Shown in pieces: positions 1-64,000 of a stretch of DNA of 64,000 bases. The notes beneath the pieces are model-generated. The model was not told where the DNA came from. It did no database searches and worked only from the letters and a program-made list of their open reading frames with translations. The translations under genes were made by a program, and so were the position numbers. How positions within the stretch are numbered: position 1 is the first letter of the stretch; each line of letters opens with the position of its first letter. This DNA comes from Ylistrum balloti (Eukaryota). The stretch spans positions 62,001 through 126,000 of the forward strand of contig NW_026782411.1 of NCBI RefSeq assembly GCF_031769215.1, written 5' to 3'.

Positions 1-1209
1 ACGTGAACTCGAGTAAAATCAACGTCCGTCTACACATCACACGGGGACTCGAGTAAAATCAGTGTCCGTCTTCACCTTATACGTAAAGTCGAGTAAAATC
101 AGTGTCCGTCTACACATCACACGGGGACTCGCGTAAAATCAGTGTCCGTCTTCACCTTATACGTGAAGTCGAGTAAAAACAGTGTCCGTCTACACATCAC
201 ACGGGGACTCGCGTAAAATCAGTGTCCGTCTTCACCTTATACATGAACTGAAGTAAATCAGTGTCCGTCTACACATCACACGCGGACTCGAGTAAGATCA
301 GTGTCCGTCTACACATCACACGTGGACTCGAGTAAGATCAGTGTCCGTCTTCACTTTATACGTGAACTCGAGTAAAATCAACGTCCGTCTACACATCACA
401 CGGGGACTCGAGTAAAATCAGTGTCCGTCTTCACCTTATACGTGAAGTCGAGTAAAATCAGTGTCCGTCTACACATCACACGGGGACTCGCGTAAAATCA
501 GTGTCCGTCTTCACCTTATACGTGAAGTCGAGTAAAATCAGTGTCCGTCTACACATCACACGGGGACTCGCGTAAAATCAGTGTCCGTCTTCACCTTATA
601 CATGAACTGAAGTAAATCAGTGTCCGTCTACACATCACACGCGGACTCGAGTAAGATCAGTGTCCGTCTACACATCACACGTGGACTCGAGTAAGATCAG
701 TGTCCGTCTTCACCTTATACGTGAACTCGAGTAAAATCAACGTCCGTCTACACATCACACGGGGACTCGAGTAAAATCAGTGTCCGTCTTCACCTTATAC
801 GTGAACTCGAGTAAAATCATTGTCCGTCTACACATCACACGGGGACTCGAGTAAAATCAGTGTCCGTCTTCACCTTATACGTGAACTCGAGTAAAATCAA
901 CGTCCGTCTACACATCACACGGGGACTCGAGTAAAATCAGTGTCCGTCTTCACCTTATACGTGAACTCGAGTAAAATCAGTGTCCGTCTACACATCACAC
1001 GGGGACTCGAGTAAAATCAGTGTCCGTCTTCACCTTATACGTGAACTCGAGAAAAATCAGTGTCCGTCTACACATCACACGGGGACTCGAGTAAGATCAG
1101 TGTCCGTCTACACATCACACGGGGACTCGAGTAAGATCAGTGTCCGTCTATACATCACACGGGGACTCGAGTAAGATCAGTGTCCGTCTACACATCACAC
1201 GGGGACTCA
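1..1209. repeat. Tandem array, 40-bp unit (ACTCGAGTAAAATCAGTGTCCGTCT + ACACATCACACGGGG or TCACCTTATACGTGA), ~30 copies, truncated by window start
   Basis: Period read directly: ACTCGAG at 725, 765, 805. The two unit types mostly alternate, giving an 80-bp dimer. Confidence 0.97.
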
Positions 1210-1769
1210 TTATACGGTTAACTAAGTAATTAATCCTACGAAGTTACCAAGATGGGATGTTTATGTATCACAATATACATAACTTATTCGTCAAACTAGA
1301 TAGGAAAATTGTTGTGAATAAACTTGTTCTTAATCTAGCGATTGAAAACGAAATCATGTTAAACGTTTCCGAGCGGGAAATATCTATGTTTTCTTCTAAT
1401 TAGTTTATCTAATTAACTACAAGGTTAATACATAGAGAGAAATTCTTTCTGATTAAAAGACGAGTCTAGGGCTTGATAGAAGGTTATACACAAGTAAATA
1501 CTTCTTGTTTCGAACAATGCACTGCTTTACTGATTAAATAACAACAACATTTAATAGGTAGATTATCTACCTGTGGCGATGATATTGTATACAGACACAT
1601 ATGACGTATGTGCTGTTTACGTTGATAATCAATTACTACACACATTCTTCAACCCTATTAACATGTGTGGGTACATATCAGACATACACAATACGTATAT
1701 TCTAACAGTAATTACTACGTATTAGTAAATCACCATCTATTGTCTTGGAATACTGACCCCAGTTTCGGC

Positions 1770-2100
1770 GTTTATTTTGTACAGCTAGTCTTGACGATAT
1801 TCTCTTCGAAATTTAAAGTCTTACAGTGTGTTTCTGTGTTTATTTAGTACAGCTAGTCTTGACGTTACTTTCTTCTGTATTTAATTCCTTACAGTGTGTT
1901 TCTGTGTTTATTTAGTACAGCTAGTCTTGACGTTACTTTCTTCTGTATTTAATTCCTTACAGTGTGTTTCTGTGTTTATTTAGTACAGCTAGTCTTGACG
2001 TTACTTTCTTCTGTATTTAATTCCTTACAGTGTGTTTCTGTGTTTATTTAGTACAGCTAGTCTTGACGATGCTTTCTTCGTTCCTTACAGTGTGTTTGGG
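1770..2100. repeat. Tandem array, 68-bp unit, ~4.8 copies
   Basis: GTACAGCTAGTCTTGACG at 1779, 1847, 1915, 1983, 2051. Confidence 0.95.
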
Positions 2101-3024
2101 CGTTTTGACGAATCAATATTGGTCCGGTTTTCCATGTAACTTTTCCATACAAACCTTTCCATTTTTTTTCCGAAGATGGATTTTAATTCTACCAATATCA
2201 TTCTGATAAGACCATGCTATTCTTATCGGCTTTTTTCTACTTGTCAGCAACGATTCTGTTTATCAGGGTTTAATTCGTGATCGATTCCATTAATTGTTTA
2301 CCAAGAGACAAACTTCTGAAAAAGTCTTGATAACTGAAGACAATACTCCTCTTATACAAGAATACACCCCTAAAGAAGTCTTTACAAGAACCAAAAGGCT
2401 TTGCAATAGGCATATTTCTATCTAGGATCCCATACCAAACGCGTCCATAAAAGCTGTTTGTCTTCGGTGTTTGGCAGTAGCCAAGTTACACCCCTGCCAT
2501 TTGGTATCTGTAATGAAGTCATCGCGGTTGAAGAATATAGTTTATCGAAACCGCTCCTTCCTGCTGCACATTGAAATATGACCCTGTTTACTTAATATGA
2601 TCATTTAATAAAATGTCCAAAAAGAAAAATATCTCTCCCTGTCTGGTTTCACCGTAACTGTGGGGACATGGGTTTCACAAAGACGTTCCGAGGGCTCCCA
2701 TTTCTAACAGCAATATCATAGATATGGTAGTAACGAGTGTATATCATTCCTCAACCAAACTTAATCTCTCCTGAATATTGAGTAAATCTGGGTTAGTTTT
2801 TAATTTCGTACACATGCTTTGTGACATATATTTATCTCCATGACTATGAGGACATCATAGAAAGTAAATGAAATGTCCTCATATAGCTAAGAGGGAGAGC
2901 GACGACGAAAATATGATTTTGCGGGCACTTTTGAGGTAGTGAATAGTATGTGAGGACATTTAATACAATTCATTTTTCTTGGCATTTCGTGCAATTTCAT
3001 TGTAATTCAAGTGACCGTTATTGC

Positions 3025-3260
3025 NNNNNNNNNNNNNNNNNNNNNNNNNNNNNNNNNNNNNNNNNNNNNNNNNNNNNNNNNNNNNNNNNNNNNNNNNNNN
3101 NNNNNNNNNNNNNNNNNNNNNNNNNNNNNNNNNNNNNNNNNNNNNNNNNNNNNNNNNNNNNNNNNNNNNNNNNNNNNNNNNNNNNNNNNNNNNNNNNNNN
3201 NNNNNNNNNNNNNNNNNNNNNNNNNNNNNNNNNNNNNNNNNNNNNNNNNNNNNNNNNNNN
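3025..3260. other. Assembly gap (236 N)
   Basis: Run of N. Confidence 1.
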
Positions 3261-6200
3261 CTCTCTCTTTTATTTCGTCTTAGGTAGTTATCATTATTTT
3301 TCAGTAGCGACAACTTGGTATTTATTGTATTTTTTCTTTGTTTGAACGCTTTCGCGATCTCATATAATCATTAAATAATTGTAATGGTTGTTGTAGCTCT
3401 TTGTAGAGTGTTAGATCCTTTGTCTAAAACTATATCTATCTTGTTCGCATGTAAGTCATTTTAATTTTGGAGATGGCGGTAACGTTTTCATACTCGTGCG
3501 CTTTTCCGATTGGGGAGCTAGAGTACTATATATAAGAAAGTCAGCCGTCTAGAAAACTTTGAACAAACTGAGAGTGCAACAATGTAGAGGAATGAAGAAT
3601 GTGCTTTATGATAAACAGTCTATACTCCTGCAACAAACACGCAAAAAACCAAGCTACGTGTAAAATTCTCCCAACAAACGACTACAACTTGGTCCTCTAA
3701 ATATGTTTTCTGATAGCAGTTGTAAATAAGTAAAATTAAGGATTTCTTTTCAGTGTTATGTAATTAAAACATTCCAAAGACTCAGATTTTAATGGCGATG
3801 CACCGTATCCTTTGGGCATGTTATCATAACATGTCTTCTTATCGATGATACATATACACAATGTAGTAAGAAATGGATCCAGAAACCTATTTGAAAATTC
3901 GTCTAAATCTTAATCTGAAACCCGCCGCTGTCTTATCTCATTGCTCTGAATTTAGAAATTAAAGTGGGTTGACAAGTCAAGTTATCACGAGCAAAACGTT
4001 ACAGAGAGAAGTTTCCGACCAATTCTCAAACTTAGATACACAGTCTAAATTCACGTTTCTTTTTGTCTCCTACTGTGCCCACTTCCGGATTCATTTTCAT
4101 GATGTAGATTATACCATGTACACAGATAAGGGTGACGTAACCTCGTGCCTACTTACGGTAGACCTCATAAACAATCATGAATGAAAGTGCAGATAGACCA
4201 GACGTTAAGAAAAAATGGCGGGCCAGCTGGATGCTTTCATCTGGGTATTCGAACAGAGGTCGGCATCCACGCATCAACAATCACAAAATATTCCATAAAT
4301 ATTGTCGTTAGTTTTTCTTCGCGTCTTTTGAGTTTGTTTAAAGGGAAGAAGAAAGCCTCTTTATTGAGTTAATCCACGCATGCCATATTCTCCCTAACAC
4401 CTACACGTCATGCACTCATCTCCGTCGTTGACCAGTCTCCTTGAAACACGAACTTCTTCAACTGTTCCAATAGATAATGGTGTGACGATAAAAAGATGAG
4501 AGTGCCTGGAAAACTTATCTGTATGAGTTAATTGATATCTGATAAACTGACGTTTGGTAGTCTTAAGCGACGTACATGTACTAAATGTAGGATTTAGTTT
4601 CACTTTCCGTATATTTAATACTATCGAGATGGGTGGTGGGAGAGTGCCATCCAACAGTTTTTATGGGTCGGTACCTACAACAACCAACGCACTGTGCGTA
4701 TCTCCTCGTAATAAAAGCTTACTTGTGATATGTTAATTATACATCAAACTCAGCGTGATGCTCGGCGGTAATGACCCCCTCCCGAACAGCACAGGGCTCA
4801 CAATACTGGCTAATTAGTGCTAGGCTGTCGGTTCCCCCCTTTACCCCTAAATCGCAGGTATCCTCCTTGTGTCAGACACAGCCAAATGTTTTCACTGCCA
4901 GTGTCTTACAGCACCAAACAAACTTGCCCGGAAAGTCTGTTTTATTCCTGGGACGGAAATTTTTCACAATTTACAATTTAACTGAGAACTGTCAGTGGTA
5001 AGGATGTATGTTCAGAACTACTGACACACGAATGCGCGAGAGGAAAAGATGGAGCCTATCAGCTGATACGTGATCATAACGCGAGCCTGATGCTATATAC
5101 CTTGTATCTTCAATGGAGTGTGCTTATCTTGCGGTAGCATTCCGTTCCGAGTTCGCGCCGGGAGTCGCTATCCCAGCCAGCTTCTGAAGCTATTATACAA
5201 GAAACCTGCGCCAGAGTGAACATTTTGAAAGTTATTCAAGTAGACTTTACGCCAAAAAAACTTATCAATTTTTGTGAATTTGAATGTGATGGTAAATGTA
5301 TAGTGTAGGCACGTGCCTGTAACACGAGCTTCACTCTTCAGTCTGTGTACATAGAGTTAGGGTGTGTTAGACTGGTGCCGTGCCATAACGGAGTTCGCGT
5401 GTTTGTCTCCCCACTGTATATCTACGTGTAAATCTCGTGCATCTGACCCACACGTGCTGACAAACTGCCGGGAGGGGGACGGAGAACGGAGGGAAGCCAT
5501 TAGTAGTGGACACGAATATGTGACAGGGACGTTTGTAACTTGGCCCCTCCGTCCCACCCCCGAAGAGGACTTAATCATATAGCATGACCCGACGTTACTC
5601 CCGGGACCTCGGCAGTTCGGTGAGTAGACACGCCCCAAAGCCCCACCCCTACATCCCAACCTTTTTATTAAGCTCACTAATAGTAAGGAATTCATCAGGG
5701 ATCAAATATTCCCGTTGTTACAATTGTGTTCACTTGGTATTGGTGTAATGCTAAATGAGCAAATTGTACAAAATTGTTTGAAAACTTCTGAAAGTGTCTT
5801 GTTGCTGTTAAAACCGAGACGAGGACAGCATTTCAAACCGTTTTATACCGTCATGAAATATAACCCGATAGAGAACGATTCAAACAATGGATCGATGGCG
5901 TAATATTATGTGTGTTGATGAGGATTCAAGCATCTGATAGTGTCTCTCACAATGTGTTTGGTTGCCAAAAATGACGCATCGAATATTGGAAAAGACATTC
6001 CATAGCAGTTCATCACCGGACCGTGTAAACTTGACAAAATACATTATGTGTGTTACTTAAACGACTTTCAAAACCAGATAGACAATACCAGTACAGTGAT
6101 TCTCACAGAAATCATTTCAAAAATCTAAGCATAATCTATTATTTCAGTGAATCATTTTATAGCGAAAATTAGGAAGATAATATCGCTTCGTGTGGAGACG

Positions 6201-7925
6201 ATCACAAATATTAGGAAGGGACCACAGAGAAAAAGTGATAACATTCAGTATGTAAGTAATGTGTGTTCAGCGCTCATCGTTCTACACGATTTTCCTAACT
6301 GGACAGGCACTTTTGGACTGACGAAGTGATTTGGCACAAATGGCGGAAAACGTGTTATTAATTAACCTCGTTATTAATGCATTGATAGACAATGATGATC
6401 ATAAATATTTTGTCTCCGGAATACAAGTAAAACAACATTTATCTACATTCTATATCTATAAAACATCCTAGTAGGTTCGTCTTAGTAATCTGTCTGTTCG
6501 ATACCCCCGGGATTGTCTTGGACTTGGGGAGGGGGGGCAGGGCTAGAGATGGTCATTATGTTACTAATGAGACTGACAGGGTATATATATTGGTATGACA
6601 CTCTCCCCGCTATACCCCCCTTCAATCACTGTCAGCTGTCTCCACACCATGTAGTTAGCCCACTATCTGACTCACCATCGCGTGTTTTTACGTATCTTAT
6701 TGTTCGAAACCAACCGGATTAAAAAAGCTCTGGAAAAAAAGAGAAAACCAGGGATTTCTTGTTTATGTTTCTTGAAACGAGGTTATATTTAGAGAAAGTT
6801 AGCGGCCGATTTGGCTTAATTAGAGAGAAAATGTATTGGTGACTAACTAAACCATTTAATTAACCAAACCCATATACACGTTGCGATAATCTGATATTGG
6901 TCGATATTTAACTAAGGCTTTGTAACTTACTAATCCATCTCATCAGTAAAGGTACTGTTAAATTCTATCAATCATTATATACGTATAATATATGTGAATG
7001 AATCATTTTTGATATAGCAGTAAACAAAATAATCCACTGCTATTAAAAGAAAAAAAAGTTATCATTTAGAAATTGAAAGCGTGCCTATGAACCGAGTTGT
7101 AATGAAAGATGCCCATCTTATCATTATATCTGTAAATTAAAACGATTCAATTAGTTCTTGAATTAGTTATGTAGAAAGAAATAATTAGGAAACTACAATA
7201 ATATGCAAAAGGATGTTTTATCTATTAGTACATATATATATATATATATACGTTCGCACGTGCATTTCATATTAGTTTTGGATATGCGCAGTAGATTTTG
7301 ACATCTAACGACAAGGGTGTTTCACCGACAAACAGAAGATCCCAGTACTGTACAACTGTTCTAGAGCCGAATAAAAACAACAAAGTATATATATAGATAT
7401 TTAAAAAAGTGCACGTGCATTTCAAAAGATTTTTCGATCGTTTCGACATTTTACGGATTATGGTCATAGCGTACCAGCTTATTTGATCTATGTATACACT
7501 GAAAATGTATTTCAAAACACGTTAAGATCATAATCGTGTAGATAAAGTATGGAAAATTATTACAGTTTTTAACATACGTTATATAATTGAGAACTTAATT
7601 ATATAAACAGAATTAATATTTTTCGTTTAAGTATATGAAATTAATTTACCTTTTTCAAAAAAAAAATCATTTCACTTTTTTCCAAATGAATGATGAAAAT
7701 TGAGATAAAGGTGATTCATAAACACTGTATTAAAGGTTTTAAGATTGAAGTTGTATTACATAAACTTATCACAGAATTATGTTACAGATAATTAAAAACC
7801 TTAATGATGATGAGGTATGAGTCATTATGACAACAGAGATCACAATCTAGGTTTCTGTGTGAAATAATTTAAAGGATGTTTAAATTTAAAGAGAATGTTT
7901 CAAAAACATTTCACTGATGGTTTAC

Positions 7926-10900
7926 GATACAAGTAAATACAATGTCCCTCTCCACTATAAATTCTATAAAACTTGATACAAGTAATTTCACATTACCATG
8001 TCCCTCTCCACTATGAATTCTATAAAACTTGATGTAAGTAATTTCAACATTACAATGTCCCTCTCCGCTATGAATTCTATAAAACTTGATACACGTAATT
8101 TAAACATTACAAAGTCCTCTCCGCTATGAATTCTATAAAACTTGATGTAAGTAATTTCACATTACCATGTCCCTCTCTTATCTATATAAAACTTCTATAG
8201 TTAACCGGATGTAAGATAATTCTGTAAACTATAAAACTTGTTGATTGGTTAATCGTCCCTCTCCGCTATGATATTTTCTATAAAACTTGTTGATTGGTTA
8301 ATCGTCGTGGTATAGATATTTCTGTATATAAAACTTGTTGATTGGTTAATCGTCGTGGTATAGATATCTTCTGTACTATAAATTCTGTTGATTGGTTAAA
8401 AAGTGGTATAGAATTTCACCCGGTATAGATATTTCTGTATCCTATAAAACTTGTTGATGGTTAATCGTCCTGGATATACCCGGTATAGATATTCTATAAA
8501 ACTTGATGATTAAGTTAATCGTCAACATTATAGATGTCCCTCTCCGCTATGTATTCTATAAAACTTGTTGATTGGTTAATCGTCGTGGTATAGATATTTC
8601 TGTATTCTATAAAACTTGTTGATAAGTTAATCGTCGTGGTATAGATATTTCTGTATCCTATAAAACTTGTTGATTGGTTAATCGTCGTGGTATAGATATA
8701 CCCGGTATAGATATTTCTGTATCCTATAAAACCTGTTGATTGGTTAATCGTCGTGGTATACCCGGTATAGATATTTCTGTATCCTATAAAACTTGTTGAT
8801 TGGTTAATCGTCGTGGTATAGATATTTCTGTATCCTATAAAACTTGTTGATTGGTTAATCGTCGTGGTATAGATATTTCTGTATTCTATAAAACTTGTTG
8901 ATTGGTTAATCGTCGTGGTATAGATATTTAGATATTTCTGTATTCTATAAAACTTGTTGAAGTAATTTCACATGGTTAATGTCCCGGTATATATTTCTGT
9001 ATTCTATAAAACTTGTTGATTGGTTAATCGTCGTGGTATAGATATTTCTGTATCCTATAAAACTTGTTGATTGGTTAATCGTCGTGGTATAGATATACCC
9101 GGTATAGATATTTCTGTATCCTATAAAACTTGTTGATTGGTTAATCGTCGTGGTATAGATATACCCGGTATAGATATTTCTGTATTCTATAAAACTTGTT
9201 GATTGGTTAATCGTCGTGGTATAGATATTTCTGTATTCTATAAAACTTGTTGATTGGTTAATCGTCGTGGTATAGATATACCCGGTATAGATATTTCTGT
9301 ATCCTATAAAACTTGTTGATTGGTTAATCGTCTATAAAACTTGTAATGGTATAGATATATTCTATAAAACTTGGTATAGATATTTCTGTATTCTATAAAA
9401 CTTGTTGATTGGTTAATCGTCGTGGTATAGATATTTCTGTATCCTATAAAACTTGTTGATAAGTTAATCGTCGTGGTATAGATATTTCTGTATTCTATAA
9501 AACTTGTTGATAAGTTAATCGTCGTGGTATAGATATTCTATAAAACTTGTTGATTGGTTAATCGTCGTGGTATATTTCTATAAAATTCTATAAAACTTGA
9601 TTGTAATTTGGTTAATGTCCCTGGTTCCATACCCGGTATAGATATTTCTGTATTCTATAAAACTTGTTGATTGGTTAATCGTCGTGGTATAGATATACCC
9701 TCTATAGATATTTCTATATAAAACTTGTTGATTGGTTAATCAACATATACCCGGTATAAATTCTATAAAACTTGTTGATTGGTTAATCGTCGTGGTATAG
9801 ATATACCCGGTATTGATATTTCTGTATTCTATAAAACCTGTTGATTGGTTAATCGTCGTGGTATAGATATTTCTGTATCCTATAAAACTTGTTGATTGGT
9901 TAATCGTCGTGGTATAGATATTTCTGTATTCTATAAAACTTGTTGATTGGTTAATCGTCGTGGTATAGATATTTCTGTATTCTATAAAACTTGTTGATTG
10001 GTTAATCGTCGTGGTATAGATATACCCGGTATAGATATTTCTGTATTCTATAAAACTTGTTGATTGGTTAATCGTCGTTACAATATACCCTCTAGATATT
10101 TCTATAAATTCTATAAAACTTGTTGATACAAGTTAATCACATACCCGGTATAGATATTTCTATGAATTCTATAAAACTTGTTGATTGGTTAATCACATTA
10201 CAATGTCCCTCTCCGCTATGAATTCTATAACACTTGATACAAGTAATTTCACATTACAATAAAACTTGTTGATTGGTTAATCGTCGTGGTATAGATATAC
10301 CCGGTATGTTAATAGTCGTGGTATAGATATTTCTGTATCCTATAAAACTTGTTGATTGGTTAATTCGTGGTATAGATACTTGATACTAGTAAATTTATTG
10401 GTTAATATTTCTGTCCCTATAAAACTATGTTGATTGGTTAAACTTGATACAAGTATATTTAAACATTACAATGTCCCTCTATAAAACTATTGGTTAATTC
10501 TATAAAACACGATAAAGTATATTTCACATTAAAATGTCCCTCTCGTCGTGGCTATGAATTCTGTATGTCCTATAAAACTTGATAAAACGTAATTTAATAC
10601 TGTATTCTATAAAACTTGTTGAAAAGTTCTCCGGTATGAATTCTATAAAACTTGTTGATAATTTAAACATTACAATGTCCTCTCCGCTATAAATTCTATA
10701 AAACACGATAAAAGTAATTTCACATTACAATGTCCCTCTCCGCTATGAATTCTATAAAACTTGATGTAAGTAATTTCAACATTACAATGTCCCTCTCCGC
10801 TATGAATTCTATAAAACTTGATACAAGTTATATCAACATTACAATGTCCCTCTCCACTATGAATTCTATAAAACTTGATACAAGTAATTTCACATTACAA

Positions 10901-11274
10901 TGTCCCTCTCCACTATGAATTCTATAAAACTTGATACAAGTAATTTCACATTACAATGTCCCTCTCCACTATGAATTCTATAAAACTTGATACAAGTAAT
11001 TTCACATTACAATGTCTCTCTCCACTATGAATTCTATAAAACTTGATACAAGTTATATCAACATTACAATGACCCTCTCCACTATGAATTTTATAAAACA
11101 CGATACAAGTTATATCAACATTACAATGTCTCTCTCCACTATGAATTCTATAAAACTTGATACAAGTAATTTAAACATTACAATGTCCCTCTCCGCTATG
11201 AATTCTATAAAACACGATACAAGTTATATCAACATTACAATGACCCTCTCCACTATGAATTCTATAAAACTTGA
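7926..11274. repeat. Compound satellite: 56/57-bp unit (ACAATGTCCCTCTCCACTATGAATTCTATAAAACTTGATACAAGTAATTTCACATT) on both flanks, with a 51/66-bp unit (TTCTATAAAACTTGTTGATTGGTTAATCGTCGTGGTATAGATAT[ACCCGGTATAGATAT]TTCTGTA) inside (~8180-10660)
   Basis: Periods read directly: 10861/10917 = 56 bp and 9901/9952 = 51 bp. The two units share the 14-mer TTCTATAAAACTTG. The junction zones are mosaic. Confidence 0.93.
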
Positions 11275-11876
11275 GAAATAACATAATGTGATGACAATGA
11301 TATATTGTTTATCATTCAATAGATGTGATAATACCTGTACAACAAATACAAGCTGATGACTTAATGTCACGTTAACTAAACAGGGAATATTGTTGGGCAA
11401 AAATACAATTGGGTGTACTTCTCGAATCTTCAATCTGCAGATCGCAAATTATCATTGACAATAGAAACAGATCTTGCGTTTATAGATCAAATAATTGAAA
11501 CGAAATATCTTCACGCTTCCCAAATGTGTCCACTTACGAATGTAAGTGAGTTTCCAAACTTTACACACAATTTACTAGATATATTACGTCCGAGCTCGGT
11601 AACTGTTTACTGAGTCCTAAGATCTTTGTACTTAGTATTCATAAACATGACCTGTAAACTATCTCAATCGGCAGTTATGTCGACTAGGCAAACTCAGACA
11701 CATTCTGGCCTGGCCGTTTTGTTCTTTCTGTGTATCTTATCTACCCGTTTCTCCGTCATGTTACCAAGTACATGGTCATAACGATAGAATGTTCACACGT
11801 GGATCCAATCTCTCCTCGTGCATGAAGTTTAGGCTGTCGAGTCATTCAGAACAATTGTGTCGTACACCAACATCTT

Positions 11877-12381
11877 ACACCTGGTCGAGTGTGGTAGACA
11901 TTCACTACACATGGCCAGGTGTGGCAGACGTTCACTTCACATGGTCAAGTGTGGTAGACATCCATTACACATGGTCAAGTGTGGTAGACGTTAACTACAC
12001 ATGGCCAGGTGTGGTAGACATCCATTACACATGATCAGGTGTGGTAGACGTTCACTTCACATGGTCAAGTGTGGTAGAAGTTCACTACACGTGGCCAGGT
12101 GTGGTAGACGTTCACTTCACATGGTCAAGTGTGGTAGACGTTCACTTCACATAGTCAAGTGTGGTAGACATTCACTACACATGGCCGGGTGTGGTAGACA
12201 TTCACTACACATGATCAGGTGTGGTAGACGTTCACTTCACATGGCCTGGTGTGGTAGACGTTCACTTCACATGGTCAAGTGTGGTAGACATTCACTACAT
12301 ATGGCCAGGTGTGGTAGACATCCATTACACATGATCAGGTGTGGTAGACGTTCACTTCACATGGTCAGGTGTGATAGACAT
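11877..12381. repeat. Tandem array, 30-bp unit (ACATGGTCAAGTGTGGTAGACGTTCACTTC), ~17 copies
   Basis: 30-bp period; source of the 10-aa repeat ORF 12001-12420. Confidence 0.96.
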
Positions 12382-12390
12382 ACGGTAATC

Positions 12391-12850
12391 TTAATCTACA
12401 TATGGTTCACGTGGTCTTAATGTACATATGGTTCACGTGACCTTAATGTATATATTGTTCACGTGGTCTTAATGTACATATGGTTCACGTGATCTTAATG
12501 TTCATATGGTTCACGTGATCTTAATGTACATATGGTTCACGTGGTCTTAATGTACATATGGTTCACGTGGTCTTAATTTACATATGGTTCACGTGGTCTT
12601 AATGTTCATATGGTTCACGTGATCTTAATGTACATATGGTTCACGTGGTCTTAATGTACATATGGTTCACGTGGTCTTAATTTACATATGGTTCACGTGG
12701 TCTTAATGTTCATATGGTTCACGTGATCTTAATGTACATATGGTTCACGTGGTCTTAATGTACAAATGGTTCACGTGACCTTAATGTACATATTGTTCAC
12801 GTGGTCTTAATGTACATATGGTTCACGTGGTCTTAATGTACATATGGTTC
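12391..12850. repeat. Tandem array, 26-bp unit (ACATATGGTTCACGTGGTCTTAATGT), ~17 copies
   Basis: GTGGTCTT at 12541 and 12567; abuts the preceding 30-bp array. Confidence 0.96.
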
Positions 12851-13538
12851 GCCAATGTAACACAATTTCTAGGTCCATGTTTCCATGGTATATATAATTG
12901 TATAGTACATTAGTATACATCTAGCATATTGTAACGTACTGCAGTAAGAATCTTGTCAAAAAAACACAGACAAATGGTAAGAATTGACACCAGTAAAAGT
13001 TTTCAATGTATACTCAATTTGTTCACTTAAATTGCATCGACCGATATAAAAATAAATAACGTAACAAGTTTTAAACAATCGACGAAAGACAAAGTCGTAC
13101 ACTTTAATAGTCTATAAACTCGGAGTTTGTCTAACCGTCTGACGCTCCGGTTTGTTTATATCTGTCCTCACATACTTGCCATTAGTGTAAGCTCGCGGGG
13201 TCAGTCAGTACAGTTATAACCAAAATCTTTGAAAAAGGTACTTGATCTGTTCTGTGATGATGTATATGTTATTGAAGATCCACCCCCACTGGTAAGCACG
13301 TGAACTCTTCCGTGTAATCTCTTATAATACACATGGACCTCAAAGTTTCTTTGAGGCTCGAAACAGCAACATGAATTTCCACTATACAAGCATGCTTTTA
13401 TTATTTTGTCTAGTCGATTGAAAAAGTTCCTCTGTTTATAGACAATCCGCGAGTATAATGACTTTAAGTTTGCTTTTTAATGTGTTCCATCTTCAAAACT
13501 TTTGGTACCCTTCTAGTGTTTGTTTAGGTACTTTCCAG

Positions 13539-13618
13539 GAGCACATCCGTCCAGCGGATATTGTCACCACAGTGTTCACTAACACGACGCCATCTAGATC
13601 GGGATCACCTATAGAATG
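13539..13618 (+). CDS. Putative small exon, mostly 5'UTR, ending in the initiator ATG (13616-13618) of the predicted long FHOD isoform
   Basis: Acceptor TTTCCAG ends at 13538 (alternative TTTAG ends at 13527). Donor ATG|GTAAAC at 13619. In-frame TAG at 13595-13597 upstream, and A at -3. Joins exon 13810 in phase 0 across a 191-nt intron to give MRRRSYSVSS. Inference from signals only. Confidence 0.4.
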
Positions 13619-13809
13619 GTAAACACACGTTATTTTTAATGGCGCTAGGCCCTGTAATTTAACATGTGCATCTTAATTTTATTTTGAAACATAAGCTACT
13701 GTTCGAAAATATTGCACCACATTCCAAGAATCCTGTTGCGTTGCATAATATCTTGGCGATTGGCACCGCGGGCTGTAATTTATCAAAATGTACTGTTTAT
13801 TTTGTCTAG

Positions 13810-14274
13810 CGTCGTCGAAGTTACTCTGTCAGTTCTTCACGTCCCAGCATTCATGGTGCCTCTACTTCCGCCAAAGCACGTCCAGGTAGCCTTAGTCTTT
13901 CTTCTTCCGGTCCTACTAACCGATCAGTTTCAGCTGGTGGACGTGTGTCAGGTTTCGGAGCTGGACCATCTAGAACAGGGTCTCTCCAGTCAGGACTAAC
14001 CCCTAAAACTCCCAGTGGAGGGTACCAGTCCAGTACCGGGTATAGTAGCGCTGCATCTTACGGCAGTAAAAGTATAGCGGGTAGTGGTCCTAGTTATGGT
14101 GGAGTCCGGGCCGGAACTGACGTAGCTACTCTTCTAGCTGTTCCACGTGCCCGTAATAGCACTAGTGTTCACGTACCCAGTTCCGGCAGTGCCCGTGTTA
14201 GCTCAAGTGTTGGACCTAGAAGTCCTGTTGGGCGACCACCCCTGGTTGATAACACTAGAAAGCCTCCGGTCAGT
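13810..14274 (+). CDS. Internal coding exon, 155 aa, Ser/Gly/Arg/Pro-rich low complexity (RRRSYSVSSSRPSIHG...VDNTRKPPVS); putative N-terminal extension of the long FHOD isoform
   Basis: Acceptor TTTATTTTGTCTAG|C and donor AGT|GTAAGT. 465 nt open, phase 0-0, locally GC-richer than the flanks. Composition matches the giant exon at 54314. The ORF track shows only the part from 13945. Confidence 0.75.
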
Positions 14275-15129
14275 GTAAGTATGCTTGACCGCGTGGAGTG
14301 AAGTAATCCGGATATCCTTGTGCTTTCCAAGCCTTTTGTACCTTGGCGATATCGTTACGCCTAGACTCCCGTGTGAAACTGGGAAATGAGTTTTGATGAA
14401 ATTGCCCACGATTTCCTTCCCGATGTTGTCCTCCCTTGAGTGTTCAAACCATATTCTATGAAATTCCTGACTTTTCCTGCGTCACAACTCCTGGTTTAGA
14501 TCTATCCACAAAACAGACGACCTTTGACCTTGTTGTTGGTTGACTTACCTATTATTTTCTATTTCTACCATCTTTTCCCAACAGTTTTAAGTTAACCTGT
14601 TCTAGTTTTGTTTTACATGCTGTGTTTGGTTATGAACAGAATGCGAACGTTATTGCAAGGTCATCCCTGTATTTCGAATAACGACGCATATCACCATGAT
14701 AAAACAGAAATATACATAAAAATCAACTTGAAGAACAGGTAGATTCAAGCATTAGCGCTTTCATATTGTCAACATGCAAAGGTATGGTGGGTCGTCGTAA
14801 TCGTTGTAGCCGTCCTAACAATCAGTTTTGTGCGATGAATTCCTATTGCTCCATCAAACTCAAACGTCGTGCGAAGCTTCCTTGTGATATGTTACAATAG
14901 GGAGACGAGGAAGACAAATTATTTGTGTACGCTTACTTCAAAAACACTCAAACTTAAATTAGAATTTCTTGTTGAAGGCGCCTCCTTAAGATTCCTTTAA
15001 ATGGTTAATTTCAAGACAATGTCACATTTATCTTAAATGACAAAATTGTTTTTCTGCTGTTGACCTCACAAGCATGACATTAGATTCTGTGTATTCTATA
15101 CATGTACACCCTGATCTATACAGGGATGT

Positions 15130-15868
15130 TGGGACTGGATTGTACATTGTAATTCTGATACGGGGCCTGCACGGACTACTGGGTTGTATTTCTGTTACGG
15201 AGTCTATAAGGGGTACTGGGTTGTAATCCTGTTACGGGGTCTATAAGGGGTACTGGGTTGTAATCCTGTTACGGGGTCTATAAGGGGTACTAGGTTGTAA
15301 TCCTGTTACGTGGCCTATAAGGGGTACTGGGTTGTAATCCTGTTACGGGGCCTATAAGGGGTACTAGGTTGTAATCTTGTTACGTGGCCTATAATGGGTA
15401 CTAGGTTGTAATTCTGTTAAGTGGCCTATAAGGGGTACTAGGTTGTAATCCTGTTACGGGGCCTATAAGGAGTACTGGGTTGTGATCCTGTTACGGGGTC
15501 TATAAGGTGTACTAGGTTGTAATCCTGTTACGGGGCCTATAAGGAGTACTGGGTTGTGATCCTGTTACGGGGCCTATAAGGTATACTAGGTTGTAATCCT
15601 GTTACGGGGTCTATAAGGGGTACTGGGTTGTAATCCTGTTACGGGGTCTATAAGGAGTACTAGGTTGTAATCCTGTTACGGGGCCTATAAGGGGTACTGG
15701 GTTGTAATCCTGTTACGTGTTCTATACGGGTTACTAGGTTGTAATCCTGTTACGGAGCCTATAATAGGTACTAGGTTTAATTCCGATACGGGGTCTACAC
15801 AAGGTACTGGGGTTTTAATTCTGCTACAGGGTCTACACGAAGTACTGGGTGGTATATCAGTTACGGGG
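15130..15868. repeat. Tandem array, 37-bp unit (GGGGTACTGGGTTGTAATCCTGTTACGGGGTCTATAA), ~19 copies with degenerate edges
   Basis: CTATAAGGGG at 15241 and 15278. Confidence 0.96.
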
Positions 15869-17504
15869 TATATGTATTCTTCAATTTTATAGTTTATTCT
15901 GGTGTATCGTAAAATATTTCAATTCCATTAATTATATATAATTCTATTGTTGTCCGTCAGCTCGTTGTCTTCTAATTTTGATATTATTCTACCTGTTATT
16001 GTTGATGTGACGATATACCTACCGTTGTTAAACTGGGGTTTTTTTTTGACAAGGTCGTTTACTGTGGCTAGAAAAATATCTGTTATAAAACAGGTTTATA
16101 TAGGAACTCGTGGGAAATGGCACGCGATCTCCCTGTCCTGTGCCACTGATTAGAAAGGTTTTAACTAGGAAAGGAGAAGATTTAAACTAAGCAGATAATG
16201 TCGGTAGATAATAGAAAAATTGGGTAATTCTATTTCCAGCAGTGAAATATGATTCTCTTTGATACATCTTCGTGTAAGTTTCACACTGTGAGGATATTTT
16301 AGCCCATTAGTCTAAGCGGTCTGGTCTGTGTGGCAACTGGTAAGTCACATGTATTATTATAAGTAATATACGGACAGTCCATATCGGCGCCTGTTTTATT
16401 GAGTATACGGTAAATAGTTATCAGTCACACAAAGATAACTAGGTTTTATTATTCCAATCATTGATAGAAATGATCCGTAGAGATGGATTCTAGCCAACTT
16501 CCGGTTTTGATGATTGTTTTGGGAGTTATCGTTGTTCTTGGTAGTAAAAATACGAGGATTTATTATCTTTATCCGATAAAACCTTGTGGTATCTTGAACC
16601 TTGATCTTGTTTTGAATAAAAAGAACATCTACATATTTTATGTTTTGAATAATTCCTGTTCAAGAGTAGAATTTATACGACGAAATATGGTCGTGTATTT
16701 ATCCATTTTTAAATGTCTTCGTCCTTATTAGCTTGATATTACAATGAAAAAGACAAGTTTACTTCCGAAAAATTACGGAAACAACTGTTTGATTTGTCCC
16801 GTCACTGTATTAACGTCATCAATATTTCGTGTAATGATGTCACGTCACGTGATGTTACACGTGTTCGCCTGAGTGAATTTTAATTCACAAAAAAACAAAC
16901 AAACTAACTAACAAAAACAAAACCAATCCATTCACATTGTTTATCGATAAGATCCCTGTAACAGTTTCACTGTGGCATCATACTGTGTGAAGGAAAAGTT
17001 GATTTTGCGAAACCCGGTAGTCTTACACTCGTCAGAAAACGGATTGTTTCGTTTCTATAATTAGTAGCCCTATTAGAGCTGTTCGGATGCATGTTTTCTG
17101 TGATTCGAGTAATTGATGGATGGGTTTTAAATTGTACATGTCAGTTTAAGTATGTGCAATCGTCGATTTCAGTAAGGAATCTTTCTGACCGGGTCGATTG
17201 TCTACACTAGCCTTCAACCCTTTAACAGCTCACTGACAGGTTGATTGGAGTATTGGCACGGGCATATATCGAATTTTATCTACTCAGATATAGAAACGAT
17301 TGGTCCGAATTCCAACATAACCAAGCAGCGATGTTCATCATTACAGATATCTTCAGGTATCAGCTATCTGGTAATGCTTTTATTGGACAGCTTGGAGCAC
17401 GACTGCGCACGCACTTTTCACCACCGGAAGCAGTATCAAAAATATGAGTTGATAAAATACATTAAAAAAGTAAACGGCTAAGTTTTCTGTATGATTTGTA
17501 TAAA

Positions 17505-17800
17505 TAGTATAGAGGATCCTACAGGAGTGTTGATATAAAATGGCATGTGTTACATGAGTTCAATAATTTTATATGTCATGAGTCTTGGTAAGTCTCATAT
17601 TATTCACCGAATATGACATCGGCACAAGTACAAGACTTTATTTATCATATAAACCGTATTTCTGAAATAATCGATGAAAATTCAAATTGATTTCCATTTA
17701 ATACAGGCTTATTTCGAAGCGGGTTTTTTTATCATTATTTTTTCACAACTGAGACTGTAACGCCATCAAGACTTGACTTGCTTTTTTATGACGTCATAAT
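17505..17800. mobile_element. Possible degraded non-autonomous DNA transposon (MITE-like) fragment
   Basis: The start ATAGAGGATCCTACAGGAGTG...TTTATTTATCATATAAAC resembles, from memory, termini of common bivalve non-autonomous elements. No TIR or TSD could be confirmed. Confidence 0.2.
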
Positions 17801-19127
17801 AGTGTTATGAGACATGTATCGGATACGATATTCATGACATGGCCGTATGACATGACACTGCAAACAAGTTATGTGATGAGATCTATTTCAATCACTCTTT
17901 TTTATCTCGACATGTTACATACATACAGGAAGATATTCGTCAGAGATGCACTTGCGTGTGGTCTATGATATCGCTGTTATAAGTAGACATCGATCACGTG
18001 ACAAGTAAATGATAAGACAAACAAACCCGACAGGCGAAGTGTCAAGTTTGAAAACGAAACAGTGCTGCTTTGCTACACAAATCTAGAAAGGTAGCAGGTT
18101 TGACGAAACAGGCTTAGTGTAGCTATCACAGATTTGAACACAATATTTGTTCTGCGGGGTTTTATTGTACAATGGCAATTCATTTACTTAGTCATCCTAC
18201 ATTTAGTGTCTTATTCTATTCTATAAATTTCCTCCAAACTTTCATTCGTGTTTAATTTTGTTTTTCCCCATTCATGGTTTTCGAGGGCTACCTCTGTAGT
18301 TCCCCCCTAACTGACGTGTCTCTTATGTGACTAGTTAATGAATGACGTCATATGTAACTACACAGACTCGGAGAGAATCCGCAGGTGTTAACCTACAAAC
18401 TCATTTACCTACTACAACGACATGTTAATGTGTTTTATAATGTAGATGTGCATTTCCGAAACGTTCTTATCAAAACATGTGGATTAGGTACACGAAGTGG
18501 AGGGTGGACAAACAGCAAGGGGAAAGTGGCATTATACACCACATTATACCCGGTAATATTGGAAACATTAACGTCATTAAAATATATATAACTTCTGGAT
18601 TTTTGTTGGTATTCTTATTTTTTGGGAACCTATAATATATTGTAGTATGTGTGTAAAACTGTTCTATTTTTACTATTAGAATCCGTACACGTTTGTTTAC
18701 CAGAAAAAAAAACCCGAAACTACACAAAATAACAAGCAGTTCGTTATAATGTTCTGTTTTCACTCTCCTTTTCCTCATAAAACGCTCGCGTGCTGGTACG
18801 AAGTGTAAAGTTATGATGGCAGTGTGGATTCCGATTCAGGTACTGATTAGTATCGTGAAGGTCTCGCCATATCTTTGATTATGACGCACGTTCTAGAGAA
18901 CAATCTTATGCGCGTCTGTTGCACGTGCCGGAGTAACTGTTGCTTTAAAATGGCTTTTGTCTATGTTATAACCGCGGTATTGTCTAATCGACCTTTTATT
19001 GTGTAACGATATGTAGATACGTATTTACAGTACAATAGAACCGTTAAACAGTTATGGCTAAAACTATTAAGGTGTCATCATCACCGGGGTGCACCAAGAT
19101 TTGTTAGTAAATGCCAAGGTCATATGG

Positions 19128-19360
19128 TCGACGGATGGTGGGACAACTGGGTTTTATAACGGATGGTGGGACAACCATTTTCTATAATGGATGATGGGGC
19201 AAGTGGGTTTTATAGTGTTATCGTACTGAAATCCCTTGCATGACACTTTCTAAAGAGCATTTCAATGCAATACTCTGACAACTTTTTTCTAAACGACATT
19301 CCAATGTAATAATCAGACACCTTCTAAACAACATGTCAATGCAACACTCAGACACTTTCT
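19128..19360. repeat. Two short degenerate arrays (~28-bp x3, ACGGATGGTGGGACAAC...; ~36-bp x3, GACACTTTCTAAA...CAATGCAA)
   Basis: Visible imperfect repeats. Confidence 0.7.
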
Positions 19361-20060
19361 ATTCCGTGCTTTACTAAGATGTGACTTTTGGTTACTTTGT
19401 GAGTAGGATATTGAGGTTGGCATCTGATGTAGAGTGTGTCGTATCCTTTGATGGAAATGGTCAATAAATTTCTTTATTGTTGTTTAAAGACAAGACATCA
19501 ACGATACGTGAAAATGAAATGGAATGACATGGAACGGCTCTTGTTACCTGGTTTCATAGTTCTTCGGTACATTCAGCTTCATATAAAAACGAAAACAAGT
19601 TAGTTAAGACAGAGCACAGTTAGTTCTCATAACGTGTCGACGGTCTGTTCCAGGATCTAACCACAGAACTCTATAGAGTATTACCGTTCTCGGTAAAAAG
19701 AATGACAAAGTGTTAGAATTCTTATCGAATTTAATTTAAATAAACGTGTATATCAGAAAACCGATCAGTGTAAATAAAAATTAGACTGTAAACAGCTCTA
19801 AGTATGCTTACACACTAGATATTAAGATCTTGGTGAAGGCGTGGGAGGGGAGAGAAGCGAGGGGGTATGATTGCGAGGTGAGAAAGGGTACTAATGGAAT
19901 ACACTGTATCTGTTTTGTGCACATCTACCGATATATGCAGATGGCTGAGAAAGTCGTCGCAGTGCTTGCAACACGTGTGATGCTATTTATAGAAGACCAG
20001 ACTTTTTCTATCATTTATAGAAACTGAATGTTAATACAGAAATCACGCTGTCGTTGCAGA

Positions 20061-22353
20061 TACTGAGAGTTCATTATGTCATGGGATGGTTGTAATGTGG
20101 TATAATACTGAGAGTTAATGAAGACATGGGATGGTTGTAATGTGGTATAATACTGAGAGTTAATGAAGACATGGGATGGCTGTAATGTGGTATAATACTG
20201 AGAGTTAATGAAGACATGGGATGGTTGTAATGTGGTGTAATACTGAGAGTTAATGAAGACATGGGATGGTTGTAATGTGGTATAATACTGAGAGTTAATG
20301 AAAGACATGGGATGGTTGTAATGTGGTATAATACTGAGAGTTAATGAAGACATGGGATGGCTGTAATGTGGTATAATACTGAGAGTTAATGAAGACATGG
20401 GATGGTTGTAATGTGGTATAATACTGAGAGTTAATGAAGACATGGGATGGTTGTAATGTGGTATAATACTGAGAGTTAATGAAGACATGGGATGGTTGTA
20501 ATGTGTTATAATACTGAGAGTTAATGAAGACATGGGATGGTTGTAATGTGGTAGGATACTGAGAGTTAATGAAGACATGGGATGGTTGTAATGTGGTATA
20601 ATACTGAGAGTTAATGAAGACATGGGATGGTTGTAATGTGGTATAATACTGAGAGTTAATGAAGACATGGGATGGTTGTAATGTGGTATAATACTGAGAG
20701 TTAATGAAGACATGGGATGGCTGTAATGTGGTATAATACTGAGAGTTAATGAAGACATGGGATGGTTGTAATGTGGTATAATACTGAGAGTTAATGAAGA
20801 CATGGGATGGTTGTAATGTGGTATAATACTGAGAGTTAATGAAGACATGGGATGGTTGTAATGTGTTATAATACTGAGAGTTAATGAAGACATGGGATGG
20901 TTGTAATGTGGTAGGATACTGAGAGTTAATGAAGACATGGGATGGTTGTAATGTGGTATAATACTGAGAGTTAATGAAGACATGGGATGGTTGTAATGTG
21001 TTATAATACTGAGAGTTAATGAAGACATGGGATGGTTGTAATGTGGTATAATACTGAGAGTTAATGAAGACATGGGATGGCTGTAATGTAGTATAATACT
21101 GAGAGTTAATGAAGACATGGGATGGTTGTAATGTGGTATAATACTGAGAGTTAATGAAGACATGGGATGGTTGTAATGTGGTATAATACTGAGAGTTAAT
21201 GAAGACATGGGATGGTTGTAATGTGTTATAATACTGAGAGTTAATGAAGACATGGGATGGTTGTAATGTGGTATAATACTGAGAGTTAATGAAGACATGG
21301 GATGGTTGTAATGTGGTATAATACTGAGAGTTAATGAAGACATGGGATGGTTGTAATGTGGTAGGATACTGAGAGTTAATGAAGACATGGGATGGTTGTA
21401 ATGTGGTAGGATACTGAGAGTTAATGAAGACATGGGATGGTTGTAATGTGGTATAATACTGAGAGTTAATGAAGACATGGGATGGTTGTAATGTGTTATA
21501 ATACTGAGAGTTAATGAAGACATGGGATGGTTGTAATGTGTTATAATACTGAGAGTTAATGAAGACATGGGATGGTTGTAATGTGTTATAATACTGAGAG
21601 TTAATGAAGACATGGGATGGTTGTAATGTGTTATAATACTGAGAGTTAATGAAGACATGGGATGGTTGTAATGTGTTATAATACTGAGAGTTAATGAAGA
21701 CATGGGATGGTTGTAATGTGGTATAATACTGAGAGTTAATGAAGACATGGGATGGTTGTAATGTGGTATAATACTGAGAGTTAATGAAGACATGGGATGG
21801 TTGTAATGTGTTATAATACTGAGAGTTAATGAAGACATGGGATGGTTGTAATGTGTTATAATACTGAGAGTTAATGAAGACATGGGATGGTTGTAATGTG
21901 GTAGGATACTGAGAGTTAATGAAGACATGGGATGGTTGTAATGTGGTATAATACTGAGAGTTAATGAAGACATGGGATGGTTGTAATGTGGTAGGATACT
22001 GAGAGTTAATGAAGACATGGGATGGTTGTAATGTGGTATAATACTGAGAGTTAATGAAGACATGGGATGGTTGTAATGTGTTATAATACTGAGAGTTAAT
22101 GAAGACATGGGATGGTTGTAATGTGGTAGGATACTGAGAGTTAATGAAGACATGGGATGGTTGTAATGTGGTATAATACTGAGAGTTAATGAAGACATGG
22201 GATGGTTGTAATGTGGTATAATACTGAGAGTTAATGAAGACATGGGATGGTTGTAATGTGGTAGGATACTGAGAGTTAATGAAGACATGGGATGGTTGTA
22301 ATGTGGTATAATACTGAGAGTTAATGAAGACATGGGATGGTTGTAATGTGGTA
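20061..22353. repeat. Tandem array, 45-bp unit (TACTGAGAGTTAATGAAGACATGGGATGGTTGTAATGTGGTATAA), ~51 copies, very homogeneous
   Basis: 45-bp period (20341/20386); source of the 784-aa minus-strand ORF. Confidence 0.98.
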
Positions 22354-22390
22354 GCAAAGACTTTGACAATAAATAAGTAATAATTCGTTG

Positions 22391-23399
22391 AGGTTTGTAG
22401 AAGTTTACAGTTAATGTTGCTTACTGTCAGGTTATAGAAGTTTACAGTTAATGTTGTATATTGTCAGGTTATAGAAGTTTACAGTTAATGTTGTATATTG
22501 TCATGTTATAGAAGTTTACAGTTAATGTTGTGTATTGTCAGGTTATAGAAGTTTACAGTTAATGTTGTATATTGTCATGTTATAGAAGTTTAAAGTTAAT
22601 GTTGTTTATTGTCAGGTTATAGAATAGAAGTTTACAGTTAATGTTGTATATTGTCAGGTTATAGAAGTTTACAGTTAATGTTGTATATTGTCAGGTTATA
22701 GAAGTTTACAGTTAATGTTGTATATTGTCAGGTTATAGAAGTTTACAGTTAATGTTGTTTATTGTCATATTGTCAGGTTATAGTCAGGTTAAGAAATTAA
22801 CAGTTAATGTTGTATATTGTCAGGTTATAGAAATTAACAGTTAATGTTGTATATTGTCAGGTTATAGAAATTAACAGTTAATGTTGTATATTGTCAGGTT
22901 ATAGAAGTTTACAGTTAATGTTGCTTACTGTCAGGTTATAGAACTTTACAGTTAATGTTGTATATTGTCAGGTTATAGAACTTTACAGTTAATGTTGTAT
23001 ATTGTCAGGTTATAGAAGTTTACAGTTAATGTTGTATATTGTCAGGTTATAGAAGTTTACAGTTAATGTTGTATATTGTCAGGTTATAGAAGTTTACAGT
23101 TAATGTTGTATATTGTCAGGTTATATAGGTTAACAGTTAATGTTGTATATTGTCAGGTTATAGAAGTTTACAGTTAATGTTAACAGTTAATGTTGTATAT
23201 TGTCAGGTTATATAGGTTAACAGTTAATGTTGTATATTGTCAGGTTATAGAAGTTTACAGTTAATGTTGTTTATTGTCAGGTTATAGAAGTTTACAGTTA
23301 ATGTTGTATATTGTCAGGTTATAGAAGTTTACAGTTAATGTTGTATATTGTCAGGTTATAGAAGTTTACAGTTAATGTTGTTTATTGTCAGGTTATAGA
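22391..23399. repeat. Tandem array, 37-bp unit (TGTCAGGTTATAGAAGTTTACAGTTAATGTTGTATAT), ~27 copies
   Basis: Period 22681/22718; starts ~40 bp after the 45-bp array. Confidence 0.97.
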
Positions 23400-24664
23400 C
23401 AGTGAAAAAGGTAGAATATACACGTTATAGTCTGTTTCCGAAAGTATCATATATGTCTTAAATTAACAGGACAGCGTGATGCTTGTTACAGACAGTTAAC
23501 TAGTCATGTTACAGTTTACAGTAAAATACACAATATAAAACTACGGCCAGTATATGACTTGTGATAAACAATTACCAACTATAGAAATATTGCTACAAGG
23601 TTATTTTTCTATTCCTCATTTCCTAAAATAAATATATTTCGATTTTCTTTCGTTTATACATCATTTCCCTCTGCAGTTGAATGACCTGTATGTGTTTCGA
23701 AAGTTCGCCGGTTGGTACTCGTTGCCTCTTCCTCGGTAATTAATTTGAGAACATTACACTCTGCTCTTAGTCTTCTTGTCAAGTTAACGATAAGTGGTCT
23801 TGTAAAAAAGGGTTATTTTTAACCAGAATACGGTGTTGTTTATACGTGTGTATTCCCTGGTTGGTTACAAGCATTTTACGGTACATATGTGTTCATACAG
23901 ACACATTTATGTCAAGCTGGTACCATTTTCTGTATCTAATTAGTACCTGCCTTGATTCGTCAGATATATACACCACAAGTACTAAGACGACCCACTTTAT
24001 CACTATCTCTGTTCGTGTCAGACAAAACACCGTAGGTTCAACACATTGATGCTGAGTTTTATCTTAGAATAAATCAATTTCGACGTTTTTCTTAGACTAT
24101 TCACGGACATACTAATGATGTGTGGTAGTAAGAGGTAATATACGTGTCTTTCCATCCAGTTGTTCCATCCAGTTTTTCCAATACTGTAGATCTTATTGTG
24201 TTGGTGAAGCTGACGTGTCCTGTAGTAGGGTATCAAACAAGGTGAGATGCCACGCGCGAGGTCAAGGTCAGGACATGCATCAACGAGAGTTATCATCGTG
24301 AAGGCCATCATAGGCACCGACAAAGATGAAAATAAAGAATTGAAATGCTTTACACGTGCTGTTTTTTGTTAAAAAAAGAAATTTCAATCATTTCTTATCA
24401 AAATGGTGGTGTGTATGAATTCTTATATACCAATCAATTTTTTGTACAGCTAATACAAAAGGTGATCAACTAAAATAAATAAACAAAGGGAATTTAATTA
24501 ATGACATCCTTCAATAATTTCATGTATTTTTGTTAACACCTAAAATAAAGTATCACGGAAACACATTTGAACACTGAATTTATGTTTTCCCCACACGTTT
24601 AGAGTAAACAAAGAGCGAGTCATATAATTCATGGTGAAAGCGGATGAGACATAGAAATCGTGAT

Positions 24665-25260
24665 TAAAGCAGGCACGGGACGTACAATACGGGGTCTAAG
24701 CAGGCACGGGACGTATAATACGGGGTCTAAGCAGGCACGGGACGTACAATACGGGGTTAAAGCTGGCACGGAACGTACAATACGGGGTCTAAGCAGGCAC
24801 GGGACGTACAATACGGGGTTAAAGCAGGCACGGGACGTACAATACGGGGTCAAAGCATGCACAAAACGTACAATATGGGGCCACAGCAGACATAAAACGT
24901 ACAATACGGGGTCTAAGCAGGCACAAAACGTACAATACGGGGTCTAAGCAGGCACAAAACGTACAATACGGGGTTAAAGCATGCACAAAACGTACAATAC
25001 GGGTCAAAGCAGAAATAAAACGTACAATACGGGGTCTAAGCAGGCACGGGACGTACAATACAGGGTCTAAGCAGGCACGGGACGTACAATACGGGGTCTA
25101 AGCAGGCACAAAACGTACAATACGGGGTCTAAGCGGGCACAAAACGTACAATAAGGGGTCTAAGCAGGCACAAAACGTACAATACGGGGTCTAAGCAGTC
25201 ACGGGACGTACAATACGGGGTCTAAGCAGTCACGGGACGTACAATACGGGGTCAAAGCAG
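24665..25260. repeat. Tandem array, 31-bp unit (CGTACAATACGGGGTCTAAGCAGGCACGGGA), ~19 copies, degenerate tail to ~25435
   Basis: Period 25021/25052. Confidence 0.96.
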
Positions 25261-26944
25261 GGTCGTCGAATTAAGGGTCAAAGCAGGGGCGAGACGTAGA
25301 AATCGGATTCAAAATAGGGACATTGGGTTCGTGGTCAAAGCAGCGTCCAGATGCAGAAATCCGTGGTCTAAGCATGGACAAAACACAGAATCCAGAATCG
25401 AAACTTAGAAATCAGGGTTAAAGCAGGGACGAAACATATAGTTCAGCCGATTTTTATTGTCTCAGCGATCACAACATATTTCACAAGTGTTGTTTTAGCT
25501 GTAATTTTAATGTCATTACCATCAGGTATTTATTATCAGCATTATAAGATCGTCAAACTTGACCAGAGGTTAATAATTCATGATTACAGGGAATCCAACG
25601 ATATGAAAACAATATAAACTTACATCCTACATTTTCGATAAAACATATTGCAAATCATTGAAAATGAAAATAATTATGTCAGAAAAATTTAATCAGGTCT
25701 TGTAGGTTTTTCCGCGGCAAGGGAAGTAACTCCTACATGCTTGTCAGGACTTATCCCAATAAGCACAAAGCTGCTGATCTTTTAATGCGTTATTGGTCCA
25801 TATAAATTCGCAGTACAAATGTAATTTTATTGTAAAAAGTTCGATTTCAACAACAAAATCTAATTAGTTTTAGTTTTTTTTATCGCAAGATATTAAAATA
25901 TGTGAGACTCAGAGAAACGATATGACCAAATAGATAACTCCATCCATAGTATCTAAATAAATGTAACACTAACAGATATATTCTATAGTAATGCTTAATA
26001 GCCCCCAGGAAGCGGTTTTTCACTGCGTTAGGCCAATATATATTTTTTTCAAATTTTCTTGTTTTTCCTTCTTTTGTTAAGTGTTACAGATGATAACGCG
26101 TGTAGATTTTATAGAGCCATACAGATCTTGGACCGACAAATTCGTTTTCGTTTTTCGTTTTTTTTTTTTTTTTTTTGCTGTTATTTATTCATTGTCGGTA
26201 GCACCACGGGAAGACATGATATTTATAGAACAAAGTGTTAAATGGGGCTTTTATCAATGAATCGTGAAACTTGTTTATATTTTGTAGTAATCTCTATAGG
26301 TTGGATGGTATCATCTTCACTATAAATTGTCAAGTTTTCTTTTTGAGGGAAGATTATTTTCGATAATATATGGCCACTAAAGCTATTTTGAAGACAAATA
26401 ATCAAAATTTCGACACTTTTTTCCACAGTATCCTAACTTAACCCACACCGGGTTTTACATGAACGATAACCAGAGCCGTTGGTGGTGTGGATATTTTGAG
26501 TAAATAGATAAGCAGAGGATAGCCCTATATCATAAAAGTCGGTCCATCATACCGTTTACTTTTCACCTCCTCTAAGTACCGAAGCGAGAAATTAAATTAA
26601 AATACCATTATAAAATGGGTTTAGGTTTCAGTATCTGTGATCCCTTATCACACTTCACGTGCGCACGTGTATCTATAGGGATTGTAGCGCTATTACGTCA
26701 CAGACGCTCCAGATGAGCACTATCTGATTTAAAATATATGTCGGAACATAAAGTCAGCACCAGGGCGCCGTGCTGAAAACAGACATCTAATTTCTCTACT
26801 CATTAAAGAATACATGGAGAGATAATTTTCCTTAATCGAGTTATTTGAACATTTATGGCGATATCAACTCTAAGATTCCGTCTGATCAAACTTCTCGACT
26901 TCTCAAAGATGAATCGAGCGTACAGCACCGCATTTCAGCCTTTC

Positions 26945-27879
26945 TAAACTGAATCACGCGTAGAGTACCGCGTTTTAATCTGTGTAAACAACCATCGCGT
27001 ACAGTAACACATCTTTGCGTATTTAAACTGAACTTTGTGTACAAGAACACATCTTTACGTATTTAAACTGAACCTCGTGTACATTTAAACTAAACCTTGT
27101 GTACATTAACACATCTTTACGTATTTAAACTGAACCTCGCGTACAGTAACACATCTTCACGTTTTTAAACTGAACCTCGTGTACAGCAACACATCTATAC
27201 GTGTTTAAACTGAACCCCGTGTACAGTAACACATCTTTACGTATTTAAACTGAACCTCGTGTACAGTAACACATCTTTACGTATTTAACTGAACCTCGTG
27301 TACAGTAACACATCTTTACGTATTTAAACTGAACCTCGTGTACAGTAACACATCTTTACGTATTTAAACTGAACAACGTGTACAGTAACACATCTTTACC
27401 TATTTAAACTGAACCTCGTGTACAGTAACGAATCTTTACGTGTTTAAGCTGAACCTTGTGTACAGTAACACATCTTTACGTATTTAAACTGAACCTCGTG
27501 TACAGTAACGCATCTTTACGTATTTAAACTGAACCTCGTGTACAGTAACGCATCTTTACGTGTTTAAACTGAACCTCGTGTACAGTTACACATCTTTACG
27601 TATTTTAACTGAACCTCGTGTACAGTAACACATATTTACGTATTTAAACTGAACAACGTGTACAGTAACACATCTTTATCTATTTAAACTGAACCTTGCG
27701 TACAGTAACACATCTTTACGTGTTTAAACTGAACCTTGTGTACAGTAACACATCTTTACGTATTTAAACTGAACCTCGTGTACAGTAACGCATCTTTACG
27801 TGTTTAAACTGAACCTCGTGTACAGTTACACATCTTTACGTATTTTAACTGAACCTCGTGTATAGTAACACATCTTTAC
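26945..27879. repeat. Tandem array, 40-bp unit (TTTAAACTGAACCTCGTGTACAGTAACACATCTTTACGTA), ~23 copies
   Basis: Period 27301/27341; unrelated to the 40-bp array at 1-1209. Confidence 0.97.
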
Positions 27880-30001
27880 CTGGTTACACGCGGTTAGGAG
27901 TAATTAGTGATGTTGAAGATTACCTCGCGTTATTGTCCAGTCTTAATAGTCTTTTGTATTGATTAAATACATTATTTTACAGATTTGTTTTGGTAATATT
28001 TGTGTATATTGACATGGTTAAGTCTGTGTTTTGTAGCCCTCCCGTGTATACACTGTATCGGCGTACTTTATGGAGGTGTTTACTTGTGACCGCGACCATG
28101 CCCGTTTTGTTTACCGTTCACCTCTCGTCAGAAGTCACTCTGGGTAATAGGCACTAAATCAATGTTGATGGACACAGAACTGCTTCTGCTTTCACAAATA
28201 CATCGTCTTTCTACTTCTGGAAATGTTTTATTAATCGGACAACCAGTACTGACATCAAACAACGCATTTTGGCATTATCTCGTATCCATCCGCATATTCT
28301 GATGACCAATGGGGTTCTGCTGTTGCATTCTCGGAGTGTCTAAGTACGCACCGCATCGGATATTAATGCGCACAGCTGTTTGAGAACTATTCGATGATGT
28401 CACTACGTGATGTCAGACGGAACTATTTGTGAAAACGTGTTCAGTAGTTATAGGACATACCAAACGTAAACTCATGGCTTACATTACGCAATACTGAGTA
28501 AGCGTCTTCGACGAAAGATTCCTGGGCGTATGTGTATTGTTCCGATGAGACAAAACAAATATTCAATTTCCCTATACACTTATTGTGATAAATATTATTT
28601 CTTCTCTTATTTCCAGGGCCATTCGTTCGTAAGGGGTCTTTTTTGCTGAAACTTCGAATTAAGTTCCCGGGAGTTGGAAACCATGGTAACATTCTTCTAT
28701 TGTACAGCTTGTATTGTGATGCACTGACACCTGATTGGCTGGAAAGTCCAATGTAGTTTAGTTTATCTAACCATTGACCAACATCATCATCTGTAATGAG
28801 TGATCATGTGCTTCTTTGTCGTACTTCGTTCTTGGAAATGAGTTTGTCCTTCGAATTTAATAGATCATTGTTTCTTCCTATGTCATATCTGATCTTTGTC
28901 TGTCCCTTCGTGTTCGATAACATCTGATTGCTATCTGTCTATCCCTTAGTGTTCGGTTTTTAAATACTACGTGTCTGCTGCTGTCTTTCGTCCGTTCCTT
29001 GGTGCTTCTTCGTCGTTATGCCATTGATTCATGTTGCAGTGGGTTTCTGTCTCCTTTGAATTTATGCCATTCAATGGACGGGAACACCTCACATTTCAAT
29101 TCCACAGGTAACACTTACAACAACCAGTCTTCGAAATGCTGGACGATTCCGCATGACCTATTCATTTAGTCCATTCATGTCTGATTAAAGCTCCACTGCT
29201 CGTGTCACCGTGAACTAACTATTTTGAAAATAATAAATAAATGAAGTTCTAACTGGAATCTTACCTCTGATCTGGTTCAGTCTTCTTTGTATAGAAGGCC
29301 TACACTTGGTACCCAAGGCACTAGGTGAGATTCATAAATTTGATAATAACATAATGCACGTCCTTATAGATAACATTCTAATAATAGAAAAATCCGGTCA
29401 GTAATCTTAACACGGGTTCTATACCATTTTTTGGTAATGACATTTATCAAATCATGGTAATTCATCCGCTTGCATTGCAGTCAAATAATGTGTGTTTAAC
29501 AAACATTTCTGGGACCATACTCCTATGCTATTGTCAACATATTTTTTTATCGATTTTAATATTTACTTGATCAGAAGTAGTTGACCATAACCAATAATAA
29601 CACAATTTTGTTTATCATTGGTGGAATCTGTCTTATCAGACCACTATATTGACAACAACTCGTCCGACAGGTTTGGATGTGTTGTGTAAAGTGCAAATAC
29701 AGCTATTGTATGATGAATGAAGGCACATTTCAGCCTCCGTATGTAAACATCTGTTTACTGTTTTCTTTTAAATATAACGGACCAATCATATTCAATATGA
29801 ATCGTGCATAACATAATTGAAAAAATAGACTTTTTAAATTGTAATAAGATAATCTGAATATCATGATAATAAGTTATAACGTCTCACTATCTCAAACATT
29901 CTTACCGACAGGTGCCCGGAGGACATTCCTATAACAACGGCGTAATATCTTTATAATCATTGAATATTTGTACGACAAATCTTGACAATATTTTTAGATA
30001 T

Positions 30002-30204
30002 AATAATGAATTGGTGATGTCACTTCAGTGATTTGTTGATGTCAATATAACGATTGGCGATGTGACTATAATGAATTGGCGTTGTCACTATAATGAATTG
30101 GCGTTGTCACTATAATGAATTGGCGATGTGACTATAATGATTTGGCGATTTGACTATTATGAATTGGCGATGTGACTATAATGAATTGGCGATGTGACTA
30201 TAAT
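30002..30204. repeat. Tandem array, 22-bp unit (GACTATAATGAATTGGCGATGT), ~9 copies
   Basis: TGGCGAT at 30121 and 30143. Confidence 0.9.
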
Positions 30205-33113
30205 TAATTAGCTGGACACATCACTATAATTCCCGAAGTGGAATATCCCATGCTTTCGTGATATCCACTGAACTACATTTGTTGTTGTGTACTCTAAGGT
30301 GTGTGAACCCCAAATTACTGTAACAACTATTAACACTCAGCAGGCTGATTATCTCTGGCCTATAAACTGACTCCTGGTACAGTGAACTAGGAGAGTAGGT
30401 GCTTATTCATTAGATGTATCATCTATTTACCTATCAAAAAAACAAGCGTCGCGTCTAATTTGTGTATTAAGTAGGCAAAATGCAAATATTTTCTTGATGA
30501 AAAATATTAAGAAATTGAAACATAACAGATCAAAGACGCATGCGCCGTTGGTGTCAGTGTAACGCGATGGTAACGATGATAATTTACTTAACGATCAAGT
30601 TTTAGTTGTCAGTAACAACAGGTTTAGAAATGACATGCCTATATAATTACACGATGTGGTGTAATATTCATGACATGACTAGACGACATGTGGCGGTGTA
30701 CTTATAATGGTACTACACATTCCAGCTGGGCTATTATGGGGGCATAAAACACCGAAGGGAGACAACTCTACCACTGTTAACTTTTGAAGATAAACGGGAA
30801 TCTACTGCAATATAGTCCACACCAGAGTAACTGTGTCTGACATTAATTCTAGCAGTGATTAAGACGTAATTGTATCATGTCTGTCTTGAAATGTAAAACA
30901 AAGTGGGTTACTGCGCATGCGTTCTAGACCGAAAGAGTACATGGTAATTTCGTTGTAGAAATATATCAATCCAGTTTTCCATCACAGTCGGAAGGTGATA
31001 CTTGATATTATGATTGTTTTTCATTAAATCGCGCGCGTGCATTTCACTTACACTATTATGGGATGCAAGATTGGTCTGGCAGGCCGCCATCTTTGTAATG
31101 GAAATTCAGCATGCGAAAGTAATGTGTTGCTAATTTCAGAGGAAAAAAACACTTTGATGAATCGGTTACAAAAATTGGATGTAGCCGTTTGTCTTTACCC
31201 GCCTGCACAGTGGATACTCGATGTTAGTCTCACAATACATATTGTATATAGATCATTTGCGAAACCGGAAGTACGTTGATGCTTTAAACATTGTATAACA
31301 TCTGTAGGGGACACGACCTGATCTCGTTTCATTTGGTCTAAATGATGATATAAACATTAATAGTATTTGCTTGGTTAGACTGCATGTGTACTTTACATAT
31401 CTAAATGTTCATCTTGATCGGTGGCCGTTTGGGGCAACCCAGACCTTAGGGAAACCCAGCCGTCCGTGTGGCCGTGGCATATATATATGTATTGATGGAT
31501 GATATGTTGTATTGTATAGCATTCGATTGTGTTGCGAACTTAAGATACCAATATCTAAAGCACAGTTCCTAAATTACCCCTGAAAATGTTATTTTACTTT
31601 TATTTTCTATGGACCACAGCCCGATATTTAATCACTGCACTTGATGAATCTTTAAGATACAAAAAACAAATTCACAGTCATACGAAACTGATATCACAGT
31701 GATTCCTACCGGAAGTAATGCCGGTTTATATGCATGATTTAACTGAAAATGACGGTGTTTTTTCTAGCGGTGAAACGAGCTTTTATGCTGACTGAGTGTT
31801 CACTTAGTTCCCCAAACATTGTTCAAAGCAATGGCACGTAACGTTTAATTCTGTTCCAAACGAAGAAGAGTTTTAAAATTTCAAAGTCCTGTGTAGTGTT
31901 GAGTCGTTAATCTACATGTGTTTATCAAAGTGAACATTTTGGTAAGAAACTTTATCATAAACTATGTATTATAGAAGTTTATATATTTCCAATATGGTAG
32001 ACGTGTTGAATTTACCAGTTATAGCGATCAGTGGACTTTCTCTCACTGCCGGTTTTTGATATTGTTTATTTTTATTGAATAAACTGAAGATAAACAGTGA
32101 AATAGATCTTCGTAATATAAGTATCGCATGAATTGCTTTGTATGTTGTGTCATTTGATTGGTCAGCATGGTCCCTTTCTCTCTTCTATTTCATACTTAAA
32201 TATTCACTATTTTAGATGGTAAAAGAACGAGTACATGCAAACGTTCCGGAAACTCTATAGAAAACTTATATCATAGAGATTTCTCTCTAGCCAACTCCGA
32301 CGCCATTTCTATAAATATAAACACGATTGTATCAAAAACAGTTTGAGTTAACAACAAGAAGTAAACAAGTTTGTTATAATGTTTTATTTCATCAGTCGGC
32401 ACCGAGGTCGTTTGTCTCAATTAACAATGTCTAGGGTGAAATCGTATGTCTTTGAAGTCGGCATTCCTATAGATCAAGAAAACGTTTTGGTTAATTGATG
32501 TTACGCCGGACTTTTTAAATCGTCTGATTACCTCAAGGATAATTCTGTATATATTCGATGTGGATTCCAAACTGTCCATAATAAAACCAGAAGGGACTAT
32601 CAAATTATGCGAAGCAATATTAATGAGTTTCTTGTCAGATTCTTGCCCAGAATAATCACTTATAAAACCTGTAAGTGACTCTAGTCACGCTCACGTTTTA
32701 ACAGGACCTGCATTTTGAACCCGAATTCGTATCAAGTGAACACAGGTGTCAATTTACATGATCATATACGGTCGCTTGCTCTGTTTTATATAAACATACA
32801 TCAGCTTTTGAGCAATTGAAAACAATCTACAGAAACAGTAAATTTAGCACAGTCGTAGTTCGCTGCAAGCACTTGAATACACACAAATGTACAAATTCAG
32901 TAAGCGAATGATTTAAGTTCCGTGGTACTCAATATCTATTTTGAAAGGTAATACCATCTTAATCGTTCGTTAGCAACCTGGTCATCCATCCTGTCCTTGA
33001 CTCCTCTCATGCCCGCAGTCAACATATGTCATATAGGTATTCATTGTCACGGACAACAATGACCAACGGTCAACCGCACAGATGTGTGCACGAAGGAGAC
33101 AAAGCTATTTTCT

Positions 33114-33874
33114 AATTCACGGATCAAGTCAGTATTGTCTCATGGTTACCCCCTAAAGAACATTCTACAGATCATTTACGGATCAAGTTATTATTGTCTC
33201 ATGTTTACCCCCGAAAGAACATTTCCAGATCATTTACAGATGGAGTCAGTATCGTCTCATGTTTACCCCTATAAAACATTCTACAGATCATTTACGGACC
33301 AAGTCAGTATCGTCTCATGTTTACCTCAAGCCAGTACTGTCTCATGTTTACCCCAAGTCATGTTTACCTCCTATAGAACATTCTACAGATCATTTCTCAT
33401 GTTTACCCCAATTGTCATGTATTGTCTCATGTTATAGAATATTCTACAGATCATTCACAGATCAAGTCAGTATTGTCTCATGTTTACCTCCTATAGAACA
33501 TTCTACAGATCATTTACGGATCAAGTCAGTATTGTCTCATGTTAAACTCCTATAGAATATTCTACAGATCATTCACAGATCAAGTCAGTATTGTCTCATA
33601 TTTACCTCCTATAGAACATTCTACAGATCATTTACGGATCAAGTCAGTATTGTCTCATGTTTACCTCCTATAGAATATTCTACAGATCATTTACGGATCA
33701 AGTCAGTATTGTCTCATGTTTACCTCCTACAGAACATTCTACAGATCATTTACGGATCAAGTCAGTATTGTCTCATGTTTACCTCCTACAGAACATTCTA
33801 CAGATCATTTACGGATCGAGTCAGTATTGTCTCATGTTTACCTCATACAGAACATTCTACAGATCATTTACGAA
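33114..33874. repeat. Tandem array, 59-bp unit (TATTGTCTCATGTTTACCTCCTATAGAACATTCTACAGATCATTTACGGATCAAGTCAG), ~13 copies, left part partly deleted
   Basis: Period 33661/33720. Confidence 0.96.
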
Positions 33875-34586
33875 TAAAGGCCCAGTTAACTTCTAGACGC
33901 TTGTTAGCTTGTTTCAGTACATTGCTTACGAAATGAAGCCATGCACGTCACGGAGCATACATTGATAAAGACATGAGTGATTTTCCCTCGAAAACTTGGC
34001 AATATTTCAAATATGTCCATTTTCTATAAATCTACCATCAATTTTATCCAATAATTGGCCGGAAGTGACCAAACTGACAAAAGGTTACTACCGAACAACC
34101 AAAGGTCATTCTACCTACAGTTGTAGAAGTAGATGCCGACAGATAGGGCCTAACCACATGTTCAAACCCCGTCAGTATCAAGGAAGATTGATGGATTGAT
34201 ACAAGCAAACCCCTCCAACCCATCTCTTTTTCTCCCTCCATCTCAGAGTGAGAGAAAGTGACGAGAGAGGGAGTTGATCACATCAGTGTCGGTGCCAAAC
34301 ATCAGCACACCTTTCTACCTATACATCTAGGTCACGTGATCAATTAGAACCCCTGCCAGCTTTCTCTCTGAATGTTCTTGGTCTGACTAACGCTTGTCGG
34401 CTATGTGTAGGTACGTGGGTACATGTATATTGTCTTATTTAATTAATTACAGAGGAACGTCAGTTTTCTTTCCAGTGTCCTGCCAGAGTTTGCAGTAGTT
34501 TGTATTTATTCGTGAGAGGAGAGAGCCGAGGACGACTATCTGTGTGTTATAACCGTGATTATACCGTTCTAACCTTGATTTTTCAG

Positions 34587-34643
34587 CCGTCATCATACGA
34601 TCGAGGGTACGGTAGCATCTCCAGCAGCCGCAGTCATGGCTCG
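34587..34643 (+). CDS. 57-nt coding exon PSSYDRGYGSISSSRSHGS; putative part of the long FHOD isoform
   Basis: Acceptor CCTTGATTTTTCAG|C and donor TCG|GTAAGT. Phase 0-0, open frame. Same S/G/Y/R composition as the neighbouring predicted exons. Confidence 0.72.
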
Positions 34644-34929
34644 GTAAGTACACCATTTACCTGTTTTTACATAGAACCAGCTGGGTCCTATATCTATCAA
34701 ATGACCCTGGGGTAAGCTGCAATACGACCCCAGGGATCAGACAGAACCCGTCTCTCTAACACGACCGTTACGTCAACACTGGTATAAATTACACTGCATG
34801 TTTTACGTTAGCAATATATAACCCAAGTCTATCGATATCATACGTACTGGAACAAAATATTAGACACCAGCAAAATGTGTCATGCTACGGTGTTATAGAT
34901 GTGTAATATAAAGTTATAGAGAGGTAATG

Positions 34930-35280
34930 TTATTGTATGGATGTATCATGTGGACGTGTTGAAATGTCACGTGACTGTATGGATGTGTTATGTAAGTGTG
35001 GATGTGTCATATGATGTGTGGATGTGTTATGTGAGTGTGGGGATGTGTCAAGTGAGTATATGGCTGTATTATGTTAGCGTATGGGTATGTCATGTGAGTG
35101 TGCATATGCCATGTGATTGTGGATGTGTCATGTGATTGTGTGAATGTGTCACGTGAGTATATAGATATGTCATGTGAGTGTATGGATGCGTCATGTTTGT
35201 ATATTGATGTGTGATATAAGTATATGGATGTGAAATGTTCGTGTATATATGTGTTTTTTGTGAATGTGTAGAGTGCAAAT
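34930..35280. repeat. Degenerate GT-rich array (~19-20-bp unit GTGTGGATGTGTCATGTGA)
   Basis: Visible imperfect periodicity. Confidence 0.8.
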
Positions 35281-35423
35281 GTAGTAATTTAACGGGAGAT
35301 TAATAATTTGAGTGTAAAGATTGATATTGTGAGACAAAAGATAAATTAAGTTTTTGCTAATTTATGTACAAAATGTATATAAAGTTGTAAGCGTACAAAT
35401 GTGTCCAACAATGGAATTTGTAC

Positions 35424-35722
35424 ATATCACTTCCCCTTCCAAACGGACAGTGTAGGACAGACATTGTCGATAGATATCGCTTCCCCTTCCAAACGGACAG
35501 TGTAGGACAGACATTGTCGATAGATATCGCTTCCCCTTCCAAACGGACAGTGTAGGACAGACATTGTCGATAGATATCGCTTCCCCTTCCAAACGGACAG
35601 TGAAGGACAGACATTGTCGATAGATATCGCTTCCCCTTCCAAACGGACAGTGTAGGACAGACATTGTCGATAGATATCGCTTCCCCTTCCGAACGGACAG
35701 TGTAGGACAGACTTTGTAGATA
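35424..35722. repeat. Tandem array, 50-bp unit (ATCGCTTCCCCTTCCAAACGGACAGTGTAGGACAGACATTGTCGATAGAT), ~6 copies
   Basis: ACATTGTCGA at 35461 and 35511. Confidence 0.96.
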
Positions 35723-38369
35723 AAGGTTTCCAGTCAACTGTCAGTGTAATGATTTGTCTTTGTAATTTGTACTGTGAATATGTCTCGATACACCATGTAC
35801 ACCCCCGAACTTAACAGAAAGTTTATATAACTGGTTGAGTAATCGTTGGAATCGCATCAGAAAAAAAATTGTTACAGAGAATTAGATATACATTAAAACA
35901 ATAACTAAGGAGAAAAAAGTATTCCCGAATTTTCTTCTTCGAGGCAAGGCTTGATACTCTGACTATAAACAACAGGTCCCGGTATATTCCGACATTTGAG
36001 TAGTCGTATCAGCGCCATGCCATGGCGATACCGTGTTAATCTCTAAACACGAACCACATTCTCAGATATGCTTAAAACGCAAATAGAATTCACTGAAACT
36101 CACCAAGATAAACAAGTTAAGACGTCAGGGCTTTCAAAATAAACAAATAAAAAGTACCTGACCGATGAAAAAGGTAGCGGGAATTACATGGCATCCTGAA
36201 CCGCAAGAGCCATTAAAAAGTCTGATTGAAACTGATAACGTGGTGAGCAGACGACAAGTCCGGTGGCTGTTTCATCGTATTTGTTAATATCATGTGGTCG
36301 TCACGTGATATCAGCTGTTCGTTTCTTGTCACCGGATCAGGAAGTTAACGAAAAAATACTGTGACTTGTATTTGGTACTATACTTTCTTTTATGACAAGA
36401 TTCGCCCGAATATATATTACTTAGAATATAGTCACATGCTGAAATCGTGCATGTTCATTTAGGGAAACCATTACAGCCATTGTTGGGAGTAAAATTATGG
36501 CCTGTAAGAAGGACAAGGGCACCCGTGTGTTTTAGGGTTTCCGGGTTCTACACATGTATCATATATGGTCTTACTGAATCGTGTTTAAAAAGAATTAAAT
36601 GTTATAAAAGGGCTATTAAGTCTCTGACCATCGGTCGTATTTTGACCATATCTGCGATACGTTTGTAAGTTACCCGATGTACATCTTATAAATACACCGG
36701 AAGACATATTTGCAAAGTTTGCTAAAATACAAGCGTAGAGCCTTGACAATGATTGTATTTTAAACTAGAACTTACCGTGTTTTAGTTTGTTAACATTACA
36801 GACTTGTGTAAACATGGTGGAAGTCGGTGTATTACCTCCTGGATATTCACTCTCTACCTTCTGTTTCTATCGCAACAGGAACTCTCACACCGCACGTGTT
36901 AAAGTAATCAAACACACGCGCATTTCGTCAACAACAAAGCCTTTCTCTATCTATACGTATAGGATGCGTCATTAAGAAATGTTTTATGTGTTAAATACTA
37001 AATGAGCTAGAGATCACACACGCTTTATGTAGGTATATTCTCGGGAAATGACAATTTTGATAACCTTTAAGAATGTAATACATTTGTTTTTTTTTAAGTT
37101 CATTAGATCGTTGTTTGCAGGCTTAAAAGTTGTTACTACGGTCACGAATGTGTTGTATAATAATTTGTTTTTGTTTACGTTTCCATCGAAATAGCTATGG
37201 CTAGGAAGTTTGGGGCTTTCGAAATCAGTGCTTCTCTGTACGTGTTCATGTTTATTAGTTAGTAAAGTCGGTGTTCATAAAACTTGATAATTAATAAATA
37301 TATAGTTTGTAAAATGTTTTTGTCAGAAGAAGGTTAGGGAGGTCTCTCAGCTTGTGAAATATTTTTTTATTCAGTAATTTTAATTCTGGAGCCACACTTT
37401 GAGTCTGGGAAAATGATTGATACCATACGATGTGAGGACGGTTAACGTATAACGTATGGAATCAAATTGATTCAGTATGGTGTTCAACATCAGGATTCGA
37501 ACTTGGTAGAAAGTTAAACAGAGTCAATGATAGCGAGATGTACCGGTGATATGTCGGCAAATGTTTCCCACATGTCTTATTAGTGGCTTTGTGCCTTTTC
37601 ATATTTTTCGGTTAAAAACAAAACCTATAGATGATGGGGCACAGGTCCAAGCCCAGACAACCAGGACACCATGCTTCGTTTAATGTTCCGCCTGACTATA
37701 CTTCAGAGCCAACGAGGCAAGCTCATGTGTTCCCCCCTCCCCCCGAGTAATAATATTTTCATGTATCTGTGTTTTTGGGTTCTGTCCATCGTTAATATGT
37801 GTTACGGTAATTAGTGTTAACTGTGTCTTTGGACGGTTTCATTTTCAAGGTATGAAGATTTTTTTTTCTGAAGATAATTTTAACCAGTTCATATATATTT
37901 CAATATTTTGGAGTCGTTCGTGCTTGTAACCTCACGTATACCGGTGTTATACAAAAAGAGTTCATTTAAAATCAGTAAGCTGGTAAAGGGAGCGCGACAT
38001 TGCCAGTGCACATTCCTACACGCGTGTGAACACCTACGATCCCGTGGAAAACTGATCGTTTGCACGTACGTTGAAACTTAAAACGGAATTTTGATCAGTT
38101 TAAGTTCACGAAGTACGTCTGTCTGACTGGTGACATTTGACTAGCTTTTACACGCCATTTTATTCTATAGGTTCATCTTTCCACAGATGAAGCATACATA
38201 CATATATGTAACGAAAATAAGTCATTTTAAGGTCAAGGTCACTGTTTGACTAAAACATCTGTTCGTCTCGGTATACATAGATTAGTTTGTGTTAAGTTCG
38301 TTTGATAAAAGATACTGATTCTATAGTATGTTTTGTTATTTCTTTATACATCATTGGAAAAATATTTTT

Positions 38370-39200
38370 AAACAAGAGGTTCAATTGTTTTAACGGTCAC
38401 CTGAGTCAAAATGTTTCTTGCAACATGTCATAAAAACGATTTTCTTCAAAAAAGTAATATAACTTTAACTATATTGTACATATAATGCAAATGTAATTTG
38501 TGTATACATATACTGTTGTCTCATGCTAAGGCTTCTAACCAAGTTCGAATTAAAAGAAATTACACTCAAGATTTGAATTTTCCTATATAAATCTTCCGTC
38601 CAGGAACAGTAGAACATTTTTTGAAATTTCAGTCAATTTGACCCATTTTTGGCCCCACTAATCAGCCCCGGGGGTCAGTCAAGGCCAACATATGAATCTC
38701 ATCAAACTGTCAGCTTATACTATACTAACAAAAAATGTAACCAAGTTTGAACTTTTTTAAAAAGAAAATAAACAAATTATGCTTAAAAAACGTAATTTTC
38801 CTCTATGAAATATAGTAAAGTTTACTCCTCCACAAGGGGAAATGTCAAACCCTGGGGCCATGAAATTTACAATTTCTATATAGCTCCGTAAGACACTCCC
38901 ATCCATGAGAAGTATTCGGTTCTATCATGCCTGGGATTTTAGAAGATTTTTGAAATTTCAGTCTATCTGACTATTTTTGGCCCCGCCCAACAGCCACAAG
39001 GGGTCAGCCGAGGTCAAAATGTGAACCTCGTAAAACTGTCATCTTAAACTAATGATTCTAACCAGGTGTGAACTATTTCCAATTGACAAAAAACAAATAA
39101 TTTCTAAAAATATGATTTTTCTATACTATAGTACTATAGTAAAATTTACCCCCTCCCGTGGAGAAAACATGATTCTCTGGCTAATGATGACGGATCCCAT
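38370..39200 (-). mobile_element. Degraded non-autonomous Helentron/HINE-like element with an internal ~330-bp duplicated unit
   Basis: AACAAGAGG...TAACGGTCACCTGAGT (38371-38406) resembles, from memory, the reverse complement of a bivalve HINE-type 3' end. Two diverged copies of GAAATTTCAGTC...TTTTGGCCCC...GGGGTCAG...AAACTGTCA...TATAGTAAA at ~38620 and ~38950 are seen directly. Confidence 0.4.
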
Positions 39201-41685
39201 AAAATCAGTTCCTTTGAAACTTTTAAACTTTACAACTTGGTATTTTAACGGGTTTAATCGCTATAAGCAAGACTGGTTAGATGTACAGTAGTATGAATAT
39301 CCAGTGTCAAAATTCAGAACCATATTTTGCATCTTGTTTTCTTCAACTCTTTGATATCATATAGACTAAAGAACGATTCCACACTGGAAATGGCTGAGTT
39401 TGTCTGAGAGTTTCATGTCAGTCTTAGTAACACATGTAGACTGGTATCATCCAATCCAAAAGTCATGTTCTTGGGCATTAAGTTATTCCTTTCTTTGTAA
39501 ACTAACATTTTTCAGTTAATCAAACGTATATGTTGATTTGTGTTGATGGCTGGTGTAAAACAGGCGTCATTGTTCGGGAGATTGCTTTTGATTGCTTGGT
39601 TGAGCAGCGTAATAAATTCTGAACGAATAATGTGTTACAAATCGAAAAATGTCGAATAAATTATTGGTTAACTTAGGTATTTATCTTGGAATATTTGTAC
39701 ATCCCCACCCCCCACCCCCCCTTAAAAACCGGAAGGTACTATCTTCGCAGTTTATTCAGTTTATACATGTCCAACCCCACATTCACACGAACACCCAATT
39801 AGTGCTAAAATACCAGTGGTTTTATATATATATCAATCAGGAGTTCCTAATCCCTCACATATTAAAATGGGTATATCTTACTATGTATAGGATCATTACA
39901 GACACGTGGGCTACAGGTAGGATGAGATCGTTTTGATTACTACAAGGAGAACAAGCACGTGCCTACAAATATAATGCTTGACTTGGAATAATATCAATGT
40001 TTGTTAATTATTTTTGTGTTGTTTTCGGTAAAAGAGCGACGACTGATGTCTGTTTAGCCTTCTTCTCCAACTACCGAAACATACTTTACTAGACTGTTAC
40101 CAAGGTAACCAGCTGGAAATATAATCGTCATTTTTCTCTCCCGTATACTTGTACCTATGATAATTGCACGTGTGTCATCATATATATCACCCCTCCGTCT
40201 ACTTCTCTCTCTGTTCATGTCTTTGATATTATGAACTTTCCGTTTTATGACCTTTTGACCTTTCGTTACAATGCCAGCGTCAATAACTTCCATGCCGTTT
40301 TGTCATTGAATGCGTGCTTAGTTGGAACATGTAAATCGACGAAACAGAGAGTTGATGAATACTTACTTACTTAACTTTTTGCAACCTGTCGCACTGTCTT
40401 TAAAACGTCTATTTTTCCTGCTAAATGGAAAATATATTTTCAAATCACGCTAAATTTTAAACAAACGTTTGACACTGTGACATGAAAACATCTTACACGT
40501 AACGATGTTCGGACTGTATGTTTCAGAAAATCTAAGTTACGCCTTAATACATATTTCTGTTCTTATTGTTATATTTTTTTATTCTGTCTACATCACTCGT
40601 ACACATCGCCAACAAAACGGCTGTCACATGCGACGTATATCCGACTCCTCATACACGTACATTCCGTGATGGCTTTAGTGTACATGAAATGGAGGCACGT
40701 GGGTGTATAGAACACGTCAGAAAGGTACATTTTTGGTTTAGAGAGTAAAACATGAGCTTGGTTAAAAGTTATTTCTGTACAAAGTAGTTATTTATTGCAA
40801 ATTCTGCAAAGGTAATATGACATGTAAAATGATAAATACGTCACCTCGTAGGTTTTGTCGCTGTTGTAATGACGTTATGTACAGCAATTACTTCACAGAT
40901 GTCATAGTTGCAAAACGTTTATTATTGATTTACCCGGAAATGTCGCCCACAAAATCCCGTTCTCTTGGGTTGTTAATAAAGCTACATAAAACATGGCTAC
41001 AGAGTTGTCTCCCCTGAACATGTTTCTCTCGGTTGTTCGTTTACAAAGAATACATGACAGTGGAGCAAGGCTACAAGACTACCTACTGTCAACACTGATA
41101 GTAACAAATAAGATTGTTATAGTGATACAGTTTCGCGACTCATGGAAAAACTCACTTACATTAAGCCGAAGTCTTGTGTGTCGCTCCCACTTTGATGATG
41201 CCCATCATTATCTCGTTACATACTAAATGCTTCTTATGCAAGGTCAGTCTAAACGACCTTGTCGGCGCGTGCAGTGCTGTGTACGGACGATTGTTAGAGG
41301 AATGTCCAGACTTGTGCGAAGTTTCTTGTTTGGAATACAAGTATTTTTAGCAAGATGGATTCGATCGGTAAGCAACAGTGTGTGGGGACTTCCCTCTTAT
41401 TGTCACAGTGGGGCTGATGTTTAAGATTGCTTTAAATTAGGGATAAAAAGGCTAACCATCGTACTGGAGCTGTGTTAGGAAATATAGTTGTAACAATAAT
41501 GTCGTCATGGCACCTAGCCAAAGCCTTTCAATCTGTGTGTTCATTCTATTAAATTGTAGAGGAAAAATCCAGTGAATGCTCACCTGGAGGTCTAAATGAA
41601 AACAAATAAACCTAACAAAGAAGACTATGAATATTTGATAATGTAACGCGTATTACAATTATAAATCAATTTGAATTCTAGATGA

Positions 41686-42893
41686 GGTAAGAACATGTTC
41701 GTGATATCTTAACCGGGTAAGAACATGTTCATGATATCTTATTCAGGTAAGAACATGTTCATGATATCTTATTCAGGTAAGAACATGTTCGTAATATCTT
41801 AACCGGGTAAGAACATGTCAATGATATCTTAACCGGGTAAGAACATGTTCATGATATCTTAACCGGGTAAGAACATGTTCATGATATCTTAACCGGGTAA
41901 GAACATGTTCATGATATCTTAATCGGGTAAGAACATGTTCACGATATCTTATTCAGGTAAGAACATGTTCACGATATCTTAATCAGGTAAGAACATGTTC
42001 ATGATATCTTAATCAGGTAAGAACATGTTCACGATATCTTATTCAGGTAAGAACATGTTCACGATATCTTAACCGGGTAAGAACATGTTCATGATATCTT
42101 AATCGGGTAAGAACATGTTCACGATATCTTATTCAGGTAAGAACATGTCCATGATATCTTAATCGGGTAAGAACATGTTCATGATATCTTATTCGATATC
42201 TTAATCGGGTAAGAACATGTTCATGATATCTTAATCGGGTAAGAACATGTTCATGATATCTTAACCGGGTAAGAACATGTTCATGATATCTTAACCGGGT
42301 AAGAACATGTTCATGATATCTTAACCGGGTAAGAACATGTTCACGATATCTTATTCAGGTAAGAACATGTCCATGATATCTTAATCGGGTAAGAACATGT
42401 TCATGATATCTTAACCGGGTAAGAACATGTTCATGATATCTTAATCGGGTAAGAACATGTTCACGATATCTTATTCAGGTAAGAACATGTTCATGATATC
42501 TTATTCAGGTAAGAACATGTTCATGATATCTTATTCAGGTAAGAACATGTTCGTAATATCTTAACCGGGTAAGAACATGTTCATGATATCTTAACCGGGT
42601 AAGAACATGTTCATGATATCTTAATCGGGTAAGAACATGTTCATGATATCTTAACCGGGTAAGAACATGTTCATGATATCTTAACCGGGTAAGAACATGT
42701 TCATGATATCTTAACCGGGTAAGAACATGTTCACGATATCTTAACCGGGTAAGAACATGTTCACGATTTCTTAACCGGGTAAGAACATGTTCACGATATC
42801 TTAACCGGGTAAGAACATGTTCACGATATCTTAACCGGGTAAGAACATGTTCACAATATCTTAACCGGGTAAGAACATGTTCATGATATCTTA
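41686..42893. repeat. Tandem array, 30-bp unit (GGTAAGAACATGTTCATGATATCTTAACCG), ~40 copies
   Basis: 30-bp period; nearly every unit carries the palindrome GAACATGTTC. Confidence 0.98.
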
Positions 42894-43080
42894 GTCGATT
42901 TCCGTTCCCGGGTCAGACCTCTGCCAGTATAATGTATACGGGTGTGGTGTCACGTTGTTCAGGTAGTGATGACATTACAGTGTGATTGCACTGTAAAAGA
43001 CTGAGTGTCCCCTTCATCCGTGGGCACTCGTCGTCAGAACAATGATCCTAAGTATTTATTTAACGACCTTTTTGGCATTT
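42894..43080 (+). mobile_element. Degraded tRNA-derived SINE body/tail (MESC-like mollusc SINE), 5' truncated
   Basis: A B-box-like GATTTCCGTTCCCGGG is followed by GGGTGTGGTGTCA...CAGTGTGATTGCACTGTAAAA...GGCACTCGTCGTC...AACGAC. This follows the remembered layout of mollusc MESC-type SINEs; not database-verified. Confidence 0.42.
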
Positions 43081-44186
43081 ACGGAAGTTAGCAGAAAAAA
43101 TATTTTATCTGTCCATCGTTTTACTATTTATCGCGTTGTTGTAAGTTATATAAAACTTTGCCTGAATACCGACTTATGCACGGGTCGCTAAAATTCTGTG
43201 ATTTTAATGCGTGAGGAATTGAGACTAAAGATCGCGAAAATAAAACACAAAAATAAAATTGCTGATTGTCAAAACCCTTCATAAGATATATAAAAAATAA
43301 AATGACACTAGATACTTTGAAAGATATCATTTGACTTTGTACTGGATCAATATTTTTCAATCTAACACTAAAAATCGTGATATAAACTTAAAGCAAAGCC
43401 TCCACTACAACATATCGAACTTGCAGTGAGATAAGTTTTGTATCCACCTAGACAATTTTAGGGACACGTGGCGGCTAGTGCTGATTTAAGACAAATCATT
43501 TCAAGAATAAACGATATCAGTCCAATGTTCGTCGTGATGGTACCACTTGGTATATTTGCGATTTTAGCGCATATTTCTGCTTTAGCTAACCACAAAGAGG
43601 GACTCGTGCCTGGTAAAACTTGGGCGAGGCGAACATGTGTTATCTACTAGTGTACGATCTCATGTGAGATAAACTAGAATGGAATTTAACCTGTCCGTGT
43701 TGGCGCGAGCTCTTCCTGAACGCCAACACCATGGAAAATCCCAATCAGATAATTGTAAGTCGTGTTAATCCCGCTGACAAATTGGCGATACCGTAAAATG
43801 AATTTTGGTGTGAAATACCCTCTCCTGGCGACACAGCAAGCACGCGTCTCGCTTGAACTGTGTATAGAATGCATTGCAATAGAAAACATGTCGTCTGCAT
43901 CTGCAGCGATACGAACCTATATGCAGTATTACATAACATATGTTAGCGATACAGAAAGTATGAGGTAGTCTGTTAACGACTAACTTAAGTGTCCAATATG
44001 TGTTATTTCTACATCAGTACGGTACTGTCTGAGACAACTCGTCGGTAATCTTCGCCGACCCCTTCAGCTTGTTGTAATCCAAGCTTGTCTTTTAACCACA
44101 ACGTGAAAAGTGTTTCCATAGCTCAGCATATATGCTATACATCACCATTACTTGTCATCAAAAGGATTGGTTATTATATTGTCCCT

Positions 44187-45330
44187 AATGTCGGAGGGAG
44201 TGGTAGGGGTTAGGGGTTAGGGATTGGGGGAGAAGGAAGGGGATAGGGGTTGAAACACGTAACCGTTATCGAAGGAAGAGGGGAGGGATGGTAATATTTA
44301 CCTGTTGTCGGAGGAATTGGGGCTGGGGGTTGATAACACGTACATGTTGTAGGAGAGGACCAGGAGGGTGTTGGGTATGGTAAGATGTACCTGTTGTCGG
44401 AGGTAGAGGAAGGGGAAATGGGTGGAGGGTAACACTTACCTGATGTCGGAGGTTGAGAGAGGGGATTGGGTGGAGGGTAACACGTACCTGATGTCGGAGA
44501 TAGAGGGAGGGGGATTGGATGGAGGGTAACACTTACCTGATATCGGAGGTTGAGAGAGGGGATTGGGTGGAAGGTAACACTTACCTGTTGTCGGAGGTAG
44601 AGGGAGGGGGTTGGATGGAGGGTAACACGTACCTGATGTCGGATGAAGAGGAAAGCGGTAACACATGTACCTGTTGTCGGAGGTTGAGAGAGGGGATTGG
44701 GTGGAGGGTAACACTTACCTATTGTCGGAGGTAGAGGAAGGGGGATTGGGTTGAGGGTAACACGTTCCTGGTGTCGGAGGTAGAGGAAGGGGGATTGGAC
44801 GGAGGATGAGACTTACCTGATGTCGGAAGTAGAGGGAGGGGGTTGGGTGGAGGGTAACACCTGATGTCGGAGATAGAGGGAGGGGGATTGGATGGAGGGT
44901 AACACTTACCTGATATCGGAGGTTGAGAGAGGGGATTGGGTGGAAGGTAACACTTACCTGTTGTCGGAGGTAGAGGGAGGGGGATTGGATGGAGGGTAAC
45001 ACGTAACTGATGTCGGATGAAGAGGGAAGCGGTAACACATGTACCTGTTGTCGGAGGTTGAGAGAGGGGATTGGGTGGAGGGTAACACTTAGCTATTGTC
45101 GGAGGTAGAGGAAGGGGGATTGGGTTGAGGGTAACACGTTCCTGGTGTCGGAGGTAGAGGAAGGGGGATTGGACGGAGGATAAGACTTACCTGATGTCGG
45201 AAGTAGAGGAAGGGGGTTGGGTGGAGGGTAACACGTACCTGATGTCGGAGATAGAGGGAGGGGAATTGGATGGAGGGTAACACGTTCCTGGTGTCGGATG
45301 AAGAGGGAAGCGGTAACACATACCTGCTTG
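44187..45330. repeat. G-rich tandem array, ~49-bp unit (GGGAGGGGGATTGGATGGAGGGTAACACTTACCTGATGTCGGAGGTAGA), ~23 copies, with a 374-bp higher-order duplication
   Basis: The variant GGATGAAGAGG.AAGCGGTAACAC recurs at 44641, 45015 and 45296, with matching downstream variant order. Confidence 0.95.
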
Positions 45331-46448
45331 TCATGACTGTCAGCACAACAGTACGCCACGCTAAATCCTTACAAACAATACAATTGATGTGATATAATGA
45401 AACCTGGCACTATATTGCGAAGTCATTTTTTATTATTTTTTTACCGGAAGTGATAGTGATCGTGAATCAATTTGCAGTCATGTTGTCTAGATTATTTCTC
45501 ATTTTCCTTTAGTACGTAGCTGCATTATAGAAGTTCAAAAACTAAATAGGATGAAATTTAAAGCAAGAAGAAAATTGTGAAAGAATAACTGGCCTCAACG
45601 GAACTCATTGTTATGCATATCTTATTACGGGGTTTAGCGTTCTCGAAAAAGCCAGGGGGTAATATGCAGACGGGTGTCAAAAGGGACACAAAGAGAGGGA
45701 AACAAAGTAAAGTAGAGAAGAAATAGATAAGGAACGAAAGAATCAAATTTCATGTATTGCAATTGGAGGCAGAAGGTCTGTTTTGGTCTCTTCAATGCCT
45801 CAATGGCAGAAGACATTGAAGAATTCCTAAGATTCTGCATTGTTGTCATTTGTAACCACCTACTACGATTTCTTGTACTTCCCGCCGTTTACCACACGCA
45901 ATAAGATACAGTAACTTTTGTTTGTGTTATACCATTATTGATTCCACAAGCGTAAACAGGTGCTGGCGGAAGTAGATGGGCGTGGAAATACAGTTACCTG
46001 GCTAAAAGCCGAGTAGTGTGTCCTGTTCATTGCCAAACTTTACACATTTCACAAAAGTGTAAACGATTTTAATTGGAGTGGAATACAAACGCAGCTTTGT
46101 TTACATCCAGTAGTGGCACAGCAATGCGGGACATTGCTACTCTGCCTAATAAACATTTCAATGGAAGCCAAACTCAAAACATCCGCCATCGTTTGGAGGA
46201 TCCTTCAAACTTTTCATTCTGCAATTTTATTTCAGGTGGAAATTATACAGATACAACACGGACGTAAAGTGGATCCAAATTGGCTTTTAACCGATTATAT
46301 CACATAGTTACGGAATGTTAGAGTATACAAAAGTCAATATCCTCCAAGGTATTCAACAAATGTATAAGGGTTTTCCGTTTTTCGAATTCCTAGTATGATC
46401 TGAAATAGAAAACAATGATAAACATGTATTTAGTGCAATCAGTATGAA

Positions 46449-47178
46449 TCGTTACAGAGAACAATGACACGACCTGTCTAATTGTTACAGAGAACAATGA
46501 CACCACCTGTCTAACTGTTACAGAGAACAATGACACCACCTGTCTAATTGTTACAGAGAACAATGACAACACCTGTCTAATTGTTACAGAGAACAATGAC
46601 ACCACCTGTCTAATTGTTACAGAGAACAATGACACCACCTGTCTAATTGTTACAGAGAACAATGACACCACCTGTCTAATTGTTACAGAGAACAAGGACA
46701 CCATCTGGGTAATTGTTACAGAGAACAATGACACCACCTGTCTAATTGTTACAGAGAACAATGACAACACCTGTCTAATTGTTACAGAGAACAATGACAC
46801 CACATGTCTAATTGTTACAGAGAACAATGACAACACCTGTCTAATTGTTACAGAGAACAATGACACCACCTGTCTAATTGTTACAGAGAACAATGACTCC
46901 ACATGCCTAATTGTTAAAGGGAACAATGACATCACCTGTCTACTTGTTAAAGGGAACACTGACATCAACTGTCTACTTGTCAAAGGGAGCAATGGCATCA
47001 CCTGTCTAATTGTTATAGATAACAATGACATCACCTGTCTAATGTTAAAGAACACAATGACATCACCTGTCTAATGTTAAAGGGAACAATGACATCACCT
47101 GTCTAATCGGTAAAGAGAACATTGATATTACATGTCTAGTGTTAGAGAGGACAATGATATCATCTGTCTAATATTTAA
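46449..47178. repeat. Tandem array, 33-bp unit (AATTGTTACAGAGAACAATGACACCACCTGTCT), ~22 copies, diverging rightwards
   Basis: 33-bp period; source of the 11-aa repeat ORF 46390-47055. Confidence 0.97.
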
Positions 47179-48820
47179 CAGTGGTAATTGTAACAAAATT
47201 TTCAAGTACATCTTTTCATCGATATTTAATGTTGATTAATTATGAGAAAAGACAAAAAAAATGACATGAGTTGGCAAGGGAAGACAACTCTGACTCTATT
47301 GAGGAAGGCCAATGATATACTAGTTGTGAGATCGTGACTGATAATGTCACACTAGACTTTAGTACCGATGGCTGGGTACATCGCCACTCATCTCCTATCG
47401 GTTATCAACACACGAGAAGCGTTTTTTTTCCTACTAAAATATCCGTATCACTCGGGTACACCACTGTCGCTCTGTCTTGTAAAATATTACAGCCAAACCC
47501 TTCAGATTAATTTTCTTTCAAAATTTTAAGATTTATATGCGAGATATATCCTGGAACTGTTACGGATCACGCGCATTTACATGTGTTTATTTCTAGCCTC
47601 ATAACTCTCTGAGTGGTACCGAAGCCAGCACGCTACACTGAAATAGGATACATCAAAGAAAAAACGCATCCGTAACAACTCAAAAAATGCAACTTAGAAC
47701 ATCACAGAACTAGAAAACATATTTTCATAAAGCGATAGGTACGTGTTAAGTTGCTTCCAAAGAAATAATATATTACGAACAGGGATATAGATTACAAAGG
47801 CAAGAATGAGTGAGAGAAGGCAATCGAATGGGACCTGGCCCGCGTCCATCGCCATCAAGGTCAAGATTCGTCCTTGACCACGGCTTATTCTAATCTCAGT
47901 CTGCGGTACGCTTGTTGTACATTTCGCTGCATTGAATAAACGAGCTCTGTCGTTTGTTACAAGTTTTCGTGTTAAGAATGCATAAGACTTGTCTTCCGGT
48001 TTTAGTACTGCTAAAATTTGCGTCATCAATGATGGCTTTTCTGTTCAAATATGTTACGGAAACAGAACATTTAGTCCTGTCATGGCAGACAGAAATAAGT
48101 TGATGTATTTTGAACTACTAGTTTAGACAGAACTATTAGTTTAGACAGAACTACTTGACAACTGTTTATTTGTCCAACATACCTCGGAAACAGAAGCGTA
48201 CATAGTCATCTGCTGGTTAATGAAGGTAGACAGAAACATGTTCTCCTGGTCAAGATGGCGCCTATTGCGTGATATACCAATGGAATTGAAATGTGTTCCT
48301 GCTCAATAATAATTGCTATAATTGTCATACAGATGTATGAGACATGAAGGATGGCATAGATTAATACAGCTAGTTTTCTATGATTAAGTATTTCATGTAT
48401 TTACCACTATGTTTAAAACAATACGGAGAGTCTTTTATGTTTACAAAACAAGATTCGCACGGCTGTTGGTTTGGCAAGCAGTGTGAAAAACAACCCCTAA
48501 CATTTTTTTGGAAGAAAAGTTGATGTGAAACCATTCACAAAGACCATTTTTCAACCAGTCTGACTTTTTGTGTACTGAGGTACCCCCGTGCACCTGTCTG
48601 TATTAATGCGAGAAAGTTGTATCAGTTTAATTGATGATGTGGTTTAACGACTGGAAGGAATATGTTCCTCTTGTAGTTCTCACGTGCGTAACACTGAATA
48701 TTTAGAGCACCAAGACATTTCCTTAAGAAAGCGTACTTGGGATTAGAACGTTTATAAAAAATGTTGTCCATTGTTGACTGTAGAACCATGTAAAGTGGGT
48801 CTCTATTATCCAGACTGGTC

Positions 48821-50056
48821 ACTTCGTTACTTCATTATCCGGAGTCATCACTTCATTATCCGGACTCGTTACTTTATTATCCGGTCTCATTACTTCATTA
48901 TCCGGACTCGTTACTTAATTACGCGGACTCGTTACTTCATTATCCGGACTCGTTACTTAATTACGCGGACTCGTTACATAATTACCCGGACTCGTTACTT
49001 AATTACCCGGACTCCTGACTTCATTATCCGGACTCGTTACTTCATTACCCGGACTCGTTACTTTATTATCCGGTCTCATTACTTCATTATCCGGACTCGT
49101 TACATAATTACCCGGACTCGTTACTTAATTACCCGGACTCCTGACTTCATTACCCAGACTCGTTACTTCATTACCCAGACTCGTTACTTTATTATCCGGT
49201 CTCATTACTTCATTATCCGGACTCGTCACTTCATTACCCGGACTCGTTACTTCATTATCCGGACTCGTCACTTCATTACCCGGACTCGTTACTTCATTAT
49301 CCGGACTCGTCACTTCATTACCCGGACTCGTTACTTCATTATCCGGACTCGTCACTTCATTATCCGGACTCGTTACTTCATTATTCGGACTCCTGACTTC
49401 ATTATCCGGACTTGTTACTTAATTACCCGGGCTCGTTACTTCATTATCCGGTCTCATTACTTCATTATCCGGACTCGTCACTTCATTATCCGGACTTGTC
49501 ACTTCATTATCCGGACTCGTTACTTCATTATCCGGACTCGTTACTTAATTACCCGTACTCCTGACTTCATTATCCGGACTCGTTACTTCATTACCCAGAC
49601 CCGTTACTTCATTACCCGGACTCCTGACTTCATTATCCGGACTCGTTACTTCATTACCCGGACTCGTTACTTCATTATCCGGACTCGTTACTTAATTACC
49701 CGGACTCGTTACTTAATTACCCAGACTCCTGTCTTCATTATCCGGTCTCGTTACTTCATTATCCGGTCTCATTACTTCATTACCCAGGCTCGTTACTTCA
49801 TTTTCCGGTCTCATTACTTCATTATCCGGACTCGTCACTTCATTATCCGGACCCGTTACTTCATTATTCGGACTCGTTACTTCATTACCCAGAGTCGTTC
49901 CTTCATTACCCGTACTCCTGACTTCATTATCCGGACTCGTTACTTCATTACCCAGACTCGTTACTTCATTATCCGGACCCGTTACTTCATTACCCGGACT
50001 CGTTACTTCATTACCCGGACTTGTTACTTCATTATCCGGACTCTTCACTTCATTGA
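48821..50056. repeat. Tandem array, 21-bp unit (ACTCGTTACTTCATTATCCGG), ~59 copies
   Basis: 21-bp period; source of the 7-aa repeat ORF 48771-50135. Confidence 0.98.
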
Positions 50057-51816
50057 ATTATATTCGATTTGTCGTACACCGGATAGACTTATTTTCGCAC
50101 AAAAAAATGTTTACAGATTTAAACGCATCCTTTAACTTGGATTGAATCTGTAACACGTATCTATCGTCCAGACAGATCCCATGTGTTTAAGGTTCACATG
50201 TACCTTCACTGTAATGGTAGCGTATTTCAACCTTTTATATTTACGTTGAAAAATACGGAATAAGAAAATTATTTTGTCATTATAAGAAGTCCTTTTTTTA
50301 TTTGACTTCACTCTGAATGGTTTTGAAAAGCATATATTGGAAACTTTGAAGTATCCTTCCTATAACATTTCGAATAATGGATACAAATTTCTTTGACGAA
50401 AAAGATACGAATCTCCCTAACGAACAATCGTCCCGTTAGTCTATTAATACTCTATTTTTTTGTTTATTTTTGTTTTGGAAGTCACATCAGTTCGCCATTG
50501 CCATGGCGTAGTTGTTTGTATGTGACAATATCATGACGTAAACGTTATTTTTGTCAGCTTCTGGGATGGACATTCCCTCTGCCCTTCATAATGAGTAGGT
50601 GCACGATGTATAAAATCCTGTGGCTAGGATAATTGGAATCCCATGTGACCCCCAGGGGAGAGATGGAGGGAAGGGGGTACCGTGTACATACTCCCAATGT
50701 GCGGCGCACGTTGCACTCATGCTCACCCCACAGAGATAAGAGGATGGTTGTAACCCTCTCAAACTATCATCGGTAAGATTCATTGCTTCTAACCTGAGGG
50801 GCCCTCGGAGGGGGCCAAGAAATAGAACCGCGACAACTGGACAGTATTACTAAAAATGACCGTCTGATGAATACGTTTATTATATGTGATTCCTTGATGA
50901 TTTTTTACGAGTTAGTTGATGCTTATGGTTTAAATACAGGCCTTCTGTTTAATGTTTGAGATGAAGATGCACGCGCTGTATGTATCATAGGCCCAGCGTG
51001 ACTTCATACACAGGAAAGTTCCCTGATTCACCGGCTCGGGTTGCTTTAATACATACATAAACAATAGATGGCATTTCCGCGTGCATCGCACGCCCGATGT
51101 TTAGTTTGGGATATGTTTCATAATAACGAGGATGGTTTCAGTGATTCTCTCTATTTCTTAGTCAAACTTTCTCAGCTCATGCAAAGTACGTATAAAATAC
51201 GGCACCATTACTTTTACCTAGAGGATTAATTTTGTTCAAGTGTTTCTTGTGGATGTATATCTGTATGTATAGGATATTAACAGAGCACCTGGGTAAGTAT
51301 TTTTTTTCGATACGAACGAACTTTGAACAAGACACGAAAGATCTAACTGTAACCGATTTTGACAGTTTTTCATCATACACTGGACTGTGCTAACCGTAAG
51401 AATATATTGATACAGACTTTTTAGTACGTAATACGCTTTCTCATGTAAGTTACATACACGTGGCGAAAATGAAATTAAGTTTAGTGATGAAACAACATTC
51501 ATTTTTACAATTAGAATATCGTCAATTTTTTTTCAATGTGGATATGAGAACGAAATTAGAAAATTAGAAGCAAATCCCAAACACGTCCATTTATGTTACA
51601 AGGATATAATAATATACAATAAACAAAGTTTATTTATACTTTTCATACTTATCAGTACACAGACACAGATAAACTATTACGTCACCAAACCTAGTATTAC
51701 TAGGTGAGCATCATCAGCATTTTTCATCCTTTTCAAACCAAGAAGTACATTACCTGATTGTAAATGACGTAACTACACTTCCCTAATATGCCAGGTCAAT
51801 TAGTTTGATGGATAAT

Positions 51817-51862
51817 TATTATTGTTATTATTATTATTTATTATTATTATTAGTAGTAGTAT
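51817..51862. repeat. (TTA)n/(TAG)n microsatellite
   Basis: ATTATTATT...AGTAGTAGT seen directly. Confidence 0.9.
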
Positions 51863-51989
51863 TTTACCGGAATGTACGTGTTGTACACGTGTGCATTACA
51901 TTTTAGCATCGATCAAATCATCGGTAGACATATCATATTTACTCTCCTATTGTACCTTTCTACTTTAAATATGTAGAGAAATTTCTGTG

Positions 51990-53900
51990 GACGTACAGTG
52001 AAATGATGACGGATGTTTAAAGTGAAATGATGACAGATGTATACAGTGAAATGATGACGGATGTTTAAAGCGAAATGATGACAGATGTGTACAGTGAAAT
52101 GACGACGGAAATGTACAGTGTAATGTTGACGGATGTGAATAGTGTAATGTTGACGGATGTGTAAAACGTAATGTTGTTGGATGGGCAGATTGTAATGTTC
52201 ACGGTTGGATATTTAGAATGCAATTTTGACGGATGTTTAGAATGCAATGTTGACGGATGTTTAGAATGCAATGTTGACGGATGTTTATAATGCAATGTTG
52301 ACGGATGTTTAGAATGCAATGTTGACCGATGTTTAGAATGCAATTTTGACGGATGTTAAGAAAGCAATTTTGATGGATGTTAAGAATGCAATTTTGACGG
52401 ATGTTAAGAATGCAATGTTGACGGATGTTTAAAATGCACTTTTGACGGATGTTTAGAGTGCAATGTTGACGGATGTTTAGAATGCAGTGTTGACGGATGT
52501 TTAGAATTAGAATGCAGTGTTGATGGATGTTTATAATGCAATGTTGACGGATGTTTAAAATGCACTTTTGACGGATATTTAGAATGCAATGTTGACGGAT
52601 GTTTAGAATGCAATGTTGACGGATGTTTAGAATGCAATGTTGACGGATGTTTAGAATGCAATGATGACGGATATTTATAATGTAATGTTGACGGATGTTT
52701 ATAATGCAATGTTGACGGATGTTTAAAATGCACTTTTGACGGATATTTAGAATGCAATGTGACGGATGTTAATAATGCAATGTTGACGGGTGTTTATAAT
52801 ACAATGTTGACGGATGTTTATAATGCAATGATGACGGATGTTTATAATGCAATTTTGACGGATGTTTATAATGCAATGTTGACGGATGTTTAGAGTACAA
52901 TGTTGACGGATGTTTAGAATGCAATGTTGACGTATGTTTATAATGCAATTTTGACGGATGTTAAGAATGCAATTTTGACGTATGTTTATAATGCAATTTT
53001 GACGGATGTTAAGAATGCAATGTTGACGGATGTTTAGAATGCAATGTTGACATATGTTTATAATGCAATTTTGACGGATGTTAAGAATGCAATTTTGACG
53101 GATGTTAAGAGTGCAATGTTGACGGGTGTTTATAATGCAATTTTGACGGTTGTTTATAATGCAATGTAAGCGGATGTTTATAATGCAATGTTGACTGATG
53201 TTTAGAATGCAATGTTGAAGTATGTTTATAATGCAATGTTGACGGGTGTTTATAATGCAATTTTGACGGATGTTTAGAATGCAATGTTGACGGATGTTTA
53301 GAATGCAATGTTGACATGTTTATAATGCAACATTGACGGATGTTTAGAATGCAATGATGAAGGATGTTTATAATGCAATGTTGACGGATGTGTACAATGT
53401 AATGTTGTTTGATGGGCAGAGTGTAATGTTTACGGTTGTATAGTTTGTAATGATCACTGGTGTGTAGGCTGTGATGTTGACGGATTTTTAGAATGCAATG
53501 TTGACTGATGTTTAGAATGCAATGTTGACTGATGTTAAGAATGCAATGTTGACTGATGTGTACAGTGTAATGTTGACGATGTGTATTGTGTTATGTTGAC
53601 AGATGTGTACAGTGTAATGTTGATGGGTATGTATTGTGTTATGTCGACAGATGTGTACAGTGTAATGTTGACGGTGTGTATTGTGTTATGTTGACAGATG
53701 TGTACAGTGTAATGTTGACGGTGTGTATTGTGTTATGTCGACAGATGTGTACAGTGTTATGTTGACGGTGTGTATTGTGTTATGTTGACAGATGTGTACA
53801 GTGTAATGTTGACGGATGTGTAAAGTGTAATATTATAGGATATGTAGAGTGTAATGTTGAAGGATGTGTAGTTTGTTATGTAGACGGATGGATAGAGTAA
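51990..53900. repeat. Tandem array, 24-bp unit (AATGCAATGTTGACGGATGTTTAG), ~75-80 copies, with a ~47-bp dimeric subarray at ~53560-53830
   Basis: 8-aa repeat ORFs (HSKHPSTL) on the minus strand; dimer period 53653/53700. Confidence 0.96.
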
Positions 53901-54313
53901 AATATCTGTGATTGTGTTGAATACAATATGGAAGGACGTCTTTCTCTCTATCGTGCAACATAGGATAGTCCCATCCATAGCAACCACATAATCATCCTAT
54001 GAAGTATGTGCGAATATAACATCTGTGACTATGTTGAGATTTTTCAACTCCGAGACAACGTACCATTGTAGACAGTTGACTTCTAAGTTAATGTTATAGG
54101 ATGATTTAGAGCGTGATGTTTCAGTATACTTTATCCATGTCAACTACTGCATTTGAAATCAATGCAAAAATGCATTATAAGTTTAAGTTGGCGATATCAG
54201 TCGCCATCTTGATAAATTTTTTTTATTAAATTCTTTATTTAAAAATGGTTAAAAACGAGGATTTTATTTCTAATATTCCTGCGACTTATCAAGCGTTTCT
54301 TTTTTCATTTTAG

Positions 54314-57300
54314 CTTTACGACAACATGGGGTCCGGGAAGGGCTATGGCGGTTCTACCAGTAGGTATGGGAGTGGTGTAGGAACCAGTAGTTATCTCAGT
54401 CCGTCGTACGGCTCGCAAAACAAAAGCGGGTCGTCTTACGGATCACCAACAAAAACCTACTCATCAGGCTACCAACAACCCTCATCATCCGGGTCTCGAT
54501 ACGGTTACGGCGGCGGCTCCGTCCGAGACCGGATACAGAAAATTTCGTCAGCGGAGGCAACGCGCAACACGGGTAAAGATACCGGAACTAGTATGTATAC
54601 GCCGTTAAGCAGTAGAGGGACCACACAAACAAGGGGAGATCACTATGGAGGCGGTGGTGGATATGACAAATATTCGTCACGGAGTGCGGGATCAGACCCT
54701 TATGGAAGCAAATCTGGATATTTGTCAGATTATGGTGGGAGTACAAGGTCTTATAGTTCATGGGATCGAGGGTCGTCAAGGTCAGGTCGCAGTTACGGAA
54801 CCGCAAGTCGCGAGACTTCGCCTGTGAGTCAGCGATCGTCACGCTACGAATACGGAACAAAAGCTGCCACCCCGTCTCCGTACACCACTTACAAAAGTAG
54901 TTCAGAGGTCTCGCCACCAGTTAACAGGAAGTACGACCGCCAGGTGTCGCGATCATCGGACGTCGAGTATTCTGCTAGGGATAGAGGTGACAGATATGAG
55001 AGGAGGCGGTCGTCACGTGACTACATTCGGCCGCCTCCACGGAAGAAAGTTTCCGTGTCTTCGGACAGTGACGAGGACGACAGTGCGCCCGAGGCGGAAA
55101 AAGAAGGCTTCAAGGGTCGGTACCTTATATCGAGGGGAACTTCGCCAATGCCTGAAAATGAAGCCCCGAAACGGGATGCACGTTACAGAAAGGACAAAAA
55201 GTCAGTTTCGCGGACCAAACGTATAAGGCCACTGAGCAACAGAGACTCGCGGCGTGAGAGTCGGTATAGGGACTATCGAAACCCTACTCTTGTCGATTGT
55301 TCTACTCAAACACATATGGACCAACCCACCTCCCGCCGGAGTCGGCACTCGTCTGGCAGCTATGGCGGCGAGGCGAGCGGTGACCTAAGGGAAAAGGCGG
55401 CTATGGCTGCCTTGGCCATGATGGATAGTGGAGGTGGAGACGGCAAAGATGACTCATTCTATAAATATCGCGATAAGTTTGACAAAAACAAACAGCCAAT
55501 GTCACCAGGTTATAACGCAACGGATAGTCCGAGGAGCAAACGATTTTCGTATCGCGATACATCAGCTAAAGATGAAAGTTTGGGAGAAATTCCTCCAGAG
55601 AAATCATGGCGTCAGTCTGTGTACGGAACGTCTACTCCAATGAAGAAACCTGAGGAGGAGGAAGTTCCAAGGCGACGACGCCGGCAGCAGGCTAATGTAG
55701 AGCCTGACTATGACAACGCTGAGGAGGATGCAAGACCAAGTTCACGTCGTGGTGAGAGACGTTCCCAGGGGTCAGACAGAGATCGACGCTCACAGCGGGA
55801 GATGGCTCAGGATTACAGTCGATCCAACTCCCGAGATAGTCTTCTCGACGACAAACCCGCGAGGAGACGAAGGCACGGCAGTAAGGAGTTGCTGGATGCA
55901 CCTCCTGAACCAGAAGTTATTGTCCACTCTCCGGAAGAGGTTCCGGTACAGCGACGAAGACGGCATGGAAGTAAAGAACTTCTAGATGAACCTACTGACC
56001 CCTTGACTCAGGAGACCATTTCGTTAAGAGATAGCATTGAGAAAGTACAACAATGGAAGCAAAACCTACCAAATCCAGACCCGTACTATGAAGACCATCC
56101 TCCACAGTCTCAACCGCCGACTCGACATCTCGAAACTGGCTTCCCAAGGAGTGATTCGGGCGAGTATTTTTCTGCTCATGATTATCCAGTGAATCCGAAT
56201 TCCAGGCCAAATGAGAATAAGGTCATGTCTCCAGAAAGAAGCAGGGGTAGAGACTCTCGTGGGTCTGGTAATTACGGTCGTGAGCAGGAACATCCTCCTT
56301 ACCGTGATCACTCCCCGGGGAGAAGACAGTATCGACGTGATGATTCACACGATAACGTGTTTTCTGGTGACGATGACTTAGATGGACATTACCGCAACAA
56401 AGACTATCGCAAGTCAGAACTAAATAGGGGCGAAGGTGAGCACTATGCGATCGCTCGAGATGAGTCTCCCAACAGGATGCGTCGTTCACACAGACCACCC
56501 TCTGGTGACGGTGCGCGTCGTTTGACGCGAGAAGGATCTAGGGAAGACAATCTAGATGATAGAAAATCAAGGCGAGATGATTATGATCGCGGACACACGA
56601 GCGACAGCTCTCAGTTTGGATTTAATAGAGAAAGTTCGCCAAATAGACCACATTCGCAGAAGAAGCATGGCAGCAGGCCAAACTCTCGGGAGGGCATGCT
56701 TGACGACAGCCGTGTTCGACGAAGCAACTCACGTGAGGGCATGCTCGACGAGGGAAAAGTGCGACGGAGCAATTCTCGTGAGGGAATGTTGGATGAGGGA
56801 AAAGTACGACGAAGCACTTCTCGTGAGGGCATGTTGGATGAGGGGAAAGTGCGACGGAGCAATTCGCGAGAGGGGATGTTGGATGATGGGAAAGCACGAC
56901 GTAGCAACTCGCGCGAGGGCGTTTTAGAGGAGAAGATTGTTGAGTATCCTCCCAGTTACAGTCGGCCAGGACAGCTTGCCATCTCAAACGAAAGTTTGGC
57001 GCACATGAGCAACTCGGCGTCCGCCGGATCCATTAACTCGGTTGTCCCAGATGACGGCACACTCCACGCGACGAAGTCACCTAATTCTGTAACATCAAAC
57101 GAAGGACTTCACTCACCCGTGTCCCAGTCTCGTCTCCACGCCCCGTCTCCAGGGGCCAACAAAGGACTCCCAGACCTGGTGCCCGGAGGACCCAAGACAG
57201 GACCGGAAGGTAAGGATCAAAAGCGTCAGTCACAACGCTACGTCCGCCGTACTAAAAGTGGATACATTGGCAAAGTACAAGATATTGACAGGTTTCTTGG

Positions 57301-57437
57301 ACCCGCTAGTAAGGACGAATGCGGGGGTACGGCTGGACAGACTTCCGGCAAAGATAAATCTGACAGACCCCCAAATCTGATGGACACTCCTGTTCCCAAA
57401 CATCCTGACCCTCTCAAGCCATCTCCCAATGTCCCAG
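54314..57437 (+). CDS. Giant 3,124-nt coding exon (~1,041 aa), intrinsically disordered S/G/Y/R-rich then R/S/D/E-rich; putative N-terminal extension of the long FHOD isoform
   Basis: Acceptor TTTTTCATTTTAG|CTT in phase 0 (LYDNMGSGKG...). Single uninterrupted frame at ~50% GC against AT-rich flanks. Internal amino-acid repeats diverge synonymously. Donor CCAG|GTAAAT is phase 1. ATG 54326 (ACAACATGG) is a possible alternative start. Confidence 0.93.
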
Positions 57438-59041
57438 GTAAATACTTGCCTGTGCTTTGTGCAAAAGTTATGACGTCATACATGGTTTGGTGGCTGTGTT
57501 GTGGCCTAGATGTCTTGGCGGCAGAGTTTTTATTGTTTAACTGAAATAATACCATTTGTTGTTATTACAGCTTGTCTGGTATGAATAGGATAGCATTACT
57601 ATGTTTTCATTTAATCTTTTTATATTGTGGCTTATGAAAGTTTTATTTATAAATGATGACGTCATGACTGTTTTGTGCTGCTTCCGCTTCTACTTGTGCT
57701 AACACTGAATTTCTACTTACTCTCTCTACCATGGTAAAGCTTCCCCGACGTCCGGGGGTGGGGGAGATTTCATAACAATATGTCTAACATCGGTTAGTTA
57801 GCGTCGTGTCTTAGTATTAACCAATTAGTTTAAAAAGGAATGAATGCTTACTTCATTTACACTTTTGGATTTCTGTGAATGATAATTCACACACTAGATA
57901 CAATTCGGACCACTCTAAATCAAGTTATATTTCAAAGTTTAAGAGGTTTTTTTTCGGTTTGTCTCTTTTAAATATCTCATAATGGACATTCTGCATATGT
58001 TTCTGTCATTGTAGATCTAAAATAATCTATGAATTATATTAACGATAAAAAAGGAAATTTCATTTATAATGCGCGTATTTATATATCTTCACATGGTCTT
58101 ATCGAACAACGATAGCAATACTTATTACTACTCAAAAGATGCCACCTTTCACAAATCATTAAACTTACAACCACCAAAAAAAATGTAAAACAAAATCATC
58201 ACCGTGTGCTTTGCATACCCAGAGTGTGGCACCTCCAGTCCTGCATGTTAGCAGTTGTTTTTATTTACATCCGTAGTTGATGAAACCAACTTGCACCAAT
58301 TGACTTCATCAGTCCCCATGGTTAAAACTAATAATAGCTAATAGAATACGATAGGCGGTGACTAACATTCCGACTCCCTTCCCTGTACAGCCAAGTATTG
58401 TCCTATGTCCGTGTGACCGTTGGTTTCGGTGGCTGTTTTCTCCTTGGCGGTTTGTTATATTGAGCTGTTGTGGTTTAAGTAAAGAAGTCAATTGTAGCTA
58501 TTTAACCGCAAGAATGTTGAGATACAGTTTTTAAGCTTTTGACTAATAGAAAAAAGTTTTCTCAGCTGTGTGTTATATCAGCATGAACGTTATCTTTATC
58601 AACGTTACATCACGATGGTGGCCGGTCCATTTACAGGTTGGTCATTTTTATTTCATGTATATGCAAAAAAACAATTTATGCCTAAAATTTGGCCGTCTAA
58701 ATCGACATGCCGTAGCTGCTATGTGATTAAAATCCATGCAAAACTTAAATACTATATTATTGCTTCTAAATATAGACAGTAGCATGGTCAACATCGCTGG
58801 CTTTAATTAGTATACTACGCATATCCTGTCAATAGGACCTGTTTTGTAAACATATTATTAGAATTATTTACCGGGAGGAAATTCTGTTTGATAGAGGATT
58901 GTTTTATATGGCTTTGTCGCAATGGTTACAGGTTAATTTGGAGAAAATTTCAGTACTTATGACCACGTGTAAAAAATAATTTTGTGGGTAAACTTTGTCA
59001 ACATACATTGATGTTCTCGTCTGATTACGCCTTCCCTCCAG

Positions 59042-59361
59042 AAGAAAAATTGGTGGACATTGAGGAGCCCAAGGGTGGACAGTCGATTTTGTCGACGCGT
59101 CCGTCAACCTCCAGGAGGAAAACGGAATCCGTGACGTCACCAGTGTCACAATCGGGGTCGACTGGGCAGCAAATGTTTAACGTCCTCAAACGGAACAAGG
59201 GTTCAGTAACTATCACAGATATCCTTGACCTTTGCTATGGCCGGAGTCAAGGTTCAGGAAAGGTCATCAGAGTTCCAGGAGTCACGGAGTCGGACTATAG
59301 TTTTAAAGGATATGACACCGTTAACGAGCTTCTCGAGAGCATGAACGTCAACGTGAGAAAG
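59042..59361 (+). CDS. Internal coding exon (EKLVDIEEPKGG...GYDTVNELLESMNVNVRK); last isoform-specific exon before the shared FHOD exon
   Basis: Acceptor CCTTCCCTCCAG|AA is phase 1 and matches the phase-1 donor at 57437 (G|AA = Glu). Donor AAG|GTGAGT is phase 0 and matches the acceptor at 63377. Confidence 0.88.
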
Positions 59362-61039
59362 GTGAGTTAGTTTATACTGTTGATAGATATTGTTTGTTCT
59401 AACATAACATGTTCAAGATGAACTTCAGTGAACTTTATGACTTTTGTTGAATGCTTGTGGACTGTTTTTTATGATGCAAACAGTGTAATTAATCCGTTGG
59501 CTCGGTTAATCGCGTCAATAATTTCAACGTTAGTTCCTGTTGCTAAGATATTTTTCATACAGTCTTTAGCAAATTTCAACGAATTATCACCACAAGTCAC
59601 ACGATTGAAATACGTGAATCCTAACTGGGGGTCACTTGCCAAGAGATTTGGGATCAAACAATAAACACACTTAAAACAATAATTGGTATCCACTGAGCTC
59701 GGGAGAACCAAAGAATTTTACGGCACTTGAAAATCGGAAAATTTAGCGACAAAAGAAAAATGGAATAGTTTAGTATAAATGAAGGTTTTTGATAAACCAA
59801 ATGAAGTGAGGCAACATATCAATTTTTTGCGTTTTCAATCAACTTCTTAAAACCTTGCAAAAGGTATATCACTTGTACAAAACAACGATAGCAGGTTAAC
59901 TTTTAACAGCATCCGTTGTTGGATTTTAGACCAAGGGAAATAACTCTTGTATGATTGTGTGATTCTCGAGTTACTTCCCCTATATCAATGTTCATACATT
60001 CAGTGTCGATCATCTTCAGTTACTTATTTATTTATTTTGGTATGGCAACGATCATCGTTTAATTCGATCTACCCTCGATATTCTCTGGTGCTGTAGAAAT
60101 ACTGGTATATTTGTAAATCAATAGTCGCAATATGTAACTAGATTCTTTTTTTCTGTGGACTACTTGTGAAATTATGAACAACCTTGGGTAACCGTCTACT
60201 ATGAAGGTTTGTTTTCTATGCTCACGGTTAACCGTTCCGATGACCTAACAAGCTTAAAAAAATATTAATAAAAGTATATGATAAATCTATATGGTTGACT
60301 GTCTGAACTCAGCATGATTTTTTGTCCTATTCCGGATGACATTATAGGGTCATATGTATACATAACCGAACATCCCTGATTAGTCTCCAACAGTAACAAT
60401 AAGTCTTTGTGAAACGGTTTCATTTTGACATACTTAATAATATGATGTGAAGAGGTCCCTTTATGAGAGTATCCGCTTCAAAACAAACTATTGTGTTGAT
60501 GTTTTTATAGTATAGATAACGGCATAAATTGCACGCCAAATAACAAGATGCTAGTTATTGTCATGTAAAAATACATGCGTACCGTTTTTATTAAATTTTA
60601 TTATATTTTACGACATATATTTGACGTAAATGTATTTTATGTATTTATGGCATACTTGAAATAGTCTTTTAAGTCCGTGATTAAACAAAGTAAGTTTTTT
60701 CAATGTCCTTGACTTAATACTACTCTAGTATTTAGGATTTAATTAAGAATTTCGGTGTGAAGTTCTAGCACATTTTTTTTTTCAACACAAACTTTATTGT
60801 ATAAATATATACCAATGGATGAGATAACAGGCATTGCCTATATAAACCTTCTCCATTTGTGGTTTATCTATATCAGGAGTGATTATAAGTTATCTAATTA
60901 TAATGTTTTCATGATTATATTTCACTAACAGACACTCACTCATCTTTCACATGTGTTTTCGTAAAACGCATTTTTTTTCTTATCGTCCGTATAACAAATC
61001 AAATTGAACCAACTCGTGAAAATACTAATTAATTTATTC

Positions 61040-61329
61040 CGAGTTACCTGTCTGCTACTCCCCCGCCTGATTGCGGCTTCCGCTGTGGTTCCGAGTGAAT
61101 CATCCCACATCTTTTTTTATGTTATCGTGATTAGCCTGAGTGATGATAACAGAATTTCCGAGTCAGCCGCTGCAACGGCCGGTTTATCGCCTCACTGTGG
61201 CGTGCCACTCCGCCGTGAGCGTTTCACCCGCAAGGATGTCTAGTTTCACCTGTTCACCTGGTGGCGTATGAATATGCAAGTGAAGGGTTCAGGGGTCAAC
61301 TCGGCGTGCTGTCAGTAGCACATTAAAAC
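61040..61329 (+). promoter_or_regulatory. CpG/GC-enriched probable promoter and 5'UTR of the short FHOD isoform
   Basis: Local CpG enrichment relative to the AT-rich flanks. In-frame TAA at 61324-61326, then strong Kozak context AAAACATGG. TSS not determinable. Confidence 0.5.
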
Positions 61330-61494
61330 ATGGCGACGTTTATGTGTAGAGTGCAGTACCTGGATGATACGGACCCTTTTGCGAGTACAAATTTCCCTGA
61401 ACCTACGCGTCCACCAAATTTTTTGTTTCACATCACCGTTCCTCTGATAAGTCAGATTGGTGGTGTACACAAACTTTTAGGAGCCCCACACAAA
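61330..61494 (+). CDS. FHOD: FHOD-family formin, first coding exon of the canonical (short) isoform; N-terminal half of the GBD
   Basis: MATFMCRVQYLDDTDPFASTNFPEPTRPP...QIGGVHKLLGAPHK closely matches the vertebrate FHOD3 N-terminus as recalled (MATLACRVQFLDDTDPFNSTNFPEPSRPP...QLAGVHRLLQAPHK). Donor AAA|GTAAGT, phase 0. Confidence 0.97.
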
Positions 61495-63376
61495 GTAAGT
61501 GAAGTTAGGCGCTGTGCCACCTGCTCGGAGATTCACATGTGTGTAAACAAAACCTTGGGATTTTACGTTACCTTTATTTTCTCCTCAACAAACACGGGAT
61601 TAAGCTGTTGACACCTCTGATCGGAAATGAATTCGATAACCTGGATATATAATGTTTTAATTGTAGCAATGTAATGTGTATAATTCCGTTGGTAAAAGGC
61701 TAGCGTGCCGGTAAAGAATTTAAGAATCAGCTGATCCCTACAGATAACAGACCTGAGAGGCGGGTACACCTGTGCTGATCAGCCTCTGCATTATTTGAAG
61801 GGAGATAGAGATTAATGTGTATTTTATTTGTCCTTTATATAATTTGATTGTTGAATTTCGTAGATGATTTAAACATATTTTTTTATTTACAATTTGAATT
61901 CCACTGAAGTAAGTTATGGGAGCTACTAATACTATGAAAAAGTCTGATATTGGAACATCATTGCACATATGTTAGATTTGTCAAATAGGGTTTCCCTGGA
62001 ATGTATTGGATTGATAATATCAAAATCATTGAAGTTCAAAGTAAATTATTAGATGTATCTAAGGTAAAAATATCTGAGTTTAGTTTTAAAGTTTTATCTA
62101 CTTTCTTTTTATTCTGATAAGCATCTTCTGTTAATCACTAATGTTAGACAGCTCTAAACAACCATGGGATGTGATACACATGTAATGACTTAGGAGCATA
62201 TGTGATGTAGTGGTTTATTGTGATGATAATTAAATGCTGCAGTGGCTTTAGAATGAACAAGAATAAGATAGCAGTGTTTTGTTATTGGCTCAGACTTACA
62301 AGTACTAGCTCTTCTCTTATCAGTTCTGTGGTATGAGGGTACTTCCTAAGTAACTAAGAATACACAGTTGTTTTCTCCGTCTGTATCTTTTGAACATGTA
62401 TTTTCAATGGAACTGCGTAGTAGCAACAAGTTGTTGATAGATTACAAACATAAAACTCTAAAAATAATTCAGTCTGCTTACGTATATAAAATTAAATCAT
62501 ATTAACTGAAATGACATGTATGTACCACACAGCACTGTTTCTATAAATAGATAACGTCTCACTGCTATTGCAGATGATTTGGTCACTTTTATTACCTCTT
62601 AACATATTCATTCTGGACGACGTTATAATTGAACATATTGTATGATTCATGGTTAGCAGTGTTATTTTTATCTTGTTTATGTTTCAAGTTTGTATATATA
62701 AATACATTAATCTGTGTGACGTGTGTTGGCAGTTGTATAAAGAACAATTTTGTTCACACCACTACACAATACATCATAGATGTTTAATAAATGCTACTCT
62801 TCACAAGAATTACATGCCAACCTATTCATAGAATCATAGCCATTTGCTTTTAAGGAGGGGAGCATTTTACATCAGCCAACTTAACAATAAAATATTTTAA
62901 TTTGATAACAATCTCTAACTGAAGTTTAAGTGTACATATGATACAGTGATTTTTGTTGGATTTTGTCTGGTGAGTCCGGAGCACCATTTCCATAATTTTG
63001 ATGAGTCTACTTGTAAAGAGTTAAAGCAAGTCCCACAGGAAAAGCATGAGTCGAAAACAAAAATAATTGGGTCACAAGTATCACTGTAATATACTATGGG
63101 AGCAGTAGTTTTTGTAGGATTTTTCCTGGTGAATCCCATTTCCAAACTTTTGATGAGTTCAGTTACAAATAGTTATAGTGGGTTCTTAAAATTTGAGCAT
63201 CACAGCATAAGCATGAATCCATGACTCAAATATTTGAAACCCAAATATCACTGAAGGGTATTATTACTGTGAAACAATTTTGGTACTTTATATATTAAAG
63301 ATATTGAACTTTGAACAAATAGATAGATGATGACTATAATTATTTAACTTTCTCATGATTCTTTTGATTTTACTAG

Positions 63377-63501
63377 CTTGAGGACTGCGCTCTACAGATA
63401 TATCGTTATCACAATGGCTCCCAGGGAGACTATGGGACATACTTGGATTTGGAATCCACCGTAGATGAACAGGCTGACGAACTTGAGGGCTTCCAAGACC
63501 A
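63377..63501 (+). CDS. FHOD: FHOD-family formin, second (shared) coding exon LEDCALQIYRYHNGSQGDYGTYLDLESTVDEQADELEGFQD
   Basis: Acceptor TTTTGATTTTACTAG|CTT is phase 0 and donor CA|GTAAGT is phase 2. Matches FHOD3 LDDCTLQL..NGAYLDLEATLAEQRDELEGFQD as recalled. Absent from the ORF track. Confidence 0.97.
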
Positions 63502-64000
63502 GTAAGTACTTGACATTCAACTGTCTCTGTTGTCCTGGTAACCATCAATATCTCAGACACTTCAGTTAGAATATGTACAGCTTAATATCCAATGTGTATG
63601 TGTGTGTCTTTGAAAAAAAAAATGAGTGTTTTGAGATGAAGAGATTTGAGCATCATGCCTCTAGTATCCGGTTTCATGATAAGGTCTTTAAGGGTTATTC
63701 AGATGTTCTGATATTTGGAAACAAGAAATTGTGGTTAGGAAAGAGCTTGAAACATTCTATGATAAAACGTCTGAATTTCTGAAGGAGCCAGTGTTTGTCA
63801 GAGATCAGTGCTTGTTCGGAAGATTTCTGTGTACACATATATTGTAGAAAATATTGATGACCTACTCTGTCACTCTCCTTGATATGATATGTGGAATCTG
63901 CTTTGATGTTATATGATTTGAACTCCCCAAAATAAGTGTGACTCAAAGGTTTTCAAAAATGAATAAGAGAACAAAAAATTATCTGAAATTGTCATTTATA

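What the first reader, a model, noticed from the sequence alone, without database searches (positions are those of the whole stretch)
13616..63501. Hidden ~1,320-aa N-terminal extension: long FHOD formin isoform that bypasses the canonical first exon
Seen: five upstream segments chain in frame via canonical GT-AG sites: ATG 13616-18 (phase 0), 13810-14274 (0-0), 34587-34643 (0-0), 54314-57437 (0-1) and 59042-59361 (1-0). They then join the FHOD exon at 63377 (phase 0), giving 1,323 aa before LEDCALQ. The chain cannot enter exon 61330 in frame: there is an in-frame TAA at 61324, and the nearby AGs ending at 61315 and 61318 are out of frame. So 59042-59361 and 61330-61494 behave as mutually exclusive partners of 63377. 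Established, from memory: Drosophila Fhos has long isoforms with a large N-terminal extension linked to Z-disc localisation in muscle (Shwartz et al. 2016). Inference: this locus has an analogous long/short switch, possibly a muscle isoform. Automated annotation could easily split it into an unknown gene plus FHOD.
Basis: partly seen in the sequence, partly recalled or inferred. Interest (0 to 1): 0.8.

Follow-up and report, generated by a model that had tools for sequence, protein, structure and literature searches.

The report
Long FHOD formin isoform, already annotated
The scallop FHOD formin gene does encode a long isoform whose roughly 1,250-1,320-residue disordered N-terminus replaces the first 55 residues of the normal protein, but RefSeq already annotates this isoform on this genome and in dozens of other molluscs, so it is real but not hidden.

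Summary
All six segments chain in frame through GT-AG sites, giving 1,323 aa before LEDCALQ, and the chain cannot enter exon 61330 in frame.

The chain is 100% identical (aa 1-1140 and 1217-1364) to RefSeq XP_060077995.1, 'uncharacterized protein LOC132557517 isoform X2' of Ylistrum balloti (2,461 aa, with FH3 and FH2). So the window is that scallop's FHOD locus, and the long isoform is already annotated.

The one difference is the donor. RefSeq uses an internal donor at 57209|GT, not 57437|GT, and so skips 76 conserved residues. Argopecten and Mizuhopecten models keep them.

The same join (...K|LEDCALQ) appears in RefSeq models of more than 25 molluscs and a nemertean. It also appears in an intron-free 7.2-kb Mytilus-like contig.

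Four annelid-like or unidentified contigs share the layout: extension ORF, then canonical exon 1, then common exon 2.

No RNA data exist here for this species; the only run is genomic DNA.

AlphaFold predicts the ubiquitin-like GBD for the short form but not for the long form.

No relative of the extension was identified in insects, so the Drosophila Fhos parallel is one of architecture only. A muscle role was not tested.

The same scan holds one other note on this window (s1-234416).

The parts
13616..13618 (+). Putative start codon at the 3' end of the long isoform's first exon (ATG|gtaaac)
   Evidence: RefSeq models of three scallops start M-RRRSYSV, so an exon must end in ATG. This is the nearest ATG|GT upstream of 13810, and the next is at 12974. 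The position is not proven.
13810..14274 (+). Exon encoding 155 Ser-rich residues (RRRSYSVSSSRPS...); detectable only in scallops
   Evidence: Identical to P0045 residues 2-156. BLASTP matches to this part come only from Argopecten and Mizuhopecten. There are no Pfam hits.
34587..34643 (+). 19-aa micro-exon (PSSYDRGYGSISSSRSHGS)
   Evidence: Present in P0045. The motif is conserved in Tegillarca, Mytilus, Ostrea, Saccostrea and gastropods, but absent from the C. virginica X8 model. It may therefore be a cassette exon.
54314..57209 (+). Giant exon as used by RefSeq (965 codons plus 1 base), disordered and rich in S, R, G, P and D, with conserved short motifs
   Evidence: 100% identical to P0045 up to residue 1140, followed by the donor GGAAG|gtaagg. 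It has homologs in molluscs, a nemertean and annelids. There are no Pfam domains.
57210..57437 (+).
   Evidence: Skipped in Ylistrum RefSeq X1-X3 but present in Argopecten P0046 and Mizuhopecten P0042. The equivalent segment is present in Mytilus P0029 and the contig L001, and absent from P0023.
56717..56920 (+). 45-nt tandem repeat inside the giant exon (4.5 copies of RRSNSREGMLDEGKV)
   Evidence: TRF. The repeat is visible in the translation and in the other scallops.
59042..59361 (+). Last extension-specific exon (106 aa), with the conserved module KG.VTI.DIL.LC...IRVPG...F.GY...ELLE..V.V.K; phase 1 to 0
   Evidence: Identical to P0045 residues 1141-1247. It is conserved in the 25 long isoforms of alignment A2 and in annelid-like ORFs. 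If the following intron is not spliced, the frame reads VS and then stops.
61330..61494 (+). Canonical first coding exon of the short isoform (MATFMCRVQYLDD...APHK), the first half of the GBD
   Evidence: Pfam Formin_GBD_N positions 2-52, E 9e-22. The in-frame TAA at 61324 blocks entry from upstream. The same 55-aa exon product occurs from fish FHOD3 to molluscs.
63377..63501 (+). Common exon 2 (LEDCALQIYRYHNG...), the second half of the GBD and the acceptor shared by both isoforms
   Evidence: Pfam Formin_GBD_N positions 53-88, E 4.9e-12. Identical to P0045 residues 1248-1288.

Best explanation
The window holds the 5' half of the single FHOD-family formin gene of the scallop Ylistrum balloti (LOC132557517). 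The gene has two alternative coding starts.

The proximal start is exon 61330-61494. It yields the conventional formin, whose first 55 residues form the first half of the ubiquitin-like GBD.

The distal start lies about 48 kb upstream. It yields a long isoform in which those 55 residues are replaced by about 1,250-1,320 residues. These come from a scallop-specific Ser-rich exon, a 19-aa micro-exon, a 2.9-3.1-kb giant exon with two alternative donors, and a 106-aa exon. Both routes splice in phase 0 to exon 63377.

The extension is mostly disordered and carries conserved short motifs. It is conserved in molluscs, a nemertean and annelids, and is always placed upstream of canonical exon 1.

Inferred, not shown:
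- The long form lacks a folded GBD, so it is probably localised or regulated through its N-terminal region rather than through the GBD.
- By analogy with fly Fhos, it may serve in muscle.
For: - Frame, splice sites and phases are verified.
- The chain is 100% identical to RefSeq XP_060077995.1 at residues 1-1140 and 1217-1364, and that protein carries precomputed FH3 and FH2 Pfam domains.
- The chain aligns end to end with the Argopecten and Mizuhopecten long isoforms at 87-90% identity, starting from residue 1.
- The same ...K|LEDCALQ join is seen in models of more than 25 molluscs and of Lineus.
- Logan contig L001 (SRR13891787) is 7,207 nt long and carries an uninterrupted 2,007-aa ORF running from the giant exon through the join to FH2, so it is intron-free.
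- Loci L002, L004, L005 and L006 all show the extension ORF, then canonical exon 1, then the LEDCALQ exon, on one strand.
- The AlphaFold short-form control reproduces the FHOD1 GBD plus FH3: 3DAD, TM-score 0.94 (normalised by the target), rmsd 2.3 A over 337 columns. The long form matches 3DAD well only over FH3 (224 columns, rmsd 1.1 A), and LEDCALQIYRY is modelled as a helix.
Against: - There is no RNA evidence from this species. The only retrievable run (X1) covers the introns evenly and so is genomic DNA.
- RefSeq models are predictions, and I could not see their supporting reads.
- The library type of SRR13891787 was not checked. It is taken as RNA only because the contig has no introns.
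- The exact first exon (the ATG at 13616) is unproven.
- The long-form AlphaFold model has only moderate confidence (mean pLDDT 77; below 50 for residues 83-109) and rests on 25 sequences, so 'no GBD fold' is tentative.
- Function and tissue are pure analogy.
Confidence: 0.9

Rival explanations
1. The upstream exons form a separate gene for a disordered protein of about 1,320 aa. It would end two codons into the intron after 59361 (...RKVS-stop). The fusion to FHOD would then be an artefact of gene prediction.
For: - Reading through the donor at 59361 gives VS and then a stop.
- Several public models are extension-only: Lottia LOTGIDRAFT_159013, which ends ...DVSKVS, and Owenia CAH1779578.1, which is modelled apart from the FHOD model on the same contig.
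- No RNA from this species was available.
Against: - The intron-free Mytilus-like contig L001 joins the extension to GBD, FH3 and FH2 in one ORF.
- Phase compatibility and position directly upstream of FHOD exon 1 are conserved in molluscs and in annelid-like loci.
- RefSeq joins them in more than 25 species.
Confidence: 0.05
2. The 106-aa exon encodes a replacement for the first half of the ubiquitin-like GBD, so the long isoform still has a complete, variant GBD with swappable halves.
For: - The exon sits exactly where exon 1 would join.
- Its last ~60 residues are the best-conserved part of the extension.
Against: - AlphaFold models this part as three short helices and turns the following LEDCALQIYRY strand into a helix. 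The short-form control, run the same way, gives the beta-grasp.
- Foldseek aligns the long model to FHOD1 well only over FH3 (compared).
- hhalign finds no similarity between the alt-exon profile and the canonical exon 1 profile (probability 0.05%).
Confidence: 0.12
3. The lophotrochozoan extension is homologous to the 'large exon' extension of insect Fhos/knittrig, inherited from a protostome ancestor, rather than an independent gain.
For: The architecture is the same. A distal promoter and a large 5' coding exon replace a short N-terminus: 63 residues in the fly (PMC5061545) and 55 here.
Against: - The profile search of 1.84 billion representative proteins gave only 91 hits. Every hit that could be named was a mollusc, nemertean or annelid.
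- The insect extension is described as repetitive with a Trp-Trp repeat (PMC4601495). Trp is 0.3-0.8% of the distant homologues examined, and only two Trp columns are invariant in the extension alignment.
- No insect sequence could be fetched for a direct comparison.
Confidence: 0.2

Closest known systems
RefSeq LOC132557517 isoforms X1-X3 of Ylistrum balloti (XP_060077993.1, XP_060077995.1, XP_060077997.1), with orthologous long isoforms in Argopecten irradians, Mizuhopecten yessoensis, oysters, mussels, clams, gastropods, chiton, octopus and Lineus
   Same: The same gene. It has the identical start (MRRRSYSV...), the same micro-exon, giant exon and 106-aa exon, and the same join to LEDCALQ.
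   Different: It is named 'uncharacterized protein', not FHOD.
Drosophila Fhos (knittrig) long isoforms PH/PI/PJ (Shwartz et al. 2016, PMC5061545; Bechtold et al. 2014, PMC4601495)
   Same: Alternative 5' exons from a separate regulatory region replace a short N-terminus (63 aa in the fly) with a large, domain-free N-terminal region appended to the common FHOD core.
   Different: No sequence relationship was found. The fly extension is described as having a Trp-Trp repeat and as specific to Neoptera. The fly form is shown to localise to the Z-disc and to be needed in flight muscle; nothing of that kind is known here.
Human FHOD1 N-terminal GBD-FH3 (PDB 3DAD; complex with nesprin-2G, 6XF1)
   Same: The short isoform encoded here is predicted to have the same fold: the Mytilus control matches 3DAD at TM-score 0.94. 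Exons 61330 and 63377 together make up the Pfam GBD_N domain.
   Different: The long isoform lacks the residues of the first half of that domain and is not predicted to form it.
Vertebrate FHOD3 muscle isoform (Iskratsch et al. 2010, cited in PMC4601495)
   Same: Isoform-level specialisation of an FHOD formin. The Iskratsch 2010 title describes a muscle-specific FHOD3 isoform.
   Different: From memory, that isoform differs by a small internal exon near the FH2 domain, not by a replaced N-terminus.

Membership tests
FHOD-family formin | N-terminal FHOD-type GBD (Pfam PF18382, Formin_GBD_N) | tested here: met
   Exon 61330-61494 matches profile positions 2-52 (E 9e-22) and exon 63377-63501 matches positions 53-88 (E 4.9e-12).
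FHOD-family formin | FH3_FHOD1-3 (PF24959) and FH2 (PF02181) downstream in the same protein | tested here: met
   These lie outside the window. P0045, which is 100% identical to the window's chain, carries precomputed PF24959, PF18382 and PF02181.
Lophotrochozoan long FHOD isoform (annotated in RefSeq, not described in papers) | Homologous giant exon and 106-aa exon lying upstream of canonical exon 1 | tested here: met
   Homologs at E down to 1e-201. The profile search recovers molluscs, Lineus and annelids. The same order of elements is seen in L002, L004, L005 and L006.
Lophotrochozoan long FHOD isoform (annotated in RefSeq, not described in papers) | Extension spliced to the LEDCALQ exon, skipping canonical exon 1 | tested here: inconclusive
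   Met in the RefSeq models of this genome and in an intron-free Mytilus-like contig. No RNA of this species could be examined, because run X1 is DNA.
Insect Fhos/knittrig long N-terminal extension | Sequence homology to the insect 'large exon' with its Trp-Trp repeat | tested here: not met
   The profile search gave 91 hits, and none was identified as an arthropod. Trp is rare and there is no W-W repeat. A direct comparison with a fly sequence was not possible.
Insect Fhos/knittrig long N-terminal extension | Z-disc localisation and a requirement in muscle | not testable with these tools
   This needs tissue RNA, antibodies or tagged constructs.

The most novel reading that the evidence does not exclude
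The two-start design of FHOD genes is an ancestral protostome feature. In this design a distal giant exon gives a disordered N-terminus that replaces the first half of the GBD. The lophotrochozoan and insect extensions would then descend from one ancestral exon, diverged beyond recognition. In both, the long form would be the sarcomere-targeted isoform that works without a GBD. The published view that the extension is specific to Neoptera would be wrong.
Probability: 0.2. Interest if true: 0.55.

Novelty: already known. Interest (0 to 1): 0.27.

Why it matters
For this window it matters little. The isoform is already in RefSeq for this genome and for many molluscs.

The comparative result is modestly useful. 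A long FHOD N-terminus of about 1,000 disordered residues with conserved short motifs is shared by molluscs, a nemertean and annelids, with the same nested gene layout. The formin literature I could find treats such an extension as peculiar to Neopteran insects (PMC4601495, PMC5061545) and does not mention lophotrochozoans.

The result also flags public models that split the gene (Lottia, Owenia) or truncate it (Tegillarca). And it suggests a testable idea: the long form lacks a folded GBD.

Tried and rejected
- **RNA evidence.** The look-up of sequencing runs on the giant exon returned one run (X1). Read laying on 57502-63501 showed even coverage of the introns with heterozygous variants, so X1 is genomic DNA with no junction information. 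The single read-laying run was then spent, so the upstream junctions could not be examined either.
- **Exon duplication.** hhalign of the alt-exon profile against the canonical exon 1 profile gave probability 0.05%, so this idea was rejected.
- **Variant GBD.** AlphaFold does not support the idea that the alt exon completes a variant GBD or Foldseek.
- **Naming the distant hits.** Two cluster-member runs gave names only for Owenia. A paper search for GCA_013332715 found nothing. The last word search added only Paralvinella. The divergent hits P0183, P0185, P0200 and P0214 remain without a taxon.
- **Pfam.** Pfam finds nothing above threshold in the extension. The one hit is a sub-threshold RICTOR_phospho match (15 bits against a cutoff of 27), taken as noise.
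- **Fly sequence.** No Drosophila Fhos sequence could be fetched with these tools, so no direct fly-mollusc alignment was made.
Full report
**1. Observation**

The six segments are 13616-18, 13810-14274, 34587-34643, 54314-57437, 59042-59361 and 63377-63501. Each has an AG before it and a GT after it. The joined sequence has no stop codon, and 1,323 codons precede LEDCALQ.

Exon 61330-61494 reads MATFMCRVQYLDD...APHK and is followed by GTAAGT. There is an in-frame TAA at 61324. The two nearby AGs (ending at 61315 and 61318) put the reading out of frame and into stops.

Pfam places Formin_GBD_N positions 2-52 on exon 61330 and positions 53-88 on exon 63377. The two exons therefore split the FHOD GBD in the middle.

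The giant open frame (1,076 codons from stop to stop) has a G+C of 0.47-0.49, against about 0.31-0.43 in most other 2-kb bins of the window.

**2. Identity of the locus**

A word search with the giant exon found homologs at E values down to 1e-201.

A second search used a longer query, so that proteins of up to 2,796 aa were allowed. It returned RefSeq long isoforms of 2,000-2,650 aa in many taxa:
- Bivalves: Mytilus, Crassostrea, Ostrea, Saccostrea, Mya, Mercenaria, Dreissena, and the scallops Mizuhopecten, Argopecten and Ylistrum.
- Gastropods: Patella, Haliotis, Biomphalaria, Physella and Littorina.
- Others: a chiton, octopods and the nemertean Lineus.

It is 100% identical to XP_060077995.1 of Ylistrum balloti over residues 1-1140 and 1217-1364. 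That protein is named 'uncharacterized protein LOC132557517 isoform X2' and is 2,461 aa long.

The window is therefore the FHOD locus of that scallop, and the long isoform is already annotated on this genome. Isoforms X1-X3 differ only in the last few C-terminal residues.

**3. The one difference from RefSeq**

RefSeq ends the giant exon at 57209 (GGAAG|gtaagg) rather than at 57437 (CCCAG|gtaaat). Both donors keep phase 1.

The 228 nt between them encode 76 residues (KSGYIGKVQDIDRFL...NLMDTPVPKHPDPLKPSPNVPE). These residues are present in the Argopecten and Mizuhopecten models and are conserved across molluscs.

In Mytilus, models with and without the corresponding segment coexist: P0029 and the contig L001 have it, and P0023 lacks it.

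I read this as an alternative 5' splice site. Both forms are plausible in Ylistrum.

**4. Transcript evidence**

For this species there is none. The only run that holds the giant exon (X1) covers exons and introns of 57502-63501 alike, so it is genomic DNA.

For a relative there is one piece of evidence. Logan contig SRR13891787_7446 (L001) is 7,207 nt long. It carries a single 2,007-aa ORF running from the middle of the giant exon through the 106-aa exon, the join ...VDVKK|LEDCALQ, and on through FH3, FH1 and FH2 to the C-terminus.

An ORF that crosses so many exon boundaries without an intron must come from spliced mRNA. I did not check the run's library type.

**5. Wider distribution**

I aligned the extension from 20 molluscs and Lineus (alignment A1, 1,018 profile positions). 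I then searched 1.84 billion representative proteins with it.

Only 91 proteins scored at E <= 0.001. Those that carry a name are molluscs, Lineus, and the annelids Owenia and Paralvinella.

A group of unnamed ORFs from ENA, Logan and NCBI contigs shares a variant of the last module (...KPPW[VI]EDEEDR.F.GY...LED.G.D.KK). These ORFs end just after KK, reading straight into the intron. They are most like the Paralvinella protein, so they are probably annelid.

Four such contigs were examined. In each, the extension ORF is followed on the same strand by the canonical exon MAT[FL]QCRVQYL...APHK and then by the LEDCALQ exon.

In Owenia the extension and the FHOD core are annotated as two genes on one 34.9-Mb contig. 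In Lottia the extension is a separate model.

No hit could be assigned to an arthropod.

**6. Structure**

I folded residues 1180-1540 of P0045, which run from the conserved end of the 106-aa exon to the end of FH3, using 25 long isoforms. Results for the long form:
- Mean pLDDT is 77.
- The extension part forms three short helices.
- LEDCALQIYRY is modelled as a helix.
- Residues 83-109 have low confidence.
- Foldseek matches FHOD1 (3DAD) well only over FH3: 224 columns at rmsd 1.1 A.

As a control I folded the short Mytilus isoform in the same way, using 12 sequences. It gives the beta-grasp GBD (strands 3-10, 30-34, 59-66, 72-77 and 108-113). It matches 3DAD over 337 columns at rmsd 2.3 A, with a TM-score of 0.94 normalised by the target.

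hhalign sees no similarity between the alt-exon profile and the exon 1 profile.

The long isoform therefore probably has no folded GBD. This is a prediction of moderate confidence, not a demonstration.

**7. How it most likely works**

Shown:
- There are two alternative coding starts.
- Both donors are in phase 0 onto the acceptor at 63377.
- An in-frame stop prevents read-in to exon 61330.
- The extension is 17% Ser, 12% Arg and 10% Gly, with no Pfam domain.
- It carries conserved islands such as GYLSDYGG, SWR..VYG, PLTPE.LSLRDSIEKV..WKQ, LPNKDFRKS.LN and SSSDAFSRD.SPN.

Inferred:
- The distal start has its own promoter.
- The extension is a disordered docking or regulatory region.
- Loss of the GBD half changes how the formin is recruited.

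By analogy only: in Drosophila the long Fhos isoform localises to the Z-disc and is the form needed in flight muscle. The short form, with a 63-residue N-terminus, sits at the M-line (PMC5061545; PMC7039190). Nothing here tests tissue or localisation.

**8. Comparison with what is known, and novelty**

Bechtold et al. (PMC4601495) describe the fly extension as one large exon with a Trp-Trp repeat and conclude that it is specific to Neoptera. Shwartz et al. repeat this.

A survey of animal formins (PMC5047451) does not mention an FHOD extension in lophotrochozoans. I found no paper that does.

The feature is thus in sequence databases but apparently not in the literature. For the window itself the verdict is 'already known'.

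The architecture is the same as in flies, but membership in the fly extension family failed the only test I could run.

**9. Verdict**

The gene structure is real, with confidence about 0.9. It is already annotated, so interest is low to moderate.

The most novel reading still open is that the two-start design is ancestral to protostomes.

Noticed in passing
window 57209/57210 and 57437/57438: There are two in-phase donors 228 nt apart at the end of the giant exon. Ylistrum RefSeq uses the proximal one, while the Argopecten and Mizuhopecten models use the distal one. Mytilus models exist with and without the corresponding conserved segment. This is a likely alternative 5' splice site.
   Followed up: partly
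window 34587-34643: The 19-aa micro-exon (PSSYDRGYGS...) is present in most mollusc models but absent from the C. virginica X8 model. It may be a cassette exon.
   Followed up: no
window 56717-56920: A 45-nt tandem repeat inside the coding giant exon gives 4.5 copies of RRSNSREGMLDEGKV. Copy number looks different in Mizuhopecten and Argopecten.
   Followed up: partly
window 7-1208, 8587-12850, 15147-15868, 20060-23399, 24667-25261, 27083-27879, 33115-33879, 41686-42897, 44379-45308, 46447-47172, 48824-50054, 52002-53890: The region upstream of the gene and its two long introns are packed with minisatellite arrays (periods 21-117 nt, up to 79 copies). These arrays explain most of the long 'ORFs' on either strand and the bins with strong GC skew.
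   Followed up: partly
P0154 and P0076 (Owenia fusiformis, same 34.9-Mb contig); P0022 (Lottia gigantea): Public annotations model the extension as a gene separate from the FHOD core, so these are probably mis-split.
   Followed up: partly
L005 (Logan SRR23372228 contig, 21.6 kb): This is a very compact FHOD locus of an unidentified animal. The extension ORF, exon 1, FH3 and FH2 all lie within about 9.5 kb, followed by ASC-type (PF00858) channel ORFs.
   Followed up: no
L001 3-386: The Mytilus-like contig has a second called ORF, of 127 aa, that overlaps the start of the main ORF. This may be an assembly frameshift or a splice variant inside the giant exon.
   Followed up: no

What the first reader, a model, noticed from the sequence alone, without database searches (positions are those of the whole stretch)
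59255..63420. Possible split ubiquitin-like GBD with swappable N-terminal halves encoded by alternative exons
Established: the FHOD1 GBD adopts a ubiquitin superfold (Schulte et al. 2008). Here that region spans the 61330/63377 exon boundary. The long isoform would lose the canonical first half (MATFMCRVQY...HKLLGAPHK). Seen: the alternative exon ends in an ordered-looking segment, KVIRVPGVTESDYSFKGYDTVNELLESMNVNVRK|LEDCALQIY. It also ends in Lys at phase 0 and has a strand-strand-helix pattern. YDTVNELLESM loosely recalls ubiquitin SDTIENVKAKI, and RKLEDCALQI sits where IPPDQQRLIF does. Inference: the alternative exon may rebuild the fold with a different beta1-beta2-alpha1 surface and so change GTPase or partner specificity by exon swap.
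Basis: inference. Interest (0 to 1): 0.7.

Follow-up and report, generated by a model that had tools for sequence, protein, structure and literature searches.

The report
Scallop formin isoform swaps half its GBD
A scallop FHOD formin gene makes a long isoform that replaces the first half of its ubiquitin-like N-terminal domain with a long extension ending in a small module conserved across molluscs, but structure prediction and profile comparison give no support for that module rebuilding the ubiquitin-like fold.

Summary
The window is from Ylistrum balloti, inside an FHOD formin gene. The canonical first coding exon (61330-61494, 55 aa) encodes Pfam Formin_GBD_N positions 2-52. The exon starting at 63377 encodes positions 53-88. 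An upstream exon (59042-59361) ends AAG|GTGAGT in phase 0. In RefSeq isoform X2 (P0048, near-identical over its length and 100% across the large exon and the shared exon) it is joined directly to the LEDCALQ exon.

The last ~68 aa of that exon form a module conserved in bivalves, gastropods, cephalopods and a chiton. It always abuts the same junction, and it occurs once in this genome. A 7.2-kb intron-free contig from a Mytilus-like bivalve carries the junction as one open frame.

- Two AlphaFold2 runs, using MSAs that hold no canonical first-exon sequence, show no beta strand. The module and the junction come out helical, and the rest of the GBD has low confidence.
- Profile comparison finds no similarity to the canonical half.
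- A PDB profile search returns no ubiquitin-like chain.
- Amphioxus, spider, scorpion, tick and horseshoe-crab isoforms swap first exons at the same point without any such module.

Most likely the long isoform lacks a canonical GBD fold and carries a different targeting region. A rebuilt beta-grasp is not excluded (about 0.17).

The parts
13810..14292 (+). Upstream coding exon of the long isoform (P0048 aa 2-162). It follows an AG acceptor, so the start codon lies further upstream.
   Evidence: tblastn of P0048 on the window, 98% identity; acceptor read
54314..57208 (+). Large exon of the long isoform (P0048 aa ~176-1140). It is Ser/Arg/Asp/Glu-rich with no Pfam domain, and holds several islands conserved across molluscs. 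Donor GGAAG|GTAAGG.
59042..59361 (+). Last long-isoform-specific exon (P0048 aa ~1141-1247). It ends in Lys, phase 0, with donor GTGAGT.
59158..59361 (+). Conserved ~68-aa mollusc module (P0048 aa 1180-1247), directly abutting the junction. Single copy in this genome.
61330..61494 (+). Canonical first coding exon of the short isoform (55 aa), encoding the first half of the ubiquitin-like GBD/SRBM. It is skipped in the long isoform.
   Evidence: Pfam PF18382 positions 2-52, E 9e-22; 3DAD residues 17-67; 87% identical to the Mytilus short-isoform exon
63377..63501 (+). First exon shared by both isoforms (LEDCALQIY...), encoding the start of the second half of the GBD.
   Evidence: Pfam PF18382 positions 53-88, E 3e-12

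Best explanation
This is alternative first-exon (alternative promoter) use in the single FHOD-type formin gene of a scallop. The short isoform starts at exon 61330-61494 and has the complete ubiquitin-like N-terminal domain (GBD, now also called SRBM). The long isoform starts more than 45 kb upstream. It skips that exon and attaches about 1,250 mostly low-complexity residues, ending in a 68-aa module conserved across molluscs, directly to the shared LEDCALQ exon. Shown: the exon structure, the junction, the conservation, the single-copy status, and the lack of detectable relationship to the canonical half. Inferred: the module does not restore the beta-grasp, so the long isoform lacks a canonical GBD/SRBM. 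The FH3/DID, FH1 and FH2 domains are intact, so actin assembly should be kept, and autoinhibition too if the untested C-terminal DAD is present. What changes is localisation or partner choice, through the extension and its terminal module, as described for the Drosophila long Fhos isoform.
For: Gene model: P0048 maps onto the window with the predicted junction, 100% across the large exon and the shared exon. The FH2 exons lie downstream on the same contig. Conservation: the module was found only in mollusc FHOD long isoforms, always at the junction, and once in this genome. Transcript evidence in a relative: Logan contig SRR13891787_7446 (7207 nt) encodes 2007 aa as one continuous frame across module|LEDCALQ. 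No rebuilt fold: AlphaFold2 on P0048:1168-1562 (mean pLDDT 79.9) and on the compact piece 1176-1335 (mean pLDDT 65) both give only helices. In the larger piece these are at residues 13-24, 31-38, 67-73 and 78-93, and the last spans the junction. pLDDT is below 50 for the KVIRVPG stretch and for residues 96-120 of the remaining GBD, while FH3 is above 90. With low-confidence stretches trimmed, the match to FHOD1 (6XF1_D, Z 27.0, rmsd 1.0, 221 residues) starts at model residue 85, about at the junction. hhalign of the module against canonical exon 1 gives probability 0.1%, and there is no alignment confidence upstream of the junction. Comparative: amphioxus (72-74 aa), spider (28 aa), scorpion, tick and horseshoe-crab isoforms join unrelated N-termini at the same junction, and a module HMM finds nothing in the seven of them that were scanned. 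Literature: Drosophila Fhos has a 63-residue short N-terminus or a long one that targets Z-discs (PMC5061545). Human FHOD1 lacking 93 N-terminal residues stays autoinhibited but loses stress-fibre localisation (PMC12858348).
Against: The structural negative rests on prediction with shallow MSAs (43 and 53 rows). No canonical-isoform control could be run under the same conditions. AlphaFold2 is least confident exactly where strands would be needed. Conservation has an i,i+2 pattern typical of strands at V29/I31, I49/V51 and F61/Y63 of the aligned piece. Length variation falls in the putative hairpin loop. The module runs up to the junction with no linker. All of this fits structural continuity with the downstream half-domain. 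No RNA data were available for this species, and no short-isoform protein of this species was retrieved.
Confidence: 0.55

Rival explanations
1. The last ~34 residues of the module (KVIRVPG...FKGY...NELLESM...RK) form beta1, beta2 and alpha1. They complete the ubiquitin-like fold with the shared beta3-beta4-alpha2-beta5, giving a domain with a new surface. The upstream helix-loop-helix would be an add-on.
For: Conserved hydrophobics alternate at I49/V51 and F61/Y63 and are followed by an amphipathic helix. Indels fall between these elements. The module abuts the junction with no linker in every mollusc. AlphaFold2 is unsure (pLDDT <50) of these segments rather than confidently placing them elsewhere.
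Against: Neither AlphaFold2 run shows a strand. The module has no profile similarity to the canonical half or to any ubiquitin-like PDB chain. Fold searches of the compact model give no beta-grasp match, best Z 4.8. Other phyla tolerate junction partners that cannot complete the fold.
Confidence: 0.17
2. Fold switch, reading the AlphaFold2 model literally. The module and the first ~13 shared residues (LEDCALQIYRYH) form one small helical domain. On this reading the segment that is strand beta3 in the short isoform is a helix in the long one, and the rest of the GBD is disordered or extends the first FH3 helix.
For: Helix 78-93 spans the junction with pLDDT 87-89 in the 395-residue run and 73-77 in the compact run. 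The former beta5 region is modelled as an extension of the following helix.
Against: AlphaFold2 tends to draw amphipathic segments without partners as helices. The MSA is shallow. No known fold matches. The assignment of this segment to beta3 rests on homology to 3DAD and not on a check made here.
Confidence: 0.15
3. The module is a degenerate, non-calcium-binding EF-hand-like pair that acts as an autonomous protein-binding domain.
For: A profile search of the PDB hit only KChIP4, calsenilin and KChIP2 EF-hand loops plus exiting helices. KKG.VTI.D.L.LC.K matched at E 0.03-0.04, with a weaker second match of F.GY.T..E.L. AlphaFold2 gives helix-loop-helix for residues 13-38 at pLDDT 79-87.
Against: No Pfam EF-hand model hit any of the 26 members at E<=1. 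Loop positions 1, 3 and 5 are Leu/x/Lys in the first loop. The second loop has no entering helix (IRVPG instead) and is polar at position 8. Fold searches show no EF-hand match.
Confidence: 0.08
4. Annotation artefact. The upstream exons belong to a separate gene, or the junction is a gene-prediction artefact.
For: Several databases hold split models that end at the module (Elysia, Lottia and others). No RNA run is available for this species.
Against: The exon ends in an open frame at a consensus donor in the same phase as the acceptor. The junction is modelled in more than 30 mollusc species. It is present on an intron-free 7.2-kb contig. The module is never seen apart from FHOD.
Confidence: 0.03

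Closest known systems
Drosophila Fhos (knittrig) short and long isoforms (Shwartz et al. 2016, PMC5061545; Bechtold et al. 2014, PMC4601495)
   Same: Two promoter-specific sets of 5' coding exons are joined to a common FHOD body. One gives a short N-terminus of about 55-63 residues, the other a large extension with no known domain. In flies the long form localises differently (Z-disc) and is the functional one in flight muscle.
   Different: The mollusc extension showed no BLAST similarity to the chelicerate extensions; no insect sequence was in hand. It ends in a conserved 68-aa module that was not found in seven non-mollusc proteins scanned with a module HMM (tick, horseshoe crab, scorpion, spider, amphioxus long isoforms; annelid and gecko canonical forms). 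The literature calls the extension Neoptera-specific and draws the GBD as common to both forms. Here the swap point lies inside the GBD.
Human FHOD1 N-terminal domain, GBD/SRBM plus FH3 (PDB 3DAD, 6XF1)
   Same: The canonical scallop exons align to FHOD1 residues 17-67 and onward. The FH3 part of the long-isoform model superposes at rmsd 1.0 over 221-224 residues.
   Different: The long isoform has no counterpart of FHOD1 residues ~14-67. No N-terminal swap with a structured replacement has been described for FHOD1 or FHOD3; only predicted truncated transcripts are mentioned (PMC12858348).
Ubiquitin-like beta-grasp domains
   Different: For the long-isoform junction no strand is predicted, no profile similarity is found, and no structural match appears.

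Membership tests
FHOD-subfamily formin (the gene) | N-terminal Formin_GBD_N (PF18382) | tested here: met
   Exon 61330-61494 matches profile positions 2-52 (E 9e-22) and exon 63377- matches positions 53-88 (E 3e-12).
FHOD-subfamily formin (the gene) | FH3_FHOD1-3 (PF24959) and FH2 (PF02181) downstream | tested here: met
   P0048 carries PF24959, PF18382 and PF02181. FH2 exons lie on the same contig at C554:168995-171574. The FH3 part of the model superposes on 3DAD/6XF1.
FHOD-subfamily formin (the gene) | C-terminal DAD with polybasic region | not tested
   The C-terminal exons were mapped but the DAD motif was not examined.
Ubiquitin-like beta-grasp (long-isoform junction) | Mixed beta-sheet with beta1-beta2 hairpin, alpha1, then beta3-beta5 | tested here: not met
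   DSSP on two AlphaFold2 models shows no strand of 3 or more residues. This is prediction only. Confidence is below 50 in the segments concerned, and no canonical control was run.
Ubiquitin-like beta-grasp (long-isoform junction) | Sequence or profile similarity of the module to the canonical first half or to ubiquitin-like proteins | tested here: not met
   hhalign probability 0.1%. No alignment confidence upstream of the junction. No ubiquitin-like chain among PDB hits at E<=10.
Ubiquitin-like beta-grasp (long-isoform junction) | Structural match of the model to beta-grasp structures | tested here: not met
   Foldseek gave no hit at E<=0.001. The VIA wide search had a best Z of 4.8 to unrelated helical proteins.
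EF-hand pair (the module) | Match to EF-hand family models | tested here: not met
   No Pfam EF-hand hit in 26 members at E<=1. The only hits are borderline PDB matches to KChIP/calsenilin loops, E 0.03-0.04.
EF-hand pair (the module) | 12-residue loop with acidic or amide ligands at positions 1, 3, 5 and 12 | tested here: not met
   Read from alignment A3. The first loop has Leu/x/Lys at positions 1/3/5 and keeps only Gly6, Val8 and Asp12. The second keeps Asp1, Gly6 and Glu12 but has Lys/Arg at position 5.
Fhos-type long/short isoform architecture | Alternative 5' coding exons joined to one common exon, with a short N-terminus of ~55-63 aa or a long extension | tested here: met
   compared with PMC5061545.
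Fhos-type long/short isoform architecture | Homology of the long extension to the arthropod extension | tested here: inconclusive
   No BLAST or HMM similarity to tick, horseshoe-crab or scorpion extensions.

The most novel reading that the evidence does not exclude
The shared segment at the start of exon 2 (LEDCALQIYRY) is structurally bistable. With the canonical first exon it is strand beta3 of a ubiquitin-like domain. With the mollusc module it becomes part of a small helical domain, or else the module supplies a non-homologous beta1-beta2-alpha1. Either way, alternative promoter choice would switch the fold, or rebuild the surface, of one domain. The swap point inside the domain would date back to before the protostome-deuterostome split, since it is seen in molluscs, chelicerates, flies and amphioxus.
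Probability: 0.3. Interest if true: 0.75.

Novelty: new variant of a known kind. Interest (0 to 1): 0.42.

Why it matters
FHOD formins build sarcomeric and stress-fibre actin, and their N-terminal domain decides where they act. Three points here were not found in the papers searched. First, the long/short isoform switch known from flies cuts through the middle of the ubiquitin-like domain. Second, the same cut point is used in molluscs, chelicerates and amphioxus. Third, molluscs have placed a conserved, single-copy 68-aa module exactly at that point; it is shared by chitons and conchiferans, so it is presumably ancient. This contradicts the published view that the N-terminal extension is specific to neopteran insects. 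It also gives a concrete fragment to test for fold completion, fold switching or simple loss of the domain. If the domain is simply lost, the finding is an ordinary case of alternative promoters giving different targeting regions.

Tried and rejected
1. Complex prediction (ESMFold2) with the module (P0048:1176-1247) as one chain and the rest (1248-1562) as the other scored 0.01 against a mark of 0.34. The verdict was 'no answer', so it is not used as evidence either way.

2. RNA support in this species. The only public run holding the exon (X1) proved to be genomic contigs that also cover the introns. It shows no splice joints and gives no information on expression.

3. The protein-atlas search on the module plus remaining GBD gave a best score of 0.80 to unnamed bacterial clusters, which is uninformative.

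4. Top phmmer 'hits' with 10-18 stretches (P0001, P0006, P0013, P0015, P0018-20) are repeat proteins; the two examined in Pfam (P0001, P0006) are bacterial SprB-repeat proteins. Each of their stretches scores about 0-15 bits, mostly under 8. They were rejected as summed noise.

5. A word-indexed search with the module region of the oyster protein reached only oysters and Pinctada, because of the tool's sensitivity limit. The wider census came from searching with the shared GBD/FH3 region.

6. A search for a short-isoform protein of Ylistrum using the Mytilus canonical exon did not list one. This is not evidence of absence. The exon in the window is intact and 87% identical to the Mytilus one.

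8. The search of earlier findings near this place returned nothing.
Full report
**What is there**

The window is G000:C554:62001-126000 of a 648-Mb genome. A RefSeq protein from Ylistrum balloti (P0048, LOC132557517 isoform X2, 2461 aa) has a longest contig of 452,495 nt, the length of this contig. It maps exon by exon onto the window and the sequence downstream of it, at 100% over the large exon and the shared exon. The mapped exons are:
- 13810-14292
- about 54314-57208
- 59042-59361
- 63377-63501
- about twenty further exons, reaching the FH2 domain at C554:168995-171574

The gene is an FHOD-type formin. P0048 carries Pfam Formin_GBD_N, FH3_FHOD1-3 and FH2.

**Checking the observation**

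- The canonical first coding exon is 61330-61494 (55 aa, donor AAA|GTAAGT, phase 0). It matches Pfam PF18382 positions 2-52 (E 9e-22) and human FHOD1 residues 17-67 in PDB 3DAD/6XF1.
- The next exon starts at 63377 after a clean acceptor and matches PF18382 positions 53-88. So the exon boundary falls inside the ubiquitin-like domain.
- The upstream exon 59042-59361 ends AGA AAG|GTGAGT, that is Lys in phase 0.
- P0048 reads ...NVNVRK|LEDCALQ..., with canonical exon 1 skipped.

**Is the segment conserved?**

A phmmer scan of 1.84 billion representative proteins with the last 106 aa of the exon gave 24 hits. Seven are repeat proteins; the two examined in Pfam are bacterial SprB-repeat proteins. 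Each stretch in them scores about 0-15 bits, mostly under 8, so they were discarded.

The other 17 are real. Those with names are Crassostrea, Physella, Sinanodonta, Elysia, Lottia and Batillaria.

Searching with the shared GBD/FH3 region gave a census of what precedes the junction. More than 30 mollusc species have the same ~68-aa module directly before LEDCALQ or LDDCALQ. They include bivalves (among them the protobranch Solemya), gastropods from Patella to pulmonates, Octopus and Argonauta, and the chiton Liolophura.

In 26 aligned sequences five positions are invariant and seven more are at least 90% conserved. Mean column identity is 56%.

It starts at QQM..L..KG.V.I.D.L.LC, passes through a variable loop to .I.VPG, then an acidic variable loop to F.GY, and ends in an amphipathic stretch with GVDV.K.

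The module occurs once in this genome. The rest of the 1,250-aa extension has further islands conserved across molluscs.

A 7,207-nt Logan contig (SRR13891787) encodes a 2,007-aa Mytilus-like long isoform as one continuous frame across the junction. For a gene with this many introns, that means a spliced transcript.

For Ylistrum itself no RNA run was available. The one run found is genomic.

**Does the module rebuild the beta-grasp?**

Two AlphaFold2 jobs were run with MSAs that hold no canonical first-exon sequence, so that canonical first exons could not bias the result.

*Job 1* used P0048:1168-1562 with 43 rows. Mean pLDDT was 79.9 and pTM 0.77.
- FH3 has pLDDT above 90.
- Helices lie at residues 13-24, 31-38, 67-73 and 78-93 of the piece. 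The last spans the junction, so VRK-LEDCALQIYRYH is drawn as a helix.
- pLDDT is 79-89 for residues 11-40 and 61-90.
- pLDDT is below 50 for residues 42-56 (the KVIRVPG stretch) and 96-120.
- There is no strand.
- The former beta5 region is drawn as an extension of the next helix.

*Job 2* was a compact piece, P0048:1176-1335, with 53 rows. These included shared-region sequences from other phyla, cut at the junction. It gave the same helices at lower confidence (mean pLDDT 65) and again no strand.

Structure comparisons agree with this picture:
- Foldseek and VIA align job 1 to FHOD1 over FH3. 3DAD_B gives 224 columns at rmsd 1.0. 6XF1_D gives Z 27.0, rmsd 1.0 and 221 residues, from model residue 85 on.
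- The untrimmed alignment to 3DAD_A reaches back to model residue 67 at rmsd 3.2.
- The compact model has no Foldseek hit at E<=0.001. The best Z in the wide VIA search is 4.8, to unrelated helical proteins, with no ubiquitin-like or EF-hand entry.

Sequence comparisons also find nothing:
- hhalign of the module profile against a canonical exon-1 profile gives probability 0.1%.
- With the shared half attached, the alignment has no confidence upstream of the junction.
- A profile search of the PDB at E<=10 returns no ubiquitin-like chain.

**Caveats on the negative**

- The MSAs are shallow.
- AlphaFold2 is least sure exactly where strands would have to be.
- The conservation pattern at V29/I31, I49/V51 and F61/Y63 alternates as in strands.
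- Indels fall where a hairpin loop would be, and there is no linker before the junction.

I put the literal AlphaFold2 reading, in which the shared segment becomes helical, at about 0.15.

**Comparative context**

The same junction is used with unrelated N-termini in several other lineages:
- amphioxus (72-74 aa)
- a spider (28 aa)
- a scorpion
- a tick (3,211-aa isoform)
- a horseshoe crab

A module HMM finds nothing in the seven non-mollusc proteins it scanned.

The fly gene has a 63-residue short N-terminus or a long one (PMC5061545). So isoforms without the first half of the domain are widespread, and most cannot complete the fold. That lowers the prior that molluscs need to.

The published statement that the extension is specific to Neoptera (PMC4601495) does not hold for the architecture. 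The mollusc and chelicerate extensions show no detectable homology to each other.

**Likely mechanism**

Human FHOD1 lacking its first 93 residues remains autoinhibited, because DAD binds FH3 only. It loses stress-fibre localisation and bundling (PMC12858348). The domain binds nesprin spectrin repeats rather than Rac (PMC10192571).

In flies the long N-terminus sends Fhos to Z-discs and is the form needed in flight muscle (PMC5061545).

By analogy, which is inference, the scallop long isoform keeps actin assembly and autoinhibition. It exchanges the GBD/SRBM localisation function for one carried by the extension and its terminal module.

**A weak lead on the module**

The only PDB profile hits are EF-hand loops of KChIP4, calsenilin and KChIP2 (E 0.03-0.04). 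Residues 13-38 are predicted helix-loop-helix. Against this:
- Pfam EF-hand models do not hit.
- The ligand positions are not kept.
- The second 'hand' lacks an entering helix.

This is a lead only.

**Verdict**

The exon swap and a conserved ordered module are real, and the module as such was not found described in the papers searched. The proposed rebuilding of the ubiquitin-like fold is not supported by the available predictions, but it is not excluded.

Noticed in passing
window 20060-22353, 41686-42897, 48824-50054, 52002-53890 and about 20 more arrays: The >40-kb intron between the long-isoform exons is packed with minisatellite arrays of 21-60 bp units. Examples are 45 bp x 51 copies at 97% identity, 24 bp x 79 and 21 bp x 59. 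They produce long spurious ORFs (for example 48771-50135, 454 aa) and local GC-skew peaks.
   Followed up: partly
window 56717-56920: A 45-nt tandem repeat of about 4.5 copies lies inside the large coding exon. It encodes a repeated 15-aa unit (RRSNSREGMLDEGKV-like).
   Followed up: no
window 54668-54739, 55118-55627, 55952-56098 (P0048 aa ~294-317, 444-613, 722-770): Besides the terminal module, the otherwise low-complexity extension has several islands conserved from scallop to gastropods, cephalopods and chiton. One is 69% identical to Biomphalaria over aa 722-769. None has a Pfam match.
   Followed up: partly
P0091/P0101/P0144 (amphioxus), P0083 (spider), P0082 (scorpion), P0080 (tick), P0087 (horseshoe crab): Alternative N-termini are joined at exactly the same point, before [LI][ED]DC.LQ, in deuterostome and chelicerate FHOD genes. 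So the swap point inside the GBD looks ancient. Tick and horseshoe-crab sequences share a short Q-P-x-x-x-Q-G-x-I motif near the junction.
   Followed up: partly
P0008 (Elysia), P0010, P0023 (Lottia), many Logan/ENA fragments: Many database entries are split or truncated gene models that end at the module and read into the intron (...K followed by V from the GT donor). The long FHOD isoform is therefore mis-annotated as a separate upstream gene in several molluscs.
   Followed up: partly
P0069 vs P0075 (Babylonia), P0066 vs P0076 (Nucella): In these caenogastropods FHOD proteins lie on two different contigs. In Babylonia both carry the long-isoform module; in Nucella one carries the module and the other starts with the canonical exon. 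This suggests a gene duplication in that lineage.
   Followed up: no
window 3025-3260: A run of 236 N (assembly gap or masked stretch).
   Followed up: no
window 57600-63370 versus run X1: The one public run holding this region is genomic. It differs from the window by many SNPs and small indels in the introns, about 1 per 100 bp. That is consistent with another individual or haplotype of the same species.
   Followed up: no
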